DNA from: Bacillota bacterium | GTDB lineage: Bacteria; Bacillota; Sulfobacillia; JAJZYS01; JAJYTV01 | Length of the DNA stretch: 64,000 bases | NCBI GenBank assembly: GCA_021799275.1 | Contig: JAJZAT010000003.1 | Coordinates: 9,708 to 73,707 of the forward strand | Direction: 5' to 3' | Part shown: one piece after another, positions 1 to 64,000 of the stretch | Layout: every line of letters begins with the position of its first letter | Numbering within the stretch: the stretch's first letter is position 1 | The notes under the pieces: model-generated | Databases searched by the model: none | What the model was told of the DNA's origin: nothing | Seen by the model: only the letters and a program-made list of their open reading frames with translations | Program-made: the position numbers and the translations under genes

Positions 1-180
1 GAGGAGACCCGGGTGCCCCCAGCGTTCAACCGCAGACACCAGCCTCCCGGCGAGGCGCCGCTGCCCGCTCTGGTCGTCGACCCCCAGGACCTCGTTCCGC
101 CGCTCGACCGCCAGGGCGAGATCTCCGGGCGCAACCGCGCGACGCTCGCCCGCCTGCGCCAGATCTCGCCACTCCTCTGA
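1..180 (+). CDS. 3' end of an upstream gene (partial; C-terminal fragment ...RNRATLARLRQISPLL*)
   Basis: Frame 1 stays open from the window edge to a TGA at 178-180, with the strong GC3 bias typical of coding frames here. The product cannot be assigned from a 59-residue tail. Confidence 0.3.
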   Translation, partial: EETRVPPAFNRRHQPPGEAPLPALVVDPQDLVPPLDRQGEISGRNRATLARLRQISPLL

Positions 181-226
181 TCTGCCATGATCCGACAGGC
201 CGACGAGGCAGGAGTTCGTCCGCCAA

Positions 227-1384
227 GTGCGAACCGTGCCTCTTATGATGGGTTGCTGGCGAAAATGGGCGGCGGCGCCCGCCCTTGCCCTGCTCCTTGT
301 GTCGAACGTACCCGGAGGCACGGCGGCAGCCGCGTCTCTCACCGCACTCGAAAGTCAGCTGCACAGCGTGCACGTCAACCTCGTCGCGGACAAGGCCCAG
401 CAGGCGAAGCTGCAGGCCGAGGTCAACCAGTCCCAGGTGCTGCTCGGCCAGGTCGACCAGCAGCTCACCATCACGCAGCAGAACATCGCCGCCACCCGGG
501 CGGCCATTCTCGTGACCGAGAACAGGATCGGGACCGTTTCGCGGCGCCTCGCGCGGACGCGCGCGGCGTCGGAGATGCAGCAGGGCGGTCTCGACGCCGT
601 CCTGCTCTACACCCAGCAGTACGGGCCGATCGGCTACCTGGCGGTGCTGCTGCACGTCGCAAGCTTCGGCGAGTTCGTGACGCGGCTCGGCAACGTGATC
701 GAGGTGGCCACCTTCGAGCGCAGCATCGTGGAGAACCTCAACCACGACGCCGATCTCATCCACCACGACCTCGTCCTGCAGGACCAGGCGAAGGCGAAGT
801 ACGCCCGCCAGCAGGCGACGCTCGTGCGCCAGCGCGACCAGCAGGCGCAGGTGGCGAGTCAGCGGCGCCAGGTGCTCGCAACGCTGCAGAGCCAGCAGCA
901 GCAGATCAATAGCGTGGTGGCGGACGAACAGCAGCAGGGGCAGAAGCTGTGGGACGCGATCCAGCAGCTCAAGGCGGAGCTCGCGGACGGACAGTTGAGC
1001 TCCTCGCAGATCTTCTCCATCGTCAAGTCGATCTCGGCGATCTACGGCATCAATCCCCTTCTGATCATGGCCGTCATCCGGGAGGAGAGCGGCGGCAACA
1101 CCCACGCGGTCTCATCGGCCGGCGCGCAGGGCCTCATGCAGCTCATGCCGAGCACGGCCGCGGAGCTCGGGGTCACCGACGCCTTCAACGCGGAGCAGAA
1201 TGTGCACGGCGGCATCGCCTACCTCTCGTACCTGCTGAAGCTCTTCAACAACAACATTCCGTTCGCGCTGGCCGCGTACAATGCGGGCCCGAACGCCGTC
1301 AAGCAGTACGGCGGCATCCCGCCCTACCCCGAGACGCAGAACTATGTGAAGAACATCATGTACATGTACCAGCACGGCATCTGA
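227..1384 (+). CDS. secreted lytic transglycosylase (SLT domain) with N-terminal signal peptide and long coiled-coil region
   Basis: The C-terminal 120 residues carry the SLT/goose-lysozyme-like motifs (ES.GN..A.S.AGA.GLMQLMP.TA....V.D, AYNAGP..V). The N-terminus is hydrophobic (AAAPALALLLVS). The start is uncertain between GTG 227 and ATG 245/248. Confidence 0.8.
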   Translation: MRTVPLMMGCWRKWAAAPALALLLVSNVPGGTAAAASLTALESQLHSVHVNLVADKAQQAKLQAEVNQSQVLLGQVDQQLTITQQNIAATRAAILVTENRIGTVSRRLARTRAASEMQQGGLDAVLLYTQQYGPIGYLAVLLHVASFGEFVTRLGNVIEVATFERSIVENLNHDADLIHHDLVLQDQAKAKYARQQATLVRQRDQQAQVASQRRQVLATLQSQQQQINSVVADEQQQGQKLWDAIQQLKAELADGQLSSSQIFSIVKSISAIYGINPLLIMAVIREESGGNTHAVSSAGAQGLMQLMPSTAAELGVTDAFNAEQNVHGGIAYLSYLLKLFNNNIPFALAAYNAGPNAVKQYGGIPPYPETQNYVKNIMYMYQHGI

Positions 1385-1458
1385 TCTCCACCGTGCAGGA
1401 TCTTGGCACGGGACGCGAAAATGCCCAATAGATCCGTCCTCTGAGTGGAGGTCTAGCA

Positions 1459-2400
1459 TTGCGCGTCCTCGTGACCGGCGGGGCCGGCTTCATCGGCTCC
1501 AACACGGTAGATTACCTCGTGGCGCACGGCCATGAGGTCTCGGTCGTGGACAACCTCGTCACCGGTTTCCGCGAACAGGTACATCCGAAGGCGCACTTTC
1601 ACGAGGTCGACGTGACCGACGCGGAGAGGCTGGAGCGGGTCTTCGCCGCCGAGCGGCCCGAAGCGGTCATCCACCTCGCCGCGCAGATGGACGTGCGCGT
1701 CTCGACGCGCCGGCCGGCCTACGACGCCCAGGTGAACATCCTTGGCAGCCTCAACGTGATCACCTGCGCGGTGGGCGCCGGCACGCGCAAGATCGTCTAC
1801 GCGTCGAGCGGCGGCGCGATCTACGGCGAGCCGGACTACCTGCCCGTGCGGGAGGACCATCCGATCCGGCCGCTCTCGCAATACGGCGTGACGAAGCACA
1901 CCGTCGAGCACTACCTCTTCCTCTACGCCCATCTGCACGGTCTGCGCTACACCGCCCTGCGCTACGCGAACGTCTTCGGGCCGAGGCAGAACCCCGCCGG
2001 CGAGGCTGGCGTCGTGGCCATCTTCGGCCGCAGCATGCTCCTCGCGGAGCCGTGCCGCATCTTCGGCGACGGCGAGCAGACGCGGGACTACGTGTACGTG
2101 GGCGACGTCGTCGCAGCCAACGCGATGGCCCTCGGCGCGGGCGACAACGAGTCGGTCCACATCGGCACCGGCGTCGAGACCAGCGTCAACGAGCTGCACC
2201 GGGCGCTCTCCGAGATCTGCGGCAGCCGGCTCCCGGCCAGGTACGAGCCGGAGCGCCCGGGCGAGGTGCAGCGGATCTCGCTCGATCCCGCCCTGGCCGC
2301 CGAACGTCTCGGTTGGGCGCCAAAGGTGCCCATGAGCGAAGGACTCGAGCGCACGGTCGGATTCCTGAGGGAGCGGCAGGCGGCGGGCAGGCTCGCCTGA
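1459..2400 (+). CDS. NAD-dependent epimerase/dehydratase, UDP-hexose (Glc/GlcNAc) 4-epimerase GalE-like; candidate PelX-type epimerase
   Basis: N-terminal Rossmann motif VLVTGGAGFIGSN and the SDR catalytic motif (YAS...Y..TK).; ~313 aa as expected for GalE; TTG start preceded by GGAGG 7 nt upstream. Confidence 0.85.
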   Translation: MRVLVTGGAGFIGSNTVDYLVAHGHEVSVVDNLVTGFREQVHPKAHFHEVDVTDAERLERVFAAERPEAVIHLAAQMDVRVSTRRPAYDAQVNILGSLNVITCAVGAGTRKIVYASSGGAIYGEPDYLPVREDHPIRPLSQYGVTKHTVEHYLFLYAHLHGLRYTALRYANVFGPRQNPAGEAGVVAIFGRSMLLAEPCRIFGDGEQTRDYVYVGDVVAANAMALGAGDNESVHIGTGVETSVNELHRALSEICGSRLPARYEPERPGEVQRISLDPALAAERLGWAPKVPMSEGLERTVGFLRERQAAGRLA

Positions 2401-2419
2401 GGTCTTGTGGTCGGGCAAG

Positions 2420-2459
2420 GAACGAGGCGGGAAGACGTCGATGTCTTCCCGCCTCGTTC
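2420..2459. terminator. bidirectional intrinsic-terminator-like hairpin between convergent genes
   Basis: Perfect 17-bp inverted repeat GAACGAGGCGGGAAGAC / GTCTTCCCGCCTCGTTC with a 6-nt loop. It lies between the stop of the epimerase (2400, +) and the stop of the minus-strand gene at 2478. Confidence 0.6.
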
Positions 2460-2477
2460 TAGGTGCGGTACCAGGGG

Positions 2478-3266
2478 TCAGGGGGCAAGTTGCGCCGGGA
2501 ATCCGGCCACCGTCGCCACGCCAGACCAGAGACCCTGGTCCATGAGGTGGGACCCCGCAGGACCAAGCACACTGCCGCAGGCGGGATCCACCGTGAAGGT
2601 CCAGTTGCCCGCCTTGGCGATGAAGCGCACCGTCGCGGCCGCACCGAAATCGGCAAGGCAGCCGTGGGCGCCGCGCGTGTCCACGGGCAGCGCGTTCACG
2701 ACCGCGAGCAGGTGCCGCCAGGCGTCGGGAGTCCGCAGGGTGCGCGTGACCCAGGGCGAACTCGCCGACTGCCTCGCCCGCACCGTAACCTCCTCGAGCG
2801 TTGCCGGCACGATGCTCGCCTTCGGGCGGGCCGGTGCCACGATCAGCTCGCGGGCCAGCGAATAGACGCTCTTCCTGCCGTCCCGCTCCACCGTGAGCAG
2901 TACGGTGTCGTTCATGCCCGCTCCGCGCGTGAAGGACCAGTCCCAACTGGAGGTGCCCGAGCGGTTGCCCGCTGTGCCGTAGCCCTGCAGGCGGTAGCCG
3001 AGGTGCCTCAGGCGCGGCAGGTAGTAGGCGTAGAGCTCCTGTGGCGTCAGCGGCGCGACGTAGCTGCGGCTCGTCGTGTGGAGATACGGCGACGACACCG
3101 TCTCGTACGGCATCACCGCCACGCTGCTCGGCGCAGAGTTCTGCGGCGGGGCCACCAGAAAACCCGCCATCCTTTGAGGGGCGCCCGCCCTCGCCGCACC
3201 GAGCCAGGCTCCCCCGGCGAGGAGCACCATCGAGGCCAGGAACACGAGGTAGCGCCGACCTCGCAT
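2478..3266 (-). CDS. hypothetical secreted protein (signal peptide, ~262 aa)
   Basis: Start MRGRRYLVFLASMVLLAGGAWLGAARA has the n/h/c layout of a signal peptide. GGAGG-like SD upstream. The 506-aa tracker ORF is an N-terminal over-extension. No recognisable family. Confidence 0.5.
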   Translation of the reverse strand: MRGRRYLVFLASMVLLAGGAWLGAARAGAPQRMAGFLVAPPQNSAPSSVAVMPYETVSSPYLHTTSRSYVAPLTPQELYAYYLPRLRHLGYRLQGYGTAGNRSGTSSWDWSFTRGAGMNDTVLLTVERDGRKSVYSLARELIVAPARPKASIVPATLEEVTVRARQSASSPWVTRTLRTPDAWRHLLAVVNALPVDTRGAHGCLADFGAAATVRFIAKAGNWTFTVDPACGSVLGPAGSHLMDQGLWSGVATVAGFPAQLAP

Positions 3267-3394
3267 TGTCTCGTCCACCTTTCCTGCGAGCGGCGGGCCG
3301 CCGCGCCATGTTCTCGCCAGGAGAACACCTCGCCGCTGCGGCCGTGACGACGTGCCACCGGTCGTGCCCTGCCCGTCGTGTCTCCCCGCGAGAC

Positions 3395-4120
3395 TCAGCG
3401 CGCCGCGGTTGCCCCGAGCAGCACCACCGCCACAGATGCGAGCGCGATGAAGGGGCCGAAGGCGAAGGCGTCCCTGCCGGTCGCGCGACGCGTCAGCAGC
3501 AGACCAGCCGCATAGAGACCGCCGCAGAGGACCGCGAGGAAGAGCGTCGCGAGGCCCCGTTGCCAGCCGAGCATCAGGCCCACGACCCCAAGATACTTGA
3601 CGTCTCCGAGGCCGAATCCGCCTCGGCCGATCCATGCGATCAGGAATCCGATGCCGAGCAGCAGCAAGGCGCCTAGCGCGCCGGCCAGGTAGGCCGCGCC
3701 GCCCAGCGGCAAGAGCGCCAGGAGGCCCAGCACGGCGGCGACGAGCAGAAGGCGGTTCGGGATGATGCGTCGGCGCATGTCCACGGCGGCCACCGCAAGC
3801 CCCAGCCAAAGCACCAGGAGGTCGAGCGGAAGGGCCAGGCTGAAGCGGAGCCCGAAGAGCAGACCGCTGCCGCACACCGCGCCGAGCTCGAACCAGAGTT
3901 CCGAGCGGCGTGGCAGTGCGCCACACTGCCCGCAGCGGCCCCTGGCCGCGTGCCGCACGAGCGGCAGCTGTACCAGGGCCCCGAGTCGCCCGCCGCAATG
4001 CCGGCAGCGGGAGATCGCGGCGGCTCCGCCCTCGGCGAGGACTTCCACCAGCGGAATCAGGATGGCCGCGGCGGCATAGCCCACGAGCAGACCGAGACCC
4101 ACGGCCAGAAGTCCCTGCAA
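3395..4120 (-). CDS. prepilin peptidase (type IV leader peptidase, A24 family)
   Basis: N-terminal Zn-binding CxxC...CxxC (CRHCGG...CGQCG), a polytopic membrane domain and the catalytic-region motif GGFGLGDVKYLGVVG.; TTG start with GGAGGAGG SD 9 nt upstream. Sits directly downstream of the pelF-like gene. Confidence 0.8.
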   Translation of the reverse strand: MQGLLAVGLGLLVGYAAAAILIPLVEVLAEGGAAAISRCRHCGGRLGALVQLPLVRHAARGRCGQCGALPRRSELWFELGAVCGSGLLFGLRFSLALPLDLLVLWLGLAVAAVDMRRRIIPNRLLLVAAVLGLLALLPLGGAAYLAGALGALLLLGIGFLIAWIGRGGFGLGDVKYLGVVGLMLGWQRGLATLFLAVLCGGLYAAGLLLTRRATGRDAFAFGPFIALASVAVVLLGATAAR

Positions 4121-4156
4121 ACCGCCGGCCTCCTCCGCCTGACGTTCCGCGCTGGG

Positions 4157-5890
4157 CTAGGCGCTCTGTACCTGCGAGAGGATCCAGGCGCTCGCGTAAT
4201 GCTGGATGGCGGCCTCACCGGCACCGAGTTCCGCCTCGAGCGCCGCCACCTGACTCAGGATGGCCGGCGCCGCCGCGCCACCCGGTTCGACGTCGAGGGC
4301 GCGCTGAAACTGGTCGAGTGCGGCGATCGGTACCCCGAGGCGCAGCAGGGCGTAAGCCCTCTGCAAGTAAACGAGCAGACGGTTGGGCGGCACGGCAGGA
4401 TACCCGAACGACTCGTCTCCCGCGGCGACCGCGACCTCGCGCAGAGCCCTCTGCGCCAGCGCGCCGTAGAGCGATTCGTAGGCGCCCGTCGCCTTCTGGA
4501 TCGTGAAGAAGCTCAAGGCGCGCTCGCGCGCGGCCGCACCCAGCCGCTGCCGCAACTCTTCGTCCTGCAGGAGGATGATCATCGCCACCGCGAGCCGTTC
4601 CGGCTCGCGTGACGGCACCGTGATGCCGGTGTCGGCGAGGGCCTCGGCCGTGCCGCCGACGTCGGTGGCCACGATGGGCAGACCGCTCATCATGCCTTCG
4701 ATCACGGAGTACGGGAATGCCTCCGACACGCTCGACTGCACGAGGATGTCGGCCTGGCGGTAGAGCTCCGCCGCGTTCTGCGAGTGGCCCTGGAACAGGA
4801 CGACATCGTCGAGTCCCAACGCGTGGCGCAGTTCCAGCATCTGCTGGTGGTAGTCCTCCACCGCGACGGCCCCCCACACCTCGAGCTTGATGTCGGGGAA
4901 GTGGCCGTGCACGATCGCCATGGCCCGCAGCAGCGTCTCGATGTCCTTGTTCGGGTCGATGCGCGCGATGCTGAGGAGGCGCGGCGGACCGCCGTGCGAC
5001 TCCGGGTTCGGCGCGAAGACCTGCGGGGACACGCCGTTGTAGACGACGTCGATGCGCTCCTGTGGGGCGCCGAGGAGACGCTCCCAACGGGCGTTGAAGG
5101 CGCACACCGGGGTGATGCGATCCGCGAAGTGCAGGTTCGCCCGCACGATCGTGCGCACCGCGGCCAGGAGAAACCGCTTCGAGAAGCGGCTCATGTTGCT
5201 GCGTCCGACCGAGAGGTACTGCTCGCGCAGGTAGACGCCGTGCTCGGTCAGGAGGTAGGGCGTGCCGTACTCCACCTTGGCGACAATGCCCGCCATGCCG
5301 CAGAATGCGGCCGCGGACGAGTGCACGACGTCGACCTCCGGGATGGGCGTGTTGAGCACGGTGAAGAAGTGGTAGATCCAACCGAGCGCCTGGACCGCCT
5401 CGAACACGCTGGGCTCGGTCCAGGAGCCGGTCTCCGCAGCGTCGTGCAGGAAGTCTCGGAACGCCCGCCAGACGACTTCGGACTTGAACGTCTCGCGGTA
5501 GTCGAAGACCTGGAAGTGCCGGTGCATCGCCGCCAGGGCGTAGCCGACCGCCTCGGGGTCGTCGCCGCTCCGCCGCATCTGCTCGAGGAACGTCATCAGC
5601 TCGGGCAGGAAGCCTCTCGAGACCTCGTCGACCGTCGTGCGCTGCTTCTGCAGGAAGATCTCCGAGAACGGCATCTGCTCCTTGTGCTCGGACGGGTCCT
5701 GGGTACCCCAGAGCGGGATCGTGACCACCTGCCGCACGCTCTCAGGGAACTCGAAACGGCTGCGCACGAAGGGGTTCATGGCCACGGCGAAGACGGTGAA
5801 CTCCGCATCGCCCACCAGTTTGACCAGCGTGTCGCACCACGTGCTCACGCCGCCCAGATGATAGGGATAGGTGCCCTCGGTCGCGAGCAT
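4157..5890 (-). CDS. pelF: PelF-type glycosyltransferase (N-terminal DUF3492 + GT4/Glycos_transf_1) with ~90-aa C-terminal helical/TPR-like extension
   Basis: Start MLATEGTYPYHLGGVSTWCDTLV matches the DUF3492 signature that precedes the GT4 domain in PelF. The GT4 C-terminal part carries an E-x7-E-like region. ATG 5888-5890 has an AGGAAAG SD. The tracker ORF is over-extended by 62 codons. Confidence 0.7.
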   Translation of the reverse strand: MLATEGTYPYHLGGVSTWCDTLVKLVGDAEFTVFAVAMNPFVRSRFEFPESVRQVVTIPLWGTQDPSEHKEQMPFSEIFLQKQRTTVDEVSRGFLPELMTFLEQMRRSGDDPEAVGYALAAMHRHFQVFDYRETFKSEVVWRAFRDFLHDAAETGSWTEPSVFEAVQALGWIYHFFTVLNTPIPEVDVVHSSAAAFCGMAGIVAKVEYGTPYLLTEHGVYLREQYLSVGRSNMSRFSKRFLLAAVRTIVRANLHFADRITPVCAFNARWERLLGAPQERIDVVYNGVSPQVFAPNPESHGGPPRLLSIARIDPNKDIETLLRAMAIVHGHFPDIKLEVWGAVAVEDYHQQMLELRHALGLDDVVLFQGHSQNAAELYRQADILVQSSVSEAFPYSVIEGMMSGLPIVATDVGGTAEALADTGITVPSREPERLAVAMIILLQDEELRQRLGAAARERALSFFTIQKATGAYESLYGALAQRALREVAVAAGDESFGYPAVPPNRLLVYLQRAYALLRLGVPIAALDQFQRALDVEPGGAAAPAILSQVAALEAELGAGEAAIQHYASAWILSQVQSA

Positions 5891-5943
5891 GACCCGCACT
5901 TTCCTGGGCACTATCCATCCCCCTTTGTCGCACATCCGAAACC

Positions 5944-6047
5944 TTTGCCGCATCGAGACCCGTTGCAACTTGAAGTTTGGCACACAAAAACGAAGGCATT
6001 TTGCCCGTGTATGTCGTAGTTTGCCATGGTTATCCCGCATTTGGCAA
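5944..6047. promoter_or_regulatory. candidate operator array: four TTTGCC/TTGGCAA half-sites (5944, 6000, 6020, 6041) spaced ~20-21 bp in the divergent pelF / membrane-operon promoter region
   Basis: The AT-richer island between divergent starts 5890 (-) and 6082 (+) carries the repeated hexamer with helical-turn phasing. The last pair forms the inverted repeat TTGCCA-N15-TGGCAA. Confidence 0.3.
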
Positions 6048-6081
6048 TGCCGAGGGACAATCGCCAGGGGAGTCACCCGAG

Positions 6082-7689
6082 ATGAGCATCGCCAGGGGAG
6101 GTCGGGCCACCCGCACGTCCCGGACGGGTGAGGCCCGCGAGCGCCTCCTTCGCCAGGTGGTCGAGGCCAACGGCGACCTGCAGGATGTCATGGACGTGGC
6201 CGCCACGATCGAGTCGCTCGGCTGGAGCGACCGTCGCGTGGAGGACGTGTTCGGCATGCCCAGCGTGTTCGATCTCGCCGAGGACATCTACGCCGACTTC
6301 CTCGCCAGCGTCCGTACGGACCCGATACCGCCGCGCCACGATATGCGCTGGTACCATCTGCTGCGTCTCATCGCGGCCGACTTCTTCCACGGTCTTCTCT
6401 TCGCCCTGCCGATGGTCGTCTCGATCGCTGCGATGGTGATGCTGCACATCAGCATCTGGTCCTACCAGTACTACTCCGTCGCGCAGGCCACGGCGCTCGG
6501 CATCGCGACGTTCCTGAGTTTCGTCGTGACGGGCGGATTCACGCAGGCCATGGCCACGATCTATTACGTCCTGGTCGGCCTGCAGGAGGGGGACCTCGTC
6601 GAGCGCTCCCTCTACCAGATCATGCGCTGGGGCTTCGGCGCCGCCGTCGTGATCGCGATCGCCATCGTCGTCGCGGACTCGGTGTTCCCGATGTTCCCCT
6701 TCTCCCTGGCCTTCTTCATGGTCGTCTACATGATCATGCTGTCGCTGCTTTGGCTCGCGTACGCCAGCCTTTACGTTCTGCGGCGAGAGTACATGCTGAC
6801 CCTGCTGACGGTTGGCTCCATCCTGATCGCCTACTTCATGTGGCGCTTCGGACACAACGTCATCCTGGCGCAGGCGATGGCCATGGCCGCGGCGACCGGC
6901 GGGGCCGTGCTCTCCTGGCTCGTCATCTTCCGCCGCCAGACCCGCAAGTGGCAACACATCGGCCGCATCGTCAAGACCAGGACCTCGCAGCTCGCCTATG
7001 CCTCGGCGAGCTACTTCTTCTACGGCATCCTCTACTTCAGCTTTGTGTTCTCGGACCGCCTGGTCGCCTGGACCACGGCCACGTCGTTCCTGCCGTACAG
7101 CATCTGGTTCCGCGGGGAGTACGAGCTCGGCATGGACTGGGCGCTCTTCGCCCTCATCCTGCCGCTCGGCGCGACCGAGGCGTTCGTCGGCTATGTCATC
7201 CGCTGGCTGATGGTCGCGCAGCACCGCGTCACGGAGCGGAACGTGCAGAACCTGGCTGCCGCGATGCGCGCCGTCTACCTGCGCTGCGTGGCCGGCTTCG
7301 TCGGCGTCGCGGCGATCGGCATGGTCATGGTGCGCATCGGCCTCGCGATCGCCCGCCAGTACCCGATCCTGCGCAACGCGATCCCGATCCACGGCGTCGA
7401 GCCGTTCGTCTTCTCCTGGGCGAGTTTCGCCTACGTCGTCCTGGCGCTCGCGCTCTTCAACGTCCTCCTGATGTTCAGCCTCGCCTACCCCCAGCTGGCC
7501 CTCAGGTCGCTGCTCATCTCCCTTGCGGCCGACATCACGGTCGGCATCATCGCCACGCGTATTCTCGGCGCGTACCAGTTCGCCGTGGTCGGCCTCATCG
7601 CCGGCGTCATCTGCCTGGTCGTGCTGACCACGGTGGACGTGCTCCGGCTGCTGCCGCGCGTCGACTTCATGCTCTACCGCATGGCCTGA
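6082..7689 (+). CDS. 12-TM integral membrane protein, PelG-like / MOP-type putative exopolysaccharide exporter
   Basis: Twelve or so hydrophobic helices follow an ~90-aa cytoplasmic N-terminus. The N-terminal pattern W-Y-H-L-L-R-L-I-A-A-D-F-F-H-G-L-L-F-A is reminiscent of the PelG N-terminus. Divergently adjacent to pelF. ATG 6082 with GGGGAG SD. The function call is tentative. Confidence 0.55.
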   Translation: MSIARGGRATRTSRTGEARERLLRQVVEANGDLQDVMDVAATIESLGWSDRRVEDVFGMPSVFDLAEDIYADFLASVRTDPIPPRHDMRWYHLLRLIAADFFHGLLFALPMVVSIAAMVMLHISIWSYQYYSVAQATALGIATFLSFVVTGGFTQAMATIYYVLVGLQEGDLVERSLYQIMRWGFGAAVVIAIAIVVADSVFPMFPFSLAFFMVVYMIMLSLLWLAYASLYVLRREYMLTLLTVGSILIAYFMWRFGHNVILAQAMAMAAATGGAVLSWLVIFRRQTRKWQHIGRIVKTRTSQLAYASASYFFYGILYFSFVFSDRLVAWTTATSFLPYSIWFRGEYELGMDWALFALILPLGATEAFVGYVIRWLMVAQHRVTERNVQNLAAAMRAVYLRCVAGFVGVAAIGMVMVRIGLAIARQYPILRNAIPIHGVEPFVFSWASFAYVVLALALFNVLLMFSLAYPQLALRSLLISLAADITVGIIATRILGAYQFAVVGLIAGVICLVVLTTVDVLRLLPRVDFMLYRMA

Positions 7690-7700
7690 GGAGGTCGCGG

Positions 7701-9656
7701 ATGCCGCTCCCCCTTTCCATCGAACTCGATACCATGCTGAGGCTCGTGATCTGCGGACTCGTCCTCTTTTATCTCTGGCCGCGCTACGTCTTCGCCGTCG
7801 ACGGCGACGTCGCCCGCGCGGACCGCCTTGCCGGCTACGCCGCCCGCATGCTGCTGCTCGTGGCCGGAGCCGCATTGGGGCTCGCGGCGGTGCATGCCTT
7901 CAGCTGGTTCACCCTGGCGGTCCTGGTCTTCGCACCGCGCCTTCTGAAGGTGCAACCGGACACCGGCCAGGGCCGCGGCGTAGGGGTCGGGTCACGTCTT
8001 CTGGGCGATCTCGACCGGCTCGGCAGCCTGCCCCGCCGCGCGTGGGCCTTCCTGCGCAAGGGCCTGCAAGGGCCCTGGCGGGTCACGTGGAGGCCGTCCG
8101 TCTACGTTCTCGCCGGTGGTTTCCTGCTCGCTGTCCTGCTCGGCGTCTCCGCCTACCTGCGTCTCGCCCCTGCCTTCGCCCATGCGGGCATCGCGTTTTC
8201 CGACTCGAATGTGGTGCTCTACTGGGTGCAGGCGATCGGACAGCAGATCCTGTTTCCGAACGGCATCTACCCGGAGGGCTTCCACGCCGCCGTCGCTGGG
8301 CTCATGCGCCTCAGCGTCGCGAGCCCGATCGCGACCATCAAGTTCATCGGCCCGATCATCGGCGTCGCCATGGTCGGTTCGGTGGGATTCGCCGCCTACC
8401 GCCTGACCGGGCGTTTCGCTCCGGCCGCGGTCGCCATGCTGGTCTACGGCACGCTGCCGCACCTGCTGCCCTACATCTATCTGCGCCAGGCCGGCACCGA
8501 CTCGCAGGAGTTCGGCAACATGCTCGTGCTGCCGACGCTCTGGTTCGTCTACGCCTCCTGGGTGAAGCAGGGGAATTGGTATCGCGGCACCGCCATCGCC
8601 CTCTTGGCGATGGCGGCGCTCACCCATCCGATCGTCTCCCTCAACGCAGGTCTCGCGGCCGTCGCGGCGACAGTGGCCGCCTGGCTCACGGTGGGCGTGC
8701 GCTGGCAGACGCTGGGGTGGTGGTTGCGTTGGCTGCCAGTGGCGTTGGTATTGGCCGTGGCGCCGCTCGTCGTAGCCCTGGCGATCGGCATCCCCCTCAA
8801 CACCGCCAGCGTGGGATTCGCCGCGCAGACCACGGCCGCCGCAGCTCCGCCGATCACCACGCTGGACAAGCTCGCGCTGCTCTCGGCTTGCATGCTCCTG
8901 CTGGTCCGCGCCGTGCGCCTTGTCGCCAGGAGGGCTGAACGCGCAGATCTCGGTATGCCGCTAGCCGCCCTCCTGACCCTCGTCGCGGCCCTCGCCATCC
9001 AGGAGGCCGCGACGTTCGGCATCCACCTGCTGGCGCTGCAATCCCGTTCCGGCGAATTCGTCGCGCTCGCCGTTGCGCTCTGCCTCGGTATGAGCGTCTC
9101 GGCCGTGCAGGAACTGCTCGAGCTTGTCCGCCCCGCCTTCGGGCGCTGGGCGGGTCTGCTGCTTGCGGCGGGTGTGGTCGCGGGCGCCTGGGCCCAGAGC
9201 GCACCCCAGCCGTTCAACCCCTTTCCGACCTACCGCTGGCTGCCCGACGACTTCGTCGTGGCGTACGCCCGCATCGCGGCCACCCAGCCGAGCGGCAGCT
9301 GGCTCGCGGTATCGGACGACAGCGGCTTCGACTACGCGTACGGCCAGGGTCTCTTCATGACCGCCGCCGACTTTGCGCAACACGTCGGTACCAAGGGCCC
9401 TTGGCCGACCTACCACCACCCAGGCCAGGCGACCAGGCCCCTTGCCACACGTCATCTCTTCATCTTCGTCGACCGCCGCATCGTCGTGGCGCCGTCCTAC
9501 AGCACACCCACGGTGCCTCGCCGGCAGGCGGTGCAGAAGCTGATCCGCGGCTGGGTGAACCGCTGGGAGCGGACGCACGGCCCACTCCACGTCTACTTCC
9601 GTGGGCCCGACCTGACCGTTTACGAGTTGACAGCCCCGGGCTGGGGGTCGTCCTGA
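7701..9656 (+). CDS. large polytopic membrane protein, paralog A (651 aa): N-terminal TM bundle + C-terminal extracytoplasmic domain; uncharacterised (GT-C-like?)
   Basis: ATG 7701 with GGAGG SD, 12 nt after the stop of the upstream gene. ~60% identical to paralog B. Conserved N-terminus MPLPLxIELxT..RL..G.V.YLWPRYVF, first-loop motif FSDSNVVLYWVQ, C-terminal WLPDDFVVAY...SDDSGFDYAYGQG...LHVYFRGPDLTVYEL. Confidence 0.75.
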   Translation: MPLPLSIELDTMLRLVICGLVLFYLWPRYVFAVDGDVARADRLAGYAARMLLLVAGAALGLAAVHAFSWFTLAVLVFAPRLLKVQPDTGQGRGVGVGSRLLGDLDRLGSLPRRAWAFLRKGLQGPWRVTWRPSVYVLAGGFLLAVLLGVSAYLRLAPAFAHAGIAFSDSNVVLYWVQAIGQQILFPNGIYPEGFHAAVAGLMRLSVASPIATIKFIGPIIGVAMVGSVGFAAYRLTGRFAPAAVAMLVYGTLPHLLPYIYLRQAGTDSQEFGNMLVLPTLWFVYASWVKQGNWYRGTAIALLAMAALTHPIVSLNAGLAAVAATVAAWLTVGVRWQTLGWWLRWLPVALVLAVAPLVVALAIGIPLNTASVGFAAQTTAAAAPPITTLDKLALLSACMLLLVRAVRLVARRAERADLGMPLAALLTLVAALAIQEAATFGIHLLALQSRSGEFVALAVALCLGMSVSAVQELLELVRPAFGRWAGLLLAAGVVAGAWAQSAPQPFNPFPTYRWLPDDFVVAYARIAATQPSGSWLAVSDDSGFDYAYGQGLFMTAADFAQHVGTKGPWPTYHHPGQATRPLATRHLFIFVDRRIVVAPSYSTPTVPRRQAVQKLIRGWVNRWERTHGPLHVYFRGPDLTVYELTAPGWGSS

Positions 9657-9699
9657 ACGCCTCCCGCACCGACGTCGTCCACGCTGAAGGAGGACCAAG

Positions 9700-11679
9700 A
9701 TGCCCTTACCCCTGGGGATCGAGCTATCCACCCTCGCGCGTCTGATCCTCGGCGGAGCCGTCGTGCTCTACCTCTGGCCGCGCTACGTCTTTGGCAGGGT
9801 ACCGGACGCGCCGGGCGTCGACGCCGCCGTAGGCTACGTGGCCCGCATGGTCGTGGCGCTGATCGTGGCGGGGTATCTCCTGGTGGGGACGCACCTTTAC
9901 AGTTGGGTCACCCTCGTGATCCTCCTGGCGCTGCTCGGTTTCCTGCACCCGAGAACCTCTCTGAACCCGTACGAACTGAACAGGAGCAGCCGCCTCGCGG
10001 CCCGTCTGCTCACCGAGATCGACCTGCTCGGCAGCTGGCCCGCGCGGCTGCGCGAACGCCTAAAGGCCCGCCGCGGCGGCGATGACGGGACACGGCGCAG
10101 GCTCGGCGCCTACGAGCTGGTCGGAGGACTCGTGCTGCTGGCCGTCCTCGCCGTTTCCGCCTGGCTCAGGCTCGGATCGCCGCTGCAGCACGCTGCCATC
10201 CCATTCTCCGACTCCGACGTGGTCCTCTATTGGGTGCAGTCGATCGAGCAGCAGATCCTGTTCCCGAGCGGCATCTATCCTGAAGGCTTTCACATCGTGA
10301 TGGCCGATCTCATGCGCCTGACGGCGGCCAACCCGATCGTCACGGTGAAGTTCTTCGGCCCCCTGGTGGGCGTGGCGATGGTGCTGTCCGTCGGCTTCGC
10401 CACCTACCGCCTGACCGGCCGCCTCGCCCCCGCCGCGGTCGCCGTGCTGGTCTACGGCACCCTGCCCCACTTCCTCCCCTACGATTACCTGCGGCAGGTC
10501 GGCACGGACTCGCAGGAGTTCGGCAACGCCTTCGTCCTGCCGACGCTCTTCTTCGTCTACGCCTCCTGGGTCAACGACAAGGCATGGTATCGGGGCACGG
10601 CCGTGGCGCTACTCGCCATCACCGGGTTCACCCATCCGAACGTGGCCGTGAACGCGGCGCTGTCGGCGATCGCCGGCACCGTCGCGGCGTGGCTCGTCGC
10701 CGGCGTGCGCAAAGAGGCCCTGAGCTGGTACGTGCGCTGGACGTCGACCGCCATCGTGGTCGCCGTGCTGCCGATCATCATCGCGCTCGCCGTCGGCGTC
10801 CACCTGAACTCCTCCGGTGCCGGCTTCGCGACCGCCGTCAGCCATGCCCCGCCGCCGCCGATCAAGTGGGAGAACCTGCTCGCCATCGCGTCCGCCGTAG
10901 CGCTCGTCCTGGTCCGAGGGGTGCGCCTGATCGCCCGCCGCTGCGACCGCCTCGAGTTTGGGGCCCCGATCGCCGGGCTGCTCGCGCTCCTCGCCGCGCT
11001 CGCGGTCAGGGAGGCGGCGATGTTCGGCATCCATTCGGTGGCTCTGCTCTCGCGCTCCGGCGAGTTCGTCGCCCTGGCGGAGGCGCTGGCCTACGGCATG
11101 GGCCTTTCAGCCGTGCAGGAGGCCCTCGAACTTCTGCACGTGGCCACGGGCCGCTGGCTGGCGTTGGCGGGCGCGACCGCCCTCATCGCCTTCGGCTGGC
11201 TGCACTACCGCCCGCAGCCGTGGAACGCCTTCACCAGCTCACGCTGGCTGCCGGACGACTTCGTCGTGGCGTATGTCGACATCGGCTCGACGCTGCAGCG
11301 CGGCAACTGGCTCGCCGTCTCGGACGATAGCGGCTTCGACTACGCCTATGGCCAGGGCTACTTCCTGCGCGGTCCGGTCTTCCTCCAGCATGTCCCCACC
11401 ACGGGGGCCTGGCCGAGATACGTGTCCGGCGGAAGCTCAACGCCGTTCGCCGAGCACCACATCTTCATCTTCGTCGACAAGGGACTGAAGGTCGCCAAGG
11501 GTTACCAGTATGTCGTCAAGCCCCGCCGCGCGAAGGCCCAGGCGGCGATCCGCAAGTGGGTCGCCGGGTGGCAGGCCAGCCACGGTCCCTTGCACGTCTA
11601 TTTCCGCGGTCCGGACGTCACCGTCTACGAACTCTCGCGTTCGAGTGCCGCGCCGTCGCGCGCGGGCCGGGCCGACTGA
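9700..11679 (+). CDS. large polytopic membrane protein, paralog B (659 aa), tandem duplicate of paralog A
   Basis: ATG 9700 with AAGGAGGA SD. Same motif set as paralog A (FSDSDVVLYWVQ, YGTLPHFLPYDYLRQVGTDSQEFGN, LHVYFRGPDVTVYEL). Confidence 0.75.
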   Translation: MPLPLGIELSTLARLILGGAVVLYLWPRYVFGRVPDAPGVDAAVGYVARMVVALIVAGYLLVGTHLYSWVTLVILLALLGFLHPRTSLNPYELNRSSRLAARLLTEIDLLGSWPARLRERLKARRGGDDGTRRRLGAYELVGGLVLLAVLAVSAWLRLGSPLQHAAIPFSDSDVVLYWVQSIEQQILFPSGIYPEGFHIVMADLMRLTAANPIVTVKFFGPLVGVAMVLSVGFATYRLTGRLAPAAVAVLVYGTLPHFLPYDYLRQVGTDSQEFGNAFVLPTLFFVYASWVNDKAWYRGTAVALLAITGFTHPNVAVNAALSAIAGTVAAWLVAGVRKEALSWYVRWTSTAIVVAVLPIIIALAVGVHLNSSGAGFATAVSHAPPPPIKWENLLAIASAVALVLVRGVRLIARRCDRLEFGAPIAGLLALLAALAVREAAMFGIHSVALLSRSGEFVALAEALAYGMGLSAVQEALELLHVATGRWLALAGATALIAFGWLHYRPQPWNAFTSSRWLPDDFVVAYVDIGSTLQRGNWLAVSDDSGFDYAYGQGYFLRGPVFLQHVPTTGAWPRYVSGGSSTPFAEHHIFIFVDKGLKVAKGYQYVVKPRRAKAQAAIRKWVAGWQASHGPLHVYFRGPDVTVYELSRSSAAPSRAGRAD

Positions 11680-13634
11680 TGGCCGGCGCCGTGGCAACCG
11701 CCCTGCAGGTGACGATCGGCGTCCTGGTGGCGGTCCTGCTGCTGCCCTATCTGCTGGTGCGCCGCGACCACGGCCTCCGTCCCTTCGCGGCCCTCTGGCG
11801 CACGCTTGCGCTTGGCACGGCGGCATGGACGTCCCTCGGCTTCCTGCTGGCCGCTGCCTCCAGCGTGGAACTGGCCACCATCGGTCTCATCATCGCCTTC
11901 GCGGTCGGCCTCGCGGCCTACATGCGCCGCCGTCGCGGCAGCCTTGCGGTCCAGACCCAGCGCCGCAACCAGCAGACGGCGAAGCTGCTGGACGCCATGG
12001 ACCCCGAAGGCGAGCATTCCTTCCTCTCCCTGGCCGCCGACGCCATGCGCCAGCTTGGGGCATGGCTCGGCAGGGTCGGGCGCTCCTTCATCCAGGCCGA
12101 CGTGCTGCTCACTTGCCTCGCCCTCGCCGTGATCGCGGCGCGCCAGTTCGCCCCGCTTCTGGCGCAGGCCGCCCCGGGCACGCCAGCAGGCTATGTGCAG
12201 TTGCTCGCCACCAAAGACATCGCCTTGAACCTCGGCCTCTACCAGTCGGGCGTCTACCCGTTCGGCGTGCCGGTCCTGGCGGCGCTCGTCGCGACCACCT
12301 TCTTCTTCGACCCGCTCAACGTGCTGCGTTTCCTCGGGCCCCTCGTGGCCCTCCTCCTGCCGCTGGCCGGCGGCTTCCTGGCCATGGAGATCGCGGACAG
12401 CGGCTGGGCCGTCTTCGCCACCGTGGTGCTGATCGGCTTCTCCTTCTTCCCCGCGATCGGCCCAGGCTCCGTGACCACCTGGCATCCGCTCGCGCTGCAC
12501 TTCGCGGCCATCTTCGTCCTGGCCGAGCTGGGCTTCAGCCTGCGCGCCCTGCGTCGCGACTCGCCGACCGACGCCGCGCTCGCGGGCGTCGCGGGCTTCG
12601 TCGCCGTCATGGCGCAGCCCCTGGCCTGGCCCTACGCCGTCGGCAGCGCCATCCTGATCTGCCTGCCATGGCTGCGCGGCCACCGCATGGCGCTGCGGCT
12701 CATCGGCCGCATCCTGCTCGGCAGCCTGGTCGGACTCGTACCGGTGGCCATCGGCCTCGTGGGCCACCATGCCATCAACACGCTCCTCATGGCGCCGCAA
12801 GCCCTGCCGAGCCAGCCCGTGCCAACCTGGCTCTCCGGCTGGAGCGGCCTGGCGCTGCTACTGTTGGCCGGCGCCATGGTGACGGTCGCCGCGCTCATGC
12901 GCTGGCAGTCGCTGGGGAACGACGCGCCGCTCTACTTGGGCATCGGCCTTCTGCTGGCCTGCCTCGGTGTCGTCGGTGCCCTGCCGCTGCAGGGTGTCTG
13001 GCGGACTCCCCTAGCCCTTGGCGACTTCCTCGGACTCCTGGCCGTACCCCTCGTCGTCGGCTACGCCTTCTCGCTCGTGGCGAATCGCCTATCCTATCCT
13101 TCGGCCGCCCATGGCCTGGCCGCCCTGGCACTCGCCGCCTGCCTCGCGGTGGGGATTCTACCGCCGCAGCCTTTGGCGCGCTATGAGGTGCCCGGCTCGG
13201 AGGAGGTGCTGCAGCAGATCTCCGGCTCGTTCGAGGCGTACCAGTGGACCGTCATCTCGCCCACGGAGCAGTACAGCGAACTCCTGGGCAAAGGTTGGCA
13301 TGTGGAGCTGACGCAGTTCCTCTCGAAACTGCCGCTCTCGGTCGCGCGGGACGCCAGGATCAAGCCCTACGCCTGGCCGCATCTGGCCATTTTGACGTCG
13401 GACACGTTCCTCTACGTGCCCCGTGTCACCGCCGACGGCGTGCGGCCGACGGCCGGCGATCTGAAGCTCCCCGTGCCGCAGTCGCTGCAGGCCGCCGAGA
13501 ACGTGGGCCCGGCAGGCGCCGTGCTCGATGCGCACGCCTACGCCTGGGCCATGGCCTACCATCATGCCCATCCGGCGACATCGAGCATCTATTACCGCAA
13601 GCCGGACCTTCTGGTGCTCTGGATCCGTCAGTGA
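11679..13634 (+). CDS. large polytopic membrane protein, distant paralog C (651 aa)
   Basis: ATG overlaps the TGA of paralog B (ATGA coupling at 11678-11681). Same size and architecture. The C-terminus retains a Y-Y-R-K-P-D-L-L-V motif comparable to YFRGPDLTVYEL of A and B. Confidence 0.7.
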   Translation: MAGAVATALQVTIGVLVAVLLLPYLLVRRDHGLRPFAALWRTLALGTAAWTSLGFLLAAASSVELATIGLIIAFAVGLAAYMRRRRGSLAVQTQRRNQQTAKLLDAMDPEGEHSFLSLAADAMRQLGAWLGRVGRSFIQADVLLTCLALAVIAARQFAPLLAQAAPGTPAGYVQLLATKDIALNLGLYQSGVYPFGVPVLAALVATTFFFDPLNVLRFLGPLVALLLPLAGGFLAMEIADSGWAVFATVVLIGFSFFPAIGPGSVTTWHPLALHFAAIFVLAELGFSLRALRRDSPTDAALAGVAGFVAVMAQPLAWPYAVGSAILICLPWLRGHRMALRLIGRILLGSLVGLVPVAIGLVGHHAINTLLMAPQALPSQPVPTWLSGWSGLALLLLAGAMVTVAALMRWQSLGNDAPLYLGIGLLLACLGVVGALPLQGVWRTPLALGDFLGLLAVPLVVGYAFSLVANRLSYPSAAHGLAALALAACLAVGILPPQPLARYEVPGSEEVLQQISGSFEAYQWTVISPTEQYSELLGKGWHVELTQFLSKLPLSVARDARIKPYAWPHLAILTSDTFLYVPRVTADGVRPTAGDLKLPVPQSLQAAENVGPAGAVLDAHAYAWAMAYHHAHPATSSIYYRKPDLLVLWIRQ

Positions 13635-14506
13635 CCGGCCGGAACCAGCCTATCGCCGCTGAACGCCCAGGTCTCGAGCGGCTGCCGGGCAAGGTCCGGA
13701 ACCTGGGGGCCCATCGGCACGAACGTCACCTGGCGCAGGAGGTCCCCGAGCAGCCGCCGCAGGTGGCCGCGGCCGAAGCCCATGCTGAAACGGGCCACGG
13801 CCCCGGCGGAGGCCGGTAGCGACCAGCCCGCCGGGGCCACTTCCCACGGATGGGCGTAGAGTACCCGCGGCGCGCCGCCTCTGAGCGCGGCGACCACCAG
13901 GGCCGACGGCAGGAGACGCCAGTAGATGCCCCCCGCGACCGGCACGCGCAGGCCGAACCAGGACTGCACCGCCGGCGGCAGCTCCAGGATCGAGCCGGAA
14001 CCGGCCTGGGCCTGCAGTCGGTAGGGTGACGCAGGGGCGCCGGCCACGCCGTAGAGCGGCGTGCGCAGCGGAAAGACGCTCGAGTCGTAGCGAAAGCCGA
14101 GATCGGAGAGGGCCTCGACCGCCCAGGCGCTGCGCGGGGTGAGCGACCAGGTGGCCGCCCGGTAGCCCTGGACGCCGGTGCCCGCAAGGTCCTCGAGGAT
14201 CGCCTTGGCGTCCTTGACCTCGCGGCGGAAGCGTTCCTCCCCGATCTGCCAGAGGAGGTCGTGCGTAAGGCCGTGGCAGGCTACCTCGTGTCCGGCCGCC
14301 GCGATCGCCCGGACGCTTTCGGGCAGTTCGCGGGCCAGGCCGCCGAGCACGAAGAACGTCGCCCTCGCGCCATGCGCGGCCAGGAGCCCCAAGACCGCGT
14401 CGAGCTCCCGGCGCGCGAAGTCGGGCTGTGGGGCGACGGGCGCCGTTGCCAGCGTGGCGTCGTACCAGTGCTCGACATCGATCGAGAGCATGTGTGGCCC
14501 TACCAT
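13628..14506 (-). CDS. polysaccharide deacetylase family protein (CE4/PuuE-like fold with C-terminal DUF3473)
   Basis: N-terminus MLSIDVEHWYD resembles the TIGR03006/DUF3473 deacetylase subfamily (SVDVEDYF). Has the His pair ACHGLTHD. The 3' end overlaps paralog C convergently by 7 nt. Start M125 of the tracker ORF, with an AGGTGA SD. Confidence 0.7.
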   Translation of the reverse strand: MVGPHMLSIDVEHWYDATLATAPVAPQPDFARRELDAVLGLLAAHGARATFFVLGGLARELPESVRAIAAAGHEVACHGLTHDLLWQIGEERFRREVKDAKAILEDLAGTGVQGYRAATWSLTPRSAWAVEALSDLGFRYDSSVFPLRTPLYGVAGAPASPYRLQAQAGSGSILELPPAVQSWFGLRVPVAGGIYWRLLPSALVVAALRGGAPRVLYAHPWEVAPAGWSLPASAGAVARFSMGFGRGHLRRLLGDLLRQVTFVPMGPQVPDLARQPLETWAFSGDRLVPAGH

Positions 14507-15630
14507 CGCATCACCTGCCGCCATGTCCCGATATCGAAGAGGTGGCCCAGCACGGCGAGCAGGAAGCCCCCGACGGGCCCGAGGTCGCCCGGGTCGACGA
14601 TGTCGTCCACCAGCCGCTCGCCGGGCAGGCGCCTCGGCGCACCCTTGGCGAGACCACGCAGCGGGTGGCGCAGGAGATGCAGGAGGTCCGACGGCAGAGA
14701 CCAGCGGCAAAGCACTGCGGTATCGTAGGCTGCCGGCCCGCTCACGGTCTGTCCGAGCGCAAGTTCCGCCCAAAGCCGGGGGAAGTCCACCCCCGCCGCC
14801 ACCGCGAGCCCCAGGGACGCCCAGGGCCTCGGGTTGATCTCCAGAAGCTGTGGTGAGCCGTCGGGTGCTTCGAGCCATTCCACCTCGGCGAGTCCCGTCC
14901 AGCCGATCGGCTGCAGCAGCTGGCGCGACAGCCCGACAAGATCGTCCCGCACCACGCTGCGCTGCAGGGTGCTCGTGCCGTGCTCCCCTGGGAACCAGCG
15001 CAGCTCCTCCTGGCAGAACGTGGCCCTAAGACTCCCATCCCTGGCGTAAAGGAGGCCCACGTCGAACTTGCGTCCGCGCGGCAGGCGCCGCTGCACGAGA
15101 TGCCCTCGGAGGTCCGCGGGCAGGGCTTCGAGATGCTGCGGCAGATAGCGCACGCCGCGTCCCCCGGAACCCACGCGGGGCCGCAGCACGACTTCCCCCC
15201 CGAGCATGGCCCTGGCGTCGGCTAAGTCCCCTTCCGTCCCGACCGGAACGCTCTCGGGATGGGGTACGCCGGCCCGGACGGCGAGTTCCATCGTGCGCCA
15301 CTTGTCGCGGCCAATCTCGAACTGCTCCGCCGTCGGCAGGAGGCTCTTCGCCGTCAGCGCGTCGCCGCAGGCGATCGCGGCCGCGGTGGAGAGGTCGTCC
15401 ATCGGCAGCACGAGATCCACCTCTGCCGCGACGGCGAGAAGCCAGTCCTGGAATGCGGCACTCCCCGGTCGCGGGCTCCTCAGGGCCCGGCCGGCGTATC
15501 GGGACCACCGTGCGAGGCTGAACGTCGTATCGTCGGCGACCCACGGCTCATAGCCCGCCCGGCCCAGAGAGCGTGCGGCCACGAGCGTCTTGCGCTGCAG
15601 TCCATCGGTGAGGAGCACCCTCACCTTCAT
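14500..15630 (-). CDS. ATP-grasp domain protein (carboxylate-amine ligase-like)
   Basis: ATP-grasp central and C-terminal motifs (VLRPRVGSGGRGV..., LLEINPRP). Overlaps the deacetylase start by 7 nt and the GT2 gene by 4 nt, so the three are translationally coupled. Confidence 0.65.
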   Translation of the reverse strand: MKVRVLLTDGLQRKTLVAARSLGRAGYEPWVADDTTFSLARWSRYAGRALRSPRPGSAAFQDWLLAVAAEVDLVLPMDDLSTAAAIACGDALTAKSLLPTAEQFEIGRDKWRTMELAVRAGVPHPESVPVGTEGDLADARAMLGGEVVLRPRVGSGGRGVRYLPQHLEALPADLRGHLVQRRLPRGRKFDVGLLYARDGSLRATFCQEELRWFPGEHGTSTLQRSVVRDDLVGLSRQLLQPIGWTGLAEVEWLEAPDGSPQLLEINPRPWASLGLAVAAGVDFPRLWAELALGQTVSGPAAYDTAVLCRWSLPSDLLHLLRHPLRGLAKGAPRRLPGERLVDDIVDPGDLGPVGGFLLAVLGHLFDIGTWRQVMRW

Positions 15631-16406
15631 ACAGGGGCGGCCCGGCGCATGATCTCAGGCAGGCAGGTCACCTCGTAGGAATCCTCCGGCGGCCTGCGCC
15701 GGCGCAGGCCGAACGTGACGCGCAGGAAGGCGATCAGGCCCATGGACATGTTGTTCAACCCGTCCCGGATCCGAGCCCCCTTGCGGTAGAACGCCACCCT
15801 CGTCGGCATGGTGTTGTCCATCTTCCAGCCGCGCCGAACCGGCAGGATGCCCAGTTCTTGCGCGCAGCCGTAATTTCGTCCGGTGAAGTACGGCATGATG
15901 TCAGCGATGACCTTGAGGCGCATGAGGCGGAAGCCGCACTCGATGTCCCGGAACATGTAACCCGTCAAGAGGCTGGCCCAGAGCGAGAGGCCCCAGTTGC
16001 CGATGCGCTTGCTGAGCGGGTAACCGGAGAGGTCCCTTTGGCCGAGCAGCACGTCCGCGCCACGCTCCTCGATGCTCCGTACGGCGGGCCCCGCCTCTTC
16101 CGGGATATGCTGGCCGTCGGCGTCCATCGTGATGACGATGTCCTCGGCCCCCAGAACGCCGAGGCGCATCAGGCCGAGCAGATAGTCGAATCCGGTCCGC
16201 AAGGCGCCAGACATGCCGCGGTTCGCCGGATGCGTCAGGAGCGCCACCTTGCCATGCGTCTGGCACCAGGTGCGCACCAATCTGCTCGAGGTGTCGCGCG
16301 AACCGTCGTCGACAACGACCAGGAGATCCGCGAACGGCTCCGCCCGGTGAAGCACGTCCACGATGGTGCGCTCCTCGTTGTAGGTAGGGATCAGAAACAC
16401 GACCAT
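15627..16406 (-). CDS. glycosyltransferase family 2 (Dpm1/polyprenyl-phosphate sugar transferase-like)
   Basis: VVFLIPTYNEE..I..VL, VVVDDGSRD and DADGQH motifs typical of GT2 DXD enzymes. Confidence 0.8.
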   Translation of the reverse strand: MVVFLIPTYNEERTIVDVLHRAEPFADLLVVVDDGSRDTSSRLVRTWCQTHGKVALLTHPANRGMSGALRTGFDYLLGLMRLGVLGAEDIVITMDADGQHIPEEAGPAVRSIEERGADVLLGQRDLSGYPLSKRIGNWGLSLWASLLTGYMFRDIECGFRLMRLKVIADIMPYFTGRNYGCAQELGILPVRRGWKMDNTMPTRVAFYRKGARIRDGLNNMSMGLIAFLRVTFGLRRRRPPEDSYEVTCLPEIMRRAAPV

Positions 16407-16488
16407 ACGTTACCTCTGCGGGCAACTCCGCCCGCTTTACTTAACCTTGGCGACGAATTACGCCAAAATTGGACAAATTCCTCCGTCC

Positions 16489-17286
16489 TCAGCGCCCCAG
16501 CGCGACGCGGCCATCCACCGTGCGGACGCCGCGGGCGTAGTCGAGGGGCGCGGCATAGGAAAGAAAGCCGTAGCGCTTCGACAGGTCGTCCAGTACGCGC
16601 AAGCGCGGGGCCGCCGCCGCATCGTCCGGGATCTCGCTCAAAAGCATCGGCGTGATGCCTTCCTGGCGCACCACCTTGGCGATCTGCTCCAGAACCATCC
16701 GCAGCCAAGGCCCTGTCGTCTCGTCCGGATCGAAGCTGCCCTCCCAGCAGACGCCGTCGATCAGCTGGGCGACGAGCGGTAGCAGCAGGAAAATGCCATT
16801 GTTCTGCAGCAGCAGCCGGTCGCCAACGGCCTGGCGCACGCCGCGCACGAGATCGGCCGCGGCGGGCAGCAGCCAGCCTGACCTGTCCTGGACGAGCTGA
16901 TCCTCGACGTCGCCGAGGTTGTCGAGAAAGACGCCGTCCCAACCCTCGCCGACCAGGCGGCTCGCCTCCCGCAGCACGTGCTCGCGCCAGGGGCGCGCGC
17001 GAGGGTCGACGACGTAGGTGTCGAACTGCTCGCGCCGCCAGGGACCCTCTCCCGCGCGCAGCAGCTGGCGTTCTGCGACGCCGATGCGGTTCAAGGTCGC
17101 CCGCGTCGCCTCCATGGCGGAGAGATAGGCGATGCAGCGCACGCCATGGCTTCTAAGGGCCTGGACATCCTCGCGCCGCCACCCGGCGGGCTCCAGGATG
17201 GCGATGTCGTACGACGAGATCTCCGGCAGCGGACCGTATCCGTAATACACGACAAACGTGCGGCCTCGCAGTCGGGGTGCGCGCAC
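16489..17286 (-). CDS. GH114-like glycoside hydrolase (TIM barrel; PelA-hydrolase/Ega3-like endo-alpha-1,4-polygalactosaminidase family)
   Basis: Motifs VVYYG, CIAYLSAME and DGVFLDNLGDV resemble the GH114 conserved blocks (vicYfSaG..., DGvFLDnvD). No signal peptide is evident, so the call is moderate. Confidence 0.55.
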   Translation of the reverse strand: MRAPRLRGRTFVVYYGYGPLPEISSYDIAILEPAGWRREDVQALRSHGVRCIAYLSAMEATRATLNRIGVAERQLLRAGEGPWRREQFDTYVVDPRARPWREHVLREASRLVGEGWDGVFLDNLGDVEDQLVQDRSGWLLPAAADLVRGVRQAVGDRLLLQNNGIFLLLPLVAQLIDGVCWEGSFDPDETTGPWLRMVLEQIAKVVRQEGITPMLLSEIPDDAAAAPRLRVLDDLSKRYGFLSYAAPLDYARGVRTVDGRVALGR

Positions 17287-17313
17287 ATCGTGCCCTCCTT
17301 TGACGTCTCCTGG

Positions 17314-18924
17314 CTAGGCGCCCTGTTCGATGGGCAGGATGCCGCGATCGGCGAAGATCTCGATCAAGGCCCCCACCATATCGGGATCGAGCTGGCTGCC
17401 GGCGATGAGCTGCATCTCCCTGAGCGCCCTGGCGGGCGGCAGAGCCGCGCGGTACGTGCGGGCGGAGGTGCGCGCGACGTAGACCTCGGCGCACGCCACG
17501 ATGCGGGCGAAGAGATCGATGTCGGTGCCCGCGAGGCCGTCCGGGTAGCCCTGGCCGTCCCAGCGCTCGTGGTGATGGCGCACCGCGAGCACGACGCCTG
17601 CCGGCACGACGTCCCCGGGCAGCCCCGACAGCAGGTTCGCGCCGACGACGGGATGCTGCTGGATGACCGTGCGGCTCTCGGCGCTCAGGCCGCCCCTGGT
17701 CTTCGGCAGGTCTAGGGCGACCGACACCATGCCGACGTCATGCAGCCGTCCGGCGAGGTGGAGCGCCTCGACCTGCGACGACTCGAGCCTCAGCCGCCTG
17801 CCGATGTCGCGCGCCACCTCCGCGACGCGCTTCGAATGGTCGTGGCTGAGGTCCTCCGCCGCGTCGAGCAGATCGGCCGCCGACAGCAGCGACTGAAGGT
17901 AGCTCTGGCCGAGACTGAACGTGTAGAGATGGCTGCCGATCGTACGCCGCAGGCTCTGCGAAAGGGAGGTCAGCACGAAGGTCACGCGCTCGCTCAGCTC
18001 GGGGCGGATCGCGAGGCCGTAACCCACCGCGCCGCCTCGCGTGTCCTCGCGCACGGACACGAGCGCGAAACCCTGGTAGCCGAGCTGGGCGACGCCGTCC
18101 GGCAGGTCCGGCGCGACCCAGAGCCCCGCCCGCAGACTGGGCAGACGCCGCGGGTCGAGGGCGAAAAACAGCTGTTCCCCGCCACCCATCCGCCAGATGT
18201 CCTCGACGACATCGTCATGCCAGGCGACGCAGTAGCCGGCCCCCGCCTCGATCGCCTCGCCGCCGAGGCGCGCGACCAGGCCAAGGAGCTTGTCCGACTG
18301 CAACGTGAACTCCGACGCCAGCTGCTTCGTGGTGCTCTCCACGGCGACGCGCTCGCCTTCCGCGGTCGTGTCGTCGAGCGCGAGCAGGACCTGCAGCATC
18401 GGCTCAAGCCGAGCGCCGTAGGAAAGGAGGAGCTTGCGCTCGGGCTCCGCCACGTGCTGGCGGCGCGCCAGCGCTGCGCGCAACAGGACGCGCGGCCCCA
18501 CGCCGAGCGACAGGTACGGGTCACCCTGCGGCCCATCCTCCTGGCAGGTCAGGCCGGCGCGGCCAGGCGGCAGTTCGAGCGGCGCCTGCCGGATCGGCGC
18601 ACCGGCGACCAGTCCGGCGTAGTTGATGCCTACCTGCGGCGTGCCTGTCTCCGCACGGGTCAGGCGCAACTGCAGCGGCGCGCCTTCGGCCGGCGCGACA
18701 TAGGCGTAGTAGCCGTCGGCGGGCAGGAGGTCCGCCAGCCCTACAAGCGCGTAGAGAAGGATTTCCGCCACGTCGTAGGGCGGTGCCACCTTGGCGCGCA
18801 GTGCGTCCCACACCTCGTCCACGGTGGCCCTGCGCCCGCGAGGTCGGCTGAAGAGGCTTGCGCCGGCGAGCGCGGCATAGGAAAGCCACTGGGCGTGCAA
18901 CAGTCCATCAACTCCAACGCTCAA
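17314..18924 (-). CDS. HD-GYP domain c-di-GMP phosphodiesterase with ~330-aa N-terminal uncharacterised sensory domain
   Basis: HD motif (LSHDHSKRVA, HDVG) and the canonical HHERWDGQGYP signature. ATGA overlap with the upstream membrane-protein gene. Confidence 0.8.
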   Translation of the reverse strand: MSVGVDGLLHAQWLSYAALAGASLFSRPRGRRATVDEVWDALRAKVAPPYDVAEILLYALVGLADLLPADGYYAYVAPAEGAPLQLRLTRAETGTPQVGINYAGLVAGAPIRQAPLELPPGRAGLTCQEDGPQGDPYLSLGVGPRVLLRAALARRQHVAEPERKLLLSYGARLEPMLQVLLALDDTTAEGERVAVESTTKQLASEFTLQSDKLLGLVARLGGEAIEAGAGYCVAWHDDVVEDIWRMGGGEQLFFALDPRRLPSLRAGLWVAPDLPDGVAQLGYQGFALVSVREDTRGGAVGYGLAIRPELSERVTFVLTSLSQSLRRTIGSHLYTFSLGQSYLQSLLSAADLLDAAEDLSHDHSKRVAEVARDIGRRLRLESSQVEALHLAGRLHDVGMVSVALDLPKTRGGLSAESRTVIQQHPVVGANLLSGLPGDVVPAGVVLAVRHHHERWDGQGYPDGLAGTDIDLFARIVACAEVYVARTSARTYRAALPPARALREMQLIAGSQLDPDMVGALIEIFADRGILPIEQGA

Positions 18925-20120
18925 TTCGCCAAGGCCCCCGACGATTCCCTACCTTGGCGGCCGGATGCGGCGGAGCGCAGGCCGAGGGCAATAACCGCGC
19001 CGGCGCCGACCAGCTGGGCCAGAACGTAGCCGAGGATCAGCGAGTCGGGGCCGCCCGCCAAGGTGAGGCTCCATGCCACCCAGGCAACGCAGGTGGCCAG
19101 GATCGGCCACCAGTTGTGCAGCGAGCGCTGCGCGTCGGCGCCGCTCCAGAGATAGCTGGCGGCAAGGGCGCAGGTGCCGAGGAAATAGAGCGCCAGGACC
19201 CAGCCCGGCTCCCTGACGCCCATCAGCCGCATGGCGAACTCGCCGATCGCGAAGGCGATCATCACGCTGACGACCGCGATGATCCCGATGGCGAGACTGC
19301 CCTCGCTGCGTCGCGAGCGGCCCCAGCCCTCGTCACCGACCGCCATCAGCACCAGGGGCTGGGCTAGGTAGAAGGGAGCCTTCCCGAGCAGGGCGATCAC
19401 CGCGAAGCCCGCCGCGCGCGCCGCACCGAGATGCAGCGTCGCCGCCAGCACGTCGACGGACAGCCAGGCGGTCACCGCGAGCGCGACCCAGCCGGACGCC
19501 CAGGGCGTCGCCTTGATCGGGCGGATCGCCGCCTGATCTCGGGTCCTGTACGGCAGCAAGACCCCGACGGCGCCGAGCACAAGGAAGCTCAGCACCTGGA
19601 TCCAGAGTACGGCAAGGCCGCCGCCCGACCGGTGTCCCACCGCGAGGATGCCGACAAAGCGGCCGACGTTCGGCAGCATGTTGACGACCGCCGACCCGAC
19701 GAACGACGCGCGTCCGATCAGCACGCCCGTCGCCACGGCCGGCATGTAGCTCGAGAGCGGCACGAGCAGCGCGACCGGCAGCACCCATGTACCGGGAAAG
19801 CGGCCGGCGAACAGGAGCATCGCCATGCCGCTCAAGAGACCGGCAACGAGAAACGCCACCTGGACGAAGGGCAGGTGGCGGCGCCACTTCGGTGACAGGC
19901 CGGCCCACGTCGCCACGGGCAGGCTGATGAGCGCCGCGGGCAGGCCGATGGTCGATCCGGCGCCCAAGGCCGCCAGAACCTGCGCCAGGACCTGCGGTCC
20001 GTAGAAGATGTCGATCAGCAGGTTGAAGCCGTACGAGACGACGCCGGACAGCAGCGATACGGCGAAGATGATCAGCGTGGTGCGGCTCACGATCGGACGC
20101 GATGCGGTGCCATGCCTCAC
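18921..20120 (-). CDS. polytopic membrane protein (~12 TM, 399 aa), possibly Wzx/MOP-like polysaccharide flippase or polymerase
   Basis: Uniformly hydrophobic with ≥10 predicted helices. Embedded in the EPS operon and translationally coupled on both sides. The function is inferred from context only. Confidence 0.5.
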   Translation of the reverse strand: MRHGTASRPIVSRTTLIIFAVSLLSGVVSYGFNLLIDIFYGPQVLAQVLAALGAGSTIGLPAALISLPVATWAGLSPKWRRHLPFVQVAFLVAGLLSGMAMLLFAGRFPGTWVLPVALLVPLSSYMPAVATGVLIGRASFVGSAVVNMLPNVGRFVGILAVGHRSGGGLAVLWIQVLSFLVLGAVGVLLPYRTRDQAAIRPIKATPWASGWVALAVTAWLSVDVLAATLHLGAARAAGFAVIALLGKAPFYLAQPLVLMAVGDEGWGRSRRSEGSLAIGIIAVVSVMIAFAIGEFAMRLMGVREPGWVLALYFLGTCALAASYLWSGADAQRSLHNWWPILATCVAWVAWSLTLAGGPDSLILGYVLAQLVGAGAVIALGLRSAASGRQGRESSGALAN

Positions 20121-22252
20121 TGGCCGTCCTCCGGCAGGGTCATGTAGACGATCATCTCCGGCAAGAGCCCCATGGCCTCCACCTCGGCGACCAGCTCGGG
20201 CGTGATGCGGGTGCCCTGGGCGGCGACGAGACGGCCCTCCTGGCCCACGAGGTCGCGCCCGACGACCTTGCCGGCGATGAATGCCAGGATGTTCAGCCCC
20301 GATGCTCCCGCCACCACCTTGGGTTCGGCGGCGGCCGCGGCGGGCCGCTGCCTTGGACGCGACGGAGGGGTTTGCGGCCTTGGCGCCTGCGGTCTCGCCG
20401 GCTCGGTCCTAGGCGTCTGTGGCCCACGCGGGGGTTGCCCCACCTGCAGCGGCGCAGACCCTGCGTCGCCGCTCTCGCCCGGCAGCTGCCAAGCGGGCCG
20501 CGGAAGCTCCTCCGGCCAGAGCGCCTCAGCGACCGTCTCAGCCTTCCCCGCGGCCGGCGCTTCCTCGGAATGCGGCTCAAGACTCGTCTTCGCTTGGTTC
20601 ACGGGCGGCTGCTCCTCACGCGCGACCGATGGGGGTGGTGCCAGGGGCAGATCTCCGCCGCCTCCCGGATGCGCTGCCGGTTGGCCCTGTACGGCCATCC
20701 CCGGGCTGTCGCCCGCCGGACGGGAACTGGCTGCAACGGACTCCTCCGGCGCCGTGCCGTCCTCGGGGCCGATCTCGCCAGGAACTGAACCTGAGGCGGT
20801 CGGCTCAGGCGTCGCCTCGGCGGCGTCGTGGCCCGCACGGTCGAGGCCGGGCTCTTCAGCCGCATGGGCGGAGGACAGCGGCGCGGCCTGCCCGTCCTCG
20901 GAGCTCGCGGCACAGTCCGGAGCGATCGCCAAAGGCGGCGCTTCGGGCGCCTCCGGCTCCTGCGACGTGGGGGGCTCCGAAAACCCAGCCGCGAAGGGCA
21001 GGTCGTCCGCCTGGGGCTCGGCCAGCGGCGCATCCCGCAGATCGCCAGCCTCGTGCGAATCTTCGGCCTGCGATGGGCCATCGGGCTCGTCCTGCGGCTG
21101 GGGGAGTCCGGCGGTGGCAGGCATGGGCGGCTGGTCGGCCGTCTCGACAGCCTGGGGCTCCTCAGCCGGCGCGTCCCCAGCCGGCGCGGAGGTCCCCGGA
21201 AGCGCAGGATCCACCGCTTCGTAGTTGTTCTCTGCGCCTGACTCCGGGGGCTGGCTTCCCTCTGCCTGGGGCGGCACCACCCGCAGGATCTCGCCACGCG
21301 GCGCGTCCCCTGGCGCATTGCTCGCGGGGAGGCTGCCCTCCGCATCGGGCAGGTCGGCCCACTCCGCCGCCGCGGTCTCGTCCGCAGCGTTCCCAGGCAG
21401 GATCTCCTTCTCGTCATGCGTCTGGGACTTCGGCGGCAGCGCAACCGAAAACAGCACCCGGGTAGACTCCTCAGGTACCTCCTCGACGGCGAGCAGGCGA
21501 TACTTGTCGCGCAAGAGCACCATGCCCTGGCGCAAAGCCACCACGTCGCCTGCCGGGATCACCCCGGACCCTTCCTCGCTCTCCGCCACAAACCCCAGCA
21601 CCCGCGGCGGCGGTCCGCTCACCACCACGCCAGTCAGGTAGCCGAACGGGGCACCTCCCCGTACCTGCAGCCGGACGGCGCGCTCGGGCAGCAGGAACAG
21701 GGTGCGCTCGCCCGAGAGCCGCCGAACGGGTAGGTCCCCGGGCGGCTGCGCGAGCAGCGCAGCAGCGACGTCGGCGAATTCGGTCGAGGTCCCGAGGGCG
21801 TCGTCGATGGCCCCCCCCACCACCCGTTCGATTCCCGCGGCCAGCCTGCGCAGTTCCTGCTCCGCGACGGAGATGGCCCGGTCGACCTCCGGCAGGAACC
21901 CCTCGAGCCGCGCGCGTTCCTGCTTGTGCAAAGTTTCAAGATGGGAAACTTCCTCGCGCACGCCGGTGTCTATGACCGCAGCGTTCCCGCGGGCCAGTTC
22001 GAGCTGGTGGGACAGGCGCTCGCGATCGAGGCGCAGGCGCCGCAAGAGATCCTCAAGCGCGTCCCGCCGCGCCAGGGTACGAATGATGCGCTCGCGCTGG
22101 TCCGCCTCGACCACCGCGAAGGCCTCGCTCGCCCCCTGCTGCTCCGCCTCCATGCGCGTAGCCAGTTCGAGCACGTCGGCGCGGTTAAAACCAAACAGGC
22201 CCAGCGGCAGCCGCTGGACCCTGAACCGTGGTCGAGAACCCCTTGACGCCAC
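20117..22252 (-). CDS. DivIVA domain-containing protein with ~450-aa acidic Pro/Ala/Glu-rich disordered linker and conserved C-terminal domain
   Basis: N-terminus FRVQRLPLGLFGFNRADVLELATRMEAE resembles the DivIVA N-terminal domain (F.....RGY...EV..FL), followed by coiled-coil. The central region is low-complexity (PEAPEAPP, APAGDAPAEEP...). The C-terminal ~70 aa are conserved-looking. Confidence 0.6.
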   Translation of the reverse strand: MASRGSRPRFRVQRLPLGLFGFNRADVLELATRMEAEQQGASEAFAVVEADQRERIIRTLARRDALEDLLRRLRLDRERLSHQLELARGNAAVIDTGVREEVSHLETLHKQERARLEGFLPEVDRAISVAEQELRRLAAGIERVVGGAIDDALGTSTEFADVAAALLAQPPGDLPVRRLSGERTLFLLPERAVRLQVRGGAPFGYLTGVVVSGPPPRVLGFVAESEEGSGVIPAGDVVALRQGMVLLRDKYRLLAVEEVPEESTRVLFSVALPPKSQTHDEKEILPGNAADETAAAEWADLPDAEGSLPASNAPGDAPRGEILRVVPPQAEGSQPPESGAENNYEAVDPALPGTSAPAGDAPAEEPQAVETADQPPMPATAGLPQPQDEPDGPSQAEDSHEAGDLRDAPLAEPQADDLPFAAGFSEPPTSQEPEAPEAPPLAIAPDCAASSEDGQAAPLSSAHAAEEPGLDRAGHDAAEATPEPTASGSVPGEIGPEDGTAPEESVAASSRPAGDSPGMAVQGQPAAHPGGGGDLPLAPPPSVAREEQPPVNQAKTSLEPHSEEAPAAGKAETVAEALWPEELPRPAWQLPGESGDAGSAPLQVGQPPRGPQTPRTEPARPQAPRPQTPPSRPRQRPAAAAAEPKVVAGASGLNILAFIAGKVVGRDLVGQEGRLVAAQGTRITPELVAEVEAMGLLPEMIVYMTLPEDGQ

Positions 22253-22254
22253 GC

Positions 22255-22809
22255 CTAAGCCCCTGCCTTCTCCTGACGTGTCGCCTCTTCCCCGGTCTGT
22301 TCGGGCAAAGGCGCCGTCGCCGGCGCTGCCTCACGTTCCGCCTGCCCCGGTTCCTCCGCGACAGGCAAGGTCTCGATCTGCGTCAACGCGCGCCGCACCG
22401 CGGCAGCCACGTCGTCCCGCAGGACGTGGAGCATCTGCCGCCGATGCGCGAGCGCAAGTTCCCGGCGCGCGATCTCGCCAAGGAGCGCCGCCTCCTCTTC
22501 ACCGAAGGCGGCCTTGGCGCTTTGGAGCATCTGCATGCCGCGCGCGCCGAGTTCGTCGAGAAGAGCCAGTAGGATCTGCCGCTGCTCTTGCTCGGCGGCA
22601 ACGAGCGCCTCCGCGTCGCGCAGCGCCTGCGCGGCCGCGTTGAACTGGTTCGACAGCTCCGTCAGTTGCCGCTCCCGTGCCTCCTGCGCCGCCAGAGCCT
22701 CACGTTCGAGCGTCTCGAACAAGGCGAACGTGGGACGCCTGCGGTAGCCTATAAGAGCCCTCCGCAACGCAAGTTCCACGTTTCCAACACCTCTTCGCTG
22801 ACGCTTCAT
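22255..22809 (-). CDS. hypothetical coiled-coil protein (184 aa)
   Basis: Start MKRQRRGVGNVELALRRAL, with heptad-like E/A/L/R/Q-rich sequence. The tracker ORF is over-extended into an AT-richer promoter region. Immediately upstream of the DivIVA-domain gene. Confidence 0.45.
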   Translation of the reverse strand: MKRQRRGVGNVELALRRALIGYRRRPTFALFETLEREALAAQEARERQLTELSNQFNAAAQALRDAEALVAAEQEQRQILLALLDELGARGMQMLQSAKAAFGEEEAALLGEIARRELALAHRRQMLHVLRDDVAAAVRRALTQIETLPVAEEPGQAEREAAPATAPLPEQTGEEATRQEKAGA

Positions 22810-23209
22810 GGCGATAAAGCAGATCGCCCAATGACCATACGGCGATTTGCCTGCGTTGATTCTACTCCATCCGTCAAGTTCCTGCAGCACTTTCCTCGCA
22901 TGGCAGACCCGCCGGCGTGCCGCCACCACTGCCTGCGCCAGCCATTTGCATCCGTCCGTCCCGCCGATGCGCCCCGGCGATGAAATAGACCGACTGGTCC
23001 CAGGCGTCCTGACGATACGAGGCGGGCAACGTCAAGCCAGAACCGCCCACGGATTCGCCATGGCCCGGAACACGACCCCCAACAGATAGCGGGCCGCGGC
23101 GTCCAGCCCGAGCGGCAGCATGTTCCGCATGACCCGCTGGCGGTGTGCAGACGGCGCAGCCCAAGTCTCTGGGATCGCAGACGAGGAGAGCGTTGTCGCT
23201 CGTCACGCG

Positions 23210-23920
23210 CTAACGGTAGCTGTAGGTCACCTGCACGGACACCTGCACCTGCTGGTTGCCTGTGGCGATGGGCGCCGAGGCTGCGGTCTTCGCAAGGGAG
23301 AACGCGATCGGCTGGGGCGTCTGGGTGCTCGTGAGGCGCACGCTGCGCACGCCGCCCAGGGTGACGCTCAGTTCCTTGGCCTCGGCGAGCGCCTGGCGCT
23401 TCGCGGCCTTGATGGCCGCCTGCACGGCCTGCTGCTGCCCGGCGTTCGGGTCGGCGGTCATCAGTTGCAGTCCGTTCAGCTGATTGGCGCCGGCCGCGGT
23501 CGCCGCGGTGACCACCGCACCAAGCCTCGCAAGGTCCCGTGTGGTCACGGTGAACTGCTCCTGCGCCTGGTAGCCCTGCAACTGGCCGTTCGGTCCGTAG
23601 TTCTGGCTGAGGTTCAAGTTGGACGTCTGTACGTCCGCCGCCTGAACGCCATCCTTGCCGACCGCCCGCAGCAGGCTCGACGCCACCGCCGAAAGCTTCT
23701 GCAAGGCGGCCGGGGCGGTCGGGGCCGTCTCTTGCGCGCCGAGATTGATCTGGGCCTCGTCCGGCTGGACCCACGAGATACCGCTGGACGTCACCGTAAG
23801 CTGCCCCTGCGACGCGCCGGACGCGCTTCGCGCTCCTCCCCCCGCCAGAAAGCCGATGCCGAGCACCACGCAGAGCACCACCAGGGCAAGCACCGCCTCG
23901 GACCACCGCGGCCAGGTCAT
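23210..23920 (-). CDS. SIMPL domain-containing protein (DUF541; secreted/periplasmic)
   Basis: Start MTWPRWSEAVLALVVLCVVLGIG (signal/anchor), C-terminal QVQVSVQVTYSY typical of SIMPL. GGGGAGGA SD. The tracker's 383/524-aa ORFs are over-extended or wrong-frame. Confidence 0.75.
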   Translation of the reverse strand: MTWPRWSEAVLALVVLCVVLGIGFLAGGGARSASGASQGQLTVTSSGISWVQPDEAQINLGAQETAPTAPAALQKLSAVASSLLRAVGKDGVQAADVQTSNLNLSQNYGPNGQLQGYQAQEQFTVTTRDLARLGAVVTAATAAGANQLNGLQLMTADPNAGQQQAVQAAIKAAKRQALAEAKELSVTLGGVRSVRLTSTQTPQPIAFSLAKTAASAPIATGNQQVQVSVQVTYSYR

Positions 23921-23976
23921 CTCGAGTCCTCCCCTCGCAGTCGTCCTGAGTACACCCGAAGGTTCCCGCCGTGACG

Positions 23977-25005
23977 CTAGGGGCTGAGGTGCACCGTCTT
24001 GATCGGCATCCAGCGGCCGGCAGGCCCCGACGCCAGGAGTTCGAGTTCCGGGGTGCCCCCCGGCACCGGGTCGAACAGGAGGGACACCTGATAGCCGCCG
24101 GGCACGCGGCGCACGGTGCGCTGGACCGGACGCTGCAGGCCCTGCGGGCTCGCAAGCGCGATCGCCTGGGCCGCCGCAGCCTTCTGGACGATGAGGTTCG
24201 CCGCAACCCCCCGCTCGCCAAGATCCAGCGAGACGAGGCGCACACCGGCAAGGCCCGTCGCCTGGCTGTCCGGCGCAAGACGCCACTGGCCCTCGGCCGC
24301 CGCTCCCGGCGGCAAGGGCAGCAGGACGGCGATGCCGTACCCACGCGGCAACCTGTACCAACCCGGCGCGAGCCCGGCAAAGCGCAGCAGCTCCACGCCG
24401 CGGCTCGCGCTGGCCGCGATCCTCAGCTCACGGCCGGCGAGGTCCTGAACTACAACCGACCGCCCGACCGGTGCCGCCGGGGCGGACAACGCGAGCACAT
24501 CGCCCGCGAGCCACACGGGCCGCACCTTCACCTGCCCGAGGTCACCGCTCAAGGTGATCTGGACCGGGACTCCGTGCGCAGCCGTGGTCCCCAGCACGGC
24601 GGCGCCGTTCCGCGTCGTGGCCGCCTTCGGCATGGCGGTGGGCGCCACCGTCGCGAAGGCAGCTTGGGCACGAAGGGCTGCGCGCCGAGAAACCGGTGCC
24701 ACCGTGGGCGTCACGGTGCTCACGGCCACAGGGGCGGGTAGCCTTGCCAGGAGCAGCGCGAGCAGGGCTGCCGCGGCGGCGCCGGGCCACACCCAGGCGG
24801 CGCGGCCGCGGCGAGAGGGTGGCATCAGCTCCAAAAGAAAGGCGTCCTCGTCGTCGGGCCAATTTGGTTCGCCGAGCCCGCGGATGGCCTGCGCGAGCTC
24901 CAAAGCCTCGGCCACGATCGGGTCCTCGGACGGTAAAGGGGCCTCGCCCAGGGCGAGCCGGTCCAACGCGGCGTCGATCGCCCGCAGGCGACGGTCCTCG
25001 TCCAT
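23977..25005 (-). CDS. putative membrane-anchored anti-sigma factor (cytoplasmic N-domain, single TM, ~230-aa extracytoplasmic domain)
   Basis: Lies directly downstream (3-nt gap) of the ECF sigma gene. The N-terminal ~60 aa are acidic and helical, followed by a hydrophobic helix AAWVWPGAAAAALLALLLARL. AGGGGAGGGG SD. Confidence 0.55.
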   Translation of the reverse strand: MDEDRRLRAIDAALDRLALGEAPLPSEDPIVAEALELAQAIRGLGEPNWPDDEDAFLLELMPPSRRGRAAWVWPGAAAAALLALLLARLPAPVAVSTVTPTVAPVSRRAALRAQAAFATVAPTAMPKAATTRNGAAVLGTTAAHGVPVQITLSGDLGQVKVRPVWLAGDVLALSAPAAPVGRSVVVQDLAGRELRIAASASRGVELLRFAGLAPGWYRLPRGYGIAVLLPLPPGAAAEGQWRLAPDSQATGLAGVRLVSLDLGERGVAANLIVQKAAAAQAIALASPQGLQRPVQRTVRRVPGGYQVSLLFDPVPGGTPELELLASGPAGRWMPIKTVHLSP

Positions 25006-25007
25006 GC

Positions 25008-25553
25008 TCACCCCTCCCCTCCCGCCGGTTCCGCCGCCAGCATGCCGCGCAGACGGATCAGGGCACGATACTGCAGCGCACGCACCGCTTCGGGCGAGCG
25101 TCCGAGCTCGCGACCGGCCTCCGCCGCGCTCTGGCCCTCGAGCAGCCGGAGTTCCAGCACCCTGCGCTGGTCCGGCTCGAGCGCGCCGAGCGCCGCCTTG
25201 AGCCGCTCGGCCTCCTCGCTCGCGAGCAGATGCTGCTCGGCGGAGGGACCCGGGTCCGCTCGCCGCTCCTCGGTGAGCTCCACCGCAGGATGGCGGTGGC
25301 TGTCCCGCAGCCTGTTGCGGCAAAGGTTCAAGGCGACCGTGCGCAGGTAAGGCCCGAGGCGTTCACCCTCGAACCGATCGATTTGGCGCCAGAAGCGCAG
25401 GAACGTCTCCTGTGTCAGATCCTCGGCCTCCGCGCGGTTGCCGAGGCGACGATAGACGACGCGGTACACCGCCTGCCAGTGCAGGCGGCACAGTTCCGCG
25501 GCCGCATCGCGAGCGCCGGCCTTCGCACGGCGGATCAGGTCGCCTTCCTCCAT
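25008..25553 (-). CDS. RNA polymerase ECF-type sigma-70 factor
   Basis: Region 2 motif (DLTQETFLRFW) and region 4 helix-turn-helix (EGQSAAEAGRELGRSPEAVRALQYRALIRLR). Confidence 0.85.
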   Translation of the reverse strand: MEEGDLIRRAKAGARDAAAELCRLHWQAVYRVVYRRLGNRAEAEDLTQETFLRFWRQIDRFEGERLGPYLRTVALNLCRNRLRDSHRHPAVELTEERRADPGPSAEQHLLASEEAERLKAALGALEPDQRRVLELRLLEGQSAAEAGRELGRSPEAVRALQYRALIRLRGMLAAEPAGGEG

Positions 25554-25726
25554 CGTCTTGCCGCGTCACCGCCGATCGATGAACACCTTCACGCCGCCTG
25601 CGTGACGTTCGGCAGGAATCCACCCGCCGTCAGCGGAATGCCATGTCCTGATATCGCGCCACGCAGCGCTTCCGCGGACCACGGAACAACTCCTGCCGCA
25701 GCGTGCGGCCATCGCGGGAGGAAGAC

Positions 25727-26501
25727 CTTGAGAAAGCCGGACTACGACGACGTCATCGAACGCCTGCATGCGGTAGCGGACGACTACGGCGGCCAGTTGA
25801 CGCAGTATGCCGAAGCAGACGGTTACCCGCTCTACCACCTCGATCTGCCCGGCCCGGAGGGCGCCCCGCGCTTCCTGCTCTCGGCGGGCATCCATGGCGA
25901 AGAGCCCGGCTCCACGACAGGCTTTCTTGCCTGGGGCGAACACGATCTCGCCAAGTGGCTGCACATCTTCCACATCGAGGCCTTTCCCTGCCTGAATCCC
26001 TGGGGCTTCGAGCGGGGCATCCGCTACGACGCCATGGAGCGCGACCTCAACCGCTGCTTCAAGGACGACCCCGCGCCGCCGGCCGTGCAGATGGTGCGCA
26101 GCCTGACCGAGGGCAAGCGCTACGCCATGGCCGTCGACATGCACGAGGACTGCGACTACTACGGCTTCTACGTCTACGAGCGGCGCGAGCGTGGACCGAA
26201 CGTCGCGCCCGCGCTGCTGCAGCGCATCGCCCTCGAGGGCCCGCTCTCCTATGGCGAGGAGGGCGACGACCCGCCCATCGACCAGGGACTCGTCCGCATG
26301 CAGTGGCCGAACGACAAGACGCTCGTGCAGCTGGCGGCCGAGCGTCCGAAGTGGCCCCTGGCCTTCTACCTCTACCATGTGGCGGACCACGTCATCACCG
26401 TGGAGACTCCCGGCCTGCAGCCACTGGACGTACGTGTGCGCATGCAGCGGGCGGCGGCGGAGACGGCTCTCTCCTTCACGCAGCGACGGCTGGGGCTTTA
26501 A
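25727..26501 (+). CDS. M14 family zinc carboxypeptidase, MpaA-like (gamma-D-Glu-mDAP murein peptide amidase-like)
   Basis: Zinc-ligand region LLSAGIHGEEPGST, with size (~258 aa) and layout like MpaA. TTG start 25727 with GGGAGGAAG SD. The 601-aa tracker ORF is a run-on from antisense of the sigma gene. Confidence 0.6.
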
Positions 26502-26601
26502 GATAGGCCCGGGCCGTTTCGCTCGGCTCGATACTTCCCCAAATGTATCGACGCAGGATTGCGGCACGTTCCACATCGACCTGGAGGTGGCACCCGTGAC
26601 C

Positions 26602-27984
26602 ATGTCCCCGGACGGCTGGCCCCTGGCGGAACCCTACAAGACGAAGATGATCGAATGGATCCGCCTGCTCGAGCCCACGGAGCGCGAAGCCGCCCTGCGG
26701 CGCGCCGGCTACAACCCCTTCAAGCTGCTCGCCCAGGAAGTCTACATCGACCTCCTGACCGACTCGGGCACGTCCGCGATGAGCCAGGAGCAGTGGGGCG
26801 CCCTGATGCGCGGCGACGAGTCTTACGCCGGTTCCCTGAGCTTTCAGGAGCTGGAGCGCTCGGTTGGCGACGTGCTCGGCTTCCCGCTGGTCCTGCCCAC
26901 CCACCAGGGGCGCGCCGCCGAGCACGTGCTCTTCCGCGCCCTCGCCCACCCAGGCGACATCGTGCCGAACAACCTGCACTTCGACACGACGAAGGCCCAC
27001 GTACTCACGGCGGGAGCCACGCCGCTCGACATCGTGATCAAGGAAGGCGAGGACCCGGAAGGCGACTACCCGTTCAAGGGCAACCTCGATCTCGAGCGCC
27101 TCGAAGCCCTCTTGCGCGATCAGGGCGACAAGGTGCCCGTCGTCATGGCCACGGTGACTTCGAACAACAACGGCGGCCAGCCGGTGTCGCTCGAGAACCT
27201 GCGCGCCGTGAGCGAGATCGCGCACCGCTACGGCAAGCCCTTCTTCCTGGACGCGGCGCGCTTCGCCGAGAACGCGTACCTGATCCAGCAGCGCGAGGCG
27301 GGCCAGGCGTCGCGCAGCGTCGCGGACATCGCGCGCGAGATGATGTCCTATGCCGACGGCTGCACGATGTCCGCCAAGAAGGACCCCATGGTGAACATCG
27401 GCGGTTTCGTCGCGCTTCGCGACGAGGACCTCTACCGTCGCCTGCGCGACTTCGGCATCCTCTACGAAGGCTACGCCACCTACGGCGGCCTGGCCGGACG
27501 CGATCTCGCCGCCCTCGCCCAAGGCATCCGCGAAGCGGTCTTCGAACCCCACCTGAGCTACCGCGTCGCGCAGGTCGGGCAGCTGCACGCCGCGCTGCGC
27601 GAGTATGGCGTACCGGTGATGTCGCCTGCCGGCGGCCACGGCGTCTACATCGACGCCGGCCGCATGTTCGATCACCTCAGGCGCGACGTGTTCCCGGGCT
27701 GGGCGCTCAGCGTCGAGCTTTACCGGGAGCGCGGCATCCGCTGCGTCGAGATCGGCACCGTGCTGGCCGGACGTGACCCGCGTACCGGCGAGCACGACTA
27801 CCCGCCGCTTGATCTCGTGCGCCTCGCGATTCCGCGCCGCGTGTACAGCCAGGCCCACCTCGCGCAGGTGGCCGAGGCCGCGCGCCGGATTCTCCTGCGA
27901 CGGCACGACGTGCCGGGCTACCGCTTCACCTACGAGCCACCGACGTTGCGTCATTTCGCGGCCGAATTCGAGCCGCTTGGCTGA
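26602..27984 (+). CDS. tnaA: tryptophanase / tyrosine phenol-lyase family beta-eliminating lyase (most likely tryptophanase)
   Basis: Collinear similarity to TnaA throughout: YKTKMIE...GYN.F.L....V.IDLLTDSGT.AMS..QW.ALM.GDE.Y, PTHQGR.AE, the lysine region SAKKD.MV..GG, and C-terminal FTYEP..LRHF. GGAGGTGG SD. It could instead be tpl. Confidence 0.8.
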   Translation: MSPDGWPLAEPYKTKMIEWIRLLEPTEREAALRRAGYNPFKLLAQEVYIDLLTDSGTSAMSQEQWGALMRGDESYAGSLSFQELERSVGDVLGFPLVLPTHQGRAAEHVLFRALAHPGDIVPNNLHFDTTKAHVLTAGATPLDIVIKEGEDPEGDYPFKGNLDLERLEALLRDQGDKVPVVMATVTSNNNGGQPVSLENLRAVSEIAHRYGKPFFLDAARFAENAYLIQQREAGQASRSVADIAREMMSYADGCTMSAKKDPMVNIGGFVALRDEDLYRRLRDFGILYEGYATYGGLAGRDLAALAQGIREAVFEPHLSYRVAQVGQLHAALREYGVPVMSPAGGHGVYIDAGRMFDHLRRDVFPGWALSVELYRERGIRCVEIGTVLAGRDPRTGEHDYPPLDLVRLAIPRRVYSQAHLAQVAEAARRILLRRHDVPGYRFTYEPPTLRHFAAEFEPLG

Positions 27985-28056
27985 CGGCCGCCAGTCCTGC
28001 CGCACGTCCCCTGCGTTCCGCGCCGCATGGCGGCGGAGACTGTCGCTTGAGGAGGT

Positions 28057-28245
28057 ATGAAGGCATTGGCGAAACTCATGAGCGACAGGCTCCGTGCCCA
28101 ACTGGGCCAGCGGCTGGGCGTGAACGAAGAACTCGTGCGGCGTGAAGGCTGGGGGGCGATCCCCACGCGTACGTGCGGCTCGCTCGTGCGGGCCGCGGTC
28201 GAGGTGGCCGAAGAATCCATGCGGCAAAGGCAACCGCGTCGCTAG
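28057..28245 (+). CDS. small hypothetical protein (62 aa)
   Basis: ORF between tryptophanase and a strong terminator hairpin. GAGGAGG immediately upstream, but the spacing is suboptimal. No family recognised. Confidence 0.25.
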   Translation: MKALAKLMSDRLRAQLGQRLGVNEELVRREGWGAIPTRTCGSLVRAAVEVAEESMRQRQPRR

Positions 28246-28261
28246 TACCCTTGCGCGATCC

Positions 28262-28292
28262 AGGCGGGACCGTCTTGCGGACGGTCCCGCCT
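28262..28292 (+). terminator. intrinsic-terminator-like hairpin (13-bp perfect stem AGGCGGGACCGTC / GACGGTCCCGCCT, 5-nt loop) followed by CTCTTGCGTC
   Basis: Inverted repeat read directly from the sequence. Lies downstream of tnaA/small ORF and upstream of the lexA promoter. Confidence 0.5.
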
Positions 28293-28330
28293 CTTGCGTC
28301 AATATGGTAGCGTGAGATCGAATCCGCGTG

Positions 28331-28359
28331 TTGTATCGCCGCAATGTATTTGGTATATT
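28331..28359 (+). promoter_or_regulatory. sigma-70-type promoter candidate for lexA (TTGTAT - 17 nt - TATATT)
   Basis: Near-consensus -35/-10 hexamers with a 17-nt spacer inside a conspicuously AT-rich patch ~110 nt upstream of lexA in a 70% GC genome. A flanking imperfect dyad CGAATCCGCGTGTTG lies at 28318-28332. Confidence 0.4.
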
Positions 28360-28468
28360 CTGGATCATCGGCGTGATCGCGTGTCCGTGCCCGGCACAGG
28401 GCGGGTGGCTCTGCAGGAATTCCGCTGTCGGACGTTGCAATTGGTCCCCCACGGGAGAGGATGTCGCA

Positions 28469-29089
28469 ATGCCGCGTAAGCGCTCGCACGACCGCGAAGA
28501 GAAAATTCTCGCCTTCATCCGGGAAAGCACCGAAGAGCAGGGCTATCCGCCTTCGATCCGCGAGATCTGCCAGGCGGCCGGTCTCAAGTCGACATCGACG
28601 GTCCACAGTTACCTGCAGCGGCTCGAGCAGTCCGGGCTCATCCGCCGCAATGGGCAGAAGAGCCGGACGATCGAGCTCGTGGGCGAGCGTCCCCGCCTGG
28701 TTCGCCTCCCGCTGGTCGGCAAGGTTGCGGCCGGCAAGCCGATCCTGGCGGAGGAGCTGCGGGAGGGCGACGTCACGCTGCCGGCCGACCTGGTCGGACC
28801 GGGCGAGCACTTCCTTCTGCGCGTGCGTGGCGACTCCATGACCGGTCGCGGCATCTTCGACGGCGACCTCGTGATCGTGCGCCAGCAGAGCTCGGCGGAA
28901 CGCGGCTCGCTCGTCGTCGCGCTGATCGACGGCGAGGCGACCGTCAAGCAACTCGAGCGCGACGGCACCGCCTGGATCCTGCGCGCGGCGAATCCCGCCT
29001 ACGCCGACATGCGCCCGCGCGACCTCAGCATCGTCGGCCGCGTCGTGGGGCTCTTGCGCATGTACAGCGCGGCGCAGGCCATTCGCTGA
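28469..29089 (+). CDS. lexA: LexA transcriptional repressor (S24 peptidase)
   Basis: N-terminal winged helix-turn-helix (EEQGYPPSIREICQAAGLKSTSTVHSYLQRLE), Ala-Gly cleavage-site region (VAAGKP), catalytic Ser (GDSM) and Lys (EATVKQL). GGGAGAGG SD. Confidence 0.9.
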   Translation: MPRKRSHDREEKILAFIRESTEEQGYPPSIREICQAAGLKSTSTVHSYLQRLEQSGLIRRNGQKSRTIELVGERPRLVRLPLVGKVAAGKPILAEELREGDVTLPADLVGPGEHFLLRVRGDSMTGRGIFDGDLVIVRQQSSAERGSLVVALIDGEATVKQLERDGTAWILRAANPAYADMRPRDLSIVGRVVGLLRMYSAAQAIR

Positions 29090-29322
29090 TCCACTGCTCT
29101 TCGCCCAGGGGCCGCCGGGCCACATGCCCGCGGCCCCTTCGTCATGTCCACGATGCTTGGCCAAAATTCCTTGCCGTGACACCTCCCCACTCGTCCTGCT
29201 CGCGTGCGCCCGCACCTGCGGCACGCTTGGAGTTGCCGCAAAGTGGGATCGTTCGGCTGGGGCAGGAAGTTCCGGTGTTCACCGGGCGCGTGCGCAGTAT
29301 CCTGGAAAGCGGAGGCTGTGCG

Positions 29323-29838
29323 ATGCGTCCAAAGGCGATACTTCTCGCGACAGTGGCGGGTATGGTCTTCCTTGGCGGCTGCGGCCAGGCACCACCGACA
29401 CCCGAAGCCGCCGTGAGGCAGTTTATGGGGCCGGAAAGCCACCCCGTCTTCCTCGGCGAGAATTTGCCGTTGCAGGGCGGTCAACTCGCCGTGTTCTACA
29501 AACTCTCGGGATCGACGGCGTACGCCGTTGTTCGGAGGCAGTCCGCGGGATGGCGTGAGCTTGGCAGCGGCTCCGGCTTCGGGTCGACGGCCGCTTGCGG
29601 TTGGGCGGCCTCCTCACGTGATGGAGTGACCTACATCGCCGGGCAGTTTTCCGCTGCGCCCGTGCCGTATTCGGTGCATGTGACGGCCGCCCACACGTTC
29701 CGGACCGGCCTTAGCGAGAACCTGTCCATGTACGTGCCTGTCGACGGCCATGGCTTTTGGGCCGTCCGCCTGCCCTTCAATTCCGGCAACGTGCCCATCG
29801 TAGGTCTCACACATCACGGAACCGTGCGGTGCAATTGA
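29323..29838 (+). CDS. hypothetical lipoprotein (171 aa)
   Basis: Signal peptide with lipobox (LATVAGMVFLGGCGQ). GGAGG SD. No family recognised. Confidence 0.5.
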   Translation: MRPKAILLATVAGMVFLGGCGQAPPTPEAAVRQFMGPESHPVFLGENLPLQGGQLAVFYKLSGSTAYAVVRRQSAGWRELGSGSGFGSTAACGWAASSRDGVTYIAGQFSAAPVPYSVHVTAAHTFRTGLSENLSMYVPVDGHGFWAVRLPFNSGNVPIVGLTHHGTVRCN

Positions 29839-30074
29839 CGCGGGCAGCCTCCAGGCCCTCTTTGGCCGCAAGACGGTCTCGCGATGGCGGACGTCGGTCG
29901 TCAGCACGGGATGGACCGCTAAAGAGAACCCACCATCCACCAGCGGTCAGGCGGACCTGCTTGCCGGTCGGATGGGCCGTAAGTCGGCCCCGAGGACGCA
30001 TCCCATACGTCGCGACCAGGTGAGACGAGGGCCGCCATTCCAAGCATCCCAGCAGTTCGCTAAGTGTCAGCATC

Positions 30075-30100
30075 GGCCCGTGCGCAGCCGCGCACGGGCC
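30075..30100. other. stable hairpin (11-bp perfect stem GGCCCGTGCGC / GCGCACGGGCC, loop AGCC) inside a 570-bp non-coding region upstream of arcA
   Basis: Read directly from the sequence. No T-tract follows, so its role is unclear (terminator, attenuator or structured RNA). Confidence 0.35.
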
Positions 30101-30408
30101 GAGTTCCAATCTGGGGGTCCGCTCTCGACGTTGGCCCGGACATGGTCGTCGTCGACGGGCTAGCGCATGCATCTCCTGCATAAGGTGCGACGCGGGGTCG
30201 GACAGGGGCTCAGATGATCGCTGCCGCCGGGACCCCCTGGCCACCAGACAGCCCGCGCCAACCCCCGGTTGCCGCATAGGCTGGGAGCACGGTCCGATTC
30301 CGGCCACCAAGGGCGTCGCTACGGCGATGCCCGCTTCCCTTCCCCAGGCGGACCGTCCCTTGGCGTCCGATCAGATTCCCCAGGCCCACGTGAGGAAGCG
30401 ACCCGAAG

Positions 30409-31644
30409 ATGAACCAACTGGTGTCCGTAACGTCCGAGATCGGTCTCCTGGAGGCCGTCGTCGTGCACAGGCCGGGTCGCGAGATCGACAACCTGACCCC
30501 TGACGCCATGACCTCCCTGCTGTTCGACGACATCCCCTACCTCCCCGCCATGCAGCGGGAGCACGACCGTTTCGTCGAGGTCCTGCGGCAGCGGGGCGCC
30601 CAGGTGCTCTACCTCAAGGACCTCGTGCGCGACTCGCTGCGGGACGAAGCGGTGCGCGACGCCTTCCTCGACCAGTTCCTTCGGGAGAGCGGCGTGCAGG
30701 AGACGCGGGTGTTCTCGCGACTCAAGGCGCATCTCGTCTCCCTGGCGGCGGCGGATCTCGTGGACACGCTGATGGCCGGCGTGGCACGGCGTGACCTCGC
30801 CGAAGGCAGCCGCGACCATCTGAGCGATCTCGTGGCCGACCAGTCGCTCTTCCACCTTGAACCGATACCGAACCTCTACTTCACCCGGGACCCCGCCGCC
30901 GTGATCGGGCAGGGATTGTCGCTCAGCAGCATGCGCTGGCCGGCTCGCCGGCGCGAGACCCTGCTCATGCAGGTCGTGGCCGAGCACCACCAGCTCTTCC
31001 GCGATCTCCCCATCTGGTTCGACCGTGGGCACGTCTCGCCCATGGAGGGCGGCGACCAGCTCGTACTGTCGCCCGAGGTGCTCTTCGTCGGCATCAGCGA
31101 GCGCACGTCGGCGGACTCTGTCGAGCGCCTGGCGCGCCGCCTGCTCGCTGCCCCCGGCACCATGCGCACCGTGGTCGCGGTCGAGATCCCGAAGCTGCGC
31201 AGCAGCATGCACCTCGACACCGTCTTCACCCAGGTGGACCTCGACAAGTTCACGATCCATCCCGATGTGCTGGCGGGCAGCAGACGCCTTGGCCTCTTTG
31301 TCCTGGACATGGGCCCGGACGAGGACCTGCGCATCCGTCCCCACGACGACCTCGCGTCCCTGCTGACGTCCCTGCTGCACCTCGCAGAGGTGGATCTCAT
31401 CCCTTGCGGCGGCGGTGACCGGGTCGCGGCGTCGCGCGAGCAGTGGAACGACGCCTCCAATACGTTCGCCGTTGCGCCAGGTGTCGTGCTGGCCTACGAC
31501 CGCAACAGCATTTCGAACGCCGTGCTCCGCCGTCACGGCGTCGAGGTGATCGAGATCCCGAGTTCGGAGCTCAGCCGCGGCCGCGGCGGACCGCGCTGCA
31601 TGAGCATGCCGCTGCGGCGGCGCCCTGTCGCCGCAAGGTCCTAG
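30409..31644 (+). CDS. arcA: arginine deiminase
   Basis: N-terminus V.SEIG.L..V..H.PG.E..NL.P.....LLFDDI, catalytic C-terminal GGPRCMSMPL. 411 aa. Confidence 0.9.
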   Translation: MNQLVSVTSEIGLLEAVVVHRPGREIDNLTPDAMTSLLFDDIPYLPAMQREHDRFVEVLRQRGAQVLYLKDLVRDSLRDEAVRDAFLDQFLRESGVQETRVFSRLKAHLVSLAAADLVDTLMAGVARRDLAEGSRDHLSDLVADQSLFHLEPIPNLYFTRDPAAVIGQGLSLSSMRWPARRRETLLMQVVAEHHQLFRDLPIWFDRGHVSPMEGGDQLVLSPEVLFVGISERTSADSVERLARRLLAAPGTMRTVVAVEIPKLRSSMHLDTVFTQVDLDKFTIHPDVLAGSRRLGLFVLDMGPDEDLRIRPHDDLASLLTSLLHLAEVDLIPCGGGDRVAASREQWNDASNTFAVAPGVVLAYDRNSISNAVLRRHGVEVIEIPSSELSRGRGGPRCMSMPLRRRPVAARS

Positions 31645-31660
31645 GAAAGGTGGTCCCGGC

Positions 31661-32653
31661 ATGGGCCTGAATCTGCACGGCCGCAGCATCCTCGAACCCG
31701 CCGACCTCAGCCCGGAGGAACTTGACTACATCCTCGATCTCTCCGACGAGCTCAAACTGCTCAAGGCAGCCGGCAACCTGAGGCCGATCCTGCGGGGAAA
31801 GTCGGTCGCCCTGCTCTTCGAGAAGCCGTCGACCCGCACGCGCTGCGCCTTCGCCGTCGCCTGCGCGGAACTCGGCGCCCACCCCGAGTTCCTGGGCAAG
31901 GACGAGATCCACTTCGGCAAAAAGGAATCCGTGCGCGACACCGCGCGGGTGCTCGGCCGGCTGTTCGACGCGATCGAGTACCGCGGCTTCGACCACGCCA
32001 CCGTGCAGGGCCTGGCGCGCGACGCCGGCGTGCCGGTCTACAACGGCCTCACCGACCTCTGGCACCCCACCCAGGTGCTCGCGGACCTGATGACGCTCCG
32101 GAGCCACGTCGGCTCCCTGCGCCATGCGCGCCTCGCCTACCTTGGCGACGCGCGCAACAACATGGGCAACAGCCTCCTCGTGGCCGCAGCCCAGGCCGGC
32201 CTCGACTTCCGCATCGCCGCGCCGGCGGATCTCCTGCCAAGCCAGGACGTCGTGCGGGCGGCGGAGGTTCTGGCGGCCCAGACGGGGGCCCGTCTGAGCG
32301 TCGGCGAGAGCGTCCGCGAGGCGGTGCGCGGCGCCGACGCGATCTACACGGACGTCTGGACCTCCATGGGCGAAGAGGCGAAACTCTCCGAACGCATCGC
32401 CCTGCTGAGGCCTTATCAGGTCACCGCGGACGTGCTCGCGGCGAGCGGCAATCCCGACGTCCTCTTCATGCACTGCCTGCCCGCGATCCACGACAGCCGC
32501 ACTGCCCTGGGGCGGGAGGTCCGGGAGAAGTACGGCATGGAGGGTCTCGAGGTGACGGACGAGGTCTTCGAGAGCAGGCACTCGGTCGTGTTCGAACAGG
32601 CCGAGAACCGCCTGCACACCATCGGCGCGCTGCTCGTCTCGACGCTTGCCTGA
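31661..32653 (+). CDS. arcB: ornithine carbamoyltransferase (catabolic)
   Basis: STRTR carbamoyl-phosphate-binding motif and the HCLP motif. AAAGGTGG SD. 330 aa. Confidence 0.9.
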   Translation: MGLNLHGRSILEPADLSPEELDYILDLSDELKLLKAAGNLRPILRGKSVALLFEKPSTRTRCAFAVACAELGAHPEFLGKDEIHFGKKESVRDTARVLGRLFDAIEYRGFDHATVQGLARDAGVPVYNGLTDLWHPTQVLADLMTLRSHVGSLRHARLAYLGDARNNMGNSLLVAAAQAGLDFRIAAPADLLPSQDVVRAAEVLAAQTGARLSVGESVREAVRGADAIYTDVWTSMGEEAKLSERIALLRPYQVTADVLAASGNPDVLFMHCLPAIHDSRTALGREVREKYGMEGLEVTDEVFESRHSVVFEQAENRLHTIGALLVSTLA

Positions 32654-32756
32654 AAGAAGGGTGACCCTGGAGCCGGCCCGCGGCACACCAGCCCTGCACG
32701 CCGGTTCCCTGGGCCCCTGCCCCGGTTCCGCAGTCGAACAGACGAAGGTGAACGTC

Positions 32757-33704
32757 GTGCCTGAGCTCGTGGTCGTCGCCCTCGGCGGCAATGCCATCGC
32801 CGAACGGGAGCGTGTGCGGGCGGAGCAGCAGGTGGAAAGGGTGCGCCAGACCGCGGACGCCATCGTGGAGATCGTCGAGGAGGGCTACAGGGTCTGCCTC
32901 GCCCACGGCAACGGCCCGCAGGTGGGGTCGATCGTCCTGCAGCAGCACGCTGCCGATTCCGGGAAGACCCCGGCGATGCCGCTCGACGTCTGCGGCGCGA
33001 TGAGCCAGGGCATGATCGGCTACTGGCTGCAGCAGGCCCTGCAGGAGTCGCTTGAGGTCCGGGGCCTCGGAGCGCCGTGCGCCACGGTCATCTCGAGGAC
33101 CCTCGTGGACCCGGCCGACCCGGCGTTCCAACACCCGACCAAGCCGATCGGCCCCTTCTACGGGGCTGAGGAAGCGCAGGCCCTCGCGCGGGAGAGCGGT
33201 CACATCTTCCGGGAAGACTCAGGCCGCGGCTATCGCCGCGTGGTGCCCTCTCCCCGCCCCGTCGAGATCCTCGAACTCCAGGCCGTGCGGCATCTCCTAA
33301 ACGAGGGTTGCCTCGTCATCGCCGCAGGCGGCGGCGGCATCCCGGTGCTGCGGCATCCCGACACCCGCCGCTGCCAGGGCGTCGAGGCGGTCATCGACAA
33401 GGATCTCGCCGCGGCCACCCTGGCCGACCAGCTCGACGCGGACGTCCTTCTGATCCTCACGTCCGTACCGGGCGCCGCCCTCCATTTCGGTCGGCGCGAC
33501 CAGACCTACCTGGGCCAGGTGACGATCCCCGAGCTCGAGGGCCACGTCCGCGACGGCGAGTTCGCCCCCGGCAGCATGCTGCCGAAGGTCGAGGCATGCA
33601 TCGGTTTCGTCCGGGGACGCAGGCAGCGTCGCGCCGCGATCGCCACCATCGAGGACGCCGTCGCGGCGCTCCACGGACAGACTGGCACGCAGGTGCGGCC
33701 TTGA
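32757..33704 (+). CDS. arcC: carbamate kinase
   Basis: Start (V)PELVVVALGGNAI matches the carbamate kinase N-terminus. Has the motif GNGPQVG and C-terminal GSMLPKVEA. GTG 32757 with an AAGGTGA SD is preferred over GTG 32748. Confidence 0.85.
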   Translation: MPELVVVALGGNAIAERERVRAEQQVERVRQTADAIVEIVEEGYRVCLAHGNGPQVGSIVLQQHAADSGKTPAMPLDVCGAMSQGMIGYWLQQALQESLEVRGLGAPCATVISRTLVDPADPAFQHPTKPIGPFYGAEEAQALARESGHIFREDSGRGYRRVVPSPRPVEILELQAVRHLLNEGCLVIAAGGGGIPVLRHPDTRRCQGVEAVIDKDLAAATLADQLDADVLLILTSVPGAALHFGRRDQTYLGQVTIPELEGHVRDGEFAPGSMLPKVEACIGFVRGRRQRRAAIATIEDAVAALHGQTGTQVRP

Positions 33705-33707
33705 CCG

Positions 33708-35051
33708 TCAGTAGGACATCAGGTACTGCTCGATCTCCCAGCCGTGCACCTGCGCCTCGTAGATCTGCCACTCGATCTCCTTGGCCTCGAGGATCTGCCG
33801 TGTGATGTGCTCGCCCAGGGCCGCGCGCACGAGCTCGTCCCCGCGCAGGGCGCGGGCGGCCGCCCCGAGCGTGCGCGGCAGTTCCTCGATGCCGAGTTCG
33901 CGCTGCTCCTCGCGTGTCAGGCGGTACATGTCCCTCGGCACCGGCGGCGGCGGCTCGAGCGCCCGCTGCACCCCGTCCAGCCCGGCCGCCAGCGTCGCGG
34001 CCAACACGAGATAAGGGTTGCAGGACGGGTCCGGCGAGCGCAGCTCGATGCGCGTGCGCTCGCCCCGCTCGTCCGGCACGCGGACGAGCGGGCTGCGGTT
34101 CGAGAGCGACCAGGCGATGTGGATCGGCGCCTCGTAGCCGGGCTGCAGACGCTTGTACGAATTGACGAGCGGATTCGCGACCAGCGTCAGTCCGCGAGCG
34201 TGCGCCATCACGCCGGCGATGAAGTGGCGGGCGGTGTCCGACAGTCCGTCCGCGGCCTCAAACGCCGCGAAGGCGTTGTGCCCGCCCTGCCAAAGCGCGA
34301 GGTGCAGGTGCAGTCCGGAGCCGTTGATGCCGAAGACCGGCTTGGGCATGAAGGTGGCATGCAGCCCGTGCTCGCGCGCCACGATGCGCGCGACGATGCG
34401 GAACGTGGCGAGGAGGTCCGCCGCCTCCAGGGCCGGCAGCTCCTTGAAGTCGATCTCGTGCTGTCCCGGCGACACTTCGTGGTGCGCGGCCTCCACGGCG
34501 ACGCCCATGGCGGAGAGCTGGCTGACGATGTCCGCCCGGGCACGCTCCCCGGCGTCGGCAGGCGAGAGATCGAAGTAGCCGGACTGGTCCGTCGTCTCCG
34601 CCCGCACACGCCCGTCCGGTCCGACCGGGAACAGGAAGAATTCCGGCTCGGCGCCTGCGCGGAACGCGAAACCGGCCGCCTCGGCCGCCGCTAGCTGCCG
34701 CCGCAACGCCGTGCGCGGGCAGCCGCCGAACGGGCTGCCGTCCGGCCGCACGATGTCGCAGAGGAGGCGCGCCGTCTCGGGCTGCCAGGGATAGCGCAGG
34801 TAGGTCCCGGGATCGGGACGCAGGAACATGTCCGACTCCTCGATGCGCACAAAGCCCTCGATCGACGAGCCGTCGAACACGATGCCCTCCTCGAGGGCGC
34901 GCGGCAGTTCGCTGCGGGGGATGCTCACGCTCTTCATCGTGCCGAGGATGTCAGTGAACTGCAGCTGGACGACCTCGATGCCCTGCTCGCCGGCGAGATG
35001 CAGCACATCCTGGGCCGTGTGGGACGCCAATGTCTCAGCCCCTTCGTCCAC
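33708..35051 (-). CDS. glnA: glutamine synthetase type I
   Basis: Beta-grasp N-domain (VQLQFTDILG..K), catalytic-domain motifs (GSGLHLHLAL, NPYLV, SYKRL). 447 aa. The stop is convergent with the arcC stop (3-nt gap). Confidence 0.9.
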   Translation of the reverse strand: MDEGAETLASHTAQDVLHLAGEQGIEVVQLQFTDILGTMKSVSIPRSELPRALEEGIVFDGSSIEGFVRIEESDMFLRPDPGTYLRYPWQPETARLLCDIVRPDGSPFGGCPRTALRRQLAAAEAAGFAFRAGAEPEFFLFPVGPDGRVRAETTDQSGYFDLSPADAGERARADIVSQLSAMGVAVEAAHHEVSPGQHEIDFKELPALEAADLLATFRIVARIVAREHGLHATFMPKPVFGINGSGLHLHLALWQGGHNAFAAFEAADGLSDTARHFIAGVMAHARGLTLVANPLVNSYKRLQPGYEAPIHIAWSLSNRSPLVRVPDERGERTRIELRSPDPSCNPYLVLAATLAAGLDGVQRALEPPPPVPRDMYRLTREEQRELGIEELPRTLGAAARALRGDELVRAALGEHITRQILEAKEIEWQIYEAQVHGWEIEQYLMSY

Positions 35052-35082
35052 AATCTAGCATCATTCGCCCCGCCCTGGCGAT

Positions 35083-35595
35083 CTAGCGACCGGCGAGGAT
35101 CTGCCCCCCGGGGCGCAGGCGCGCCATCAGGATCTCGTCCACGTAAGCGCCGGCACTGATGAGGCTGCCGCGCTTGCGCCCCTCGGCCTCGAAGCCGAGA
35201 CGCTCATAGAGGCCCTGGGCGCGCGGGTTGGTCGCCAGCACCGTCAGCTCCACCCGCTCCAGCATCAGCCAGTTGTCGGCGAGATCAAGCAGCTGATGGA
35301 GCAAGGTCGTTCCGACGCCCTGTCCGTGTCGCCCTGCGTCCACGGCAAGGAACAGGTGCCCGACGTGCGCCTCCCGCCCTTGCATGCGGCGAAGGCCGGC
35401 GTAGCCGACCAGGAGGCCGTCCACCTCGGCCACGAAGTAGTGCATGTCCGGTCCCAGGCGCCCCAGGTACTCCGCCAGCTGGTCCACGCGGTCGCTCGGC
35501 TGCCGCATGATGTACGGCAGCACCTCGGGCTGCAGCATGATCGCATGCAGCGCCGGGGCGTCCGAGACGCGCACAGGTCGTATCGCGAGCTCCAT
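35083..35595 (-). CDS. GNAT family N-acetyltransferase
   Basis: Acetyl-CoA-binding motif region (RHGQGVGTTLL..L.D.A) and C-terminal RLGFE. 170 aa. Confidence 0.8.
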   Translation of the reverse strand: MELAIRPVRVSDAPALHAIMLQPEVLPYIMRQPSDRVDQLAEYLGRLGPDMHYFVAEVDGLLVGYAGLRRMQGREAHVGHLFLAVDAGRHGQGVGTTLLHQLLDLADNWLMLERVELTVLATNPRAQGLYERLGFEAEGRKRGSLISAGAYVDEILMARLRPGGQILAGR

Positions 35596-35646
35596 CGTCC
35601 CACCTCAGGAGGTCGTTCGACACGCAGCGCGAGGAGTCCCCTGTCC

Positions 35647-36102
35647 TCAGGTCAAGCGGAAGATCAGCCAGACGGCCGAGATGAAGAGGCTGAGGACGCG
35701 GACGAACTCGGAGACCCAAAAGAGCGGGCTCAGGTGGCGCAGCTCCCCGCCGCCCCGCAGCCATCCCGCCACCAATGCCCCCAGGAAGCCGCCGTAGAGC
35801 GTCGCCGTCTGGTTGCCCGACAGCACGAGCCCGAGCCCCGCACCCAGGAGACCACCGGCGAGCGGCAGCCAGCGTGGCAGGCCGCGTCCGAGGCCGTTGT
35901 CGCGCAGGGCGGACTGCATGATGCTTTCGAAGACCAGCGCGACCAGCCAGAGTGCCCCGATCTCGAGGAAGTAGCGCGTGCCGAGCGCGCCCACGACGCG
36001 CGCCAGTACAAGGCCGAGGCCGATGAGCCAATGGCCGTGGCGGTATCCCGCGAGCACCAGGAGCCAGCCGAACGCGACCGACGTCGCGAGCAGGAAGGTC
36101 AC
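35647..36102 (-). CDS. small 4-TM membrane protein, hypothetical
   Basis: Four hydrophobic segments. Sits between the ynbB-like and GNAT genes on the same strand. No family recognised. Confidence 0.45.
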   Translation of the reverse strand: MTFLLATSVAFGWLLVLAGYRHGHWLIGLGLVLARVVGALGTRYFLEIGALWLVALVFESIMQSALRDNGLGRGLPRWLPLAGGLLGAGLGLVLSGNQTATLYGGFLGALVAGWLRGGGELRHLSPLFWVSEFVRVLSLFISAVWLIFRLT

Positions 36103-36142
36103 ATCGCGTCACCCGCTTACGCCTATGCGTCCGCGGCTAGTC

Positions 36143-37354
36143 TCAGGCCTTCCCGGAGGCCGCAGCGAAGGCGAGATCCAGAGCGAGCGTCGCGTACGCG
36201 ACCGAGACGCCGCCCTGCAGGTAACCATCCCACGGTGGCCGCATCGGCGCGTCGATACTGAGTTCGAGCGATGCGCCGCTGATGAAGGTCCCGCCCGCCA
36301 TCAGCACCGGATCCGGGTAACCCGGCAGGGCCTCCGGCTCGGGCAGCGCCCGGCTCTCGACCGGCGAAGCCGCCTGCAGGGCCGCTGCGAAGCGCAGGAG
36401 CCGCTCGCGCTCCCCGAAGCCGATCAGCTGCACGATGTCGCCGCGCGCGGCACCCGGCAGCGGGTCGACGTGCCAGCCGAGAGCCTGCGCATAGGCCGCC
36501 GCGTAGTCCGCGGCCGCCAAGGCTTCGGCCACCGCCTGCGGCGCGAGATAGAGACCCTGGAAGAGTTCCCGCTTGCCACCGGGAAACGCCCCCACGTCCG
36601 AGCCCAGGCCTGGCGCCGTGACCCTGTCCGCGACGGCCTCGACCAGCTCCTGGCGGCCCGCGACGTACCCCCCGCCCGGCGCCAGCCCACCGCCGGGGTT
36701 CTTCGTCAAGGAGCCGACGAGAAGGTCGGCGGCCGGCTCGCGCACATCCACGAACTCGCCGTAGCAGTTGTCCACGACCGACACGACGCCGGCCTTGCGG
36801 CACGCCTCGAGGGCTGGGTCAAGGTCCGACGGGCGCAGGGAGGGGCGTCGCGCGTAGCCGCGCGAGCGCTGGAACAGCACCGCCTGCGTCTTCTGGCCAA
36901 GCGCGGCCTTGAGCGCCTCGGCATCGAGTCCCTGCGCCATCGGCAGCACCCGCACCTCGATACCCCACTCCCGGAAGGAGCGCGGCGTCGGCCGCAGGCC
37001 GAGCACCGACCGCATGGTGTCGTAGGGCTCGCCCGTCGCGACGAGGAGTTCGCCGCCGGGGCGCAGGACGCCCCAGAGGGCGAGCGCGATGGCGTGCGTT
37101 CCCGACGCGATCTGCGGCCGGACCAGGGCGGCCTCGCAGCCGAAGGCCGCGGCGAACACCCGGCCAAGGCTTTCGCGGCCGCGGTCGCCATAGCCGTAGC
37201 CGACCGAAGGCGCGAAGTCGAATTCGGCCACGCCGGCGTCGCGGAACGCCTGGAGGACGCGGGCGGCGTTGTGCCGTGCAAGCCGCAAGCCCCGCTCCTG
37301 CGCGGAAGCGAGGGCCTCCTCGGCTGCCCGCCTGGCCGGCAGGACGCTATCCAT
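36143..37354 (-). CDS. PLP-dependent Cys/Met-metabolism-family enzyme, YnbB / aluminium-resistance-protein family
   Basis: GYGYGD.GRE motif, ...KNPGGGLAPGGGY.... Overlaps the hflX stop by 8 nt, as in the Bacillus hflX-ynbB arrangement. Confidence 0.7.
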   Translation of the reverse strand: MDSVLPARRAAEEALASAQERGLRLARHNAARVLQAFRDAGVAEFDFAPSVGYGYGDRGRESLGRVFAAAFGCEAALVRPQIASGTHAIALALWGVLRPGGELLVATGEPYDTMRSVLGLRPTPRSFREWGIEVRVLPMAQGLDAEALKAALGQKTQAVLFQRSRGYARRPSLRPSDLDPALEACRKAGVVSVVDNCYGEFVDVREPAADLLVGSLTKNPGGGLAPGGGYVAGRQELVEAVADRVTAPGLGSDVGAFPGGKRELFQGLYLAPQAVAEALAAADYAAAYAQALGWHVDPLPGAARGDIVQLIGFGERERLLRFAAALQAASPVESRALPEPEALPGYPDPVLMAGGTFISGASLELSIDAPMRPPWDGYLQGGVSVAYATLALDLAFAAASGKA

Positions 37355-38570
37355 GCAGTTCGGCCGCGATCCGGCCCGCCCACGCCCGGTCGATCAACGT
37401 CTCCACGCGGACAACCGTATCGTCCGCCTCCTCCGCCAGGATCTCGCCATGGGCCCGCACCTGCGCCAGGATGTCGCCACGGCTGAGCGGGATGGCGAAC
37501 CTGCGGACCACCCTGCGCTCCGAGAGTCTTGCCGCGATGGCGGCCACAAGCTCCGCGACGCCCGTGCCGGCCAGGGCGGAGACCTGCAGGCCGGGCAGTT
37601 CCGCCGCGGATCCCGCCAGGCGGTCCACCTTGTTGAACACCTCGATCTGCGGCAGGTCCCCGGCGCCGATGGCCTCGAGGGTGGCCTGCACGGCATCCAT
37701 CTGCCGGGCCCATTCCGGATGCGACGCGTCGACGACGTGCAGCAGCAGATCGGCGAACACCGTCTCCTCGAGGGTCGCCCTGAACGCCGCGACGAGTTCG
37801 GTCGGCAGGTCCTGCACGAAGCCCACCGTGTCCGTCAGGAGCGCCTCCTGCCGGCCAGGCAGGCGCAGTTTGCGCGTCAGGGGATCCAAGGTCGCGAACA
37901 GCCGGTCCTCCCCGCCGCCGCCGCCCTGCGTCAAGGCATGCAGCAAGGTGCTCTTGCCCGCGTTCGTGTAGCCGACGAGGGCGATGCGCGGCAGGTCGTG
38001 CCGCTCCTGGCGCGATACCGCCCGCTGCCGCTCCACGGCCGCCAACCTGCGCTCGATCTCGGCGATGCGCTGGCGCAGCCGGCGCCGATCGGTCTCGAGC
38101 TTCGACTCGCCGGGTCCGCGCGTGCCGATGCCGCCGCCGAGCCGCGACAGGCTGCCGGCCGACCGTCTCAGCCGCGGCAGGAGGTAGGAGAGCTGTGCCA
38201 GTTCCACCTGCAGCTTGCCCTCCTGACTCAGCGCTCGCTGGGCGAAGATATCAAGGATCAAGGCGGTGCGGTCCACGATCTTCAGCTGCGTCACGCGTTC
38301 GAGCTCCCGCTCCTGGCGGGCGCTGAGCGCCTGCGCCGCGACGAGGATGGTGGCCCCGAGTTCCGCCGCGTCCTGCGCCACCTCCTGGAGTCGGCCCGAC
38401 CCGAGGTAGCCGCGCGGATCCGGCTGCGGCAGGTTCTGCACGATCTCCCCCGCCACCTCCGCCCCCGCGGCTTCGCAGAGGCCGCGCAGTTCCTCGAGGT
38501 AGAAGCTGAGGTCGGCGCCGCGCCTGGGTCCCGCGTATACCACGAGTGCGCGCTCGGGCAGTTCAGGCAT
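37347..38570 (-). CDS. hflX: GTPase HflX
   Basis: HflX N-domain (DRTALILDIFAQRA...KLQVELAQL) and G-domain (GYTNAGKSTLL, DTVGF, NKVD). ATG 38568-38570 with AAGGAGAT SD. The tracker ORF is over-extended by 158 codons. Confidence 0.9.
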   Translation of the reverse strand: MPELPERALVVYAGPRRGADLSFYLEELRGLCEAAGAEVAGEIVQNLPQPDPRGYLGSGRLQEVAQDAAELGATILVAAQALSARQERELERVTQLKIVDRTALILDIFAQRALSQEGKLQVELAQLSYLLPRLRRSAGSLSRLGGGIGTRGPGESKLETDRRRLRQRIAEIERRLAAVERQRAVSRQERHDLPRIALVGYTNAGKSTLLHALTQGGGGGEDRLFATLDPLTRKLRLPGRQEALLTDTVGFVQDLPTELVAAFRATLEETVFADLLLHVVDASHPEWARQMDAVQATLEAIGAGDLPQIEVFNKVDRLAGSAAELPGLQVSALAGTGVAELVAAIAARLSERRVVRRFAIPLSRGDILAQVRAHGEILAEEADDTVVRVETLIDRAWAGRIAAELHG

Positions 38571-38696
38571 AGGCGATCTCCTTGTCTCTTGGCGAAGTAC
38601 AGCCGGCTGGCGATTCCGGTTCGAAGCCAGCGAGGGATGTCCGCGATCGACCTCGAAGATCGATTTTAGACCGTTTGAGCCAGGAGGCGACAAGCG

Positions 38697-40484
38697 TTGC
38701 GGGCATTTCGCCCTAGGGACATCTTCCACCTGCGCCGCCTGAGCGATGTCGCCATCGCCCCGGACGGCCAGACCGTCGCTTACAGTCTTGCCGAAGCGGA
38801 CCAACGCTCCAGCGGCTACTCGAGTTCCATCTACCGGCTCGGCCTCGACGATCGCACGCCGAGATCGCTTACGCACGGCGCCCGCGACCGCAGGCCGTGG
38901 TACGCCCCGGACGGCCGGCATCTCGCTTTTCTGCGCCAGGACGCGGGTGCCGACCAGGTCCATCTGCTCCCGCTGTCCGGCGGTGAGGCCCTGCAGCTCA
39001 CGGCGCTGGGACACGGCGTCAGCGACTATGCCTGGGGCCCGCATGGGCGCCAGATGGCCGTTCTCTCACCGGTCGGACCAGGTGGTCGGACCGCCCGGCA
39101 GCTCTACCGCTTCGACCTCGACGGCACGTGGCGACAGCTGAGCGACGATGATCTCGACCACCGTGACCCTACCTTCGCGCCCGGAGGGCGCCATATCGCC
39201 TGCGTCCTCGTGGCCCCGGACGGCTCCGCCGCCATCGCGCTGGTACCCGTCGACGGTGGCAGCTGGCACCGTCTCACGCCCTGGGCCCATAGCTGGGCCA
39301 GACCCGTGTTCTCGCCGGACGGCGAAGCGATCTACGCCCTCGGGACGACCGAGGGTGAGGGGCCGGCCCTGTGGCGGATCGAACTGCGCGGCGCATCCGG
39401 GATGGTTTCGCAGGCACCGTGGCCTGACGCCTTTTTCCCCTACCTGATGCCGGGCCGCCAGACCAGCCCGGACCTCTTCGTGACCGGCGACGGCCAGTCG
39501 CTCCTGGGTCTCCTGCACACCCCGGAGGCCGACGTGCTGGCGCGTTGCAGCCTGCCGCTCGGGCGGTGGCACGTCGAGCAGACCCATGGCCTCAGGATCC
39601 AGTCGTTCGCCGCGAACGCGTCGGGCGAGCGGACCGTGTTGCTGGCCGGCCCGCCGGACCAGCCGCCGGAGATCCTGCTGCGCGACGAGAACGGCCGTGT
39701 CGCCCTGCGCAGCGATCACCACGAGCTACTGCTTGCCGATGTGGCGTTCACGCCGCCAAGTCCCGTCGGGCGAACGGCCTGTGGAGCCGCCCTGCTGCTG
39801 CCCCCCACACAAACGGCCGCGCCGCTTGCGGTGATCCTGGGCGATGTCGGGGATGCCGCCACCGGCGGCTCGTCGAGCCTGCTTGCGCAGGTTCTCTGTG
39901 GCCGCGGCGTCGCCGTCCTGCGCGTACCGCTCGAGCCCGCGGAGATGTCGCGGGCCGTACGCGAGCCGGGGCGCACCGAGGCGCGGGTGCGCGACCTGGT
40001 GGCGGACGTCGTGCAGGGACATGCGGTCGACGGCTCGAGGCTCGCGCTCCTCGGTGAGGGCCGGGCCGGATACCTCGCCCTCCTGCTGCTCACCCTGTCG
40101 AGCACCTTCCTGGCTGCGGCGACCCTGGGCGCGCCGACGGATCTCGTCAGCCTATGGGGCAGCGGCGATCTGCCTTCGGCCACTGGCATCGACGATCTGC
40201 CGCCACCCTGGCAGGTGCCAGGGCCATACCTCGAGGGTTCGCCCCTGCTGCGGGCCAACCGCATCGAAGCGGCCCTGCTGCTCCTGCATGGGCAGGAGGA
40301 CGGCGTCGTGCCGGCGGATCAGGCGCGGGAGCTCGCCCGCGCGCTCGCAACGCTGGGACGGGAAGTCCGCTGCGAGATCTATCCAGGTCTCGGGCACGAG
40401 CCGCTCCACGCAGCGCCTTTGCGCCTGCAGGCGCAGATTCTGGACGTCGCGGCCGGCTTCATCGCCGATCAGCTGGCACGGTAG
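38697..40484 (+). CDS. S9 family serine peptidase (acylaminoacyl-peptidase/prolyl-oligopeptidase-like; beta-propeller + alpha/beta hydrolase)
   Basis: N-terminal repeats (P.ISPDG...A..., W.PDG, FSPDG), C-terminal hydrolase domain with HG.ED..VP. TTG start with AGGAGG SD. Confidence 0.7.
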   Translation: MRAFRPRDIFHLRRLSDVAIAPDGQTVAYSLAEADQRSSGYSSSIYRLGLDDRTPRSLTHGARDRRPWYAPDGRHLAFLRQDAGADQVHLLPLSGGEALQLTALGHGVSDYAWGPHGRQMAVLSPVGPGGRTARQLYRFDLDGTWRQLSDDDLDHRDPTFAPGGRHIACVLVAPDGSAAIALVPVDGGSWHRLTPWAHSWARPVFSPDGEAIYALGTTEGEGPALWRIELRGASGMVSQAPWPDAFFPYLMPGRQTSPDLFVTGDGQSLLGLLHTPEADVLARCSLPLGRWHVEQTHGLRIQSFAANASGERTVLLAGPPDQPPEILLRDENGRVALRSDHHELLLADVAFTPPSPVGRTACGAALLLPPTQTAAPLAVILGDVGDAATGGSSSLLAQVLCGRGVAVLRVPLEPAEMSRAVREPGRTEARVRDLVADVVQGHAVDGSRLALLGEGRAGYLALLLLTLSSTFLAAATLGAPTDLVSLWGSGDLPSATGIDDLPPPWQVPGPYLEGSPLLRANRIEAALLLLHGQEDGVVPADQARELARALATLGREVRCEIYPGLGHEPLHAAPLRLQAQILDVAAGFIADQLAR

Positions 40485-41053
40485 AGCCGATAGCCCTTGT
40501 CCATGGCAACATCGTCGACGCGGCTGAAGTGCCTCGAGAGTTCGTCGCGCAGGCTGCGGGCGCCCTGGTCCTTGCGCACCACCACCCAGAGCGAGCCACC
40601 CGGCAGCAGGTGTTCCCGGCTCCCCCCCAGCCAGGGATAGTAGACCTTCTTGCCGGCACGGATCGGCGGGTTCAGCAGAATGAGGTCGAAACGCTCGTCA
40701 CCGATCGCCGAAAGGCCGTCGCCCAGCACGACGCGATGCTCGACGCCAAAGCGTTCGAGGTTGCGCTCACAGAGAGCGGCAGCCCGCGCATTGCTCTCGA
40801 CCGCCCAGACCTCCGCCTTGTGGCGGTGGCCGACGACGACCCCAACGGGGCCCCAACCGGCACCGAGGTCCAGGACGCGCGCGGCGGGCCAGGCAGCGGC
40901 GTGCTCGATGAGAAGCCTCGATCCTTCGTCGAGACCGGACTTGCCAAAGACGCCCGCGTCGGTGGTGCAGCGGTATTCCTCACCAAACACCGTGAAGCGC
41001 ACCTCCCGCTTCTGGGAAGCCACGCCGGGTTCCGCGCTGAAATAGTGCTCCAA
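40469..41053 (-). CDS. class I SAM-dependent methyltransferase (RsmC/RlmG-like small methyltransferase domain)
   Basis: VLDLGAGWGPVG (SAM-binding motif I), NPP(I/F) motif LILLNPPIRAG. Confidence 0.75.
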   Translation of the reverse strand: MEHYFSAEPGVASQKREVRFTVFGEEYRCTTDAGVFGKSGLDEGSRLLIEHAAAWPAARVLDLGAGWGPVGVVVGHRHKAEVWAVESNARAAALCERNLERFGVEHRVVLGDGLSAIGDERFDLILLNPPIRAGKKVYYPWLGGSREHLLPGGSLWVVVRKDQGARSLRDELSRHFSRVDDVAMDKGYRLYRAS

Positions 41054-41285
41054 GGTGCTTCCTCCCCCTCGCTATCCTGGCCGAACAGGGTGCTCCCCGT
41101 TGTACGCCGGCATGCCCGTCTACACCGCTCCGGGCCCGGGGCGCCTACTGCGACGGACAGGGTTGCCCGAAGAACTGCATACACTTATCCAATCTGGAGG
41201 TTTTGTGCGGGGCAAGGTAGAAGAAGAAACATCACTCAGGTGGCAGATTAGGCTCGCGGCTGCCGCAGTGCAAGGGGGAACCGGC

Positions 41286-42290
41286 GTGGAGGTGCGCAGG
41301 CTCGGCGCATCCGGTCTCAAAGTCAGCCGTTTGGGACTTGGCACGATGACATTCGGCCTCCAGTCGGACCGGAAGACGTCGTTTCAGATCCTTGACAGGG
41401 CAGTGGCGGCCGGGGTGTCGTTCATCGACACGGCCGACGTGTATCCCCTGGGGAGAACGCGTTCGGAGTTCGGGCTGACCGAGGAGATCCTCGGTGAGTG
41501 GCTCAAGGGGCACAGGCAGGAAGTCGTTCTGGCCACGAAGTGCCATGGCGTCATGGGTCCTGGACTCAACGATCAAGGACTCGGCCGCAAGCACATCATG
41601 GAGGCGGTCGAGGCCAGCCTGCGACGCCTTCGTACCGACTATCTCGACCTCTACCAGGCCCACCAGTTCGATCGAGCCACGCCGCTCGAGGAAACGCTCA
41701 GGGCTTTCGATGATCTTATCCGGCAAGGCAAGGTGCGCTATGTCGGCGTCTCCAACTGGCCTGCGTACCAGGTCCAGAGATCTCTCGCGATCGCCGATCG
41801 AAGGGATTTCGACCCGCTCGTGAGCGTGCAGCCACGCTATAACCTGCTCTACAGGGCGATCGAGACGGAGCTCGTTCCGCTCTGCCGGGAAGCTGGCGTC
41901 GGCATCATCGCCTACAACCCGCTGGCCGGTGGATTCTTGACCGGCCGCTACCGCCGGGGCCAGGAGGTCGAGCCGGGGACGCGCTTCGCGCTCGGCGGGA
42001 TCGCCAAGCCGGGCGAGCGCTATCGTGGCCGCTACTGGAACGAGGCCGCGTTCGCCGCGGTGGAGACTTTCCGCACCTTCTGCGCCAACCGCGGCTGGGA
42101 CATGGCGACGACGGCGGTGCGCTGGGTCATGCACCAGCCAGGCGTGAGCGTCGCACTGATCGGGGCGAGCCGCCCCGATCAACTTGAGCAGTCGCTTGCG
42201 GCCTCGGCCTTGGGCCCCCTCGGCCCTGAGGAACTCCAGGAGCTCGACGATCTCTGGTACCAGCTTCCGCGGCAGAAGGTGGAAGAGTAA
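41286..42290 (+). CDS. aldo/keto reductase
   Basis: Start (M)EVRRLGASGLKVSRLGLGTMTFG, with catalytic-tetrad context (DTADVY...LATK). GTG 41286 with AGGGGGA SD. The tracker ORF is over-extended. Confidence 0.85.
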   Translation: MEVRRLGASGLKVSRLGLGTMTFGLQSDRKTSFQILDRAVAAGVSFIDTADVYPLGRTRSEFGLTEEILGEWLKGHRQEVVLATKCHGVMGPGLNDQGLGRKHIMEAVEASLRRLRTDYLDLYQAHQFDRATPLEETLRAFDDLIRQGKVRYVGVSNWPAYQVQRSLAIADRRDFDPLVSVQPRYNLLYRAIETELVPLCREAGVGIIAYNPLAGGFLTGRYRRGQEVEPGTRFALGGIAKPGERYRGRYWNEAAFAAVETFRTFCANRGWDMATTAVRWVMHQPGVSVALIGASRPDQLEQSLAASALGPLGPEELQELDDLWYQLPRQKVEE

Positions 42291-42359
42291 GATGCAGGAG
42301 CCGACGGGTTGTGTCGCCCGGACTCTGGTATTATCCCCCTCTTTGTGTAGAATTGTGCC

Positions 42360-43058
42360 ATGAGTGACACCGAACTATCCCTCAAGGGACATCGCCAATC
42401 GGTTCGCGATCTCATCTACGTCTCGCTACGGACGGCCATATCGCGCGGTGCCCTGGCGCCGGGCCAGATGTTGTCGGAGGAGCAGCTCTCGTCGTCGCTC
42501 AACGTCAGCCGCACGCCGCTGCGGGAAGCCTTGCAAAGACTGACCACGGAGGGACTCATTGAAAGGGCCGACAATGGCCGGATCAACGTCAAAAACGTAT
42601 CGCTGAGGGAAGCGACCCAACTGTACGCGGTGCGCTCCGTCCTCGAGCAACTGGCAGCCCGGGAAGCGTGCCTGAACATGACGTCGGAGGGCCTCGCGCG
42701 GCTCGAGAGGGCCTATGGGCAGATGCTCACCGACGAGAACGACCCGTCGAAGGACGTCGCCGACAGCGGCGGCAGCTTCCACGCGATCCTGCACCAGATT
42801 GCGGACAATCCGATCAACCTGCGTCTGCTCGCAAATCTCCAGGTGCTCATCTCGCGCTATCGCTACCTGAGCACTGGCAGGGCGAAGAGGACGCACCACG
42901 CGGTCGAGGAGCACGAGGGCATTCTGAGAGCTCTCGCCGCCTGCGACGCCGACGCGGCGGCGGAGGCCATGCGCATCCACATCGAGGAAAGCTTCGCCTC
43001 CGTCCGCAGCGCCCTGGTCGCTCTCGAGGAGTCCCAGCGATTCAAGGTGTCGGAGTAG
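42360..43058 (+). CDS. GntR family transcriptional regulator (FadR/FCD subfamily)
   Basis: N-terminal winged helix-turn-helix (LSEEQLSSSLNVSRTPLREALQRL), helical FCD-type C-domain. Confidence 0.85.
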   Translation: MSDTELSLKGHRQSVRDLIYVSLRTAISRGALAPGQMLSEEQLSSSLNVSRTPLREALQRLTTEGLIERADNGRINVKNVSLREATQLYAVRSVLEQLAAREACLNMTSEGLARLERAYGQMLTDENDPSKDVADSGGSFHAILHQIADNPINLRLLANLQVLISRYRYLSTGRAKRTHHAVEEHEGILRALAACDADAAAEAMRIHIEESFASVRSALVALEESQRFKVSE

Positions 43059-43980
43059 CCGAAGCATGGCGCAGCGCCGCGGTTAGTGCCTCGACGAATC
43101 CGGTCGCGTCTCCCACGATCCCGACGTCCGCCACATGAAAGATGGGCGCGCCGGGATCTTTGTTCACAGCGAGCATGTGCTTCGCATATACCCCAGAAAC
43201 GTGCTGCGGGGCACCCGAAATGCCGATCGCCAAGTAGATCTCGGGGCGCACGGTGTTGCCCGTCTGCCCGATCTGCTCTTCCGGTCCGGCCCAGCCTGCC
43301 TCCACTGCTGCGAGGGTGGCGCCCACGTTCGCATCCAGAAACTCGGCCAGTGGGGTCAGCTTCTCGAAGGACTCCAGGCGGCCAAGGCCCAAGCCACCGG
43401 AGACGATGTAGCGGGCCATATCGATGCCGGACGCCTGGCTCGCCCGTCGCTCCACGGTTGTCCAGGCGGGCTCCGCTGCCTCCAGCCAGGCTACGTCCCT
43501 GGCGGGCGCCGCGGCCCGCAGCGCACCGTTCTCCACGTCCTCCCGGTCTCGCAAGGTGGCCACCAGCGGTAGGCGCACCACCTCGATCTCCGCCTCAGCA
43601 CGACCGGCGAACGGCTTCATCGCAGCGCAAAGCGTGCCGTCCTCCCCCTGGTTCACGCTGTCGCAACCGGTCAGGCACGAGCCCTCGAGTCCCACGGCGA
43701 GTCCGGCCGCGATCTCACGTTGCAGGTTCCCGTCCCGGAGGTAGATGGCGTGCAGCCGACCGCCTTCGATCTGGGGCAGAATGTTCCTCACCACCTCGCG
43801 AGCGGCGGCAGACGGCGGTGCCTCAAAGATCAGCGCCGTGTCGCCCGTCCACGCCTCCCGCGGCGGGACGAGCCAGATGCCGAGGATCTCCTCCAGAGGA
43901 AAACGCCCGGCGAGAGTCGTCGGCAAGGCGGCATCCGCGGGGCTCAGCACGATGGCGCCGATCACTGGGCGGACCTCCAT
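43042..43980 (-). CDS. etfA: electron transfer flavoprotein alpha subunit
   Basis: C-terminal FAD-binding signature PEIYLAIGISGAPQH..G. Confidence 0.85.
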   Translation of the reverse strand: MEVRPVIGAIVLSPADAALPTTLAGRFPLEEILGIWLVPPREAWTGDTALIFEAPPSAAAREVVRNILPQIEGGRLHAIYLRDGNLQREIAAGLAVGLEGSCLTGCDSVNQGEDGTLCAAMKPFAGRAEAEIEVVRLPLVATLRDREDVENGALRAAAPARDVAWLEAAEPAWTTVERRASQASGIDMARYIVSGGLGLGRLESFEKLTPLAEFLDANVGATLAAVEAGWAGPEEQIGQTGNTVRPEIYLAIGISGAPQHVSGVYAKHMLAVNKDPGAPIFHVADVGIVGDATGFVEALTAALRHASATPTP

Positions 43981-44726
43981 TCTGCGAGCACGTCCAGGGC
44001 CTTCGCTACCTGCTCCTCGAGCGTGCCATCGAGCAACCTACAGTTCTTCTGCGGTCGCGGCGCCTTCTCGAGCCTGGCAAGGGAGAGCGCCGGCACTACT
44101 TCCACCGTCTCGACCAGCACCTCGCGGCGCTTCGCGGCGATCATGTCCTTGAGCTTCGGCTGGCGCAGCTTGAGGTGGGGAATCATCGTGACGCTGGCGA
44201 CAAAGGGCAGCGGCAAGCGCACGGTCTCCTCGGTGTGCTCGTCCACCACGTGGTCGACGAGCATTTCGCCCTTCCCGTCCGGGTTCACACTCAGGAGGCG
44301 GGGCACGAACGGCACGCCCATGAGCGCAGCGAGCGCAGGCCCGAAGATACCCTGATCCCAGTCCCCGGACTGCTCACCGACCAAGACGACATCCGGCTGA
44401 CCGGTACCCGCGAGGTGTGCTGCTAGAGCGCGCGCCGCCGTCATGCTGTCCAATGCGCAGTCGACGTCGATGCGCCGCGCGTCGTCCACGAGGTAGGTCA
44501 AGGCGACGCGCAGGGCTTCCGTCGCGTCCTTGGGACCGATCGCGACGCAGCGCACCCGGGTCTCCAGCAGATGGTCCCGCAGGGCGAGTGCCACCTCAAG
44601 GCTGATCTTGTCGAAGAGGCCCACTGTGTGGGGCACACGCGCGCCCGGCCGGCCGTCCTCGAAGGTGAGGAGGGCGTCGGGAAGCTCGGGGTCCGGAATC
44701 CACTTGAGGGTAACGAGGATATCCAA
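43962..44726 (-). CDS. etfB: electron transfer flavoprotein beta subunit
   Basis: Start MDILVTLKWIPDPE, typical EtfB. Overlaps etfA. Confidence 0.85.
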   Translation of the reverse strand: MDILVTLKWIPDPELPDALLTFEDGRPGARVPHTVGLFDKISLEVALALRDHLLETRVRCVAIGPKDATEALRVALTYLVDDARRIDVDCALDSMTAARALAAHLAGTGQPDVVLVGEQSGDWDQGIFGPALAALMGVPFVPRLLSVNPDGKGEMLVDHVVDEHTEETVRLPLPFVASVTMIPHLKLRQPKLKDMIAAKRREVLVETVEVVPALSLARLEKAPRPQKNCRLLDGTLEEQVAKALDVLAEWRSAQ

Positions 44727-44809
44727 CTCGAGACCCCTCCGTTCTTCAGGTCCTGAGGCTCCCGACCTGGCGGGAGCCTCAGGAAGGTTCGCGGGAACCG
44801 ATACGTGGC

Positions 44810-46216
44810 CTAGCCCCTGCCCGCAGCGAAGTCCGCGGCGTTGCGGCCTGCGATGCGGCCGTACACGGCACCCCTTAGGAACGACGTGGCCCCGGGATAC
44901 TTGCCGTAGTAGAGCCCGGTGATCTCGCCCGCCGCATAGAGTCCCGGGATCGGCCGATCGTCGCGGTCGAGCACCCGGCTTTCGGTGTCGGTCGCGATGC
45001 CGCCGTAGGTGAAGACGATCGAGCAGACGAGAGGCCAGGCCACGTAAGGCGTCTTCGTCAATGGCATGGCCCAGTTGGACTTCGCGGGTGCGATGCCGCG
45101 CGCTGCGTTGCCGTCTTTGCGCAGCGGCTGGAAGTCGGCGGTCGCGTTGTGGGCCGCTGCTCTGTTGTAGTCCTCCATGGTGCGGGAGAGGGCTGCGGCC
45201 GGTAGGCCGAGCTTCTCCGCTAGCTCCTCCACTGTGGCGGCTGTGACCGGCTCGACATCGGTGCCCAGCGCGTGATGGTAATTCGGGATCTCGAACACCT
45301 GCTGGTCGCAGATGCAGTAGGCCGTCTGGCCGGGCTGGGTCAGGAACGTGCGGGAGATCCGCTCGTAGGTCTCGTCGATGCTGTCCTCGCCCTCGTCGAC
45401 AAAGCGCTCGCCCAGCTTGTTGACGAGGATGCCGTACGGGAAAAGCATGACGACCGCCTCCGGCATCCTGCTGCGCGGGTCCACAGGCTCCGCGTGGAAC
45501 GAGTTGTACTCGCCCGCGGGCTTGGCGCCGAGCGCAAGGGCCGCCTCGATCCCCTCGCCCTTGTTCTGTTCGCCGCCAGGAGAGATGTTGCGCAACCGAT
45601 GCACCGGGTGTGGGAAGTACCGGGCCAGCATCTCGGGGTTCCCCTCGAAGCCGCCCGACGCCAGCACGACCGCCTTGGTCCCGATGGTCGCCGGGCCCTG
45701 CTGGGTGCCGACCTGTACGCCCACGATCCCGCCGCTCTCGTAGACAATGTGCTGGAAGGCCGTCTCGTAGAGGATTTCGACGCCGTACGACTCGACCTTG
45801 TCGGCAAGCCTCTCGACGACGGCCTTGCCACCCCCGACCGGCAGCAGGCGGGGACGCGCAGCCGTAAGGAAGATCGTCGGCAGGTGCTCGAACGCGACGC
45901 CCTGCTGCGCCAGCCAGTCGAGCGCGGCGGGCGCCTCGGCGGCCAGCCTGCGTACGATCTTCTCATCGCTGTAACCTTCGGAGAAGGCCATCATGTCCTC
46001 GACGAAGTGCTCGCTGACCGTGTTGTTGTCGGCCATGCGCAGATAGGCTCCGGTCCACCGCGAACTGCCGCCGCGCATCTCGCGCGAAGAGCGCTCAAGC
46101 ACCGCGATCGACACGTCCTCCGCCCCGGCCTCCACCAGCTGCTCGACGCAGGCCAGCGCCGTCGAGAGTCCCGCAACGCCCGCTCCGACGACGATGATGT
46201 CGTAATGCCCTTCCAT
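44810..46216 (-). CDS. FAD-binding dehydrogenase, TcuA-like (tricarballylate dehydrogenase family / FAD_binding_2)
   Basis: N-terminal YDIIVVGAGVAG. Collinear with TcuA, including DEGED and the C-terminal FTYGG...LYAAGE..G..YG...GRIAGRNAA. Confidence 0.7.
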   Translation of the reverse strand: MEGHYDIIVVGAGVAGLSTALACVEQLVEAGAEDVSIAVLERSSREMRGGSSRWTGAYLRMADNNTVSEHFVEDMMAFSEGYSDEKIVRRLAAEAPAALDWLAQQGVAFEHLPTIFLTAARPRLLPVGGGKAVVERLADKVESYGVEILYETAFQHIVYESGGIVGVQVGTQQGPATIGTKAVVLASGGFEGNPEMLARYFPHPVHRLRNISPGGEQNKGEGIEAALALGAKPAGEYNSFHAEPVDPRSRMPEAVVMLFPYGILVNKLGERFVDEGEDSIDETYERISRTFLTQPGQTAYCICDQQVFEIPNYHHALGTDVEPVTAATVEELAEKLGLPAAALSRTMEDYNRAAAHNATADFQPLRKDGNAARGIAPAKSNWAMPLTKTPYVAWPLVCSIVFTYGGIATDTESRVLDRDDRPIPGLYAAGEITGLYYGKYPGATSFLRGAVYGRIAGRNAADFAAGRG

Positions 46217-46243
46217 CGCTCCCGTGCCTCCTTCAGCCGAAAT

Positions 46244-46924
46244 CTAGAACGTACGCCGTCCGCCGATCTCCGGCACCCAACACTCGGCACCCTGCCGCTC
46301 CCGGCGCAGCGCCTCGACGAACGGTTCCGCCGTCGGCACGAGGGCCGGGAAGGTGCCGTAGTGCAGCGGCAGGGCCAGCCGCGCGCCGAGGTAGGTGACC
46401 GCCCGCGCCGCGGCCCCAGGGCCCATGGTGAAGTGGTCGCCGATCGGCACCATGGCCAGGTCGATGGCGTACATCTCGCCGTAGAGCCCAAGATCCGAGA
46501 AGAGCGCGGTGTCCCCGAGGTGGGCGAAGGTGAATCCGTCCACCTTGACGATGTAGCCGCTGGCGAGGCCGCTACGCGAGGTGTGCAGGGCTGGGATCAT
46601 GGTGACTTCGACGCCATCCGCGAGCCTCCGCGTGCCGCCCAGGTTCATCGTGAGGAAGGCATCCTCGGCGACGCCCTCCTCGCGGGACAGCCGCGCCAGC
46701 GTCTCCGGTTGGGTCACGATCTTGGCTCCGCTCTTGGCGAAGGCCGGGACGTCCTGCACGTGATCCCAGTGATCGTGCGTGACAAGCGCGAATCCGGGAT
46801 GCTCAGGTGCTGCCGCCTTCGCCACGGGGCTCTTGCTGTACCAAGGATCAATCACGAGGCAAAGGCCCTGCGCATTGCGCACTTCCACCGTGGAGTGCGC
46901 TACCCAGGTGATCTCGACGGACAT
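46244..46924 (-). CDS. MBL-fold metallo-hydrolase
   Basis: HxHxDH-type motif (THDHWDH). Second ATG chosen because it has an AGGAG SD. Confidence 0.7.
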   Translation of the reverse strand: MSVEITWVAHSTVEVRNAQGLCLVIDPWYSKSPVAKAAAPEHPGFALVTHDHWDHVQDVPAFAKSGAKIVTQPETLARLSREEGVAEDAFLTMNLGGTRRLADGVEVTMIPALHTSRSGLASGYIVKVDGFTFAHLGDTALFSDLGLYGEMYAIDLAMVPIGDHFTMGPGAAARAVTYLGARLALPLHYGTFPALVPTAEPFVEALRRERQGAECWVPEIGGRRTF

Positions 46925-46955
46925 CTCTCCACTCCTCATCGAGCCGACTTGGCAA

Positions 46956-47732
46956 TCACCATGCGGTCCAGCCGCCGTCGGCGAAGATCACCTGGCCGGT
47001 GACGTAATCCGACGCGGCGGTGGCCAGGAAGACGACGAGACCGCGCAGGTCCGTCTCCGGGTTGCCCAGCCGCCCTAGGAAGGTCCTCTGCCGCATCCAC
47101 TCGAGCCGGTCGGGCTGCGCCCCGAGCGGTCCCGTCATCTGGGTCGGGTAGAAGACGCCGGGAGCGACGCAGTTGACCTGGATGTTGTGCTTGCCCCATT
47201 CCAGCGCGAGTCCTCGCGTCAGGTTGGCAACCCCCGCCTTGGAGGCGTAGTAGGCGGACTCGGGCAAGGGGCCCACGATGTTCGTGTAGAGCGTCGACGT
47301 GTTGATGACCTTGCCGCGCTTCTGCCTGACCATCTCGCGGGCGACGCGGCGGTCGACAAGCCACGTGCCGGTCAGGTTGATGTCCACGATGCGCTGCCAC
47401 TCGGGCAGGGTCATCTCGAACGCATCCTTGCGCAGCATCACGCCGGCGTGGTGCACAAGGACATCGATCTTGCCGAACGTGTCCAAGGCCGCCGTGACCA
47501 TCGCATCGACCGCGCCTTCGTCGGCAACGTCGACGAAGCCGATCTCGGCGTGCCGCCCCAGGCCCTCGACCGCCGCCTTGGTCCGCTCAAGGTCTTCCTT
47601 CCTTGACGCCTGGTCGGCGAGGTATACATCCGAGCCGTGTTCCGCAAGGGCAAGCGCCGAATGGTAGCCGAGCCCGCCCGCAGACGCGCCTGTAACGAGG
47701 GACACCTGGCCTGTCAGATCAAACTGGTTCAT
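46956..47732 (-). CDS. SDR family oxidoreductase
   Basis: TGASAGGLG and YYASKAG motifs. Confidence 0.85.
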   Translation of the reverse strand: MNQFDLTGQVSLVTGASAGGLGYHSALALAEHGSDVYLADQASRKEDLERTKAAVEGLGRHAEIGFVDVADEGAVDAMVTAALDTFGKIDVLVHHAGVMLRKDAFEMTLPEWQRIVDINLTGTWLVDRRVAREMVRQKRGKVINTSTLYTNIVGPLPESAYYASKAGVANLTRGLALEWGKHNIQVNCVAPGVFYPTQMTGPLGAQPDRLEWMRQRTFLGRLGNPETDLRGLVVFLATAASDYVTGQVIFADGGWTAW

Positions 47733-47851
47733 CGAATCGCCTCCTGTGTAGACCGGAGCCTGCGGGTCGTATCATGGGATCTCGCCTTCGCTCGGCCGGG
47801 TCAGGCAGCAGCCGCTTCACTTCCTCGTCGCCTCGCCTCCTGACATCCGGC

Positions 47852-48370
47852 TCACGCCTGGTCGGTGCGCCGCCAGCCTCCCCCCGCGAGTAGCCAGGGC
47901 AGGAGCCCCCCTTGCGCCACCATGTCCATCAGGAAGGCCGGCAGGGGTGTGGCCTGGATCTCGGCCTGCGTGCGAACGTTGCGTACGCGGCCGTGCTCGA
48001 GGTCGACTTCCAGCCGGTCGCCTGTCCGGGCGAAGCCCGCGATGCCCGGGACCTCCAGGGCGACGAGACCGTTGTTGAACGCGTTGCGGTAGAAGTTGCG
48101 GGCGATCGACTCCGCGAACACCGCCGCCACGCCCGCATGCCTCAGTCCGATCGCGGCGTGCTCGCGCGACGATCCCGAACCGAAGCTGCGTCCGGCCACG
48201 ACGAAGTCGCCCGCCTCCACCCTGCGGGAGAAGTCCGGCATGACGCCCTCCATGATGTGGGCAGCCCAGACCGAAGGGTCGCGGTCGACCAGGTACATCG
48301 ACGGAATGATGGCGTCCGTGTCCACGTCATCGCCGAAAGTCCATGCCATTCCTACGCGGATTGTCTCCAT
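47852..48370 (-). CDS. aconitase-family small subunit (3-isopropylmalate/homoaconitate/methylaconitate dehydratase small subunit, LeuD-like)
   Basis: GDDVDTDAIIP and GRSFGSGSSRE motifs. Confidence 0.8.
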   Translation of the reverse strand: METIRVGMAWTFGDDVDTDAIIPSMYLVDRDPSVWAAHIMEGVMPDFSRRVEAGDFVVAGRSFGSGSSREHAAIGLRHAGVAAVFAESIARNFYRNAFNNGLVALEVPGIAGFARTGDRLEVDLEHGRVRNVRTQAEIQATPLPAFLMDMVAQGGLLPWLLAGGGWRRTDQA

Positions 48371-48373
48371 GCT

Positions 48374-49618
48374 CTACACCTCCCCCGCCGCGCGGATCTC
48401 CCCAGCAATCGCGGAGGCCGCGACCGTCGCCGGTGACGCAAGATAGACCTGCGAATCCGGGTGGCCAGATCTCCCGCGAAAGTTGCGGTTCTGCGTCGAG
48501 ATCCGCACCTCGCCCCGGGCGAGCGTTCCCTCGTGGATGCCGGGACAGGAGCCGCAGCCCGGCGAGCACACCACGGCCCCGGCGTCGGTGAACACCTCCA
48601 TCAGCCCCTCCGCCAACGCCTGACGGTACTCCCGCACGGTGGCGGGAGTTACGAGAAGGCGCACGTCCCGGTGAATGCGTCGCCCACGCAGCACCTCGGC
48701 GGCCACCCTGAGATCCTCGATCGTGCCGTGGGTGCAGCTGCCCAGGTAGGCCTGGTCGATGCGGATGCCGCGCACCTCCCCAAGGGGGTGGACGTTCGCC
48801 GGATTGGGCGGGGTCGACACGACAGGTTCGAAGTTGCCCGCATCGTAGTGGTGCACGGCCTCGAAGCCGGCGTCAGGGTCGCTCTCGAGTTCAGCGCACG
48901 GCTTGCCGTGGGCGGCGTGGTAGTTGCGCGTCACCTCGTCCACGGCGACAATGCCGTTTTTGGCCCCGAATTCGGTCGAAAGATTGCAGAGCGTCATGCG
49001 ACCCGGAATCCCCATGCCCCTGATCGTCGTTCCCGCCCACTCGATCGCCTTGTAGGTCGCGGCGTGCCGTCCGTGCTCCCCCAGAAGCCTGAGACCGACG
49101 TCCATCGCCATGACCGCCGGCGGCAGCTCCCCATCGATCTCGAAGCGGATGGTGGGCGGCACGCGCATCCAGGTCCTGCCGGTCGCGAAAACGGCTGCAA
49201 CGTCCGTCGGCCCAAGCGCCACGGCTAGCGCGCCGATCGCACCGGACGTGTTGGTGTGGGAGTCGGTCGCAACCAGGATGTCCCCGGCGCCGAGCAGGCC
49301 GCTGTCGAGAAAGAACTGGTGCTTGATGCCGTAGTCCGTCACCGTCCGAAGACCATGCTCTCTGGAGAACGCCACGAGCCCGCGCACAATCTCCGCCTCG
49401 TCCAGCCCCGAGGGCGGCATGTAATGGTCCGAGATGGCGATCGCGCGTTCTGGATCCCATGGCTTGCCACCCAGGCGATCGAACGTTTCGGCGAAGATCG
49501 AGAACTGGACGTCATCGATGCTGGCTAGGTCCACATCGACCACGACGAGGTCTCCCGGCTGCACGTGCTCGTGTCCGGAACGTCTCGCCAAGATCTTCTC
49601 GGTGATCGTCATGCCCAT
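48374..49618 (-). CDS. aconitase-family large subunit (LeuC-like dehydratase)
   Basis: MTITEKIL start, and Fe-S cysteine ligands (SCTHG, CSPGCGSCPG). Confidence 0.85.
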   Translation of the reverse strand: MGMTITEKILARRSGHEHVQPGDLVVVDVDLASIDDVQFSIFAETFDRLGGKPWDPERAIAISDHYMPPSGLDEAEIVRGLVAFSREHGLRTVTDYGIKHQFFLDSGLLGAGDILVATDSHTNTSGAIGALAVALGPTDVAAVFATGRTWMRVPPTIRFEIDGELPPAVMAMDVGLRLLGEHGRHAATYKAIEWAGTTIRGMGIPGRMTLCNLSTEFGAKNGIVAVDEVTRNYHAAHGKPCAELESDPDAGFEAVHHYDAGNFEPVVSTPPNPANVHPLGEVRGIRIDQAYLGSCTHGTIEDLRVAAEVLRGRRIHRDVRLLVTPATVREYRQALAEGLMEVFTDAGAVVCSPGCGSCPGIHEGTLARGEVRISTQNRNFRGRSGHPDSQVYLASPATVAASAIAGEIRAAGEV

Positions 49619-49657
49619 GGGCGTGGTCTCCTTTCGTCGGTTCGTGATCCGCCCAGC

Positions 49658-50908
49658 CTAGCCGGGCAGCGGTGCGGCCGCCTCGCCCAGGCGCGGCAGA
49701 TCCCGCTTCGTCGCGACCAGCCACGCCACGATCAGACCCGCGAGGCCCAGCCAGAGGGCGAGCGCAAACCACGCGTCGCTGAAGCGGTGCGTCAGGTCGA
49801 TGACATGGCCGAAGAGGGGTGGATAAAGCGCGGAACCGAGGAACGAAGCTGCTGACGGCCAGCTCATGGCCTCGCCGGAACGGGCCAGTGGCACGCATTC
49901 AGCCGCCCAGAGATTGGTCGTCGAAGACCAGCCGATCGTGCCCAGCCCCAGCAGGAAGAGCACGACAAGTACCGGGATGACGCCGATGCCGTGCGGCAGG
50001 AGCGCAACGCCGGCGCTGGCGAGGCTGGCCAGGAACGCGAGGGCGATCAGGACAGGTGCCCTCCGGCCACCGGCGAAATCGGTCAAGGTGCCCGCCATCA
50101 GGCGCCCGGTGATTCCGCCCACCTGGGCCACCGCCAGACCTAGCCCACCCAGCGCCGTCGTCCAGCCAAGGTTCGCGTGCAGATCCGGAATGATGTAGGC
50201 GATCACGGTGTACTGGCCCGACACGAGCATCCAGCTCAGCAGAGTCGGCCAGATGGCAGGCAGGATCCCACTGAGCGCCTGCCCTCCCGCGGCTCGGGAC
50301 TGCCACTTGCGAGGCAGCTGGAAGAAGAAGACTGCGCTCGTCAGGACCAGCACCAGCGCTAGGCCCACCCAGACCAGGCGCAGCGGCAGGCGGGTGAGCG
50401 CAAAGGGTAGGAGGAGTGCAGCCAGGATGCCGCCGATAGGCACACCCGTCTGGCGAAGCGACATCACCAGGCCGCGCGCCGAATGGCGGAAGCCTTCGAA
50501 GATCGAGCGGGAACTCGAGAGCGGCACTGCGGCGGATGTGACGCCAATCGCGAACAGCACGGCGAGGAGCGGTACGTAGGATCTAATCAGCCCGGCCAGA
50601 ACGACGAACACGGCCATCACGGCCACGCCTCGCGTCAGCAGCCAGCGGGGACCGCGACGATCCACCAGCCGGCCAGCGACGAGCATCCCAACGAAGACGC
50701 CGGCGAGGGTCGCCGAGGACAGGAGACCCATCTGGCTGAGGTCCAGGTTCATGTTGGCCCGGATGCGCAGGGAGATGATGGCGACGCCCTGCTGGACGAG
50801 TGCGGCGCCCATCTGGGCCATGATGCCCGTGGCGAGCAGGGCAAGCGCCTGCGGGGGCACGTTCAGAAGCGTCCTGGGCGTCGACATGTCTCTCTCACCT
50901 GTCTGCAA
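49658..50908 (-). CDS. MFS transporter
   Basis: Twelve-TM profile with an MFS loop 2-3 motif (GRLVDRRGPR). Confidence 0.8.
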   Translation of the reverse strand: MQTGERDMSTPRTLLNVPPQALALLATGIMAQMGAALVQQGVAIISLRIRANMNLDLSQMGLLSSATLAGVFVGMLVAGRLVDRRGPRWLLTRGVAVMAVFVVLAGLIRSYVPLLAVLFAIGVTSAAVPLSSSRSIFEGFRHSARGLVMSLRQTGVPIGGILAALLLPFALTRLPLRLVWVGLALVLVLTSAVFFFQLPRKWQSRAAGGQALSGILPAIWPTLLSWMLVSGQYTVIAYIIPDLHANLGWTTALGGLGLAVAQVGGITGRLMAGTLTDFAGGRRAPVLIALAFLASLASAGVALLPHGIGVIPVLVVLFLLGLGTIGWSSTTNLWAAECVPLARSGEAMSWPSAASFLGSALYPPLFGHVIDLTHRFSDAWFALALWLGLAGLIVAWLVATKRDLPRLGEAAAPLPG

Positions 50909-50917
50909 GGTTGGGAA

Positions 50918-51745
50918 CTACGCTTCGAGCAGGCGTCTCGGCGTCTCGCAAGCCATGCGGCGGATGGCCGCGTGCGCGATGCCTGCGACGGCGAGGCGGC
51001 GCAGGAACGCGGCAAAGCCCTCGATGGGATCGCCGTGATCCTGGCGACCAAGATCGCTCGACAGCACGATCTGCTTCTCGCCGACGCCGCGGATGGCGGC
51101 CACGAGATCCAGCTCCGCGACAGCCTTCGGCTCCGCCAGTACCGTGGCACAGTGCTCGATCCAAGCGCCGAGTCCGGCGAGCGTCCGCTGGGCCTCCAGC
51201 GGGAGGTCCGGCCCTACGCGCCGGTTCATGGCGTGCGTCACCACCACCTTGCGGACCCCGATGGCTGTGGCGTGCCGCACCAGCGGCATGAGTTCGGTGG
51301 CGGGCAGGTGCCCCGTCGCGAGGATCATGTCGTGGTCGCGGATCAGCTCGAGGATCTCCGGCATGCCCGGCAGGAGCTTCGCTGGATCGTCCTCCCGCGT
51401 GACCCGCAAGTGTCCGGAGGTCGGCATCCAGACCACTTTCCCGCCGAGTCGTGCAGCGACGTCGACGGCTCTCGGATTGAGGCCGCCGTTCGGCGGATCG
51501 AGCGTGATGCCGCCGGCGATGACGAGCGTCGGGTGCCTCTGCGCCACCACCTGCGCCAGTGGTGCCGTGCCGAAACTGTGGCTCTTGAAGACGAAACCGC
51601 CCATGCCGTGCCGCTCCGCCTGCGCCGCAGCCTCCTCTACGTCGTAGAAACGCGACACGTACGGGTCTGGACCGAGGTGCAGGTGAAGGTCGATGGCCCC
51701 CGTCAGAGTCGCCTCAGCCGGCATTCCCGCTCCCTCCATCCGCAT
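50918..51745 (-). CDS. amidohydrolase-family metal-dependent hydrolase (TIM barrel)
   Basis: IDLHLHLGPD N-terminal metal-binding His pair, with distal H/D ligands. The start may be the internal MPAEATL. Confidence 0.6.
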   Translation of the reverse strand: MRMEGAGMPAEATLTGAIDLHLHLGPDPYVSRFYDVEEAAAQAERHGMGGFVFKSHSFGTAPLAQVVAQRHPTLVIAGGITLDPPNGGLNPRAVDVAARLGGKVVWMPTSGHLRVTREDDPAKLLPGMPEILELIRDHDMILATGHLPATELMPLVRHATAIGVRKVVVTHAMNRRVGPDLPLEAQRTLAGLGAWIEHCATVLAEPKAVAELDLVAAIRGVGEKQIVLSSDLGRQDHGDPIEGFAAFLRRLAVAGIAHAAIRRMACETPRRLLEA

Positions 51746-52625
51746 CGGCCAGGAGAGCGTCGAGCGCGAGATCGACGCGGTCGAACGGCCTCTCGTGCCA
51801 GGCCGGGTCGCGCGAGGCCAGGTAACGCAGGCGGCCCTTGGTCGCCCTCGTCATCTCCGCCGGCACCCCAAGCTCCTCGAGGAACGCCTCGACCTCCTCC
51901 ATCTCGCCCACGCGTCGTCCGGCATGCTGGAGGCTGCCGCAGACGAAACGCTGCACCAGGTTGTCGAAGTCCCTCTGGTGGATCGACGCATCGATACCGC
52001 GCAGCACCTGCTCCTCCACGCCAGCCCTCCGAGCGGCCCAGAGCGCCTCGATCAGCAACATCGCGAACCCTTTCATGACAACACTTCTGGCCATCTTCAG
52101 GGTCGCGGCCATGCCGACTCTATCTCCCACCACGTCCACCTCGGCTCCATACGGCGCGAGCATCCCGGCCGCCTCGGCCGCGCAGGGCCCGGACAATGTC
52201 AGGGTGATGCGGCCGGACGAGGCAGGCGCGCCCATGATCGCTCCGTCAGCCGTGCGTACACCTCGCGCCTCGAGGGTCTGCGCGACGGTCGCCTTCGTCT
52301 TGGGGCCGACCGAGTTGACATCGAGGAACAGCTGCGGCCCGGCCAGGAATCCCGCGATGGCCGCGGCGACTCCCTGTGCGCCTTGGGGGCTCACGGCGCT
52401 CACGACAAGGTCGAGCCCCGCGGCGAAGGCGGCCGGATCCTCGTAGAACGCGACACCCACCCGCCGCGCTCGCTCGGCCGCGCGGTCCGGGTCCGCTCCT
52501 GGGCGCCCGCCGAGGTAGAGGGCCCGGACCTGCCTCTGCGGAAGTCCTCCCTCGACCAGTGCCCTGGCGTAGGACGAGCCAACCTCGCCCAGGCCGATGA
52601 ATCCTACCTTCGGATGCATGGCCAT
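51714..52625 (-). CDS. NAD(P)-binding dehydrogenase (6-phosphogluconate/3-hydroxyisobutyrate dehydrogenase-like N-domain)
   Basis: KVGFIGLGEVG Rossmann motif. Confidence 0.7.
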   Translation of the reverse strand: MAMHPKVGFIGLGEVGSSYARALVEGGLPQRQVRALYLGGRPGADPDRAAERARRVGVAFYEDPAAFAAGLDLVVSAVSPQGAQGVAAAIAGFLAGPQLFLDVNSVGPKTKATVAQTLEARGVRTADGAIMGAPASSGRITLTLSGPCAAEAAGMLAPYGAEVDVVGDRVGMAATLKMARSVVMKGFAMLLIEALWAARRAGVEEQVLRGIDASIHQRDFDNLVQRFVCGSLQHAGRRVGEMEEVEAFLEELGVPAEMTRATKGRLRYLASRDPAWHERPFDRVDLALDALLADADGGSGNAG

Positions 52626-52630
52626 CCTCC

Positions 52631-53437
52631 TCAGGGTGTCGCCGAGCGCGGCCAGTCGTAGGCGCGGTCCAGTTCGTCCAGGCGGCCTTCCGGCGGACTC
52701 TTCGAGAAGTAGCTGACCCGCGCGTGGCGGAGCCCCGTTAGCTGCTGCAGTCCAACCATCATCTCCGCAGTCTTGAGCGTGGCGGCCAGACCGTCCACGA
52801 TCGGCACATCGCCAATGCGCCTGAGGTCCGCCTTCTGGATCACTGCGTTCAGCACAGCCTCGCCCGGGATCACCACCTCGACCCCCAGTTGCGCGAGCTC
52901 CCGAACCTTCGCCTCGAGTCGCTCTACCACAGGCCCTGGGTGGTCGAAGCCCTTCGACACCTCGGCGAACTCCATGCCGAGCCAGTGGGCACCGACGAAC
53001 TGGCCGCCAAGCCCGTAGCGCCGGACGTTCGCGTCGTAGAGAGGCACGAGTTCCTTGATCATGCAGACGATGGCGAAGCGATAGCCGGACATGGCGGCCA
53101 CCTGCATGCTGGACTGCCCGTAGCCGACCACCGGAATATCTACGAGGGTGCGCGCCTCGACGAGCCCCGCGTCCGGCAGGGTGCTGATCATGAAGCCGTC
53201 GTAGCCTTCACGCTCAGCCTGGCGGACGTTGCGCAGGATCTGCTGCGCGTGCAGGCCCTGCACGTAGACGTAGCGGATGTCTTCGCCGGGGTAGGCGGTG
53301 AGGTAGGTGCCCGGGTCCATGCCGTGCATCACCACTTCCGTTCCGGGAGCGGCCAGGCGGCGAAACTCCCGCTGGAGCACCGCCCGATAGGCCGGCACGC
53401 TGTCGAGCACGGTGAAGCTCTGGTGCCAAAGTTTCAT
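52631..53437 (-). CDS. Asp/Glu/hydantoin racemase family protein (maleate isomerase/arylmalonate decarboxylase-like), paralog 1
   Basis: Start MKLWHQSF; conserved segments (REGYDGFMIS, IPVVG, LGVEVVIPGEAVLN) are shared with its neighbour. GGAGGT SD. Confidence 0.65.
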   Translation of the reverse strand: MKLWHQSFTVLDSVPAYRAVLQREFRRLAAPGTEVVMHGMDPGTYLTAYPGEDIRYVYVQGLHAQQILRNVRQAEREGYDGFMISTLPDAGLVEARTLVDIPVVGYGQSSMQVAAMSGYRFAIVCMIKELVPLYDANVRRYGLGGQFVGAHWLGMEFAEVSKGFDHPGPVVERLEAKVRELAQLGVEVVIPGEAVLNAVIQKADLRRIGDVPIVDGLAATLKTAEMMVGLQQLTGLRHARVSYFSKSPPEGRLDELDRAYDWPRSATP

Positions 53438-53477
53438 TGCTCTGACCTCCGAGGAGCCGGAATGTCATGCCGTGATC

Positions 53478-54269
53478 TCAGCGGTAGATCTCGTCGCCGT
53501 AGAAGCGGCGGACCTCCTCGAGCACGCCTCCCGTCGGGGGCGCGTAGGTCAGCGCCTTGCTCGTGAAGGTACCCAGGATGCCCTGCAGCTTCACGGCCAT
53601 CTCGCCCGTCTTGATCAGGGCCGGAACCCCGTCCAGGATTGGCGCCCCGTCGATGTCGCGGATGCCGTTGCGGCTTAGAAGTTGCATCACGACGCCACCG
53701 GCCGCGATCAGCACCTCCGCCCCATCGGCGATGCACCTGCGCCCTGCGTCGGTGAACTGCGCGACGATGGCGTCCTGCGCCGGTCCGGGCTCGAACCCGT
53801 CGCCGAGCGAGGTGATCTTGGGAATGCTCATGCGCTGGACCGATGCGAGCTGTTCCGTTAGGCCGTAGTAGCGGATGTTCTCGAGGATGCGGGTGGCGAA
53901 TTTGGGGTTGATCGTGATCATGCCGTAGCGCCGGCCCATCATGCAGGCGAGATGAAGACTCGTCTCGCAGAGGCCAAGGGCTGGGATTCGGACGAGCTCG
54001 CGGATTTCGTGCAGGCCGGGATCGGCGATGTTGCCGAGCAGGAAGGCGTCGAATCCCTCGCGCTCGGCTCGTACGGCGTTCTCGATCACCTCCGAGGTGT
54101 CGAGGTACTGGATGTAGCGGTAGTCGTCAGCGACGCCGCCGCCGCGCTCGATGCCGTGGACCTCGATCTCCGTCCCCGGATCGATGGCGCTCCGTATCGT
54201 CGCCCGCAAGGTCTCAGCGTAGGGGCCGAATTCCGTGGCTCGTGCGAAGCTCTGGTACCAAAGACGCAT
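53478..54269 (-). CDS. Asp/Glu/hydantoin racemase family protein, paralog 2
   Basis: Start MRLWYQSF. Parallel motif set to paralog 1 (REGFDAFLLG, IPALG, GAEVLIAAGGVV). GGAGGG SD. Confidence 0.65.
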   Translation of the reverse strand: MRLWYQSFARATEFGPYAETLRATIRSAIDPGTEIEVHGIERGGGVADDYRYIQYLDTSEVIENAVRAEREGFDAFLLGNIADPGLHEIRELVRIPALGLCETSLHLACMMGRRYGMITINPKFATRILENIRYYGLTEQLASVQRMSIPKITSLGDGFEPGPAQDAIVAQFTDAGRRCIADGAEVLIAAGGVVMQLLSRNGIRDIDGAPILDGVPALIKTGEMAVKLQGILGTFTSKALTYAPPTGGVLEEVRRFYGDEIYR

Positions 54270-54316
54270 GACGTGACCCTCCACTTCGTTATCTCTGGCC
54301 GCCCTGAAAGCGGCCG

Positions 54317-55810
54317 CTAGACCACGTCGCTACCGGCCTTGTGATGACGCCTGGTAATCAGGGCGTGGACAAGGCTCGCGACCGAGAGCAGCAGGAAAGC
54401 GAGCGCGATCGGCCGCGTGAAGATGGCCGACCAGAGCGAGCCATAGACCTGTAGGGCCTGGTAGAGGTTGGTTTCCAAGATCGGCCCTAGGATCAGGCCG
54501 AGCAGAAGCGGCACAGTGCTGATGCCCATGGACCTCAGCCCGTAGCCGAGCAGTCCCGCGAGCAGGGCTGTCAGCACGTCGAACCAGTTGTTGTTCACGG
54601 CGAACGCCCCGACCAGGGCCACGACGGTCACGATCGGCAGCAGGAAGCGCGTCGGCACGAGCGCGAGCTTGGCCGTCCATCGCGCGGCGAAGAGACCGAT
54701 CACCAGCATCAGGATGTTGGCGACGAATGCGCCAGCGAAAATCGTGTAGACGAACGGTGCGTGCTGCATGAACAACGTCGGCCCAGGCTGCAGCCCGTGC
54801 AGCGTCAGGGCGGCGATGATAATCACCGTATCGACGCTGCCGGGGATGCCCAGCGTGAAGGCCGGGATGAGGCCCGAGAGCACGGCCGCGTTCGCCCCGG
54901 TGTCCGAGGCGATGACTCCGTCAATGTTCCCCTCGCCGAACGGCGGGTCAGACTTGTTGACACGACGGGCTTCGTTGTACGTGATGAAGCTCGAGATGGT
55001 TGGCCCGGCGCCGGGGTGGATGCCCATGAACACCCCGATGACGGCGGAGCGGACGAAGTTGAACCAATGCCGGGACCAGTCCTGGGCGCGAAACAGAAAG
55101 AGGTCCCGTTCCTGGCTCGGCTCGACCTGCACGATGCGCGGGCGCCTGTGCCGGATCAGATTGATCAGCTCCGGGAAGGTGAACAGCCCGATCAGGGCAG
55201 GAATCAGCGAAATTCCACTCAGGAGGTTCGGGGTGAAGGCGAAGCGCGGGAACCCGGAAGGAGCGAAGCCGACCGTCCCGATGAAAAGACCGATCAGCAC
55301 GGAGATGATGCTCTTCGAGAGCGTGCCCCGCGTGATCGAGACCACCAGCGTGAGGCCGAACGAAGCGAAGGCGAAGATCTCCGCCGGGCCCAGATAGATC
55401 ACGACGTTGCCGATCAGTGGCGCGACGAAGAGGAGCGCGATCGCCGCCGCGATGCTGCCCACGAACGCGCCGATGATGGACGTTCGGATCGCCCGCTGGG
55501 CGTGGCCCTGCATGGCGAGCGGATGGCCGTCCAGCAGCGTCGCCGCTGCCGCGGATGTGCCCGGGATATTCATCACGACGGCGGGGACGGCGCCGGCCCA
55601 GACGGCGGCGTTCCAGATCGCGATCAGGAGCAGCACCGCCGAGACGGCCGGCATGCCGTAGGAGAGCGGCAGGAGCATCGTCATGGCGGCGGCTCCCGTG
55701 AGTCCCGGGAGCGATGCGAACACGATGCCGATCACGACGCCGAGCGCCATCAAGCCGATGTTCAGCGGTGTAAGGCTTGCCGCGAAGCCTTGCAGGATCA
55801 GGTGAGTCAC
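54317..55810 (-). CDS. tctA: tripartite tricarboxylate transporter permease TctA
   Basis: ~500-aa polytopic protein with a Gly-rich internal repeat structure typical of TctA. Confidence 0.8.
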   Translation of the reverse strand: MTHLILQGFAASLTPLNIGLMALGVVIGIVFASLPGLTGAAAMTMLLPLSYGMPAVSAVLLLIAIWNAAVWAGAVPAVVMNIPGTSAAAATLLDGHPLAMQGHAQRAIRTSIIGAFVGSIAAAIALLFVAPLIGNVVIYLGPAEIFAFASFGLTLVVSITRGTLSKSIISVLIGLFIGTVGFAPSGFPRFAFTPNLLSGISLIPALIGLFTFPELINLIRHRRPRIVQVEPSQERDLFLFRAQDWSRHWFNFVRSAVIGVFMGIHPGAGPTISSFITYNEARRVNKSDPPFGEGNIDGVIASDTGANAAVLSGLIPAFTLGIPGSVDTVIIIAALTLHGLQPGPTLFMQHAPFVYTIFAGAFVANILMLVIGLFAARWTAKLALVPTRFLLPIVTVVALVGAFAVNNNWFDVLTALLAGLLGYGLRSMGISTVPLLLGLILGPILETNLYQALQVYGSLWSAIFTRPIALAFLLLSVASLVHALITRRHHKAGSDVV

Positions 55811-55820
55811 CGAATCTCCC

Positions 55821-56279
55821 TCATCTCAAGAAGAACCCTCTCGGCAAAGGCAAGTAGAGGAAGGACTGAAACACCACATACAGGAGCGCGGTCAGCACGA
55901 CCGGCAGCGCGATGATCATCCAGATGCGGCGTTCGCCGTTCAAGACCACGAGGATCGCCGAGAAGATGAACACCGCTGGCAGGGTGCCGATCCAATTCCA
56001 CGAGAGAATGAACAGCATGGTGAGCCCGATATAGATCACGACCGGCCACATGGCGCCGCGCTCAGGCTCGGGCTGCGTGGCCGCCTCCTCCCGCTCCTGG
56101 TCCTGCCGGCTAGCCCTGAACGATTGGTAGAGCCCGACGGCGGCCAAGATGGCGAGAAGCGTGAGCACGATGTGGGGATAGGCCCCGTCCTGCAAGGCGT
56201 ACGAGCGGCTCACGTAGATCAGGACGGCAGCAGCCAGGATCATGGCGGCGTAGCCGACCTTCTCCCCGAGTCTCGTCAC
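55821..56279 (-). CDS. tctB: tripartite tricarboxylate transporter small membrane subunit TctB
   Basis: 152-aa, 4-TM protein sitting between tctC and tctA. Confidence 0.65.
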   Translation of the reverse strand: MTRLGEKVGYAAMILAAAVLIYVSRSYALQDGAYPHIVLTLLAILAAVGLYQSFRASRQDQEREEAATQPEPERGAMWPVVIYIGLTMLFILSWNWIGTLPAVFIFSAILVVLNGERRIWMIIALPVVLTALLYVVFQSFLYLPLPRGFFLR

Positions 56280-56479
56280 CCCGATACCCCCTCTTCAGCC
56301 AGGGTCGAAGCGGGGAGAAGGTACGCAACGCCAAGGGGCCGCGTCCTCCACCCTGCAGCCTCGTCGCTCATTTGCACCCCGGGCGGACGGGCAGGGGCTC
56401 CCCTGCCCGCCTCAGCTCGGGTGTTCTCCAGCCCGACTCCCCGGCCCATCGCGCGGCCGAAGGGTTAAGGGCCGACCTC

Positions 56480-57472
56480 CTACTTGGCTACGCCCAGCCT
56501 CTTGAAGAGTTGGCCGTCCGACTTGTACTCGCTGTAGATCAGCTTGGTCGTCTGCGCGGAGTTCAGGTAGTCGACGGTGATGCCGATCTTTGCGAAGTTG
56601 GCCTTGAGCTCGGGCGACTTGGCGGCCTCGGCCAACGCCTTATCGAGCACATTCATCACGTACTGCGGGGTCTTGGCCGGAGCCGCGAGGCCCTGCCACA
56701 CGCCGACGGCAACCGGGTAGCCCTGCTGCTCGAACGTAGGAGCGTTCGGGAAGATGGGTGACCGCTTCGGCGCCGACGTCGCCAGGATGCGCACCTTGCC
56801 GGCGCGGACGTCCGACAGGACCTCACCCGTGTTGTTGTAGCTGAAGCTCGTTCGACCGGCGAGCGCGGACAGCAGTTCGGCCGGTCCGCCGGTAAAGCCG
56901 CTCACGGTCGTGAACTTGAGGTGCGCGTCGTACGCGAACTCCGCACCCATCACGTCCGTACTGGGCCAGCCGGCCGTGAACGGAGCCTTCAGCTTGTTGG
57001 GGTGCTTGCGGGCGTAGGCGACCAGTTGCTTCAAGGTCTTGAATGGGCTCGTTACGGGGACGTCCAGGTAGTTGGGAATGTACGTGATCTGGCCGACATA
57101 CTTGAAGCTTTGCGGTCCGAACGGTACCCCCTTCTCGATCCAGGGCGCATCGATGATGCCCGGCGAGTCGAAGAACAGGGTGTAGCCGTCGGCCACGGAG
57201 TCCGACGCGACGCTCGTGCCGGTGATGCTACCGGCACCCGGGATGTCCGAAACGATGACAGGCACCTTGAGTTCCTGCTGCAGGATCGGCGCCAGCGCCC
57301 TCGCCGTCTGGTCCACGCCACCACCCGCGGCGTACGGGACGATGATCTCGATCGGCCGCGTCGGGTACTGAGGTACGGCGGCGCTCGCGATCGGAAGGGC
57401 CATGAGCGTCGTCGATGCCGCGAACACCAGGGCGGCGGATACACCTACTCCGGCACGAAACTTGCAAGCCAT
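56480..57472 (-). CDS. tctC: tripartite tricarboxylate transporter substrate-binding protein TctC (Bug family)
   Basis: Signal peptide plus Bug-family length (~330 aa) and motifs (PGAGG, C-terminal Y..S). Confidence 0.8.
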   Translation of the reverse strand: MACKFRAGVGVSAALVFAASTTLMALPIASAAVPQYPTRPIEIIVPYAAGGGVDQTARALAPILQQELKVPVIVSDIPGAGSITGTSVASDSVADGYTLFFDSPGIIDAPWIEKGVPFGPQSFKYVGQITYIPNYLDVPVTSPFKTLKQLVAYARKHPNKLKAPFTAGWPSTDVMGAEFAYDAHLKFTTVSGFTGGPAELLSALAGRTSFSYNNTGEVLSDVRAGKVRILATSAPKRSPIFPNAPTFEQQGYPVAVGVWQGLAAPAKTPQYVMNVLDKALAEAAKSPELKANFAKIGITVDYLNSAQTTKLIYSEYKSDGQLFKRLGVAK

Positions 57473-57596
57473 ACGGTTACCTCCCCCGCTTCATTCCGTC
57501 TCCATCCGGGAACCGCGCAGACCTGGAATTCGGCGTGCTGCGTCACCCCCCTAAAGGACCAGGGCCGGCCAGCGGCCGGGAACACGACAAAACGGG

Positions 57597-58976
57597 CTAC
57601 GCGATGGCCCGCGCGGCCCCTCGGCCCGCGATGCGGCCGAAGACCGTCGCCTTGCCAAGCGACGTACCCGTCATGTATGCGGCGCCATGGAACCCGCCCA
57701 TGACCTCGCCAGCGGCGTAGAGGCCCGGGATCGAATCCCCGAAGATGTCGAGGACCCTCGCGTCTTCGTCGACCGTGATGCCCGCATAGGTGGCGATGAT
57801 GGCCGACGTGGACGGATAGGCGTAGAACGGCGGTTCCTCCAGGGTAGCGAGGGACCCGAACCGGTGGGTGAGGTGCTTTCGCCCGAGAGGATCGTCGAGG
57901 CCCTCGCGAACCATCTCGTTGTAGCTCTCCACCGTCTTTTTGAGCCTTCCGGGGTCGATCCCGATCTTACCGGCGAGTTCCTCGAGGCTGGGCGCCGTAA
58001 TCAACCGACCCTCGGTGATGCGGCGATGGAAGTCGAACATGGGATAGCCCGGCACGCTCTGACGCATCACGGCCTCGTCGAAGATCTGGAAGCCGAGCGC
58101 GTCCTCCTGCTCTAGACAGGCATCGCCGAGCAGCTTGTAGTCGAGCGACTCGTCGACGAATCGGCGGCCCTGCTTGTTCACGGCGATGGCGCCCTTGTAG
58201 ACCGCCATGCAGGCTGTGTGATGGCCTGACTGCGCCTGCGGGTGATTCCCGAAGGTTCCCTTCACGTAAGGCATATCCCTAAGGCCTGCGCCAAGCTGCC
58301 AGGCCATCCTGAGGCCGTCACCGTAGTTGCCTAGTCCCCCGAGGCGCAGCGCACGCTCCTTGCCGGGCGCGAACGCCGCGATCATCTCCTTGTTCTGGCA
58401 GAAGCCGCCGCTCGTGAGCACGACTCCGCGCTCTGCCCTGAGGAAGAACTCCTGGTCTCCCTCGTGCGCCCGGACAGCGACGACTCTACCCGTCTCGTGG
58501 TCTTGCACGAGACGATCGGCCGTCACGCCGGTGACCACGGTGAGGTTCGGCACCTGACGCGCCGCGGCGTGCAGAAGGTCGATCACCCGCCTCGGATTGG
58601 ACGGATGCGATCGCGGCACCGACTGTCCCGAGGCCGCCTGGACCTGTCCAAACTCGATCCCGTGCTCCCGGAGCCAATGGTAGGCAGCAAGGTTGTCTCT
58701 TACGTAGCGATCGACCAACCTGAGGTCGTTGCGGTGCTGCCCGACCTGGATCAGATCCTCGCGCAGCAGCTCGGGCGAGTCCTCGATCCCCTGGGCGGCT
58801 TGCAGGTCGGTGCCGGTGAAGCAGAACGAGCCGCCGCTCATCACGGTGCTGCCGCCCACTTCGTCCTGCTTCTCGCACAGGAGCACCTCGATACCTTGCT
58901 CGGCCGCCGTGAGGGCAGCCACAAAGCCCGCTAGTCCCGCTCCGACGACCACGACCGCACTCTGCAACTCTTCCAT
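57597..58976 (-). CDS. FAD-dependent oxidoreductase (fumarate reductase/succinate dehydrogenase flavoprotein-like, FAD_binding_2)
   Basis: VVVVGAGLAG N-terminus, the GG...TGTD region, and C-terminal LYAAGEVMGG. Confidence 0.8.
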   Translation of the reverse strand: MEELQSAVVVVGAGLAGFVAALTAAEQGIEVLLCEKQDEVGGSTVMSGGSFCFTGTDLQAAQGIEDSPELLREDLIQVGQHRNDLRLVDRYVRDNLAAYHWLREHGIEFGQVQAASGQSVPRSHPSNPRRVIDLLHAAARQVPNLTVVTGVTADRLVQDHETGRVVAVRAHEGDQEFFLRAERGVVLTSGGFCQNKEMIAAFAPGKERALRLGGLGNYGDGLRMAWQLGAGLRDMPYVKGTFGNHPQAQSGHHTACMAVYKGAIAVNKQGRRFVDESLDYKLLGDACLEQEDALGFQIFDEAVMRQSVPGYPMFDFHRRITEGRLITAPSLEELAGKIGIDPGRLKKTVESYNEMVREGLDDPLGRKHLTHRFGSLATLEEPPFYAYPSTSAIIATYAGITVDEDARVLDIFGDSIPGLYAAGEVMGGFHGAAYMTGTSLGKATVFGRIAGRGAARAIA

Positions 58977-59024
58977 GCGCGTCTCCCTCCGCCTCGAGGA
59001 CTCTGCGCCGGTTCGCCTGGCGGT

Positions 59025-59918
59025 TCAGACCTTCACGACGAACCGCCGCTCGAGATCGAAGATGCCTGGCAGGCCGAGCAGCTCGTTGATCTCCTCGAAC
59101 GAGACCGCGAGGTCGCTGCGGTCGGGGACCGTGTCGGCCCGGACGGTTGTCTCGAACGCCTGGAGGGCGTTGATCATGCCCTGGATGGTCGCCGCCGTAA
59201 GCATGCGGGGATACTCCACCACCGCGGCGCCGAGTTCCTGAAGGCGCTTGGGCGACAAGAGCGGCGTGGTCCGCCGGGACCGGATGCCGAACCCCATGTT
59301 GATCGCGACGGGCTTCTCCACGTTGCGGCAGAAGGTGGCGATGTCGTCCTCAGACAGCAGGGCGTCGGCGAAGAGGAGGCTCGCTCCCGCTTCGCCGTAC
59401 AGGTTTGCGCGGCGGATCGCCTCGGCGATGCCGAGCGGGGCGGCGGCGTCCGTCCTGGCCTTGATCACGAACTCAGAATCGCGACGCGCCTCGACCGCGG
59501 CGTGGATCTTCTCCACCATCTCCTCGGCCGGGATGACCTCCTTGCCGGCCATGTGCCCGCAGCGCTTCGGCCAGGTCTGGTCCTCGAGCATCAGACCGGC
59601 CGCACCGGCGTCCTCGAAGTCCCGCACGGCGTGGTACACGTTCACCGCGTTGCCGTAGCCTGTGTCTCCGTCTGCGATTAGCGGCATGTCGGTGATGCGG
59701 GCCAACATGCGGACCGCGTCGAGGTTCTGCTGCAGGCCCATGAGCCCGACGTCCGGGTAGCCGTAGCGGCTTTCCGACACTCCCGCGCCGGTGATGAGGG
59801 CCGCCTTGTAACCACGGCGCTCGGAGACCAGGGCGCTGAAGGCGTCGAACACGCCCGGCGCGATGAGGATCTCCGGTGCCTCGATCAGGCTCCTCAGTCG
59901 TCTTGAACGCTCACTCAC
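59025..59918 (-). CDS. isocitrate lyase/PEP mutase family protein (2-methylisocitrate lyase / carboxyvinyl-carboxyphosphonate phosphorylmutase-like)
   Basis: DGDTGYGN and EDQ..PKRCGH motifs of the ICL/PEPM superfamily. Confidence 0.8.
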   Translation of the reverse strand: MSERSRRLRSLIEAPEILIAPGVFDAFSALVSERRGYKAALITGAGVSESRYGYPDVGLMGLQQNLDAVRMLARITDMPLIADGDTGYGNAVNVYHAVRDFEDAGAAGLMLEDQTWPKRCGHMAGKEVIPAEEMVEKIHAAVEARRDSEFVIKARTDAAAPLGIAEAIRRANLYGEAGASLLFADALLSEDDIATFCRNVEKPVAINMGFGIRSRRTTPLLSPKRLQELGAAVVEYPRMLTAATIQGMINALQAFETTVRADTVPDRSDLAVSFEEINELLGLPGIFDLERRFVVKV

Positions 59919-59952
59919 GTCGACGAGCCTCCTCGTTTTGCCACCGCCCGGA

Positions 59953-60648
59953 TCAACCTTTGAGCCCCGCCGGTCGACCCCAGCCCAGCAGCTCGATCTC
60001 GCTGCCCACCACCGCGGCCCTGCCGGCCGGCGATGCCACGAACCAGACCGCCTCCGCCACCGTCGCCGGCTCCATCCAGGTGGCCGCCTCCTCCGGCTTG
60101 ACGAAGGGCCTGGTCATCTCCGTCAAGACCGGTCCGGGACTGATCGCCGCGAACTGGATTCCCTGACCGCGGAACTCCTCCGACAGCGACTTCGTCAGAC
60201 CTAGAAGCCCCCACTTCGAGGCGATGTAGGCACTGCGTTTCACGCCCGCCATGCGGGACCAGATGGAGCAGATGTTGATCACCGTCCCGCCGCCGCGCCT
60301 GAGCATACCTGGCAGCACCGCCCGCGCCGTCGTGGCGGCGCCGGCCAGGTTGACGTCGATGATGCGATTCCAGCGTTCGGTCGGGAGGTCGAGAAAATCG
60401 TCGTACTGGGCAAGCCCCGCCGCGTTGACAAGGCAGCCGACTTGACCAAGCTCCGCCTGCGTGGCGGCGAGCGCTGCCGCGACGTCCCCCTCGTCGGTGA
60501 TGTCGCACAGGAGGCTCTGCACCGCAGGCTCCGCCCCCGTCAGGGTCTTGACGTCCCAAACGCTGACCGGCCAACCCTCACGGGTAAACCGCTGCACGAT
60601 CGCCTTGCCGATATCCCCTGCGCCGCCGGCCACCACCAACGCGTCCAT
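59953..60648 (-). CDS. SDR family oxidoreductase
   Basis: Start MDALVVAGGAGDIGKAI, with YIASK catalytic motif. GGAGGTG SD. The tracker ORF is over-extended. Confidence 0.75.
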   Translation of the reverse strand: MDALVVAGGAGDIGKAIVQRFTREGWPVSVWDVKTLTGAEPAVQSLLCDITDEGDVAAALAATQAELGQVGCLVNAAGLAQYDDFLDLPTERWNRIIDVNLAGAATTARAVLPGMLRRGGGTVINICSIWSRMAGVKRSAYIASKWGLLGLTKSLSEEFRGQGIQFAAISPGPVLTEMTRPFVKPEEAATWMEPATVAEAVWFVASPAGRAAVVGSEIELLGWGRPAGLKG

Positions 60649-60947
60649 CCCTGTGCACCTCCAGGTGCCACATCGTCGCATCCACGAACCCGAGGCCGCT
60701 GCCGACCTGTGCCATGGCAGGCCTGCCGACTTCCACCTCTGTCGGTCACTTCTGCATTCTTGTATACATCTCCTGCTGCACGGAAATTTCTTTTTACCAC
60801 TCTGCACCGATTTGAGCCAAGGCCCGCTGCTAGCTTTGGGCGCTAGCCTCCGCATCCGGGCGGCCGAGGACTGCTTGCCGTCCGGTCACCTTTCTTTCGG
60901 TCGTTCGGCTGCTCCCCTGGCCGCATGGCCCCGTTCGAGACAAACGG

Positions 60948-61724
60948 CTAACGATAGACCTCGCGGTCGAAGATGCGGAAGTCATGGGGCGGCAGCAGCC
61001 GGCCCCCGAGACGCTCGAGTTGCAGGAAGGTCTCGTAATAGTCGGCAAGGCTGTAGTGGTGAGTGTCCGGAATGTGCGGCCATGCCGGCGGCTTGCCCTC
61101 CCAGTTCTCGTAGAGCGGGACGTTGTCGCTGGGCAGGACGTAGAGTCCCGTCGCCGCCTGGACCGTCACGGTCTGCATGCCTGGCGTGTGACCGGGCGAG
61201 AGCATGACGCCGAGACCCGGCATCAGCTCGCGGTCCCCGTCGATCACGTCCCATGCCGTTCTTGCCCAGGGCGGCGTGCGTCCCACGACGAATGAGTCGT
61301 AGCTTCTGGCGTGCCAGGGCAGCGGTGCCGCAGCGTAGCGAAGTTCCCTACCCTGCACGACGAAGCGCGCCTCGGGCAGGAGATCGAGGCCGTAGCAGTG
61401 GTCCCAGTGCAGGTGGCTGAGGATCACGAGACCGATCGACTTCGGGTCGACGCCGAGCGCGTCGAGCCGGGTCAGAAGATGCTGCTCGGGCGGCCGCTCG
61501 AACGGATGGTGATCGTCATGGGCTGTCAGCGGGTCGTCACAGCCTGTGTCCACCAGCACGCGCGTGTCGCCCTTCTCCAGCAGGAACGCCGTGACTGGCA
61601 CGTCGAGGGCTTCCGGGCTCCCGCCAGCGTAGAGGAAACTCGAGCGCTTGCGATGCAAGGTGCCAATCCAGAGCGGGCGGATCGTCCAGTCCAAGTGCTC
61701 GCCTCCTTCGAGGGTTCGGCGCAA
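60948..61724 (-). CDS. MBL-fold metallo-hydrolase, N-acyl-homoserine-lactonase-like
   Basis: HLHWDH motif and the later D/H ligands. AiiA-like size (~258 aa). Confidence 0.65.
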   Translation of the reverse strand: MRRTLEGGEHLDWTIRPLWIGTLHRKRSSFLYAGGSPEALDVPVTAFLLEKGDTRVLVDTGCDDPLTAHDDHHPFERPPEQHLLTRLDALGVDPKSIGLVILSHLHWDHCYGLDLLPEARFVVQGRELRYAAAPLPWHARSYDSFVVGRTPPWARTAWDVIDGDRELMPGLGVMLSPGHTPGMQTVTVQAATGLYVLPSDNVPLYENWEGKPPAWPHIPDTHHYSLADYYETFLQLERLGGRLLPPHDFRIFDREVYR

Positions 61725-61726
61725 GA

Positions 61727-63067
61727 TCAGTCGGCCAGTAGGGCGGTCAGTTCCCCAATACCGGCCACGTCCTCGAGGTGTGCGACGGCGTCCCGGATCG
61801 CGTCGAGACGGGACGTCGGAAACCTGGTTCCGGCGAGACTAAGGAACTTGCGCCAGTGGTCTTCCGGCGTCATCGGATTCTGCAAGGAGCCCTTCGGGTA
61901 GTCCACCTGTGCCTCAAACGACTCGCCGGAATCCAGCTTGACGCGAAGGTTACAGGAGACGCCGCGGGACAGGCCGGGATCGGCCTCGAACTGCAGCATG
62001 CGAGACAGACGCTGTACCTCGGGGAGCGCAATGAACTCTTCCTGGAACTGGTCGAGGAAGGCGGCGCCCTCCACTAGAGCCACCGCCACGGCGTGGTTCA
62101 GGCTGACCTGCGCCTCGTGATGGCTGCGCGGGCTGCGAATCTGGTGGTAGTGGGCCCAGGCCGGATGGCGGTAGATCGTCAGCTCCCGGATCTCCGCAAG
62201 CCGCCCTGCGACCTGCCGCCGCAGCTCAAGCGCGCAGTCGACCGCGTTGTGGATCGGCCTTGCGCAGGCATAGGCCTTGTACTCGATCCGCACGGGGTAC
62301 TCCGTACCGAGGCGGTCGACGAGTGCTCGCGGATCGCCCCCACCTGTGAAAGCCTTGAGGACGCCCCTCTCACCTTCGAAGATGGTGTCGGCACCGGTAT
62401 AGCCGCGCCGCGCTAGGCGCGCCGCCACGACGCCGTTCTGAGCCGCCGGTCCGGGGTTGATGCGCTTCTGCATCGAGGGTCCGTACATCTCCATGAGTCC
62501 GGCGGCGTGCGCTCCGGCGATGCCAAAGGTGCTGGCCACCTGCTCTGGCGAAAGCCCTTCGACGCGTGCCGCCGCCGCGGCGGCGCCAAACACGCCACAG
62601 GTGGCGGTACTGTGGAAGCCACGGTCGCGCATGGCCGGGTTGGCCGCGTTCGAGACGCGCGCCATGACTTCGCTGCCGGCGGCGGCGGCCAGGAGGTATC
62701 CCTTGCCGCCGAGCCCCGCCGCCTCTGTCGCCGCGAGCGCGGCCGACAGCACCGGTGGGCTGAAATGGAACAGCGCGAGGTCGTCGACGTCGTCGAGTTC
62801 GATGCTGTGGGCTGCCACCGCGTTCGCGAACGCCGCCGCCTGCGCGCTCACCTGCGCGCCGGAGCCGATGATCGTGGCTTCAGGTCGGGCCGCGCCATAC
62901 TCCGTCTGGAATCCCGCCACGATGCGCGCGGAATCGGTCAAGGAGCCCCGCAGGGCCACGCCGAGATAGTCCAGGGTGAGGACCTTGAGTTCCTCGATGA
63001 GCGGCGTCGGAACGTCCTCGAACCTGAGGCTCGCGACATGGTCCGCTAGTTGCAGGGTCTCGTGCAA
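61727..63067 (-). CDS. MmgE/PrpD family protein (2-methylcitrate dehydratase / cis-aconitate decarboxylase family)
   Basis: Family-typical N-terminal helical domain, length (~446 aa), and collinear resemblance to PrpD. Confidence 0.8.
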   Translation of the reverse strand: MHETLQLADHVASLRFEDVPTPLIEELKVLTLDYLGVALRGSLTDSARIVAGFQTEYGAARPEATIIGSGAQVSAQAAAFANAVAAHSIELDDVDDLALFHFSPPVLSAALAATEAAGLGGKGYLLAAAAGSEVMARVSNAANPAMRDRGFHSTATCGVFGAAAAAARVEGLSPEQVASTFGIAGAHAAGLMEMYGPSMQKRINPGPAAQNGVVAARLARRGYTGADTIFEGERGVLKAFTGGGDPRALVDRLGTEYPVRIEYKAYACARPIHNAVDCALELRRQVAGRLAEIRELTIYRHPAWAHYHQIRSPRSHHEAQVSLNHAVAVALVEGAAFLDQFQEEFIALPEVQRLSRMLQFEADPGLSRGVSCNLRVKLDSGESFEAQVDYPKGSLQNPMTPEDHWRKFLSLAGTRFPTSRLDAIRDAVAHLEDVAGIGELTALLAD

Positions 63068-63116
63068 TCGGGTTCCCTCCTCTGTGACACAGTGGCGATG
63101 GACGGAGCGCTCGAAC

Positions 63117-63983
63117 TCAGTGCCGCCGGGACTCTCTCGCCGGGCCCTCCTCCCCTTGGGCCGGCAGCGCGATGGCTGTCAGCCAGGCGTCACGGATCGC
63201 CGTAAGAAAATCTCCCGGCTGGTTGCAGTCACCGACGAGTACATAGGACATCCCGAGATCCTCGAGCACAGGCACGACGGAGCGTTCCGGCCGCACCCCC
63301 ATCGCCAGCACGAGGAAGTCGCCGCCGTCGAGCGTTCGCCGCTCCCCCTCGACGGTCAGTTGCAGGCTGCTGCCCTCGACCCTGTCCACCCTGGCGTCCG
63401 TAATCATCGCGACCCCCTGCGCCCGTAGCCGCAGGAGGAGGTCGGCTCGGTTGTTACGGGGCATGCTCGCCGCGATCTTCGGCAACATCTCGAGGACGGT
63501 CACGTGGCAGCCCCTCCCCGCGAGGACTTCGGCTGTCTCCACGCCCACGAGCCCCCCGCCGACGATGGTCACGCGCGCGCCAGGCGGGATGCGACCCTGC
63601 TCTGCAAGCACCTCCCAGGCAGTAAGGCAGGGCACTTCCGTCTGCTCGAACAGCGCAGGCCTGACAGGCGTCGCGCCTGTGGCCACGATCACGTGGTCCG
63701 GGGCGAATTCCCGCAAGGCCTGTGGGGTCGGACTGACGCCCAACCGAACCGGCACCCCAAGGTTCTGCAGCTGCTGCCAGCGATAGCTCCAGACACCGCG
63801 GACTTCTTCCTTGTGTGGAGGCACAAGGGCCAGGACGAGTTGGCCGCCGGGCTGCTGCCGTCGTTCCCAAACCTCGACGCTGTGTCCCTGGGCCGCGAGA
63901 TGACGCGCCGCCTCGACGCCGGCGACGCCGGCGCCGATCACTAGGACGCGTCTGGGCTGGTGCGGCAGTGCCTCTTTCGCCAC
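63117..63983 (-). CDS. FAD/NAD(P)-binding pyridine-nucleotide-disulfide-type oxidoreductase
   Basis: RRVLVIGAGVAG and a second Rossmann motif TIVGGGLVG. Apparent GTG start near the window edge. The reading frame stays open beyond it, so the N-terminus may extend past the window. Confidence 0.65.
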   Translation of the reverse strand: MAKEALPHQPRRVLVIGAGVAGVEAARHLAAQGHSVEVWERRQQPGGQLVLALVPPHKEEVRGVWSYRWQQLQNLGVPVRLGVSPTPQALREFAPDHVIVATGATPVRPALFEQTEVPCLTAWEVLAEQGRIPPGARVTIVGGGLVGVETAEVLAGRGCHVTVLEMLPKIAASMPRNNRADLLLRLRAQGVAMITDARVDRVEGSSLQLTVEGERRTLDGGDFLVLAMGVRPERSVVPVLEDLGMSYVLVGDCNQPGDFLTAIRDAWLTAIALPAQGEEGPARESRRH

Positions 63984-64000
63984 CTGAGGCTCGGCGCTTT

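Follow-up and report, generated by a model that had tools for sequence, protein, structure and literature searches.

A widespread Bacillota gene cluster joining a Pel-type core, a membrane GT-C family, and a putative lipid-linked sugar-modifying branch

The window analyzed here, a 64-kb stretch of DNA from a high-GC Clostridia MAG, carries a gene cluster at positions 1459–22929 (Table 1). The gene set was framed by third-position GC and by the MAG's own gene calls, both of which agree with an earlier sequence-only reading of this DNA, and every gene named in that reading was found there. The locus is confirmed as a genuine gene cluster kept across many Firmicutes, and no description of it was found in the literature searched. 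Read through sequence, fold, and neighborhood analysis, it joins a Pel biofilm-polysaccharide core, a new membrane sugar-transferase family, and a putative lipid-linked sugar-modifying branch. The minus-strand operon (13628–22809/22929) is convergent to the GT-C genes, among which a single base is shared between the M2 stop and the M3 start. For comparison, related loci were all fetched via the PelG-like gene, and 45 Bacillota loci had full flanks.

Table 1. Features of the cluster, in positions of the window.
Feature	Position	Strand	Details
GalE/PelX-like SDR 4-epimerase	1459..2400	+	313 aa; Pfam Epimerase 2.1e-63
PelF, predicted cytoplasmic GT4 with DUF3492 and TPR-like tail	4157..5950	-	start 5890-5950 uncertain; ORF to 6076
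PelG-like MOP-superfamily exporter/flippase	6082..7689	+	535 aa; ~90-aa N-terminal cytoplasmic helical domain, then 12 TM helices
GT-C-fold glycosyltransferase M1	7701..9656	+	651 aa; M2 paralogue
GT-C-fold glycosyltransferase M2	9700..11679	+	659 aa; fold modelled
Divergent GT-C-family paralogue M3	11679..13634	+	651 aa; BLAST to relatives' GT-C members
Predicted cytoplasmic CE4 + DUF3473 de-N-acetylase	13628..14491	-	287 aa; Polysacc_deac_1 3.1e-17, DUF3473 1.3e-22
ATP-grasp ligase	14500..15630	-	376 aa; ATPgrasp_Ter 3.4e-9, ATP-grasp_3
GT2, putative polyprenyl-phosphate-sugar synthase type	15627..16406	-	259 aa; Glycos_transf_2 2.7e-20
PelA-hydrolase-like (GH166/GH114-like) TIM-barrel protein	16489..17286	-	265 aa; without signal peptide
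HD-GYP protein	17314..18924	-	~530 aa; HD_5 8.9e-34; ~330-aa N-terminal domain of unassigned type
Clade-restricted polytopic membrane protein, candidate flippase	18921..20120	-	399 aa; ~10-12 hydrophobic helices
X protein	20117..22252	-	711 aa, acidic/Pro-rich; X-family profile 1.2e-43
Small DivIVA-like coiled-coil protein	22255..22809	-	ORF extends to 22929; likely start = Met codon at 22809

The earlier reading postulated a core of PelF/PelG type plus a GalE/PelX-like epimerase, and all three family assignments hold. PelF scores 153 bits on the NCBIfam PelF model NF038011 (cut-off 100) and matches DUF3492 (1.4e-41) and Glycos_transf_1 (9.5e-31) in the Pfam search, which upholds its proposed identity; its C-terminal tail of ~100 aa is TPR-like, with a weak TPR_9 match (0.0036), and PelF measures 579–589 aa in the five relatives with gene calls listed. 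The divergent 12-helix protein belongs to a divergent PelG family: its model has a MOP/Wzx-type fold with 12 TM helices, and 22 of the 46 members of its family match Pfam PelG (PF16933). The window protein itself has no match to PF16933 even at E<=10. The epimerase reaches 189 bits on TIGR01179 GalE, under the cut-off of 262, and its best PDB match is the UDP-glucose 4-epimerase 4zrm (4.5e-94), with 6wjb/6wj9, which we take to be PelX structures, at ~1e-52; of the 45 related loci, 18 have a GalE-like gene no more than 10 kb away.

The three large membrane proteins M1, M2, and M3 had been read as an inner-membrane scaffold, an identity that we reject on the GT-C glycosyltransferase fold of the M2 model (the only one of the three modelled), on the 56% identity of M1 to M2, and on a polar signature kept in M1 (R157/D171/W178/R265/E273/H312/R452) and in most family members (89/118), though not in the divergent paralogue M3. 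None of the three has a Pfam or NCBIfam match. D171 lies in a loop following a TM helix, itself preceded by a segment so strongly basic that it is placed in the cytoplasm. M3 matches the Sulfobacillus GT-C copy adjoining PelG (BLAST 7.6e-53) and keeps GxYPxG, P358, W537, G553, and W620; it is not matched by the M1/M2 profile, lacks every residue of the signature, and is possibly non-catalytic or altered in specificity. No WWDYG-like motif is conserved in the GT-C C-terminal domain. The family is compact: a set of 1.84 billion representative proteins holds 687 clusters of it.

Moreover, GT2 and the GT-C proteins would together make up a further, extracytoplasmic module for glycosylation, one missed by the sequence-only reading: the family-2 glycosyltransferase had been correctly named, but its putative role as a polyprenyl-phosphate-sugar synthase working with GT-C was not recognized. 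By its matches GT2 is of this synthase type (ArnC/DPMS/PpgS-like), the best NCBIfam matches being PpgS (6.5e-15), dolichyl-P hexose transferase, AglJ, and ArnC, and the best PDB matches ArnC (5e-7) and DPMS (1.8e-5); the scores fall far under every NCBIfam equivalog cut-off and do not assign sugar or lipid specificity. The CE4/DUF3473 enzyme, with the N-terminus MLSIDVEHWYD, scores 197 bits (E 3.4e-58) on TIGR03006, under the 276 cut-off, with a weak ArnD match (0.0026). The ATP-grasp protein is PRK12767-type (1.3e-14; PDB 2pn1, 5.8e-7), and the two genes occur together in 26 of the 29 loci having either. The 399-aa polytopic protein has no Pfam match, is not matched by the profile of the relatives' MurJ/MatE-type flippase, and has only 11 homologues, all at least 55% identical, with a single occurrence among 80 related loci. 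Within the 64-kb window, neither a recognizable module 2 flippase nor a DUF2304 gene was found.

The TIM-barrel hydrolase is, judged from sequence, a homologue of the PelA GH166 domain, as had been claimed: phmmer matched the solved PelA hydrolase domain (5tcb, 8.6e-14) and full PelA (9cgy, 2.2e-10), although PF03537 (GH114) gave 23.3 bits, under the Pfam cut-off of 27. The alignment to PelA, whose GH166 acidic residues are D160/E218 (PMC12022489), keeps the FLD and WE acidic positions. The gene is present in 32 of the 45 loci. The deacetylase and hydrolase had also been taken together as split functions of an extracytoplasmic PelA. However, the CE4/DUF3473 enzyme has neither signal peptide nor TM helix, as in ~40 orthologues, and the hydrolase has no signal peptide, its N-terminal hydrophobic segment being absent in most of ~40 orthologues, whereas PelA(DA) of B. 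cereus is a single-pass, membrane-anchored, extracellular enzyme of 610 residues (PMC13254593). Both proteins are thus predicted to be cytoplasmic and to be no stand-in for periplasmic PelA, and the split periplasmic or extracellular reading was rejected. The HD-GYP claim was borne out by the HD_5 match and by intact HD and HHExxDGxGYP motifs, with the gene present in 34 of the 45 loci; certain Bacilli instead carry its N-terminal module as a fusion with the hydrolase.

A DivIVA-domain protein had further been proposed. Neither candidate window protein matches PF05103 DivIVA or any other Pfam model, but each matches the profile of a family in which relatives have the domain. X has a DivIVA-like N-terminus, a coiled coil, an acidic/Pro-rich linker, and a conserved C-terminal motif of ~55 aa; its family profile was built from 38 proteins, and its gene sits between those for PelF and PelG in relatives. 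The small coiled-coil protein matches (1.5e-12) a profile of 22 small proteins following PelF in relatives, one of which has the PF05103 domain. Of the genes covered by the scan of the 64-kb window (~10 candidate ORFs beyond 25 kb lay outside it), none encodes a GGDEF/GAF (PelD-type) or separate TPR (PelE-type) protein. The reported absence of PelD, PelE, PelB, and PelC is supported.

In the 45 full-flank loci, PelF and GT-C each co-occur with the PelG-like gene in every case and GT2 in 40. GT-C follows PelG directly in 72 of 74 loci, across Bacilli and Clostridia, each locus holding between one and three GT-C paralogues. CE4 is accompanied by ATP-grasp in 26 related loci and by a MOP flippase in 22, and DUF2304, the family of GacJ (GacI's partner), in 25. 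Since the minimal loci of Sulfobacillus type keep GT2 and GT-C but have no CE4, ATP-grasp, or flippase, the deacetylation/acylation branch is accessory. The gene complement had been called unconventional; it does differ from the described pelABCDEFG and pelDEA(DA)FG layouts, but is standard for a clade widespread in Bacillota. PelF has a prepilin peptidase and a secreted protein as neighbors in the window's own clade.

From the observed folds, family memberships, missing signal peptides, and gene co-occurrence and adjacency, we infer substrates, step order, acceptor, and a c-di-GMP role in a model to which we give about an even chance: a two-module envelope-glycan system, typical of a Bacillota clade, in which a PelF/PelG polymer would be decorated outside the membrane by GT-C with a lipid-linked, deacetylated, possibly re-acylated amino sugar. 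In the Pel-type module, UDP-hexosamine supplied by the epimerase would be polymerized by cytoplasmic PelF, which has the TPR-like tail and is probably organized by the DivIVA-like protein and X in place of PelD/PelE, and the chain would be exported by the 12-TM PelG-like MOP protein. In the second, GT2 would load HexNAc onto undecaprenyl phosphate, and the lipid-linked sugar would be de-N-acetylated by the cytoplasmic CE4/DUF3473 enzyme in an ArnD-like step, as mycobacterial polyprenyl-P-GalNAc also is. A carboxylate, which could be an amino acid, may then be joined to the freed amine in a re-acylation by the ATP-grasp ligase; outward flipping would fall to the MurJ/MatE-type protein in relatives, and here maybe to the 399-aa protein or PelG itself. 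M1 and M2 would then transfer the sugar onto the polymer leaving PelG, M3 being perhaps non-catalytic, while the HD-GYP and hydrolase-like proteins could work as a pair in c-di-GMP-linked regulation or quality control. The modified amino-sugar product suggested earlier is plausible, and wall polymers of Gram-positive bacteria have an established scheme of GT-A, flippase, and GT-C (PMC8035078). Points against the two-module model are the cytoplasmic PelA-type hydrolase, without a clear role in it, the window PelG-like protein without a Pfam PelG match, the missing recognizable flippase, the sub-cut-off GT2 scores, M3 without the signature, and the minimal loci that do without CE4, ATP-grasp, and a flippase.

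A fully lipid-linked pathway is an unlikely alternative. GT2 would prime undecaprenyl phosphate, PelF elongate, the PelG-like protein act as a Wzx-type flippase, and GT-C serve as a polymerase or ligase for en bloc transfer to peptidoglycan, protein, or some other anchor, as an oligosaccharyltransferase or Aft enzyme would. The position of GT-C directly after PelG and the lack of a separate flippase in minimal loci suit this pathway; however, neither window nor related loci contain an initiating phosphoglycosyltransferase (WecA/WbaP type), GT2 belongs to the monophosphate-sugar synthase type, the WWDYG-like motif is missing, and a complement of one to three GT-C genes in each locus suits decoration better than a single ligase. 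Furthermore, PelF passes the PelF equivalog model, and no lipid carrier figures in canonical Pel synthesis as described (PMC13254593).

Somewhat less probable still is a different acceptor, with the GT2/GT-C module (plus CE4, ATP-grasp, and flippase) glycosylating teichoic acid, secondary wall polysaccharide, S-layer protein, or pilin, and linked to PelFG by co-regulation only. In Firmicutes, teichoic acids and wall polysaccharides are the usual targets of such modules (PMC8035078), the prepilin peptidase and secreted protein lie beside PelF, and the DivIVA-like proteins point to a setting at the wall or division site, but the constant pairing and near-constant adjacency of GT-C with the PelG-like gene (in loci fetched via that gene) and the compactness of the GT-C family argue against it. 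The original proposal of synthase-dependent Pel, with M1–M3 as a scaffold replacing PelD/PelE and a split extracytoplasmic PelA, accommodates PelF, the PelG-like protein, the PelA GH166 homologue, the CE4 deacetylase, and the absent PelD and PelE, but leaves the ArnC/DPMS-type GT2 unexplained and, on modelled fold and predicted localization, appears largely refuted and very improbable.

Among known systems, the Gram-positive Pel locus of B. cereus ATCC 10987, pelDEA(DA)FG with accessory pelA(H) and galE (PMC7112168, PMC13254593), shares the PelF-type GT4 with DUF3492, MOP-type PelG, GalE-like epimerase, PelA-hydrolase homologue, and c-di-GMP enzyme link, and likewise has no outer-membrane parts. 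Unlike it, the window has no PelD (GAF and degenerate GGDEF), PelE, or extracellular membrane-anchored PelA(DA) (CE26 and CBM114), its hydrolase carries no signal peptide, and the locus adds the DivIVA-like and X proteins, the PelF tail, the PelG N-terminal domain, the GT-C proteins directly after PelG, the polyprenyl-P-sugar GT2, the cytoplasmic CE4/DUF3473, ATP-grasp, and HD-GYP. The multi-component transmembrane glycosylation systems of Firmicutes, CsbB/GtcA/YfhO and GacI/GacJ/GacK/GacL of Streptococcus pyogenes (PMC8035078), have in common with the locus a GT-A-fold C55-P-sugar synthase-type enzyme and a polytopic GT-C with an extracytoplasmic active site and, in relatives only, the DUF2304 partner and a Wzx/MurJ-type flippase, neither being recognizable in the window. 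The GT-C family here, however, has no Pfam model, is neither YfhO nor PMT_2, and is wired to a PelF/PelG core instead of teichoic acid or rhamnan synthesis, with an extra deacetylase and ATP-grasp step. XrtA/PEP-CTERM loci hold the TIGR03006 family nearest to the CE4/DUF3473 enzyme, but this Firmicute locus lacks exosortase, PEP-CTERM proteins, and the Wzx/Wzy set. The Arn pathway (ArnC-ArnD-ArnE/F-ArnT) shares the logic of a GT2-made polyprenyl-P amino sugar, CE4 deacylation at the cytoplasmic face, a flippase, and outside transfer by GT-C, a logic paralleled by mycobacterial PpgS/Rv3779 in GalN decoration of arabinogalactan. The likeness extends to ArnC and PpgS as leading matches of GT2 and to the weak ArnD match of CE4, all far under equivalog cut-offs, whereas the acceptor would be neither lipid A nor arabinan, and the locus has the additional ATP-grasp step and several GT-C paralogues. 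The two-module model parallels the Arn and GacIJKL systems.

The cluster, itself widespread, extends from 1459 to about 22929 and holds a new GT-C family that has no Pfam or NCBIfam model. Genes in this DNA (~69% GC) were chosen by third-position GC and frame and then compared with those called on an identical contig (DAIBJB010000079, GCA_027420435.1); together with domain scans, these calls recovered every gene of an earlier sequence-only reading. The closest other genome is a "Clostridia bacterium" MAG, whose PelG-like protein is 95% identical. This and the homologues place the host among high-GC Bacillota, against the actinobacterial origin that the GC content might suggest. To the right of ~23 kb lie housekeeping and catabolic genes, namely SIMPL, LexA, the arginine deiminase pathway, GlnA, an HflX-like GTPase and an organic-acid catabolism island. 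An Rfam search over the window returned no riboswitch, c-di-GMP types included, and no other RNA, and promoter and terminator scans of the window stayed at chance level.

Features of the locus and its surroundings, by position in the window
Feature	Position	Strand	Remarks
SLT-domain lytic transglycosylase	227-1384	+	coiled-coil N-terminal region (weak PcsB coiled-coil match)
GalE-like epimerase	1459-2400		best solved relatives UDP-glucose 4-epimerases, including 6wj9 and 6wjb
Secreted or single-TM protein, ~260 aa	2478-~3260	-	no family assigned
Prepilin (type IV leader) peptidase A24	3395-4120	-	
PelF	4157-~5950	-	DUF3492 and GT1 domains
PelG-like polytopic protein, 535 aa	6082-7689		divergent from PelF; N-terminal domain at 6082-6350
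M1	7701-9656		~650-aa membrane protein
M2	9700-11679		~650-aa membrane protein
M3	11679-13634	+	~650-aa membrane protein
CE4+DUF3473 deacetylase, 287 aa	13628-14491	-	last in operon
ATP-grasp enzyme	14500-15630	-	seventh in operon
GT2, 259 aa	15627-16406	-	sixth in operon
GH114-like protein	16489-17286	-	fifth in operon
HD-GYP protein	17314-18924	-	fourth in operon; HD and HHExxDGxGYP motifs intact
Polytopic protein, 399 aa	18921-20120	-	third in operon
X, acidic/Pro-rich, 711 aa	20117-22252	-	second in operon; C-terminal motif at 20117-20290
Small coiled-coil protein	22255-22809/22929	-	first in operon
LexA, ADI, ornithine carbamoyltransferase, carbamate kinase, glutamine synthetase	28328-35051		housekeeping; right-hand boundary of locus
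Catabolic island	42360-63067	-	GntR/FCD regulator, ETF alpha and beta, two FAD oxidoreductases, aconitase-family protein, MFS transporter, DUF6282, two Asp/Glu-racemase-like proteins, TctA/TctC tricarboxylate transport, PEP-mutase/isocitrate-lyase-like protein, PrpD/MmgE-like protein

Among the flanking genes, the lytic transglycosylase just upstream of the epimerase might open the peptidoglycan for passage of a polymer, or might be unrelated. Downstream of PelF, the peptidase A24 ORF shares the PelF frame, with one stop codon between them, and its pairing with the adjacent ~260-aa protein was seen in the closest MAGs only (loci L010-L012).

The three large membrane proteins M1, M2 and M3 had no Pfam or NCBIfam match, even at E<=10 in the Pfam scan; M1 and M2 share 56% identity, and M3 is a remote paralogue. 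The one that was modelled, M2, has the fold of a polytopic GT-C transferase, and its further, lower-placed structural neighbours include AftD, PglB, AftB, DPY19 and PimE. An exhaustive profile search of 1.84 billion proteins placed the family at 687 clusters at 50% identity, nearly all of ~650 aa, versus 19 homologues in a word-indexed search, and Pfam matches were essentially nil in 35 sampled members. A polar signature (R157, D171, W178, R265, E273, H312 and R452 in M2 numbering) is present in 89 of 118 family members. D171 directly follows a TM helix, and because this helix comes after a strongly basic segment, the residue would lie in an outer loop, the site of the catalytic acid in GT-C enzymes. 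M3 lacks the signature and also misses the M1/M2 profile, and may be non-catalytic or of different specificity. D171 is missing in at least 17 family members, mostly from Sulfobacillus-type and some clostridial loci, which are candidates for pseudo-enzymes or for a second specificity class. The sequence-only reading had put the three proteins in the position of an inner-membrane scaffold, but the GT-C fold and the conserved signature argue for enzymes: M1-M3 are predicted to transfer sugar from lipid-linked donors outside the membrane, M3 being perhaps non-catalytic. To our knowledge, the GT-C class uses lipid-linked donors only. An oligosaccharyltransferase (STT3/AglB/PglB) assignment, with FDYAYG of M2 read as WWDYG, was rejected, the positions not being conserved in the family; the marks of these enzymes are a WWDYG motif in the C-terminal domain and the use of a lipid-PP-oligosaccharide donor, and no conserved motif of this kind was found.

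The gene set is repeated around homologues in a Sulfobacillus MAG, Psychrobacillus lasiicapitis, a Firmicutes MAG and Paenibacillus. Scanning one genome per species gave 80 loci, nearly all from Bacillota, including Paenibacillus species, Psychrobacillus, Priestia abyssalis, Ectobacillus, Tumebacillus and Gorillibacterium, as well as Sulfobacillus, Pelotomaculum, Peptococcaceae, Clostridium algoriphilum, Oscillospiraceae and Dethiobacter. Two of the 80 (L033 and L036) come from MAGs that bear the labels Candidatus Udaeobacter (Verrucomicrobiota) and Ignavibacteriales, owing either to misbinned contigs or to horizontal transfer from Bacillota. Comparison of the neighbourhoods bore out the expected synteny. 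In the 45 loci with full 10-kb flanks, PelF and GT-C were each found in all 45 (one GT-C copy in 17, two in 25 and three in 3), followed by GT2 (40/45), HD-GYP (34/45), the PelA-hydrolase-like protein (32/45), ATP-grasp and the X protein (28/45 each), CE4 (27/45), DUF2304 (25/45), a MurJ/MatE-type flippase (24/45), the small DivIVA-like protein (19/45) and the GalE-like epimerase (18/45). Of these loci, 26 have both ATP-grasp and CE4; in 72 of 74 loci, the gene just after the PelG-like one encodes GT-C. In relatives, the small DivIVA-like protein and X are encoded between PelF and PelG. The clade of the window differs from them in lacking the MurJ-type flippase and DUF2304, with the 399-aa polytopic protein instead, and in the prepilin peptidase and secreted protein that adjoin PelF.

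The identity of PelF, proposed from its DUF3492 glycosyltransferase-4 architecture, was confirmed by the NCBIfam equivalog model NF038011 (153 bits, cut-off 100, over model positions 2-489 of 489) and by DUF3492 (PF11997, 1.4e-41). The epimerase has among its solved relatives 6wj9 and 6wjb, which we take to be PelX structures. The PelG-like protein of the window did not match Pfam PelG (PF16933), even at E<=10; its 141 homologues are essentially all from Bacillota, NCBI calls one of them (Psychrobacillus) PelG, and 22 of 46 aligned family members match PF16933, at best with 2e-8. We conclude that it is probably a divergent PelG-family MOP protein; as modelled, its fold would suit a lipid-linked-glycan flippase and a polymer exporter equally well. 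The family also carries a conserved N-terminal cytoplasmic helical domain of ~90 aa before the 12 TM helices (invariant E44, G47, D50 and F63), where PelF, X or the DivIVA-like protein might dock. The absence of PelD and PelE noted earlier held up: no GGDEF or GAF match was obtained in the ~48 window ORFs scanned (all of the locus, and all but ~10 candidates to the right of 25 kb) or in the related loci examined, and there was no separate TPR membrane protein, the sole TPR signal being a weak TPR_9 match (E 0.0036) in an extra C-terminal tail of ~100 residues on PelF.

Within the convergent minus-strand operon, the GT2 (PF00535, 2.7e-20) is most similar to polyprenyl-phosphate sugar synthases and is a putative C55-P-sugar maker: its NCBIfam matches were PpgS (6.5e-15), dolichyl-phosphate hexose transferase, AglJ and ArnC, all below cut-offs, and its best solved relatives were ArnC (5e-7) and dolichol-phosphate mannose synthase. 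The N-terminus of the deacetylase is its catalytic motif, MLSIDVEHWYD, and ~40 orthologues begin MxNALTVDVEDWY; none of these proteins has a signal peptide or TM helix and, lacking an export signal, the enzyme is predicted to be cytoplasmic. Its sequence is similar to the XrtA-system deacetylase family (197 bits, below the cut-off of 276) and weakly similar to ArnD, and the enzyme is the sole deacetylase of the locus, which has no extracytoplasmic PelA-type de-N-acetylase. The GH114-like protein fell below the Pfam GH114 cut-off and, judged by sequence, is a clear homologue of the PelA hydrolase (GH166) domain with putative activity (8.6e-14 against the hydrolase domain 5tcb; 2.2e-10 against full-length PelA, 9cgy). 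Acidic residues of its FLD and WE motifs are kept in the alignment with PelA; with numbering mapped by inference, they are probably D160 and E218, which were mutated in PMC12022489 to obtain an inactive PelA hydrolase. This protein, like most of its orthologues, also lacks an export signal. The proposal that the locus supplies both PelA functions as separate genes thus fails on localisation, because neither protein carries an export signal and PelA(DA) of B. cereus, with 610 residues and a single membrane pass, is extracellular, with modelled docking on PelG (PMC13254593).

For the N-terminal domain of the HD-GYP protein, no family or solved relative was detected. In four loci from Psychrobacillus, Priestia and Paenisporosarcina (L040, L049, L065 and L072; hydrolase genes at ~18-21.5 kb), the hydrolase-like domain carries an N-terminal TM helix and a ~170-aa module, and no separate HD-GYP gene was found in the stretch fetched. 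In other loci the HD-GYP protein has a homologue of this module at its N-terminus (E down to 4e-45), and the fusion of the module to the hydrolase in these Bacilli suggests that the hydrolase and the HD-GYP protein are functionally tied.

Neither the small protein nor X matched DivIVA (PF05103) at E<=10, and these two proteins, the PelG-like protein and the 399-aa polytopic protein had no other match in Pfam, or any in NCBIfam, at that threshold. Both DivIVA-like proteins match profiles of the relatives' families (1.5e-12 for the small protein, 1.2e-43 for X), and one small-protein family member in relatives carries PF05103. The X family ends in a conserved motif of ~55 residues (YIVGK.AG.DL.D..G.LI..K...IT.E.V.RA...GKLAELIVNM), after a highly variable acidic/Pro-rich linker, and no Pfam family matches it. 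Profiles of the relatives' MurJ/MatE-type flippase and DUF2304 proteins found no counterpart anywhere in the window. Candidates for the C55-P-sugar flippase are the 399-aa protein, a clade-restricted protein with close homologues only and no annotation, and PelG itself.

The best-supported reading of the locus is a two-module system, for which we infer the substrates, the acceptor and the role of c-di-GMP. In the first module, the epimerase would provide the precursor, PelF would polymerise it and the PelG-type MOP protein would export the product, with DivIVA-like scaffolds and the PelF tail in place of PelD and PelE. The second would comprise a GT-A C55-P-sugar synthase, in relatives a DUF2304/GacJ-type helper and a Wzx/MurJ-type flippase, and the GT-C transferase, extended by the cytoplasmic deacetylase and the ATP-grasp ligase. 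Because GT-C directly follows PelG almost everywhere, its acceptor would likely be the polymer on its way out of PelG. Chief among the rivals is a pathway that is lipid-linked throughout, with PelG flipping a glycan and GT-C transferring it; oligosaccharyltransferases and WzxE among the structural neighbours of the models lend it support, but the locus has neither a phosphoglycosyltransferase nor a WWDYG-type motif. We regard it as unlikely that the Pel-type pathway of this clade needs a lipid carrier and that the MOP protein hands its glycan directly to the dedicated GT-C family encoded just downstream, for polymerisation or for ligation to wall or protein. If it did, PelG proteins would generally be flippases rather than polymer pores, and PelF, MOP and GT-C, organised by DivIVA-like proteins, would make up an envelope-glycan assembly line of a new class.

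Pel is among the major polymers of biofilm matrices, and the mode of polymerisation and export by PelF and PelG, including any lipid carrier, is still unresolved in the field. The present clade couples PelG almost invariably to GT-C and a polyprenyl-phosphate-sugar synthase, and its culturable Paenibacillus, Psychrobacillus and Priestia strains offer a natural system in which the hand-off from PelG can be dissected genetically. Moreover, under the two-module reading, the locus would exemplify the replacement of PelD and PelE by DivIVA-like scaffolds and an HD-GYP protein. The predicted product is a chemically new Pel-like matrix or wall polymer with N-acylated amino-sugar branches, which bears on biofilm control and on the annotation of genes now labelled 'hypothetical'.

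In published Gram-positive Pel loci the arrangement is pelDEA(DA)FG, to which pelA(H), galE or CotH-type genes are accessory (PMC7112168), and Pel itself is defined as an alpha-1,4-GalNAc/GalN polymer that is partially deacetylated (PMC9135694). No description of a PelF-PelG-GT-C architecture was found in the literature searched. The second module, with its cytoplasmic deacetylase and ATP-grasp enzyme, has a parallel in the Arn system (ArnC-ArnD-ArnEF-ArnT). The mycobacterial PpgS/GT-C GalN pathway is likewise a parallel of this extension.

Follow-up and report, generated by a model that had tools for sequence, protein, structure and literature searches.

The locus

The window, by which we mean the whole stretch of 64,000 nucleotides analysed here, contains three co-oriented genes, A, B and C, whose coordinates and sizes are those given in the initial annotation:

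7701..9656, + strand: gene A, GT-C-fold membrane protein of 651 aa, GTC1 orthogroup, with the full conserved signature (predicted catalytic D168 in FSDS, nt 8196-8207; TDSQEFG loop, nt 8496-8516; H309 in THP, nt 8622-8630; C-terminal alpha/beta domain, residues ~500-651)
9700..11679, + strand: gene B, 659 aa, paralog of A with the full signature (FSDS at nt 10204-10215)
11679..13634, + strand: gene C, 651 aa, degenerate ortholog of the second family paralog GTC2, with the architecture of A and B

Gene A starts 11 nt past the upstream gene and is preceded by GGAGG. Translational coupling had been proposed for the whole trio; this is correct for B and C, in which stop and start overlap (TGATG), but not for A and B, which are separated by a 43 nt gap with a GAAGGAGGA ribosome-binding site. 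We interpret this spacing as an indication that A and B are operonic but not strictly coupled.

Both A and B begin with MPLPLxIEL, as previously noted, and are 56% identical over their full length rather than the ~60% first estimated, with identity peaking at 73-79% in EL1, TM2-3 and EL2. Gene B derives from a GTC1 duplication that dates to the clade of the window or earlier. Gene C shares ~20% identity with A and B and is marginally detected by BLASTP (E 0.16), yet profile-profile alignment with hhalign (99.6% probability, E 2.4e-24, 609 columns end to end) confirms that it is a diverged copy. In combination with its orthology to GTC2 this E-value rules out chance similarity or membership in another family.

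The neighbouring genes are the following:

1459..2400, + strand: NAD-dependent sugar epimerase (GalE-like), syntenic with the locus
4157..6076, - strand: PelF-like GT4 with N-terminal DUF3492 (PF11997) and Glycos_transf_1 (PF00534)
6082..7689, + strand: divergent PelG-like polytopic membrane protein, 535 aa, directly upstream of A
13628..14491, - strand: CE4 polysaccharide deacetylase with DUF3473 (TIGR03006-like)
14500..15630, - strand: ATP-grasp ligase
15627..16406, - strand: soluble GT2, with best matches to polyprenyl-phosphate sugar synthases (PpgS, dolichyl-P hexose transferase, ArnC)
16489..17286, - strand: GH114-like (PelA-hydrolase-like) protein, weak Pfam match, no signal peptide
17314..18924, - strand: HD-GYP (HD_5) domain protein, HD and GYP motifs intact
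18921..20120, - strand: 399-aa polytopic membrane protein, no family match, syntenic only in the clade of the window
20117..22929, - strand: two coiled-coil proteins, 711 aa and 224 aa

The PelF-like protein scores 153 bits against the NF038011 PelF model (cutoff 100). Its PelG-like neighbour has no Pfam match even at E <= 1; among full-length relatives of this protein (30-45% identity) PF16933 is present, and NCBI has named one of them PelG. The CE4 deacetylase has neither signal peptide nor TM helix and is consequently predicted to be cytoplasmic, and the best matches of the soluble GT2 make it a candidate for the synthesis of a lipid-linked donor. Homologs of MurJ/MatE and DUF2304 were not found in the window by tblastn. 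A candidate replacement for the absent flippase is the 399-aa membrane protein, which has no Pfam match at E <= 1 and no similarity to the MurJ-like protein of another locus (L007). No GAF/GGDEF or PelD/PelE-like match was obtained in the locus, which instead contains the HD-GYP protein, a candidate link to c-di-GMP, and the two coiled-coil proteins. Both of the latter are homologous to DivIVA-like genes located between pelF and pelG in other loci, and the larger one combines a long acidic/Pro-rich stretch with a TM helix at its C-terminus. A 524-aa open reading frame at 22806-24380 on the - strand was rejected as a gene because it encodes Arg-rich nonsense.

Topology and conserved residues

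Members of the family begin with two or three additional helices and a basic cytoplasmic loop, followed by the GT-C core of 11 TM helices; the C-terminal alpha/beta domain is extracytoplasmic. The initial description as polytopic proteins with a C-terminal soluble domain is borne out by the model, in which the TM region extends to residue ~499, but the domain has a size of ~150 rather than ~170 residues. The large first loop had been regarded as extracytoplasmic and as the site of the FSDS motif; the predictions support neither. This loop (residues 82-133, 10 K+R versus 3 D+E) is predicted to be cytoplasmic, and FSDS lies past the next TM helix (134-160), on the outer side. Likewise, the motifs FSDS(N/D)VVLYWVQ, WLPDDFVVAY, SDDSGFDYAYGQG and LHVYFRGPDLTVYEL, formerly ascribed to each of the three proteins, are found only in A and B, and the aligned positions in C read GTPAGYVQLL, YEVPGSEEVLQQI, SPTEQYSELLGKG and SIYYRKPDLLVLWI.

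The residues conserved throughout the family are R154, S167, D168, W175, Y190, R262, Q263, Q269, E270, H309 and R449. Signature residues are kept in ~90% of the members despite 20% sequence identity, and in the predicted topology all map to the outer membrane face, the polar ones to outer loops. In particular, D168 is 96% conserved (n=168 members) and directly precedes helix 169-180. In the model it occupies the tip of juxtamembrane helix 1, a site at which a conserved, catalytically essential Asp is found in GT-C_A enzymes (PMC12041299); this is an equivalence of position only. A and B retain the entire set of conserved residues and, judged from their sequences, look catalytically competent.

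Gene C lacks R154, S167, D168, W175, R262, Q263, Q269, E270, H309 and R449, and carries Ala in place of the conserved Asp. Its 651-codon frame is nevertheless intact throughout the clade and under purifying selection (dN/dS 0.21), which rules out a decaying pseudogene. Since C has lost the active-site residues of a normally catalytic second paralog, it probably persists in a non-catalytic role, as partner or scaffold.

Family assignment

The suggestion of a GT-C-like fold is supported by superposition on solved GT-C enzymes, which covers the N-terminal module of TM1-7 with the pair of juxtamembrane helices in its first outer loop. Membership of A, B and C in the GT-C_A structural class is well supported at the level of the modelled fold. 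ArnT, ALG9, AftA and Pmt4, all of them monophosphate-donor enzymes, score equally well.

GT-C enzymes are hard to recognise by sequence. For the three proteins, Pfam and NCBIfam scans gave no family at E <= 1 except for one chance match to CcoM, in agreement with the initial report of no recognisable signature, and profile searches against PDB sequences (alignments of 15 and 40 sequences) returned nothing significant, the GT-C enzyme TMEM260 appearing only at E 6.6. The only curated model with statistically meaningful matches to distant members is DUF6541, itself an uncharacterised Pfam family that presumably belongs to the GT-C clan. These matches cover the TM2-7 region and stay below the gathering threshold (best E 1.5e-7; 27.3 and 22.2 bits against a 29-bit cutoff in two matches read individually). 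They were observed in 4 of 40 diverse members scanned, a weak PMT_2 match in one of the 40, and A, B, C and most other members have no DUF6541 match at E <= 0.1. The idea of a new family is thereby sustained, as no Pfam or NCBIfam model covers it. All named members that were looked up are annotated as "hypothetical", and literature searches on PelF with GT-C, DUF3492 with GH114, DUF6541, and PelF/PelG with Paenibacillus yielded no description of the family or the locus type. CAZy continues to gain families, GT136 being an example (PMC11127046). A word-indexed protein search, which recovered 15 relatives of A and five of C, gave the impression of an extremely rare family; this was overturned by an exhaustive profile search with 1003 matches (~1000 cluster representatives at 50% identity clustering). 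The unnamed family now has a candidate set of catalytic residues and a fixed set of genomic partners.

Conservation of the locus across Bacillota

A divergent pelG immediately precedes the family gene in 11 of 12 independent contexts, and there are one to three paralogs per locus. Conserved partners are pelF, the PpgS/GacI-like GT2, the cytoplasmic CE4 deacetylase, the ATP-grasp ligase, the HD-GYP protein and the GH114-like protein; a MurJ/MatE flippase and DUF2304 are usual, not constant, partners. Polyprenyl-P-sugar synthase, flippase and GT-C occur together in the canonical loci L009, L011, L012, L014, L016 and L017, and of this combination the window has recognisable GT2 and GT-C genes. 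Members at 20-25% identity keep the order pelG, GT-C, followed by ATP-grasp, CE4, flippase and GT2, and such persistence over very divergent Bacillota is hard to explain without a shared product. An association of two GT-C paralogs with ATP-grasp and CE4 is not strict, as L017 has both with a single GT-C gene.

Proposed function

We consider it probable that the new GT-C_A family serves as transferase in an extracytoplasmic, multi-component glycosylation module that accompanies a Pel-like biofilm polysaccharide system, and that the A, B and C proteins probably add sugars to a polymer outside the cell. In a first step, the soluble GT2 (PpgS/GacI/ArnC-like), which is paired with a DUF2304 membrane partner in other genomes, would attach a hexosamine-type sugar to undecaprenyl phosphate on the inner side. 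Tailoring of the lipid-linked sugar by the cytoplasmic CE4 deacetylase and the ATP-grasp ligase may follow, comparable to ArnD in the Arn pathway, before a MOP-type (MurJ/MatE) flippase, for which the 399-aa membrane protein would be the candidate in the window, moves the donor outward. Finally, A and B would transfer the sugar via Asp168 together with R262, Q263, E270, H309 and R449 to an extracytoplasmic acceptor, most likely the PelF-made polymer exported through PelG. The use of a sugar donor linked to polyprenyl phosphate or diphosphate at the extracytoplasmic face is suggested by circumstantial evidence, namely the co-conservation of the PpgS/ArnC-like GT2 with DUF2304 and MurJ/MatE and the polar residues in the outer loops. 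If this is confirmed, Pel-type matrix polymers would have a wider chemical diversity than the linear GalN/GalNAc chain of Pseudomonas suggests.

A more specific version is possible and we put it forward tentatively. The Pel-like polymer would be decorated after export with a tailored amino sugar, de-N-acetylated by CE4 and perhaps re-acylated by ATP-grasp while lipid-linked, and delivered by a hetero-oligomer of GT-C paralogs; in the lineage of the window, C would now be a pseudo-enzyme as second subunit and the first would have duplicated to A and B to compensate. If true, a synthase-dependent Pel-type system would for the first time be seen coupled to an Arn- or Gac-like lipid-donor glycosylation module, and bacteria would have their first GT-C heteromer with a dead subunit outside the Emb and Pmt paradigms. 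Such a live/live/dead trio would offer a natural system for studying GT-C hetero-oligomers and pseudo-enzyme evolution.

Alternatively, the proteins might act on undecaprenyl-diphosphate-linked glycans as oligosaccharyltransferase, ligase or polymerase, with en bloc transfer onto protein, peptidoglycan or the Pel-like polymer as in PglB, AglB and STT3, which we regard as unlikely. WWDYG and a GT66 signature are absent; A and B have SGFDYAYGQG at the candidate position, and in this region the family keeps only W534, Y/F543, G548 and G550. The core has 11 rather than 13 TM helices, plus the N-terminal extras, and the genomic context points to polysaccharide, not protein glycosylation. The 12 loci examined showed no initiating phosphoglycosyltransferase, the co-conserved GT2 resembles Und-P monosaccharide synthases, and the monophosphate-donor enzymes score equally well. 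Und-P-sugar systems are also served by MATE/Wzx-type flippases (PMC11127046, PMC8035078).

Somewhat less likely again are active GT-C transferases with another acceptor (teichoic acid, secondary cell-wall polymer, S-layer protein or lipid), the pelFG link reflecting co-regulation only. In Gram-positives, all characterised multi-component GT-C systems modify teichoic acids or wall polysaccharides (PMC8035078), Pel as known so far has no branches (PMC9135694), and in one locus (L013) family members occur without pelF or pelG; the tight gene order retained by members at 20-25% identity is evidence against this explanation. We give least weight to a non-catalytic role beside PelG, as a scaffold or channel component that would take over the functions of PelD/PelE/PelB in these Bacillota, with polar residues binding polymer or lipid: pelG nearly always directly precedes the family gene, canonical pelD and pelE are unrecognised, C displays the fold without the signature, and non-enzymes with a GT-C fold exist (PIG-U, GAB1), but an invariant Asp at the JM1 tip with outer-face Arg/Glu/His is what one would expect to see in a GT-C active site (PMC12041299), the locus has a conserved, dedicated lipid-sugar synthase GT2, and in L013 the family occurs without pelF or pelG.

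Comparison with known systems

The module favoured here, a GT-C transferase acting on a Pel-like polymer, matches in its canonical parts list the GacI/GacJ/GacK/GacL system (GlcNAc side chain of the streptococcal rhamnose polysaccharide) and similar multi-component systems of Gram-positives (CsbB/GtcA/YfhO). The DUF2304 protein may be the counterpart of the small GacJ-type membrane protein. Common elements are a soluble GT-A/GT2 with a small membrane protein as partner, a flippase of the Wzx/MOP type, and a GT-C that works outside the cell although its polymer is made inside (PMC8035078). In contrast to these systems, the GT-C has no detectable sequence relationship to GacL/YfhO and no Pfam match, and the backbone is attributed to a synthase-type Pel-like machine (PelF/PelG) instead of an ABC- or Wzx/Wzy-built wall polymer. 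For ArnT (GT83) the sequence identity is 12%; A, B and C have no PMT_2/ArnT Pfam match, and the family differs by its extra N-terminal helices, the long basic cytoplasmic loop and the set of conserved residues. Compared to the Arn pathway (ArnC/ArnD/ArnEF/ArnT), the context is not lipid A, an ATP-grasp ligase is added, and CE4 would act on the donor rather than on the polymer.

With Bacillus cereus pelDEA(DA)FG the window shares the PelF-like (DUF3492-GT4) protein and, as a candidate, the divergent PelG-like one; nearby are also a c-di-GMP-related protein, a CE4 deacetylase, a GH114-like protein and an epimerase of the GalE type. It differs in lacking recognisable PelD/PelE, in having an HD-GYP protein as its c-di-GMP element, and in CE4 and GH114-like proteins without export signals. 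The locus type further adds GT-C genes, GT2, DUF2304, MOP flippase and ATP-grasp ligase, none of which is among the pel accessory genes listed in PMC7112168. Many Bacillota carry a Pel-like locus quite unlike the described operon, with what would be a built-in extracytoplasmic glycosylation module. Its carriers include cultured Paenibacillus, Psychrobacillus and Alicyclobacillus mengziensis.

Three paralogous genes of an unnamed family

The tandem genes A, B and C lie in a window of about 68% G+C and encode membrane proteins of a single family.

Genes A, B and C
7701-9656, + strand: A, ORF of 651 residues
9700-11679, + strand: B, ORF of 659 residues, in the same orientation as A and C
11679-13634, + strand: C, ORF of 651 residues

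The start of A, preceded by GGAGG, follows the stop of the upstream gene after 11 nt. A gap of 43 nt separates A from B, whose start is preceded by GAAGGAGGA, and the stop of B and the start of C overlap in TGATG. Full-length identity between A and B is 56%, with peaks in EL1 (73%), TM2-3 (79%) and EL2 (79%), the region around residue D168 (numbering as in A). C is near the detection limit of BLASTP (E 0.16, a single colinear stretch of about 100 residues); profiles of the A type and the C type align end to end in hhalign (99.6%, E 2.4e-24, 609 columns). Profile alignment and A/B identity therefore establish that the trio of paralogs proposed in the initial annotation is real. The motifs listed there (FSDS.., WLPDDFVVAY, SDDSGFDYAYGQG and LHVYFRGPDLTVYEL) are present in A and B and absent from C, so that the motifs attributed to all three proteins do not extend to C.

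Pfam-A and NCBIfam scans of A, B and C returned no family match, and a word-indexed protein search recovered 15 relatives for A and five for C. When 1.84 billion cluster representatives were searched exhaustively with a profile, 1003 proteins matched at E <= 1e-3, including 351 at E <= 1e-30; the best 150 of the 1003 matches are nearly all 630-720 residues long, and most align over almost their full length. The family is without a name, yet it is not rare. Its few named members are labelled 'hypothetical protein', for instance in Alicyclobacillus mengziensis, and the nearest genomes are high-G+C metagenome-assembled genomes of Bacillota/Clostridia.

Fold and topology

The AlphaFold2 model of A, built on an alignment of 20 sequences, has a mean pLDDT of 83.9 and a pTM of 0.84. 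In a Foldseek search of the PDB every one of its top 16 matches is a GT-C chain or a complex that contains one, among them STT3, DPY19, AftA, PglB and AftD (E from 1.6e-4, probability 1.00). Sub-threshold matches to Pfam DUF6541 occur in four of 40 divergent members (best E 1.5e-7), and a weak match to PMT_2 in one of the 40. These structural and sequence matches support, at the level of the fold, the GT-C resemblance first suggested with a question mark, and we are highly confident that the proteins adopt a GT-C fold and form a new family. This family is about equidistant from all solved GT-C_A families. It is a new sequence family inside a known structural superfamily.

Topology of the model of A
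Residues 5-25, 39-63 and 69-81: N-terminal helices
Residues 82-133: basic segment of low confidence, 10 K+R against 3 D+E
Residues 134-160: transmembrane segment
Residues 169-180 and 193-205: two short helices in an outer loop
Up to residue 499: ten further transmembrane helices
Residues 500-651: alpha/beta domain

Loops assigned to the cytoplasm are rich in lysine and arginine, which those assigned to the outside almost lack; this bias puts the C-terminal domain on the outer side in the predicted topology. The large N-terminal loop, initially taken to be extracytoplasmic, is the basic segment and is predicted to be cytoplasmic instead.

Candidate active site and the degenerate paralog C

The polar residues conserved among 168 family members are R154, S167, D168 (96%), W175, Y190, R262, Q263, Q269, E270, H309 and R449, all located in or beside outer loops. 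D168 directly precedes helix 169-180 in the model and thus sits at the tip of juxtamembrane helix 1, where GT-C_A enzymes have a catalytically essential Asp (PMC12041299). From this position we infer that D168 is the putative equivalent of that residue, and A and B are probably active transferases dependent on lipid-linked sugars.

Twelve signature positions were tracked in the 168 members. About 150 keep them, the variable position 267 aside, and the five commonest patterns account for 127. C of the window and its close relatives (P0016-P0020, P0042, P0048 and a copy at locus L004) instead show QPAAYTTLLHQA or similar, and C looks catalytically dead by sequence. By BLAST, A and B group with the family gene that comes first behind pelG in Psychrobacillus, Paenibacillus, L007 and L014 (orthogroup GTC1), and C groups with the second family gene of the same loci (orthogroup GTC2). 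Since GTC2 of Psychrobacillus, Paenibacillus and L007 retains the full signature, its loss is, in the sequences compared, confined to the window clade. There, a copy without the signature is accompanied by one copy that has it in L004, and by two such copies in L001, L002 and the window. Measured against the L002 ortholog, C has a dN/dS of 0.21, where A has 0.13, B has 0.11 and pelG has 0.12; the value for C indicates that the gene is maintained by selection, and its role is probably non-catalytic.

A Pel-like locus

The placement in an exopolysaccharide locus holds and can be narrowed to a specifically Pel-like one, containing a PelF-like protein and a divergent PelG.

Genes around A, B and C
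4157-6076, - strand (divergent): PelF-like protein, DUF3492 and GT4
6082-7689, + strand: divergent PelG, directly upstream of A
13628-14491, - strand: CE4/DUF3473 deacetylase, downstream of A-C
Downstream of A-C, - strand: ATP-grasp ligase
Downstream, - strand: soluble GT2
16489-17286, - strand: GH114-like protein
17314-18924, - strand: soluble HD-GYP protein of 536 residues
18921-20120, - strand: polytopic protein of 399 residues with about 8-10 transmembrane segments, next to the HD-GYP gene
20117-22252, - strand: protein of 711 residues with an N-terminal DivIVA-like coiled coil and a C-terminal transmembrane helix
22255-22929, - strand: coiled-coil protein of 224 residues

The PelF-like protein scores 153 bits against NF038011 (cutoff 100). 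The PelG-like protein itself has no Pfam match; PF16933 is present in full-length relatives that share 30-45% identity with it, one of which NCBI names PelG. The top NCBIfam matches of the GT2 (PpgS, dolichyl-P hexose transferase and ArnC) are polyprenyl-phosphate sugar synthases.

Twelve independent contexts were compared: the window clade, L004, L007-L009 and L011-L017, including Alicyclobacillus mengziensis, Psychrobacillus lasiicapitis and a Paenibacillus. A pelF/pelG locus with a GT2 surrounds the family gene in 11 of them, and in all of these copies but one the gene stands directly 3' of pelG. Further genes usual in the 11 loci encode DUF2304, a MurJ/MatE flippase, ATP-grasp, CE4/DUF3473, HD_5 and GH114-like proteins. 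In canonical loci the genes follow the order pelF, two small genes, pelG, GTC1, GTC2, ATP-grasp, CE4, MurJ, GT2, DUF2304 and HD-GYP, closed by the GH114-like gene where the contig reaches that far (L011, L012, L014). The sole non-Pel context is L013, where a tandem pair of 654 and 656 residues with 48% mutual identity (7944-11971) adjoins a UbiA-family prenyltransferase, with no pelF/pelG nearby.

The CE4/DUF3473 and GH114-like proteins of the window begin straight at their catalytic domains. They have neither signal peptide nor transmembrane helix, as is also the case in L011, L012, L014 and L009. On these grounds a cytoplasmic location is predicted for them, in contrast to PelA, whose deacetylase/hydrolase domains are exported. 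The HD-GYP protein has intact HDVGM and GQGYPDG motifs, and its N-terminal part, about 330 residues long, is uncharacterised; its gene is kept in nearly all such loci at the place of PelD in canonical Pel systems. The 711-residue protein, about 400 residues of which are acidic/Pro-rich low-complexity sequence, and the 224-residue protein are homologous to the small pelF-pelG intergenic genes of L007 and L009, and DivIVA matches occur in those of L014-L016. Both proteins may be functional stand-ins for PelD/PelE. The 399-residue protein has no Pfam or NCBIfam match and no similarity to the MurJ-like protein of L007, and it accompanies the HD-GYP gene in the window clade only (L001, L002, L004). 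Because the MurJ/MatE and DUF2304 homologs of canonical loci were not found in the window, it may be a replacement flippase.

Proposed pathway and alternatives

A soluble GT-A enzyme, a small membrane partner, a Wzx/MATE-type flippase and a GT-C transferase are known to act together in the extracytoplasmic decoration of intracellularly made polymers (PMC8035078; PMC11127046). The canonical locus holds exactly these parts, joined to a PelF/PelG core, and we therefore propose a corresponding pathway. The GT2 would load a sugar onto undecaprenyl phosphate, HexNAc being plausible in view of the PpgS-like match and the adjacent epimerase. As ArnD does in its pathway, the cytoplasmic CE4 and the ATP-grasp ligase may modify the sugar while it is lipid-linked, after which a flippase would export the donor. 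A and B would hand the sugar on to an extracytoplasmic acceptor, for which the PelF/PelG polymer is the likeliest candidate, and C would be a non-catalytic partner in a putative complex. That the acceptor is the Pel-like polymer has about an even chance.

An oligosaccharyltransferase- or ligase-like enzyme using Und-PP-glycans would fit the MOP flippase and the structural resemblance to AglB, STT3 and PglB; we consider it unlikely, given that the WWDYG motif is missing, that the loci examined showed no initiating phosphoglycosyltransferase and that the GT2 belongs to the monophosphate-donor type. An active transferase with an acceptor other than Pel is rather improbable. A non-catalytic export scaffold partnering PelG, to which the adjoining pelG and the missing PelD and PelE would point, is very unlikely in the face of active-site-like conservation and of the GT2 conserved in the locus.

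The proposed decoration pathway has parts that the described Gram-positive pel operon, pelDEA(DA)FG with accessory genes, does not: a GT-C protein, the GT2/DUF2304/MOP module and the ATP-grasp ligase (PMC7112168). Where it has been characterised, Pel is a GalN/GalNAc polymer with no branches (PMC9135694). Literature searches for the family or its locus type found no description. The combination of a GT-C family with a Pel-like synthase system is new, and the overall interpretation of the initial annotation was essentially right.

In Alicyclobacillus mengziensis (L008, CP071182) an exosortase EpsH-family gene (4102-5712) lies immediately upstream of pelF. The best model match of the window CE4 is 'XrtA system polysaccharide deacetylase', and the two together hint at a link to exosortase-type exopolysaccharide loci. 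A 524-codon ORF at 22806-24380 (- strand) was rejected as a gene, being rich in Arg, Gly and Ala as is typical of out-of-frame readings in high-G+C DNA. At the left edge of the locus the epimerase is flanked by the first two genes listed below; the others lie past the locus (25008-33704).

Flanking genes
227-1384, + strand: SLT-domain lytic transglycosylase with PcsB-like coiled coil
3395-4120, - strand: type IV prepilin peptidase (A24)
25008-25553, - strand: ECF sigma factor
26191-27984, + strand: beta-eliminating lyase (tryptophanase-like)
28328-29089, + strand: LexA
30409-33704, + strand: arginine deiminase pathway cluster (ADI, ornithine carbamoyltransferase, carbamate kinase)

Follow-up and report, generated by a model that had tools for sequence, protein, structure and literature searches.

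Which protein senses c-di-GMP in a Pel-related polymer locus that has no PelD? In Pel systems of both Gram-negative and Gram-positive bacteria the receptor is PelD, a membrane-anchored protein with a GAF domain and a degenerate GGDEF domain. The locus described here carries a gene for an HD-GYP protein. The original prediction placed this protein inside an exopolysaccharide (EPS) operon and regarded PelD as missing. Both statements hold: the operon carries pelF and a PelA-hydrolase-like gene, and no PelD-like, GGDEF or PilZ protein was found in the locus or in the window, the whole 64-kb stretch of DNA that was analysed.

The existence and the coordinates of the HD-GYP open reading frame, which begins with TTG and encodes 536 amino acids, were confirmed (Table 1). 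The codon-position GC content of 0.76/0.48/0.88, in surrounding DNA of about 69% GC, identifies it as a real gene. A second TTG codon, eight codons further in, corresponds to the start used by most homologs and is a probable alternative start. The gene is located within a co-directional gene string. A TTGA overlap joins its start codon to the stop codon of the membrane-protein gene upstream; the PelA-hydrolase-like gene begins 27 nt downstream, preceded by a AAAGGAGGG ribosome-binding site. A search of the gene junctions for terminator-like sites revealed none separating the genes. The exact protein is absent from a collection of 15 billion proteins, in which the nearest sequence is 97% identical. 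No public name for the GAF-GAF-HD-GYP family was found in any source; the protein belongs to a known kind of regulator, of which it represents an uncharacterised variant.

Table 1. Features of the HD-GYP gene, its product and the surrounding cluster (positions in the window).
Feature	Position	Strand	Remarks
GalE-like NAD-dependent sugar epimerase	1459..2400	plus	
PelF (DUF3492 + GT4)	4157..6076	minus	extra C-terminal stretch with weak TPR match
Membrane protein divergent from pelF	5977..7689	plus	about 10-12 TM
Three large multi-pass membrane proteins	7701..13634	plus	7701-9656 and 9700-11679 are paralogs, third is 11556-13634; C-terminal soluble domains
Polysaccharide deacetylase + DUF3473	13628..14878	minus	longest ORF; homologs 281-312 aa
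ATP-grasp enzyme	14500..15630	minus	
GT2 glycosyltransferase	15627..16406	minus	weak best NCBIfam likeness to polyprenyl-phosphate sugar synthases
PelA-hydrolase-like (GH114-like) TIM-barrel gene	16489..17286	minus	265 aa, no signal peptide
GAF-GAF-HD-GYP gene	17314..18924	minus	536 aa from TTG at 18924; 528 aa if TTG at 18900
HD-GYP domain	17380..17877	minus	aa 350-515, Pfam HD_5
HHERWDGQGYP motif	17542..17574	minus	residues 451-461
Putative stalk (signalling) helix into HD-GYP domain	17857..17991	minus	aa 312-356
GAF-B module (predicted fold)	18010..18252	minus	about aa 225-305
Long helix connecting GAF-A to GAF-B	18253..18447	minus	aa 160-224
GAF-A module (predicted fold)	18460..18822	minus	about aa 35-155
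Multi-pass membrane protein directly upstream	18921..20120	minus	stop overlaps HD-GYP start
711-aa protein	20117..22252	minus	coiled-coil N-terminus, long Pro/Glu/Ala-rich middle, conserved C-terminal domain
Coiled-coil protein, head of gene string	22255..22929	minus	

Downstream, the HD-GYP gene is constantly partnered by the PelA-hydrolase-like (PelA_H-like) gene. Its product in the window is a sub-threshold match to Pfam GH114 (23.3 vs 27 bits), and the family profile matches the PelA hydrolase domains 9cgy (E 2.6e-20) and 5tcb (1.2e-19); in lacking a signal peptide the product differs from PelA. The gene is followed by the GT2, ATP-grasp and deacetylase genes. The deacetylase is of the Polysacc_deac_1 + DUF3473 (XrtA-associated) type, and its real start is probably further in, since the longest reading frame overlaps the ATP-grasp gene. 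PelF was identified by NCBIfam NF038011 (153 bits, cutoff 100) and PF11997 (E=1.4e-41). The membrane protein encoded divergently from pelF is conserved in every family locus with enough flank. A PelG-like role of this protein is possible; neither PelG nor any other profile matched it even at E<=10. Together with the three large membrane proteins it gave only chance-level matches in Pfam and NCBIfam, and so did this protein and the 9700-11679 product in a PDB sequence search. Upstream of the HD-GYP gene, the adjacent membrane protein has a homolog in locus L001 only. The 711-aa protein has a homolog with a faint PRC-barrel match in L081; in the same locus, the gene at the position of the coiled-coil gene shows a weak DivIVA match, and tblastn of the coiled-coil protein against L081 found nothing.

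The original prediction compared the locus with Pel systems, which c-di-GMP normally activates through PelD. Since PelG, PelE and a PelA-type deacetylase are not recognisable at the locus, it has to be regarded as Pel-related or hybrid and cannot be classed with the canonical pel operons. None of the reading frames scanned between positions 227 and 31644 matched PelD_GGDEF or GGDEF, and the GG[DE]EF motif does not occur in any frame of the window. The window and the close-clade flanks contain no diguanylate cyclase or PilZ receptor, and no second c-di-GMP domain was found beside HD-GYP in the locus, the window or these flanks. The Pel system of Bacillus cereus (pelDEADAFG; PMC7112168) is likewise Gram-positive and has PelF in common with the locus, as well as a separate hydrolase of the PelA_H type and a GalE-like epimerase. 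In addition to pelDEADAFG it includes an accessory PelA_H, the phosphodiesterase CdgE and the diguanylate cyclase CdgF. Phosphodiesterase and hydrolase each restrain biofilm formation: the loss of PelA_H or of CdgE leads to hyper-biofilm (PMC7112168). In B. cereus, however, CdgE is encoded outside the operon and the receptor is PelD, whereas the HD-GYP gene of the window lies inside the operon, beside a hydrolase without a signal peptide, and PelD, PelE, PelG and PelA_DA are unrecognisable.

The position of the HD-GYP gene is deeply conserved. It is found directly upstream of a PelA_H-like gene, whose product lacks a signal peptide, in 15 of the 17 family loci, which span GC contents of 0.40-0.70 (the window, L001-L009 and the loci of P0036, P0049, P0034, P0043 and P0055). 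This order persists even where protein identity falls to about 25%, and the stop codon of one gene often overlaps the start codon of the next. The GT2, ATP-grasp, DUF3473-deacetylase and large membrane protein genes recur where the flank suffices (L001, L002, L009, L081, L087, L091); several close-clade loci have no ATP-grasp or deacetylase match inside the flank. PelF is present in the clade of the window (L002-L004, L006-L009) and did not turn up in those flanks of the sister-clade loci that were read. What consistently accompanies the HD-GYP gene is a GT2/ATP-grasp/deacetylase/PelA_H-like module, and in heat- and acid-loving Firmicutes the product of the gene is a constant component of a conserved, Pel-related sugar-polymer cluster.

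Residues 1-340 of the HD-GYP protein gave no match in Pfam or NCBIfam. The structural model contains two modules with the six-stranded antiparallel sheet packed on helices that characterises the GAF fold. By predicted fold, the N-terminal region consists of two GAF sensor domains, both too divergent for Pfam, and the original guess, GAF/PAS-like, was right. Among distant relatives, P0036 and P0062 show sub-threshold GAF_3 matches on the first module (E 2e-5 and 2e-4), and P0043 has a faint precomputed GAF_2 match. In GAF-A the motifs that mark the family are PYD (49-51), GYYAY (71-75), NYAGLV (101-106) and PL (115-116). The loop at residues 95-110 is the most conserved part of this module, yet it is modelled with low confidence; the conserved stretch of residues 95-116 is a candidate ligand site. 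W244 and W269 of GAF-B are invariant across the close clade. A cNMP-binding signature was not identified in the GAF modules. The helix leading into the HD-GYP domain may serve as a signalling stalk, by analogy with helix alpha5 of PmGH and the stalk helices of DvhD. Tandem GAF-A/GAF-B domains with long helices upstream of a nucleotide-turnover domain are also known from PDE2/5/6 and the cyanobacterial CyaB adenylyl cyclases, and PDE2A (1mc0) aligns to the protein over 255 residues at about 10% identity. Residues 1-30 were considered as a membrane anchor; this was rejected for the clade of the window, where the Kyte-Doolittle maxima are about 1.0-1.5. Sister-clade members are mostly membrane-anchored via the N-terminus. 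For their Cys-rich C-terminal domain an assignment as a 'two-CW' domain was dropped, as neither Pfam nor NCBIfam matched.

The C-terminal domain is matched by Pfam HD_5 (PF13487) with E=8.9e-34 and 117 bits (cutoff 27.2). PDB profile matches were obtained with V-cGAP3, PmGH, PA4781 and DvhD, and the top Foldseek match for the whole model is PmGH, the GAF-HD-GYP protein of Persephonella marina (PDB 4MCW/4MDZ). Both proteins share the succession of GAF sensor, long helix and HD-GYP domain, the metal-ligand histidines and aspartate, the GYP motif and RxY[K/R]. The seven metal ligands H363, H395, D396, H424, H451, H452 and E480 (H189, H221, D222, H250, H276, H277 and D305 in PmGH) are invariant in all 33 close-clade members. 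So are E453, G457, G459, Y460 and P461 of the GYP motif, while D456 is conserved in 31 of the 33. Substrate binding is represented by Y460 and R489-T-Y491-R492, of which R489-x-Y491-R492 is again invariant (33/33); RxY[K/R] is the base-binding motif of c-di-GMP specificity (Galperin & Chou). Glu480 in place of Asp was discarded as a sign of inactivity, because Glu is the commoner residue in related HD-GYP domains (44 of 71 loci of a background set that was fetched with the pattern LHD[VLI]GM and is biased accordingly). The window protein differs from PmGH in having two GAF domains and in its obligate link to a polymer cluster, which has not been reported for PmGH. Furthermore, the third-metal ligand E185 of PmGH, the mark of the trinuclear subclass that yields GMP, has no equivalent: its position is occupied by L359 in the window protein and by L, F, Y or H across the clade. 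This indicates the binuclear HD-GYP subclass.

The original prediction inferred a likely active phosphodiesterase from the canonical motif. The claim was too strong, although the metal ligands are intact. In PmGH, GYP-motif mutations hardly change the activity, while the loss caused by D308A or K225A is about as large as that caused by metal-ligand mutations (PMC4159591). The equivalent of K225 is Met399 in the window protein and Met in 33 of 33 close-clade members. D308 corresponds to Val483, with Val, Ile, Leu or Met in the whole close clade (33/33) compared with Asp in 68 of the 71 domains of the pattern-selected background. R192, the partner of D308, is relaxed to R or Q in the clade, and D183 is replaced by E357, which is acceptable. 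Since the equivalents of both K225 and D308, residues of the second shell, are replaced clade-wide, real turnover is not assured, and on the residues present catalytic activity appears less certain than the GYP motif implies. Met399 by itself is no proof of inactivity, because HD-x-G-M variants, which may be active or inactive, are widespread in other phyla (69 of 71 loci, a set retrieved with the LHD[VLI]GM pattern and thus uninformative on the general rarity of Met399).

These replacements leave room for the possibility, which we regard as real but distinctly less probable than enzymatic control, that the protein is mainly a c-di-GMP receptor with slow or no turnover and a functional stand-in for PelD. 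Nucleotide binding to the HD-GYP domain would then move the stalk helices and the GAF domains and switch a partner on or off, possibly the PelA_H-like enzyme, PelF or the membrane proteins. Besides Met399 and Val483, R485 fits such a role: it is Arg or Lys family-wide and replaces L310, a hydrophobic contact with c-di-GMP in PmGH. The sister clade also speaks for it. Metal ligands are lost in 11-14 of its 29 members (HD→SN in 11, H189→Y in 10, D305→Q in 11; n=29), and these orthologs retain GYP and RxYR in an unchanged cluster. Since they stay in the same cluster, hydrolysis alone cannot be the conserved role of the family. DvhD of Desulfovibrio vulgaris (PDB 9RBZ/9RC0), a match in both sequence and structure, contains an HD-GYP domain that is a pure c-di-GMP receptor and works through stalk-helix movements (PMC13090378). 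It resembles the degenerate sister-clade members. DvhD, however, controls an adhesin protease and no polysaccharide, carries dCache-PAS instead of GAF-GAF, and has lost the HD and HH residues that the window protein retains. The comparison with PelD is also limited: the nucleotide-binding domain of the window protein is HD-GYP without a GGDEF I-site, so that there is no homology in this part, and the protein is soluble, with metal ligands that are still in place. A takeover of the PelD role would be a functional replacement. Against a pure receptor stands the invariance of all seven ligands in the clade of the window, as opposed to the quick drift in the sister clade once they are dispensable; this suggests that the metal centre, and probably its chemistry, has been retained.

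With moderate confidence we regard the protein as a GAF-gated phosphodiesterase for c-di-GMP, or a trigger sensor, that is dedicated to the polymer system. That it acts instead on another nucleotide, such as 3'3'-cGAMP, pGpG or another cyclic or linear dinucleotide, in a locus outside c-di-GMP control, seems improbable. Some HD-GYP proteins hydrolyse cGAMP, the best PDB sequence match is the cGAMP-specific V-cGAP3, V483 and R485 near the base-binding helix could shift specificity, and no GGDEF gene was seen in the window or in the close-clade flanks. However, V-cGAP3 owes its high score to the presence of two HD-GYP domains (118 bits for the best single domain, similar to the 111 of PmGH), RxYR is of the c-di-GMP type while cGAMP-shifted enzymes carry RxxQ or RxxN, and a PAS-GGDEF gene lies 2.5 kb from one sister-clade locus. 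An ordinary global phosphodiesterase in an incidental position is very improbable: many genomes contain numerous, scattered HD-GYP genes and P0062, the weakest family member, lies outside an EPS context, but the gene order with PelA_H is kept in 15 of the 17 family loci, and in all members scanned the N-terminal GAF module is paired with no output domain other than HD-GYP.

For the favoured GAF-gated enzyme we propose the following scheme. The gene product is a soluble, probably dimeric, one-component c-di-GMP signalling protein, built of GAF-A, GAF-B, long helices and a binuclear-type HD-GYP domain. It is co-inherited, as a dedicated component, with a conserved Pel-related gene cluster for a cell-surface polymer, both in Sulfobacillus-related Bacillota and in others, and shares its operon with the cytoplasmic PelA-hydrolase-like enzyme. 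A cytoplasmic ligand or partner may act on the strongly conserved GAF-A loop, and the signal would travel along the helical stalk to gate c-di-GMP binding and hydrolysis at the HD-GYP site, the product probably being pGpG. Ligand gating of this kind is established for the phosphodiesterase activity of Tlr0485, a cAMP-gated GAF-HD-GYP protein. By lowering c-di-GMP locally, or by reporting its level at the synthesis machinery, the protein together with the hydrolase, whether or not the two are physically coupled, could keep polymer output in check, as a brake or checkpoint, where the locus offers no PelD-type receptor.

The original suggestion of a different regulatory logic in the absence of PelD is plausible, and it is strengthened by the catalytically degenerate orthologs that occupy the same cluster. 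A wider interpretation, which we put forward only tentatively, is that the family, which is rare, is the built-in c-di-GMP sensing subunit of an undescribed polymer pathway scattered widely over the Bacillota. It would do the job of PelD by means of HD-GYP: members in the clade of the window would be trigger enzymes, and those of the degenerate sister clade would be receptors only. This pathway would comprise GT2, ATP-grasp, DUF3473-deacetylase, a PelA-like hydrolase in the cytoplasm and the large uncharacterised membrane proteins, to which one clade has added PelF, and the HD-GYP family may exert direct control over the co-translated hydrolase.

Taken alone, a GAF-regulated HD-GYP protein beside EPS genes would not surprise a specialist. 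In Bacillota that diverge strongly from one another, however, this family has kept its place in one and the same polymer cluster, and the cluster holds at least four conserved membrane proteins without a recognisable family. The occurrence of catalytically equipped and degenerate forms in one family corresponds to the enzyme-to-receptor spectrum of GGDEF and EAL domains. The hosts of the cluster are Sulfobacillus-type acidophiles and thermophiles, in which attachment to minerals matters for bioleaching. For the coupling of the second messenger to a matrix polysaccharide in Gram-positive bacteria without PelD or another conventional c-di-GMP receptor, the HD-GYP family is a concrete candidate.

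The open reading frame of the HD-GYP gene is a real gene, since its third-position GC is 0.88 in a window of about 69% GC. Its start codon and the stop codon of the membrane-protein gene upstream of it overlap (TTGA), and a second TTG at 18900, 8 codons inside, is the start in most homologs (528 aa). The HHERWDGQGYP motif lies at 17542-17574 (-) and the Pfam domain HD_5 covers residues 350-515 (E=8.9e-34). The gene stands as originally described. Its stop is separated by 27 nt from the start of the next gene, which is preceded by AAAGGAGGG; no terminator-like site was found between the two.

Features of the polymer cluster and its surroundings in the window
Feature	Coordinates	Strand	Remarks
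HD-GYP gene	17314-18924	-	536 aa, TTG start
PelA-hydrolase-like TIM-barrel gene	16489-17286	-	265 aa; homologs at loci L002, L004, L008, L081, L083, L089, L091
PelF gene	4157-6076	-	639 aa; ~60 extra N-terminal residues, ~100-residue C-terminal extension
Four large multi-pass membrane proteins	5977-7689, 7701-9656, 9700-11679, 11556-13634	+	
Two coiled-coil proteins	20117-22929	-	head of the gene string
ECF sigma factor with possible anti-sigma ORF, beta-eliminating lyase, LexA, arginine deiminase, prepilin peptidase (A24), lytic transglycosylase	23977-25553, 26191-29089, 30409-31644, 3395-4120, 227-1384	-, +, +, -, +	

Residues 1-340 have no match in Pfam or NCBIfam. With residues 1-341 as query, only 14 clusters among 5.8 billion were matched, all of about 500-580 aa with HD_5 at the end. 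A profile built from these sequences retrieved 53 proteins from 1.84 billion representatives, about 22 of them close (500-545 aa) and about 30 distant (570-640 aa); HD_5 was C-terminal in 10 of 10 distant members scanned. The module is thus rare, and among the 14 clusters and the scanned profile matches it was never found joined to another output domain. The region had been called a novel domain, perhaps GAF/PAS-like; it is no new fold, and the GAF part of that suggestion was right, as it is a sequence-divergent tandem GAF. GAF-HD-GYP proteins, double-GAF forms included, are a recognised architecture (Galperin & Chou 2021). Apart from the active site, the most conserved stretch is a loop of the first module, GAF-A, with the pattern [GA]Y-x-x-Y … P-x-Y-[AS]-G-L … P-[LI] (GYYAY71-75, NYAGLV101-106 and PL115-116 in the window protein). 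This loop, modelled with low confidence, is conserved in the close clade and in the distant sister clade, and is a candidate for the place where a ligand or a partner binds.

The active site was aligned with PmGH (the Persephonella marina GAF-HD-GYP phosphodiesterase), PA4781 and V-cGAP3. The window protein has the full binuclear ligand set (H363, H395-D396, H424, H451-H452 and E480), and these ligands, Y460 of the GYP motif and R489-x-Y491-R492 are invariant in 33 of 33 close-clade sequences. To judge from this alignment, the metal centre is clearly under selection in the close clade. A hydrophobic residue replaces PmGH E185, a sign of the binuclear subclass; Glu rather than Asp as the last ligand is common (44 of 71 related domains). 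The original prediction took the canonical GYP motif to mean a likely active enzyme. Metal ligands, GYP and RxYR are indeed intact on careful alignment, but GYP mutants of PmGH retain nearly full activity, whereas D183A, K225A and D308A cost about as much activity as metal-ligand mutations (Bellini et al., PMC4159591). The position of K225 is Met399 in the window protein and Met in all 33 close-clade members. The position of D308, which in PmGH forms hydrogen bonds with R192 and with the metal ligand H189 (PMC4159591), is Val in the window protein and Val, Ile, Leu or Met throughout the close clade, versus Asp in 68 of 71 background domains; that of R192 is relaxed to R/Q. The GYP motif by itself is therefore not enough to infer activity. 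Because the 71 background domains were retrieved with the pattern LHD[VLI]GM, they show that HD-x-G-M domains are widespread and are uninformative on the overall rarity of Met399. Such domains, with Met for the canonical Lys after HD, occur in Gemmatimonadota, Melainabacteria/Gastranaerophilales, Acidobacteriota and others; no biochemical characterisation of the variant was found in the literature examined.

From the protein's domains, its conserved residues, its place in the operon and the synteny we propose, with a slight preference over all other readings together, that the window protein is a soluble binuclear HD-GYP protein dedicated to the polymer system. Its GAF modules would gate a c-di-GMP phosphodiesterase or trigger activity, it would be co-expressed with a cytoplasmic PelA-like hydrolase, and the two, possibly physically coupled, would together act as a brake or checkpoint on the polymer. 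A receptor-only protein in PelD's place is a weaker candidate, and the sister clade speaks for it. There the metal ligands are lost together in 11-14 of 29 members (HD to SN in 11, H189 to Y in 10, D305 to Q in 11), with HHExxDGxGYP and RxYR kept, and the three degenerate members looked up (P0043, P0045 and P0055) all lie within the same polymer cluster. DvhD is a recent structural precedent for an HD-GYP domain as a non-catalytic c-di-GMP receptor (PMC13090378). Because degenerate orthologs stay in the cluster and this precedent exists, the role conserved family-wide is probably nucleotide sensing in this cluster and not necessarily hydrolysis. For the window protein itself, the invariant metal centre argues for the proposed enzyme. 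That the substrate is a different nucleotide is improbable. In its favour, the canonical L310, a hydrophobic c-di-GMP contact, is replaced by Arg485; against it, RxY[K/R] goes with c-di-GMP, not cGAMP, specificity.

Most sister-clade members also have a clear N-terminal transmembrane helix, and nearly all end in a Cys-rich domain (7-9 Cys, CWE…C…CWE…C); the window protein has neither. This tail of about 70 aa (CWE…C…CP…CWE…C…HG…C…C.VYTE) occurs in P0034-P0064 (e.g. L081:10001-11893, L091:10001-11890), matches no family in Pfam or NCBIfam; one possible role is as a metal or Fe-S redox sensor.

Full-length relatives in reference genomes (loci L001-L009) all come from Bacillota or Sulfobacillus MAGs of hot springs and acid mine drainage. 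In every one a homolog of the window's GH114-like 265-aa gene follows the HD-GYP gene; GT2 comes next in 6, ATP-grasp and deacetylase hits occur in 4, PelF in 7, the 5977-type membrane protein in 8, and the 9700- and 11556-types in most. Distant members carry the same cluster, in the order GT2, ATP-grasp, DUF3473-deacetylase, MurJ-like, HD-GYP and 281-aa PelA-like gene at the P0036 locus and GT2, DUF2304, HD-GYP and GH114 at the P0049 locus; the P0034 locus is similar. An adjoining hydrolase is missing only for P0062, the weakest match, and P0045. A global phosphodiesterase placed here by chance is very hard to reconcile with HD-GYP followed by the hydrolase in 15 of 17 family loci of GC 0.40-0.70. 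This linkage, and a PelF score above the NCBIfam curated cutoff, also uphold the predicted embedding in an EPS locus. At the L002 and L009 loci, the gene directly upstream of the HD-GYP gene is of the 11556 type, lies on the same strand and runs straight into it. Relative to these, the window segment ~13600-22950, which has the DivIVA-like genes at one end and the deacetylase at the other and includes the HD-GYP gene, is inverted, and the two operons converge with a few-base overlap at 13628-13634.

The profile of the partner family matches the PelA hydrolase domains 9cgy and 5tcb (E~1e-20), and the acidic motifs FLD, E128 and CWE are kept in 8 of 8 aligned sequences (window and 7 homologs). 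Since a signal peptide or transmembrane segment is absent from all eight, the partner appears cytoplasmic. Characterised PelA is periplasmic, and B. cereus PelA_H extracellular. The HD-GYP stop codon and the partner gene often overlap. In B. cereus, PelA_H and the phosphodiesterase CdgE both restrain Pel biofilm, a parallel to the proposed brake. PelD had been called missing, and no PelD, GGDEF, PilZ or PelG profile matched any locus ORF scanned; the window and close-clade flanks contain no GG[DE]EF motif. PelF and a nearby GalE-like epimerase match what Gram-positive pel loci carry as accessory genes (PMC7112168). The C-terminal extension of PelF has a weak TPR_9 match (aa 562-610) and might substitute for the TPR-containing PelE.

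The four membrane proteins, conserved in all related loci with enough flank, are core, uncharacterised parts of the cluster. Two are paralogs with C-terminal soluble domains of about 200 aa. Pfam and NCBIfam gave no meaningful match for any of the four, and PDB searches with 5977-7689 and 9700-11679 yielded chance-level matches only; a GT-C-like or PelG-like role is a guess. The best NCBIfam match of the window GT2, far sub-threshold, is the polyprenyl-phospho-GalNAc synthase PpgS, whose mycobacterial form acts together with a DUF2304 protein. Sister-clade loci encode a small DUF2304 membrane protein between GT2 and the HD-GYP gene (L083:1926-2330, L087:7108-7461, L089:3639-4028, L091:9640-10014). 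Together these would point to extracytoplasmic transferases supplied by a lipid-linked amino-sugar donor. The 711-aa coiled-coil protein has a Pro/Glu/Ala-rich low-complexity middle of about 350 residues and a conserved C-terminal domain; its L081 homolog has a faint PRC-barrel match and is preceded by a gene with a weak DivIVA match, and tblastn of the 224-aa window coiled-coil protein against L081 found nothing. The pair may act as a scaffold that localises the machinery. The possible anti-sigma ORF lies just downstream of the ECF sigma factor, and this pair, immediately upstream of the polymer operon, could control its transcription.

HD-GYP proteins regulated through GAF domains are already known as regulators, and c-di-GMP enzymes beside EPS genes are familiar. 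What is new is a rare subfamily, as yet without a name, whose tandem GAFs are divergent, its distinctive active-site second shell, its deep, near-obligate linkage to a cytoplasmic PelA-like hydrolase and to a polymer cluster that lacks PelD and is in part uncharacterised, and a sister clade that is catalytically degenerate in place. Tentatively, the family may provide an HD-GYP-based analogue of PelD for a new Bacillota polymer pathway.
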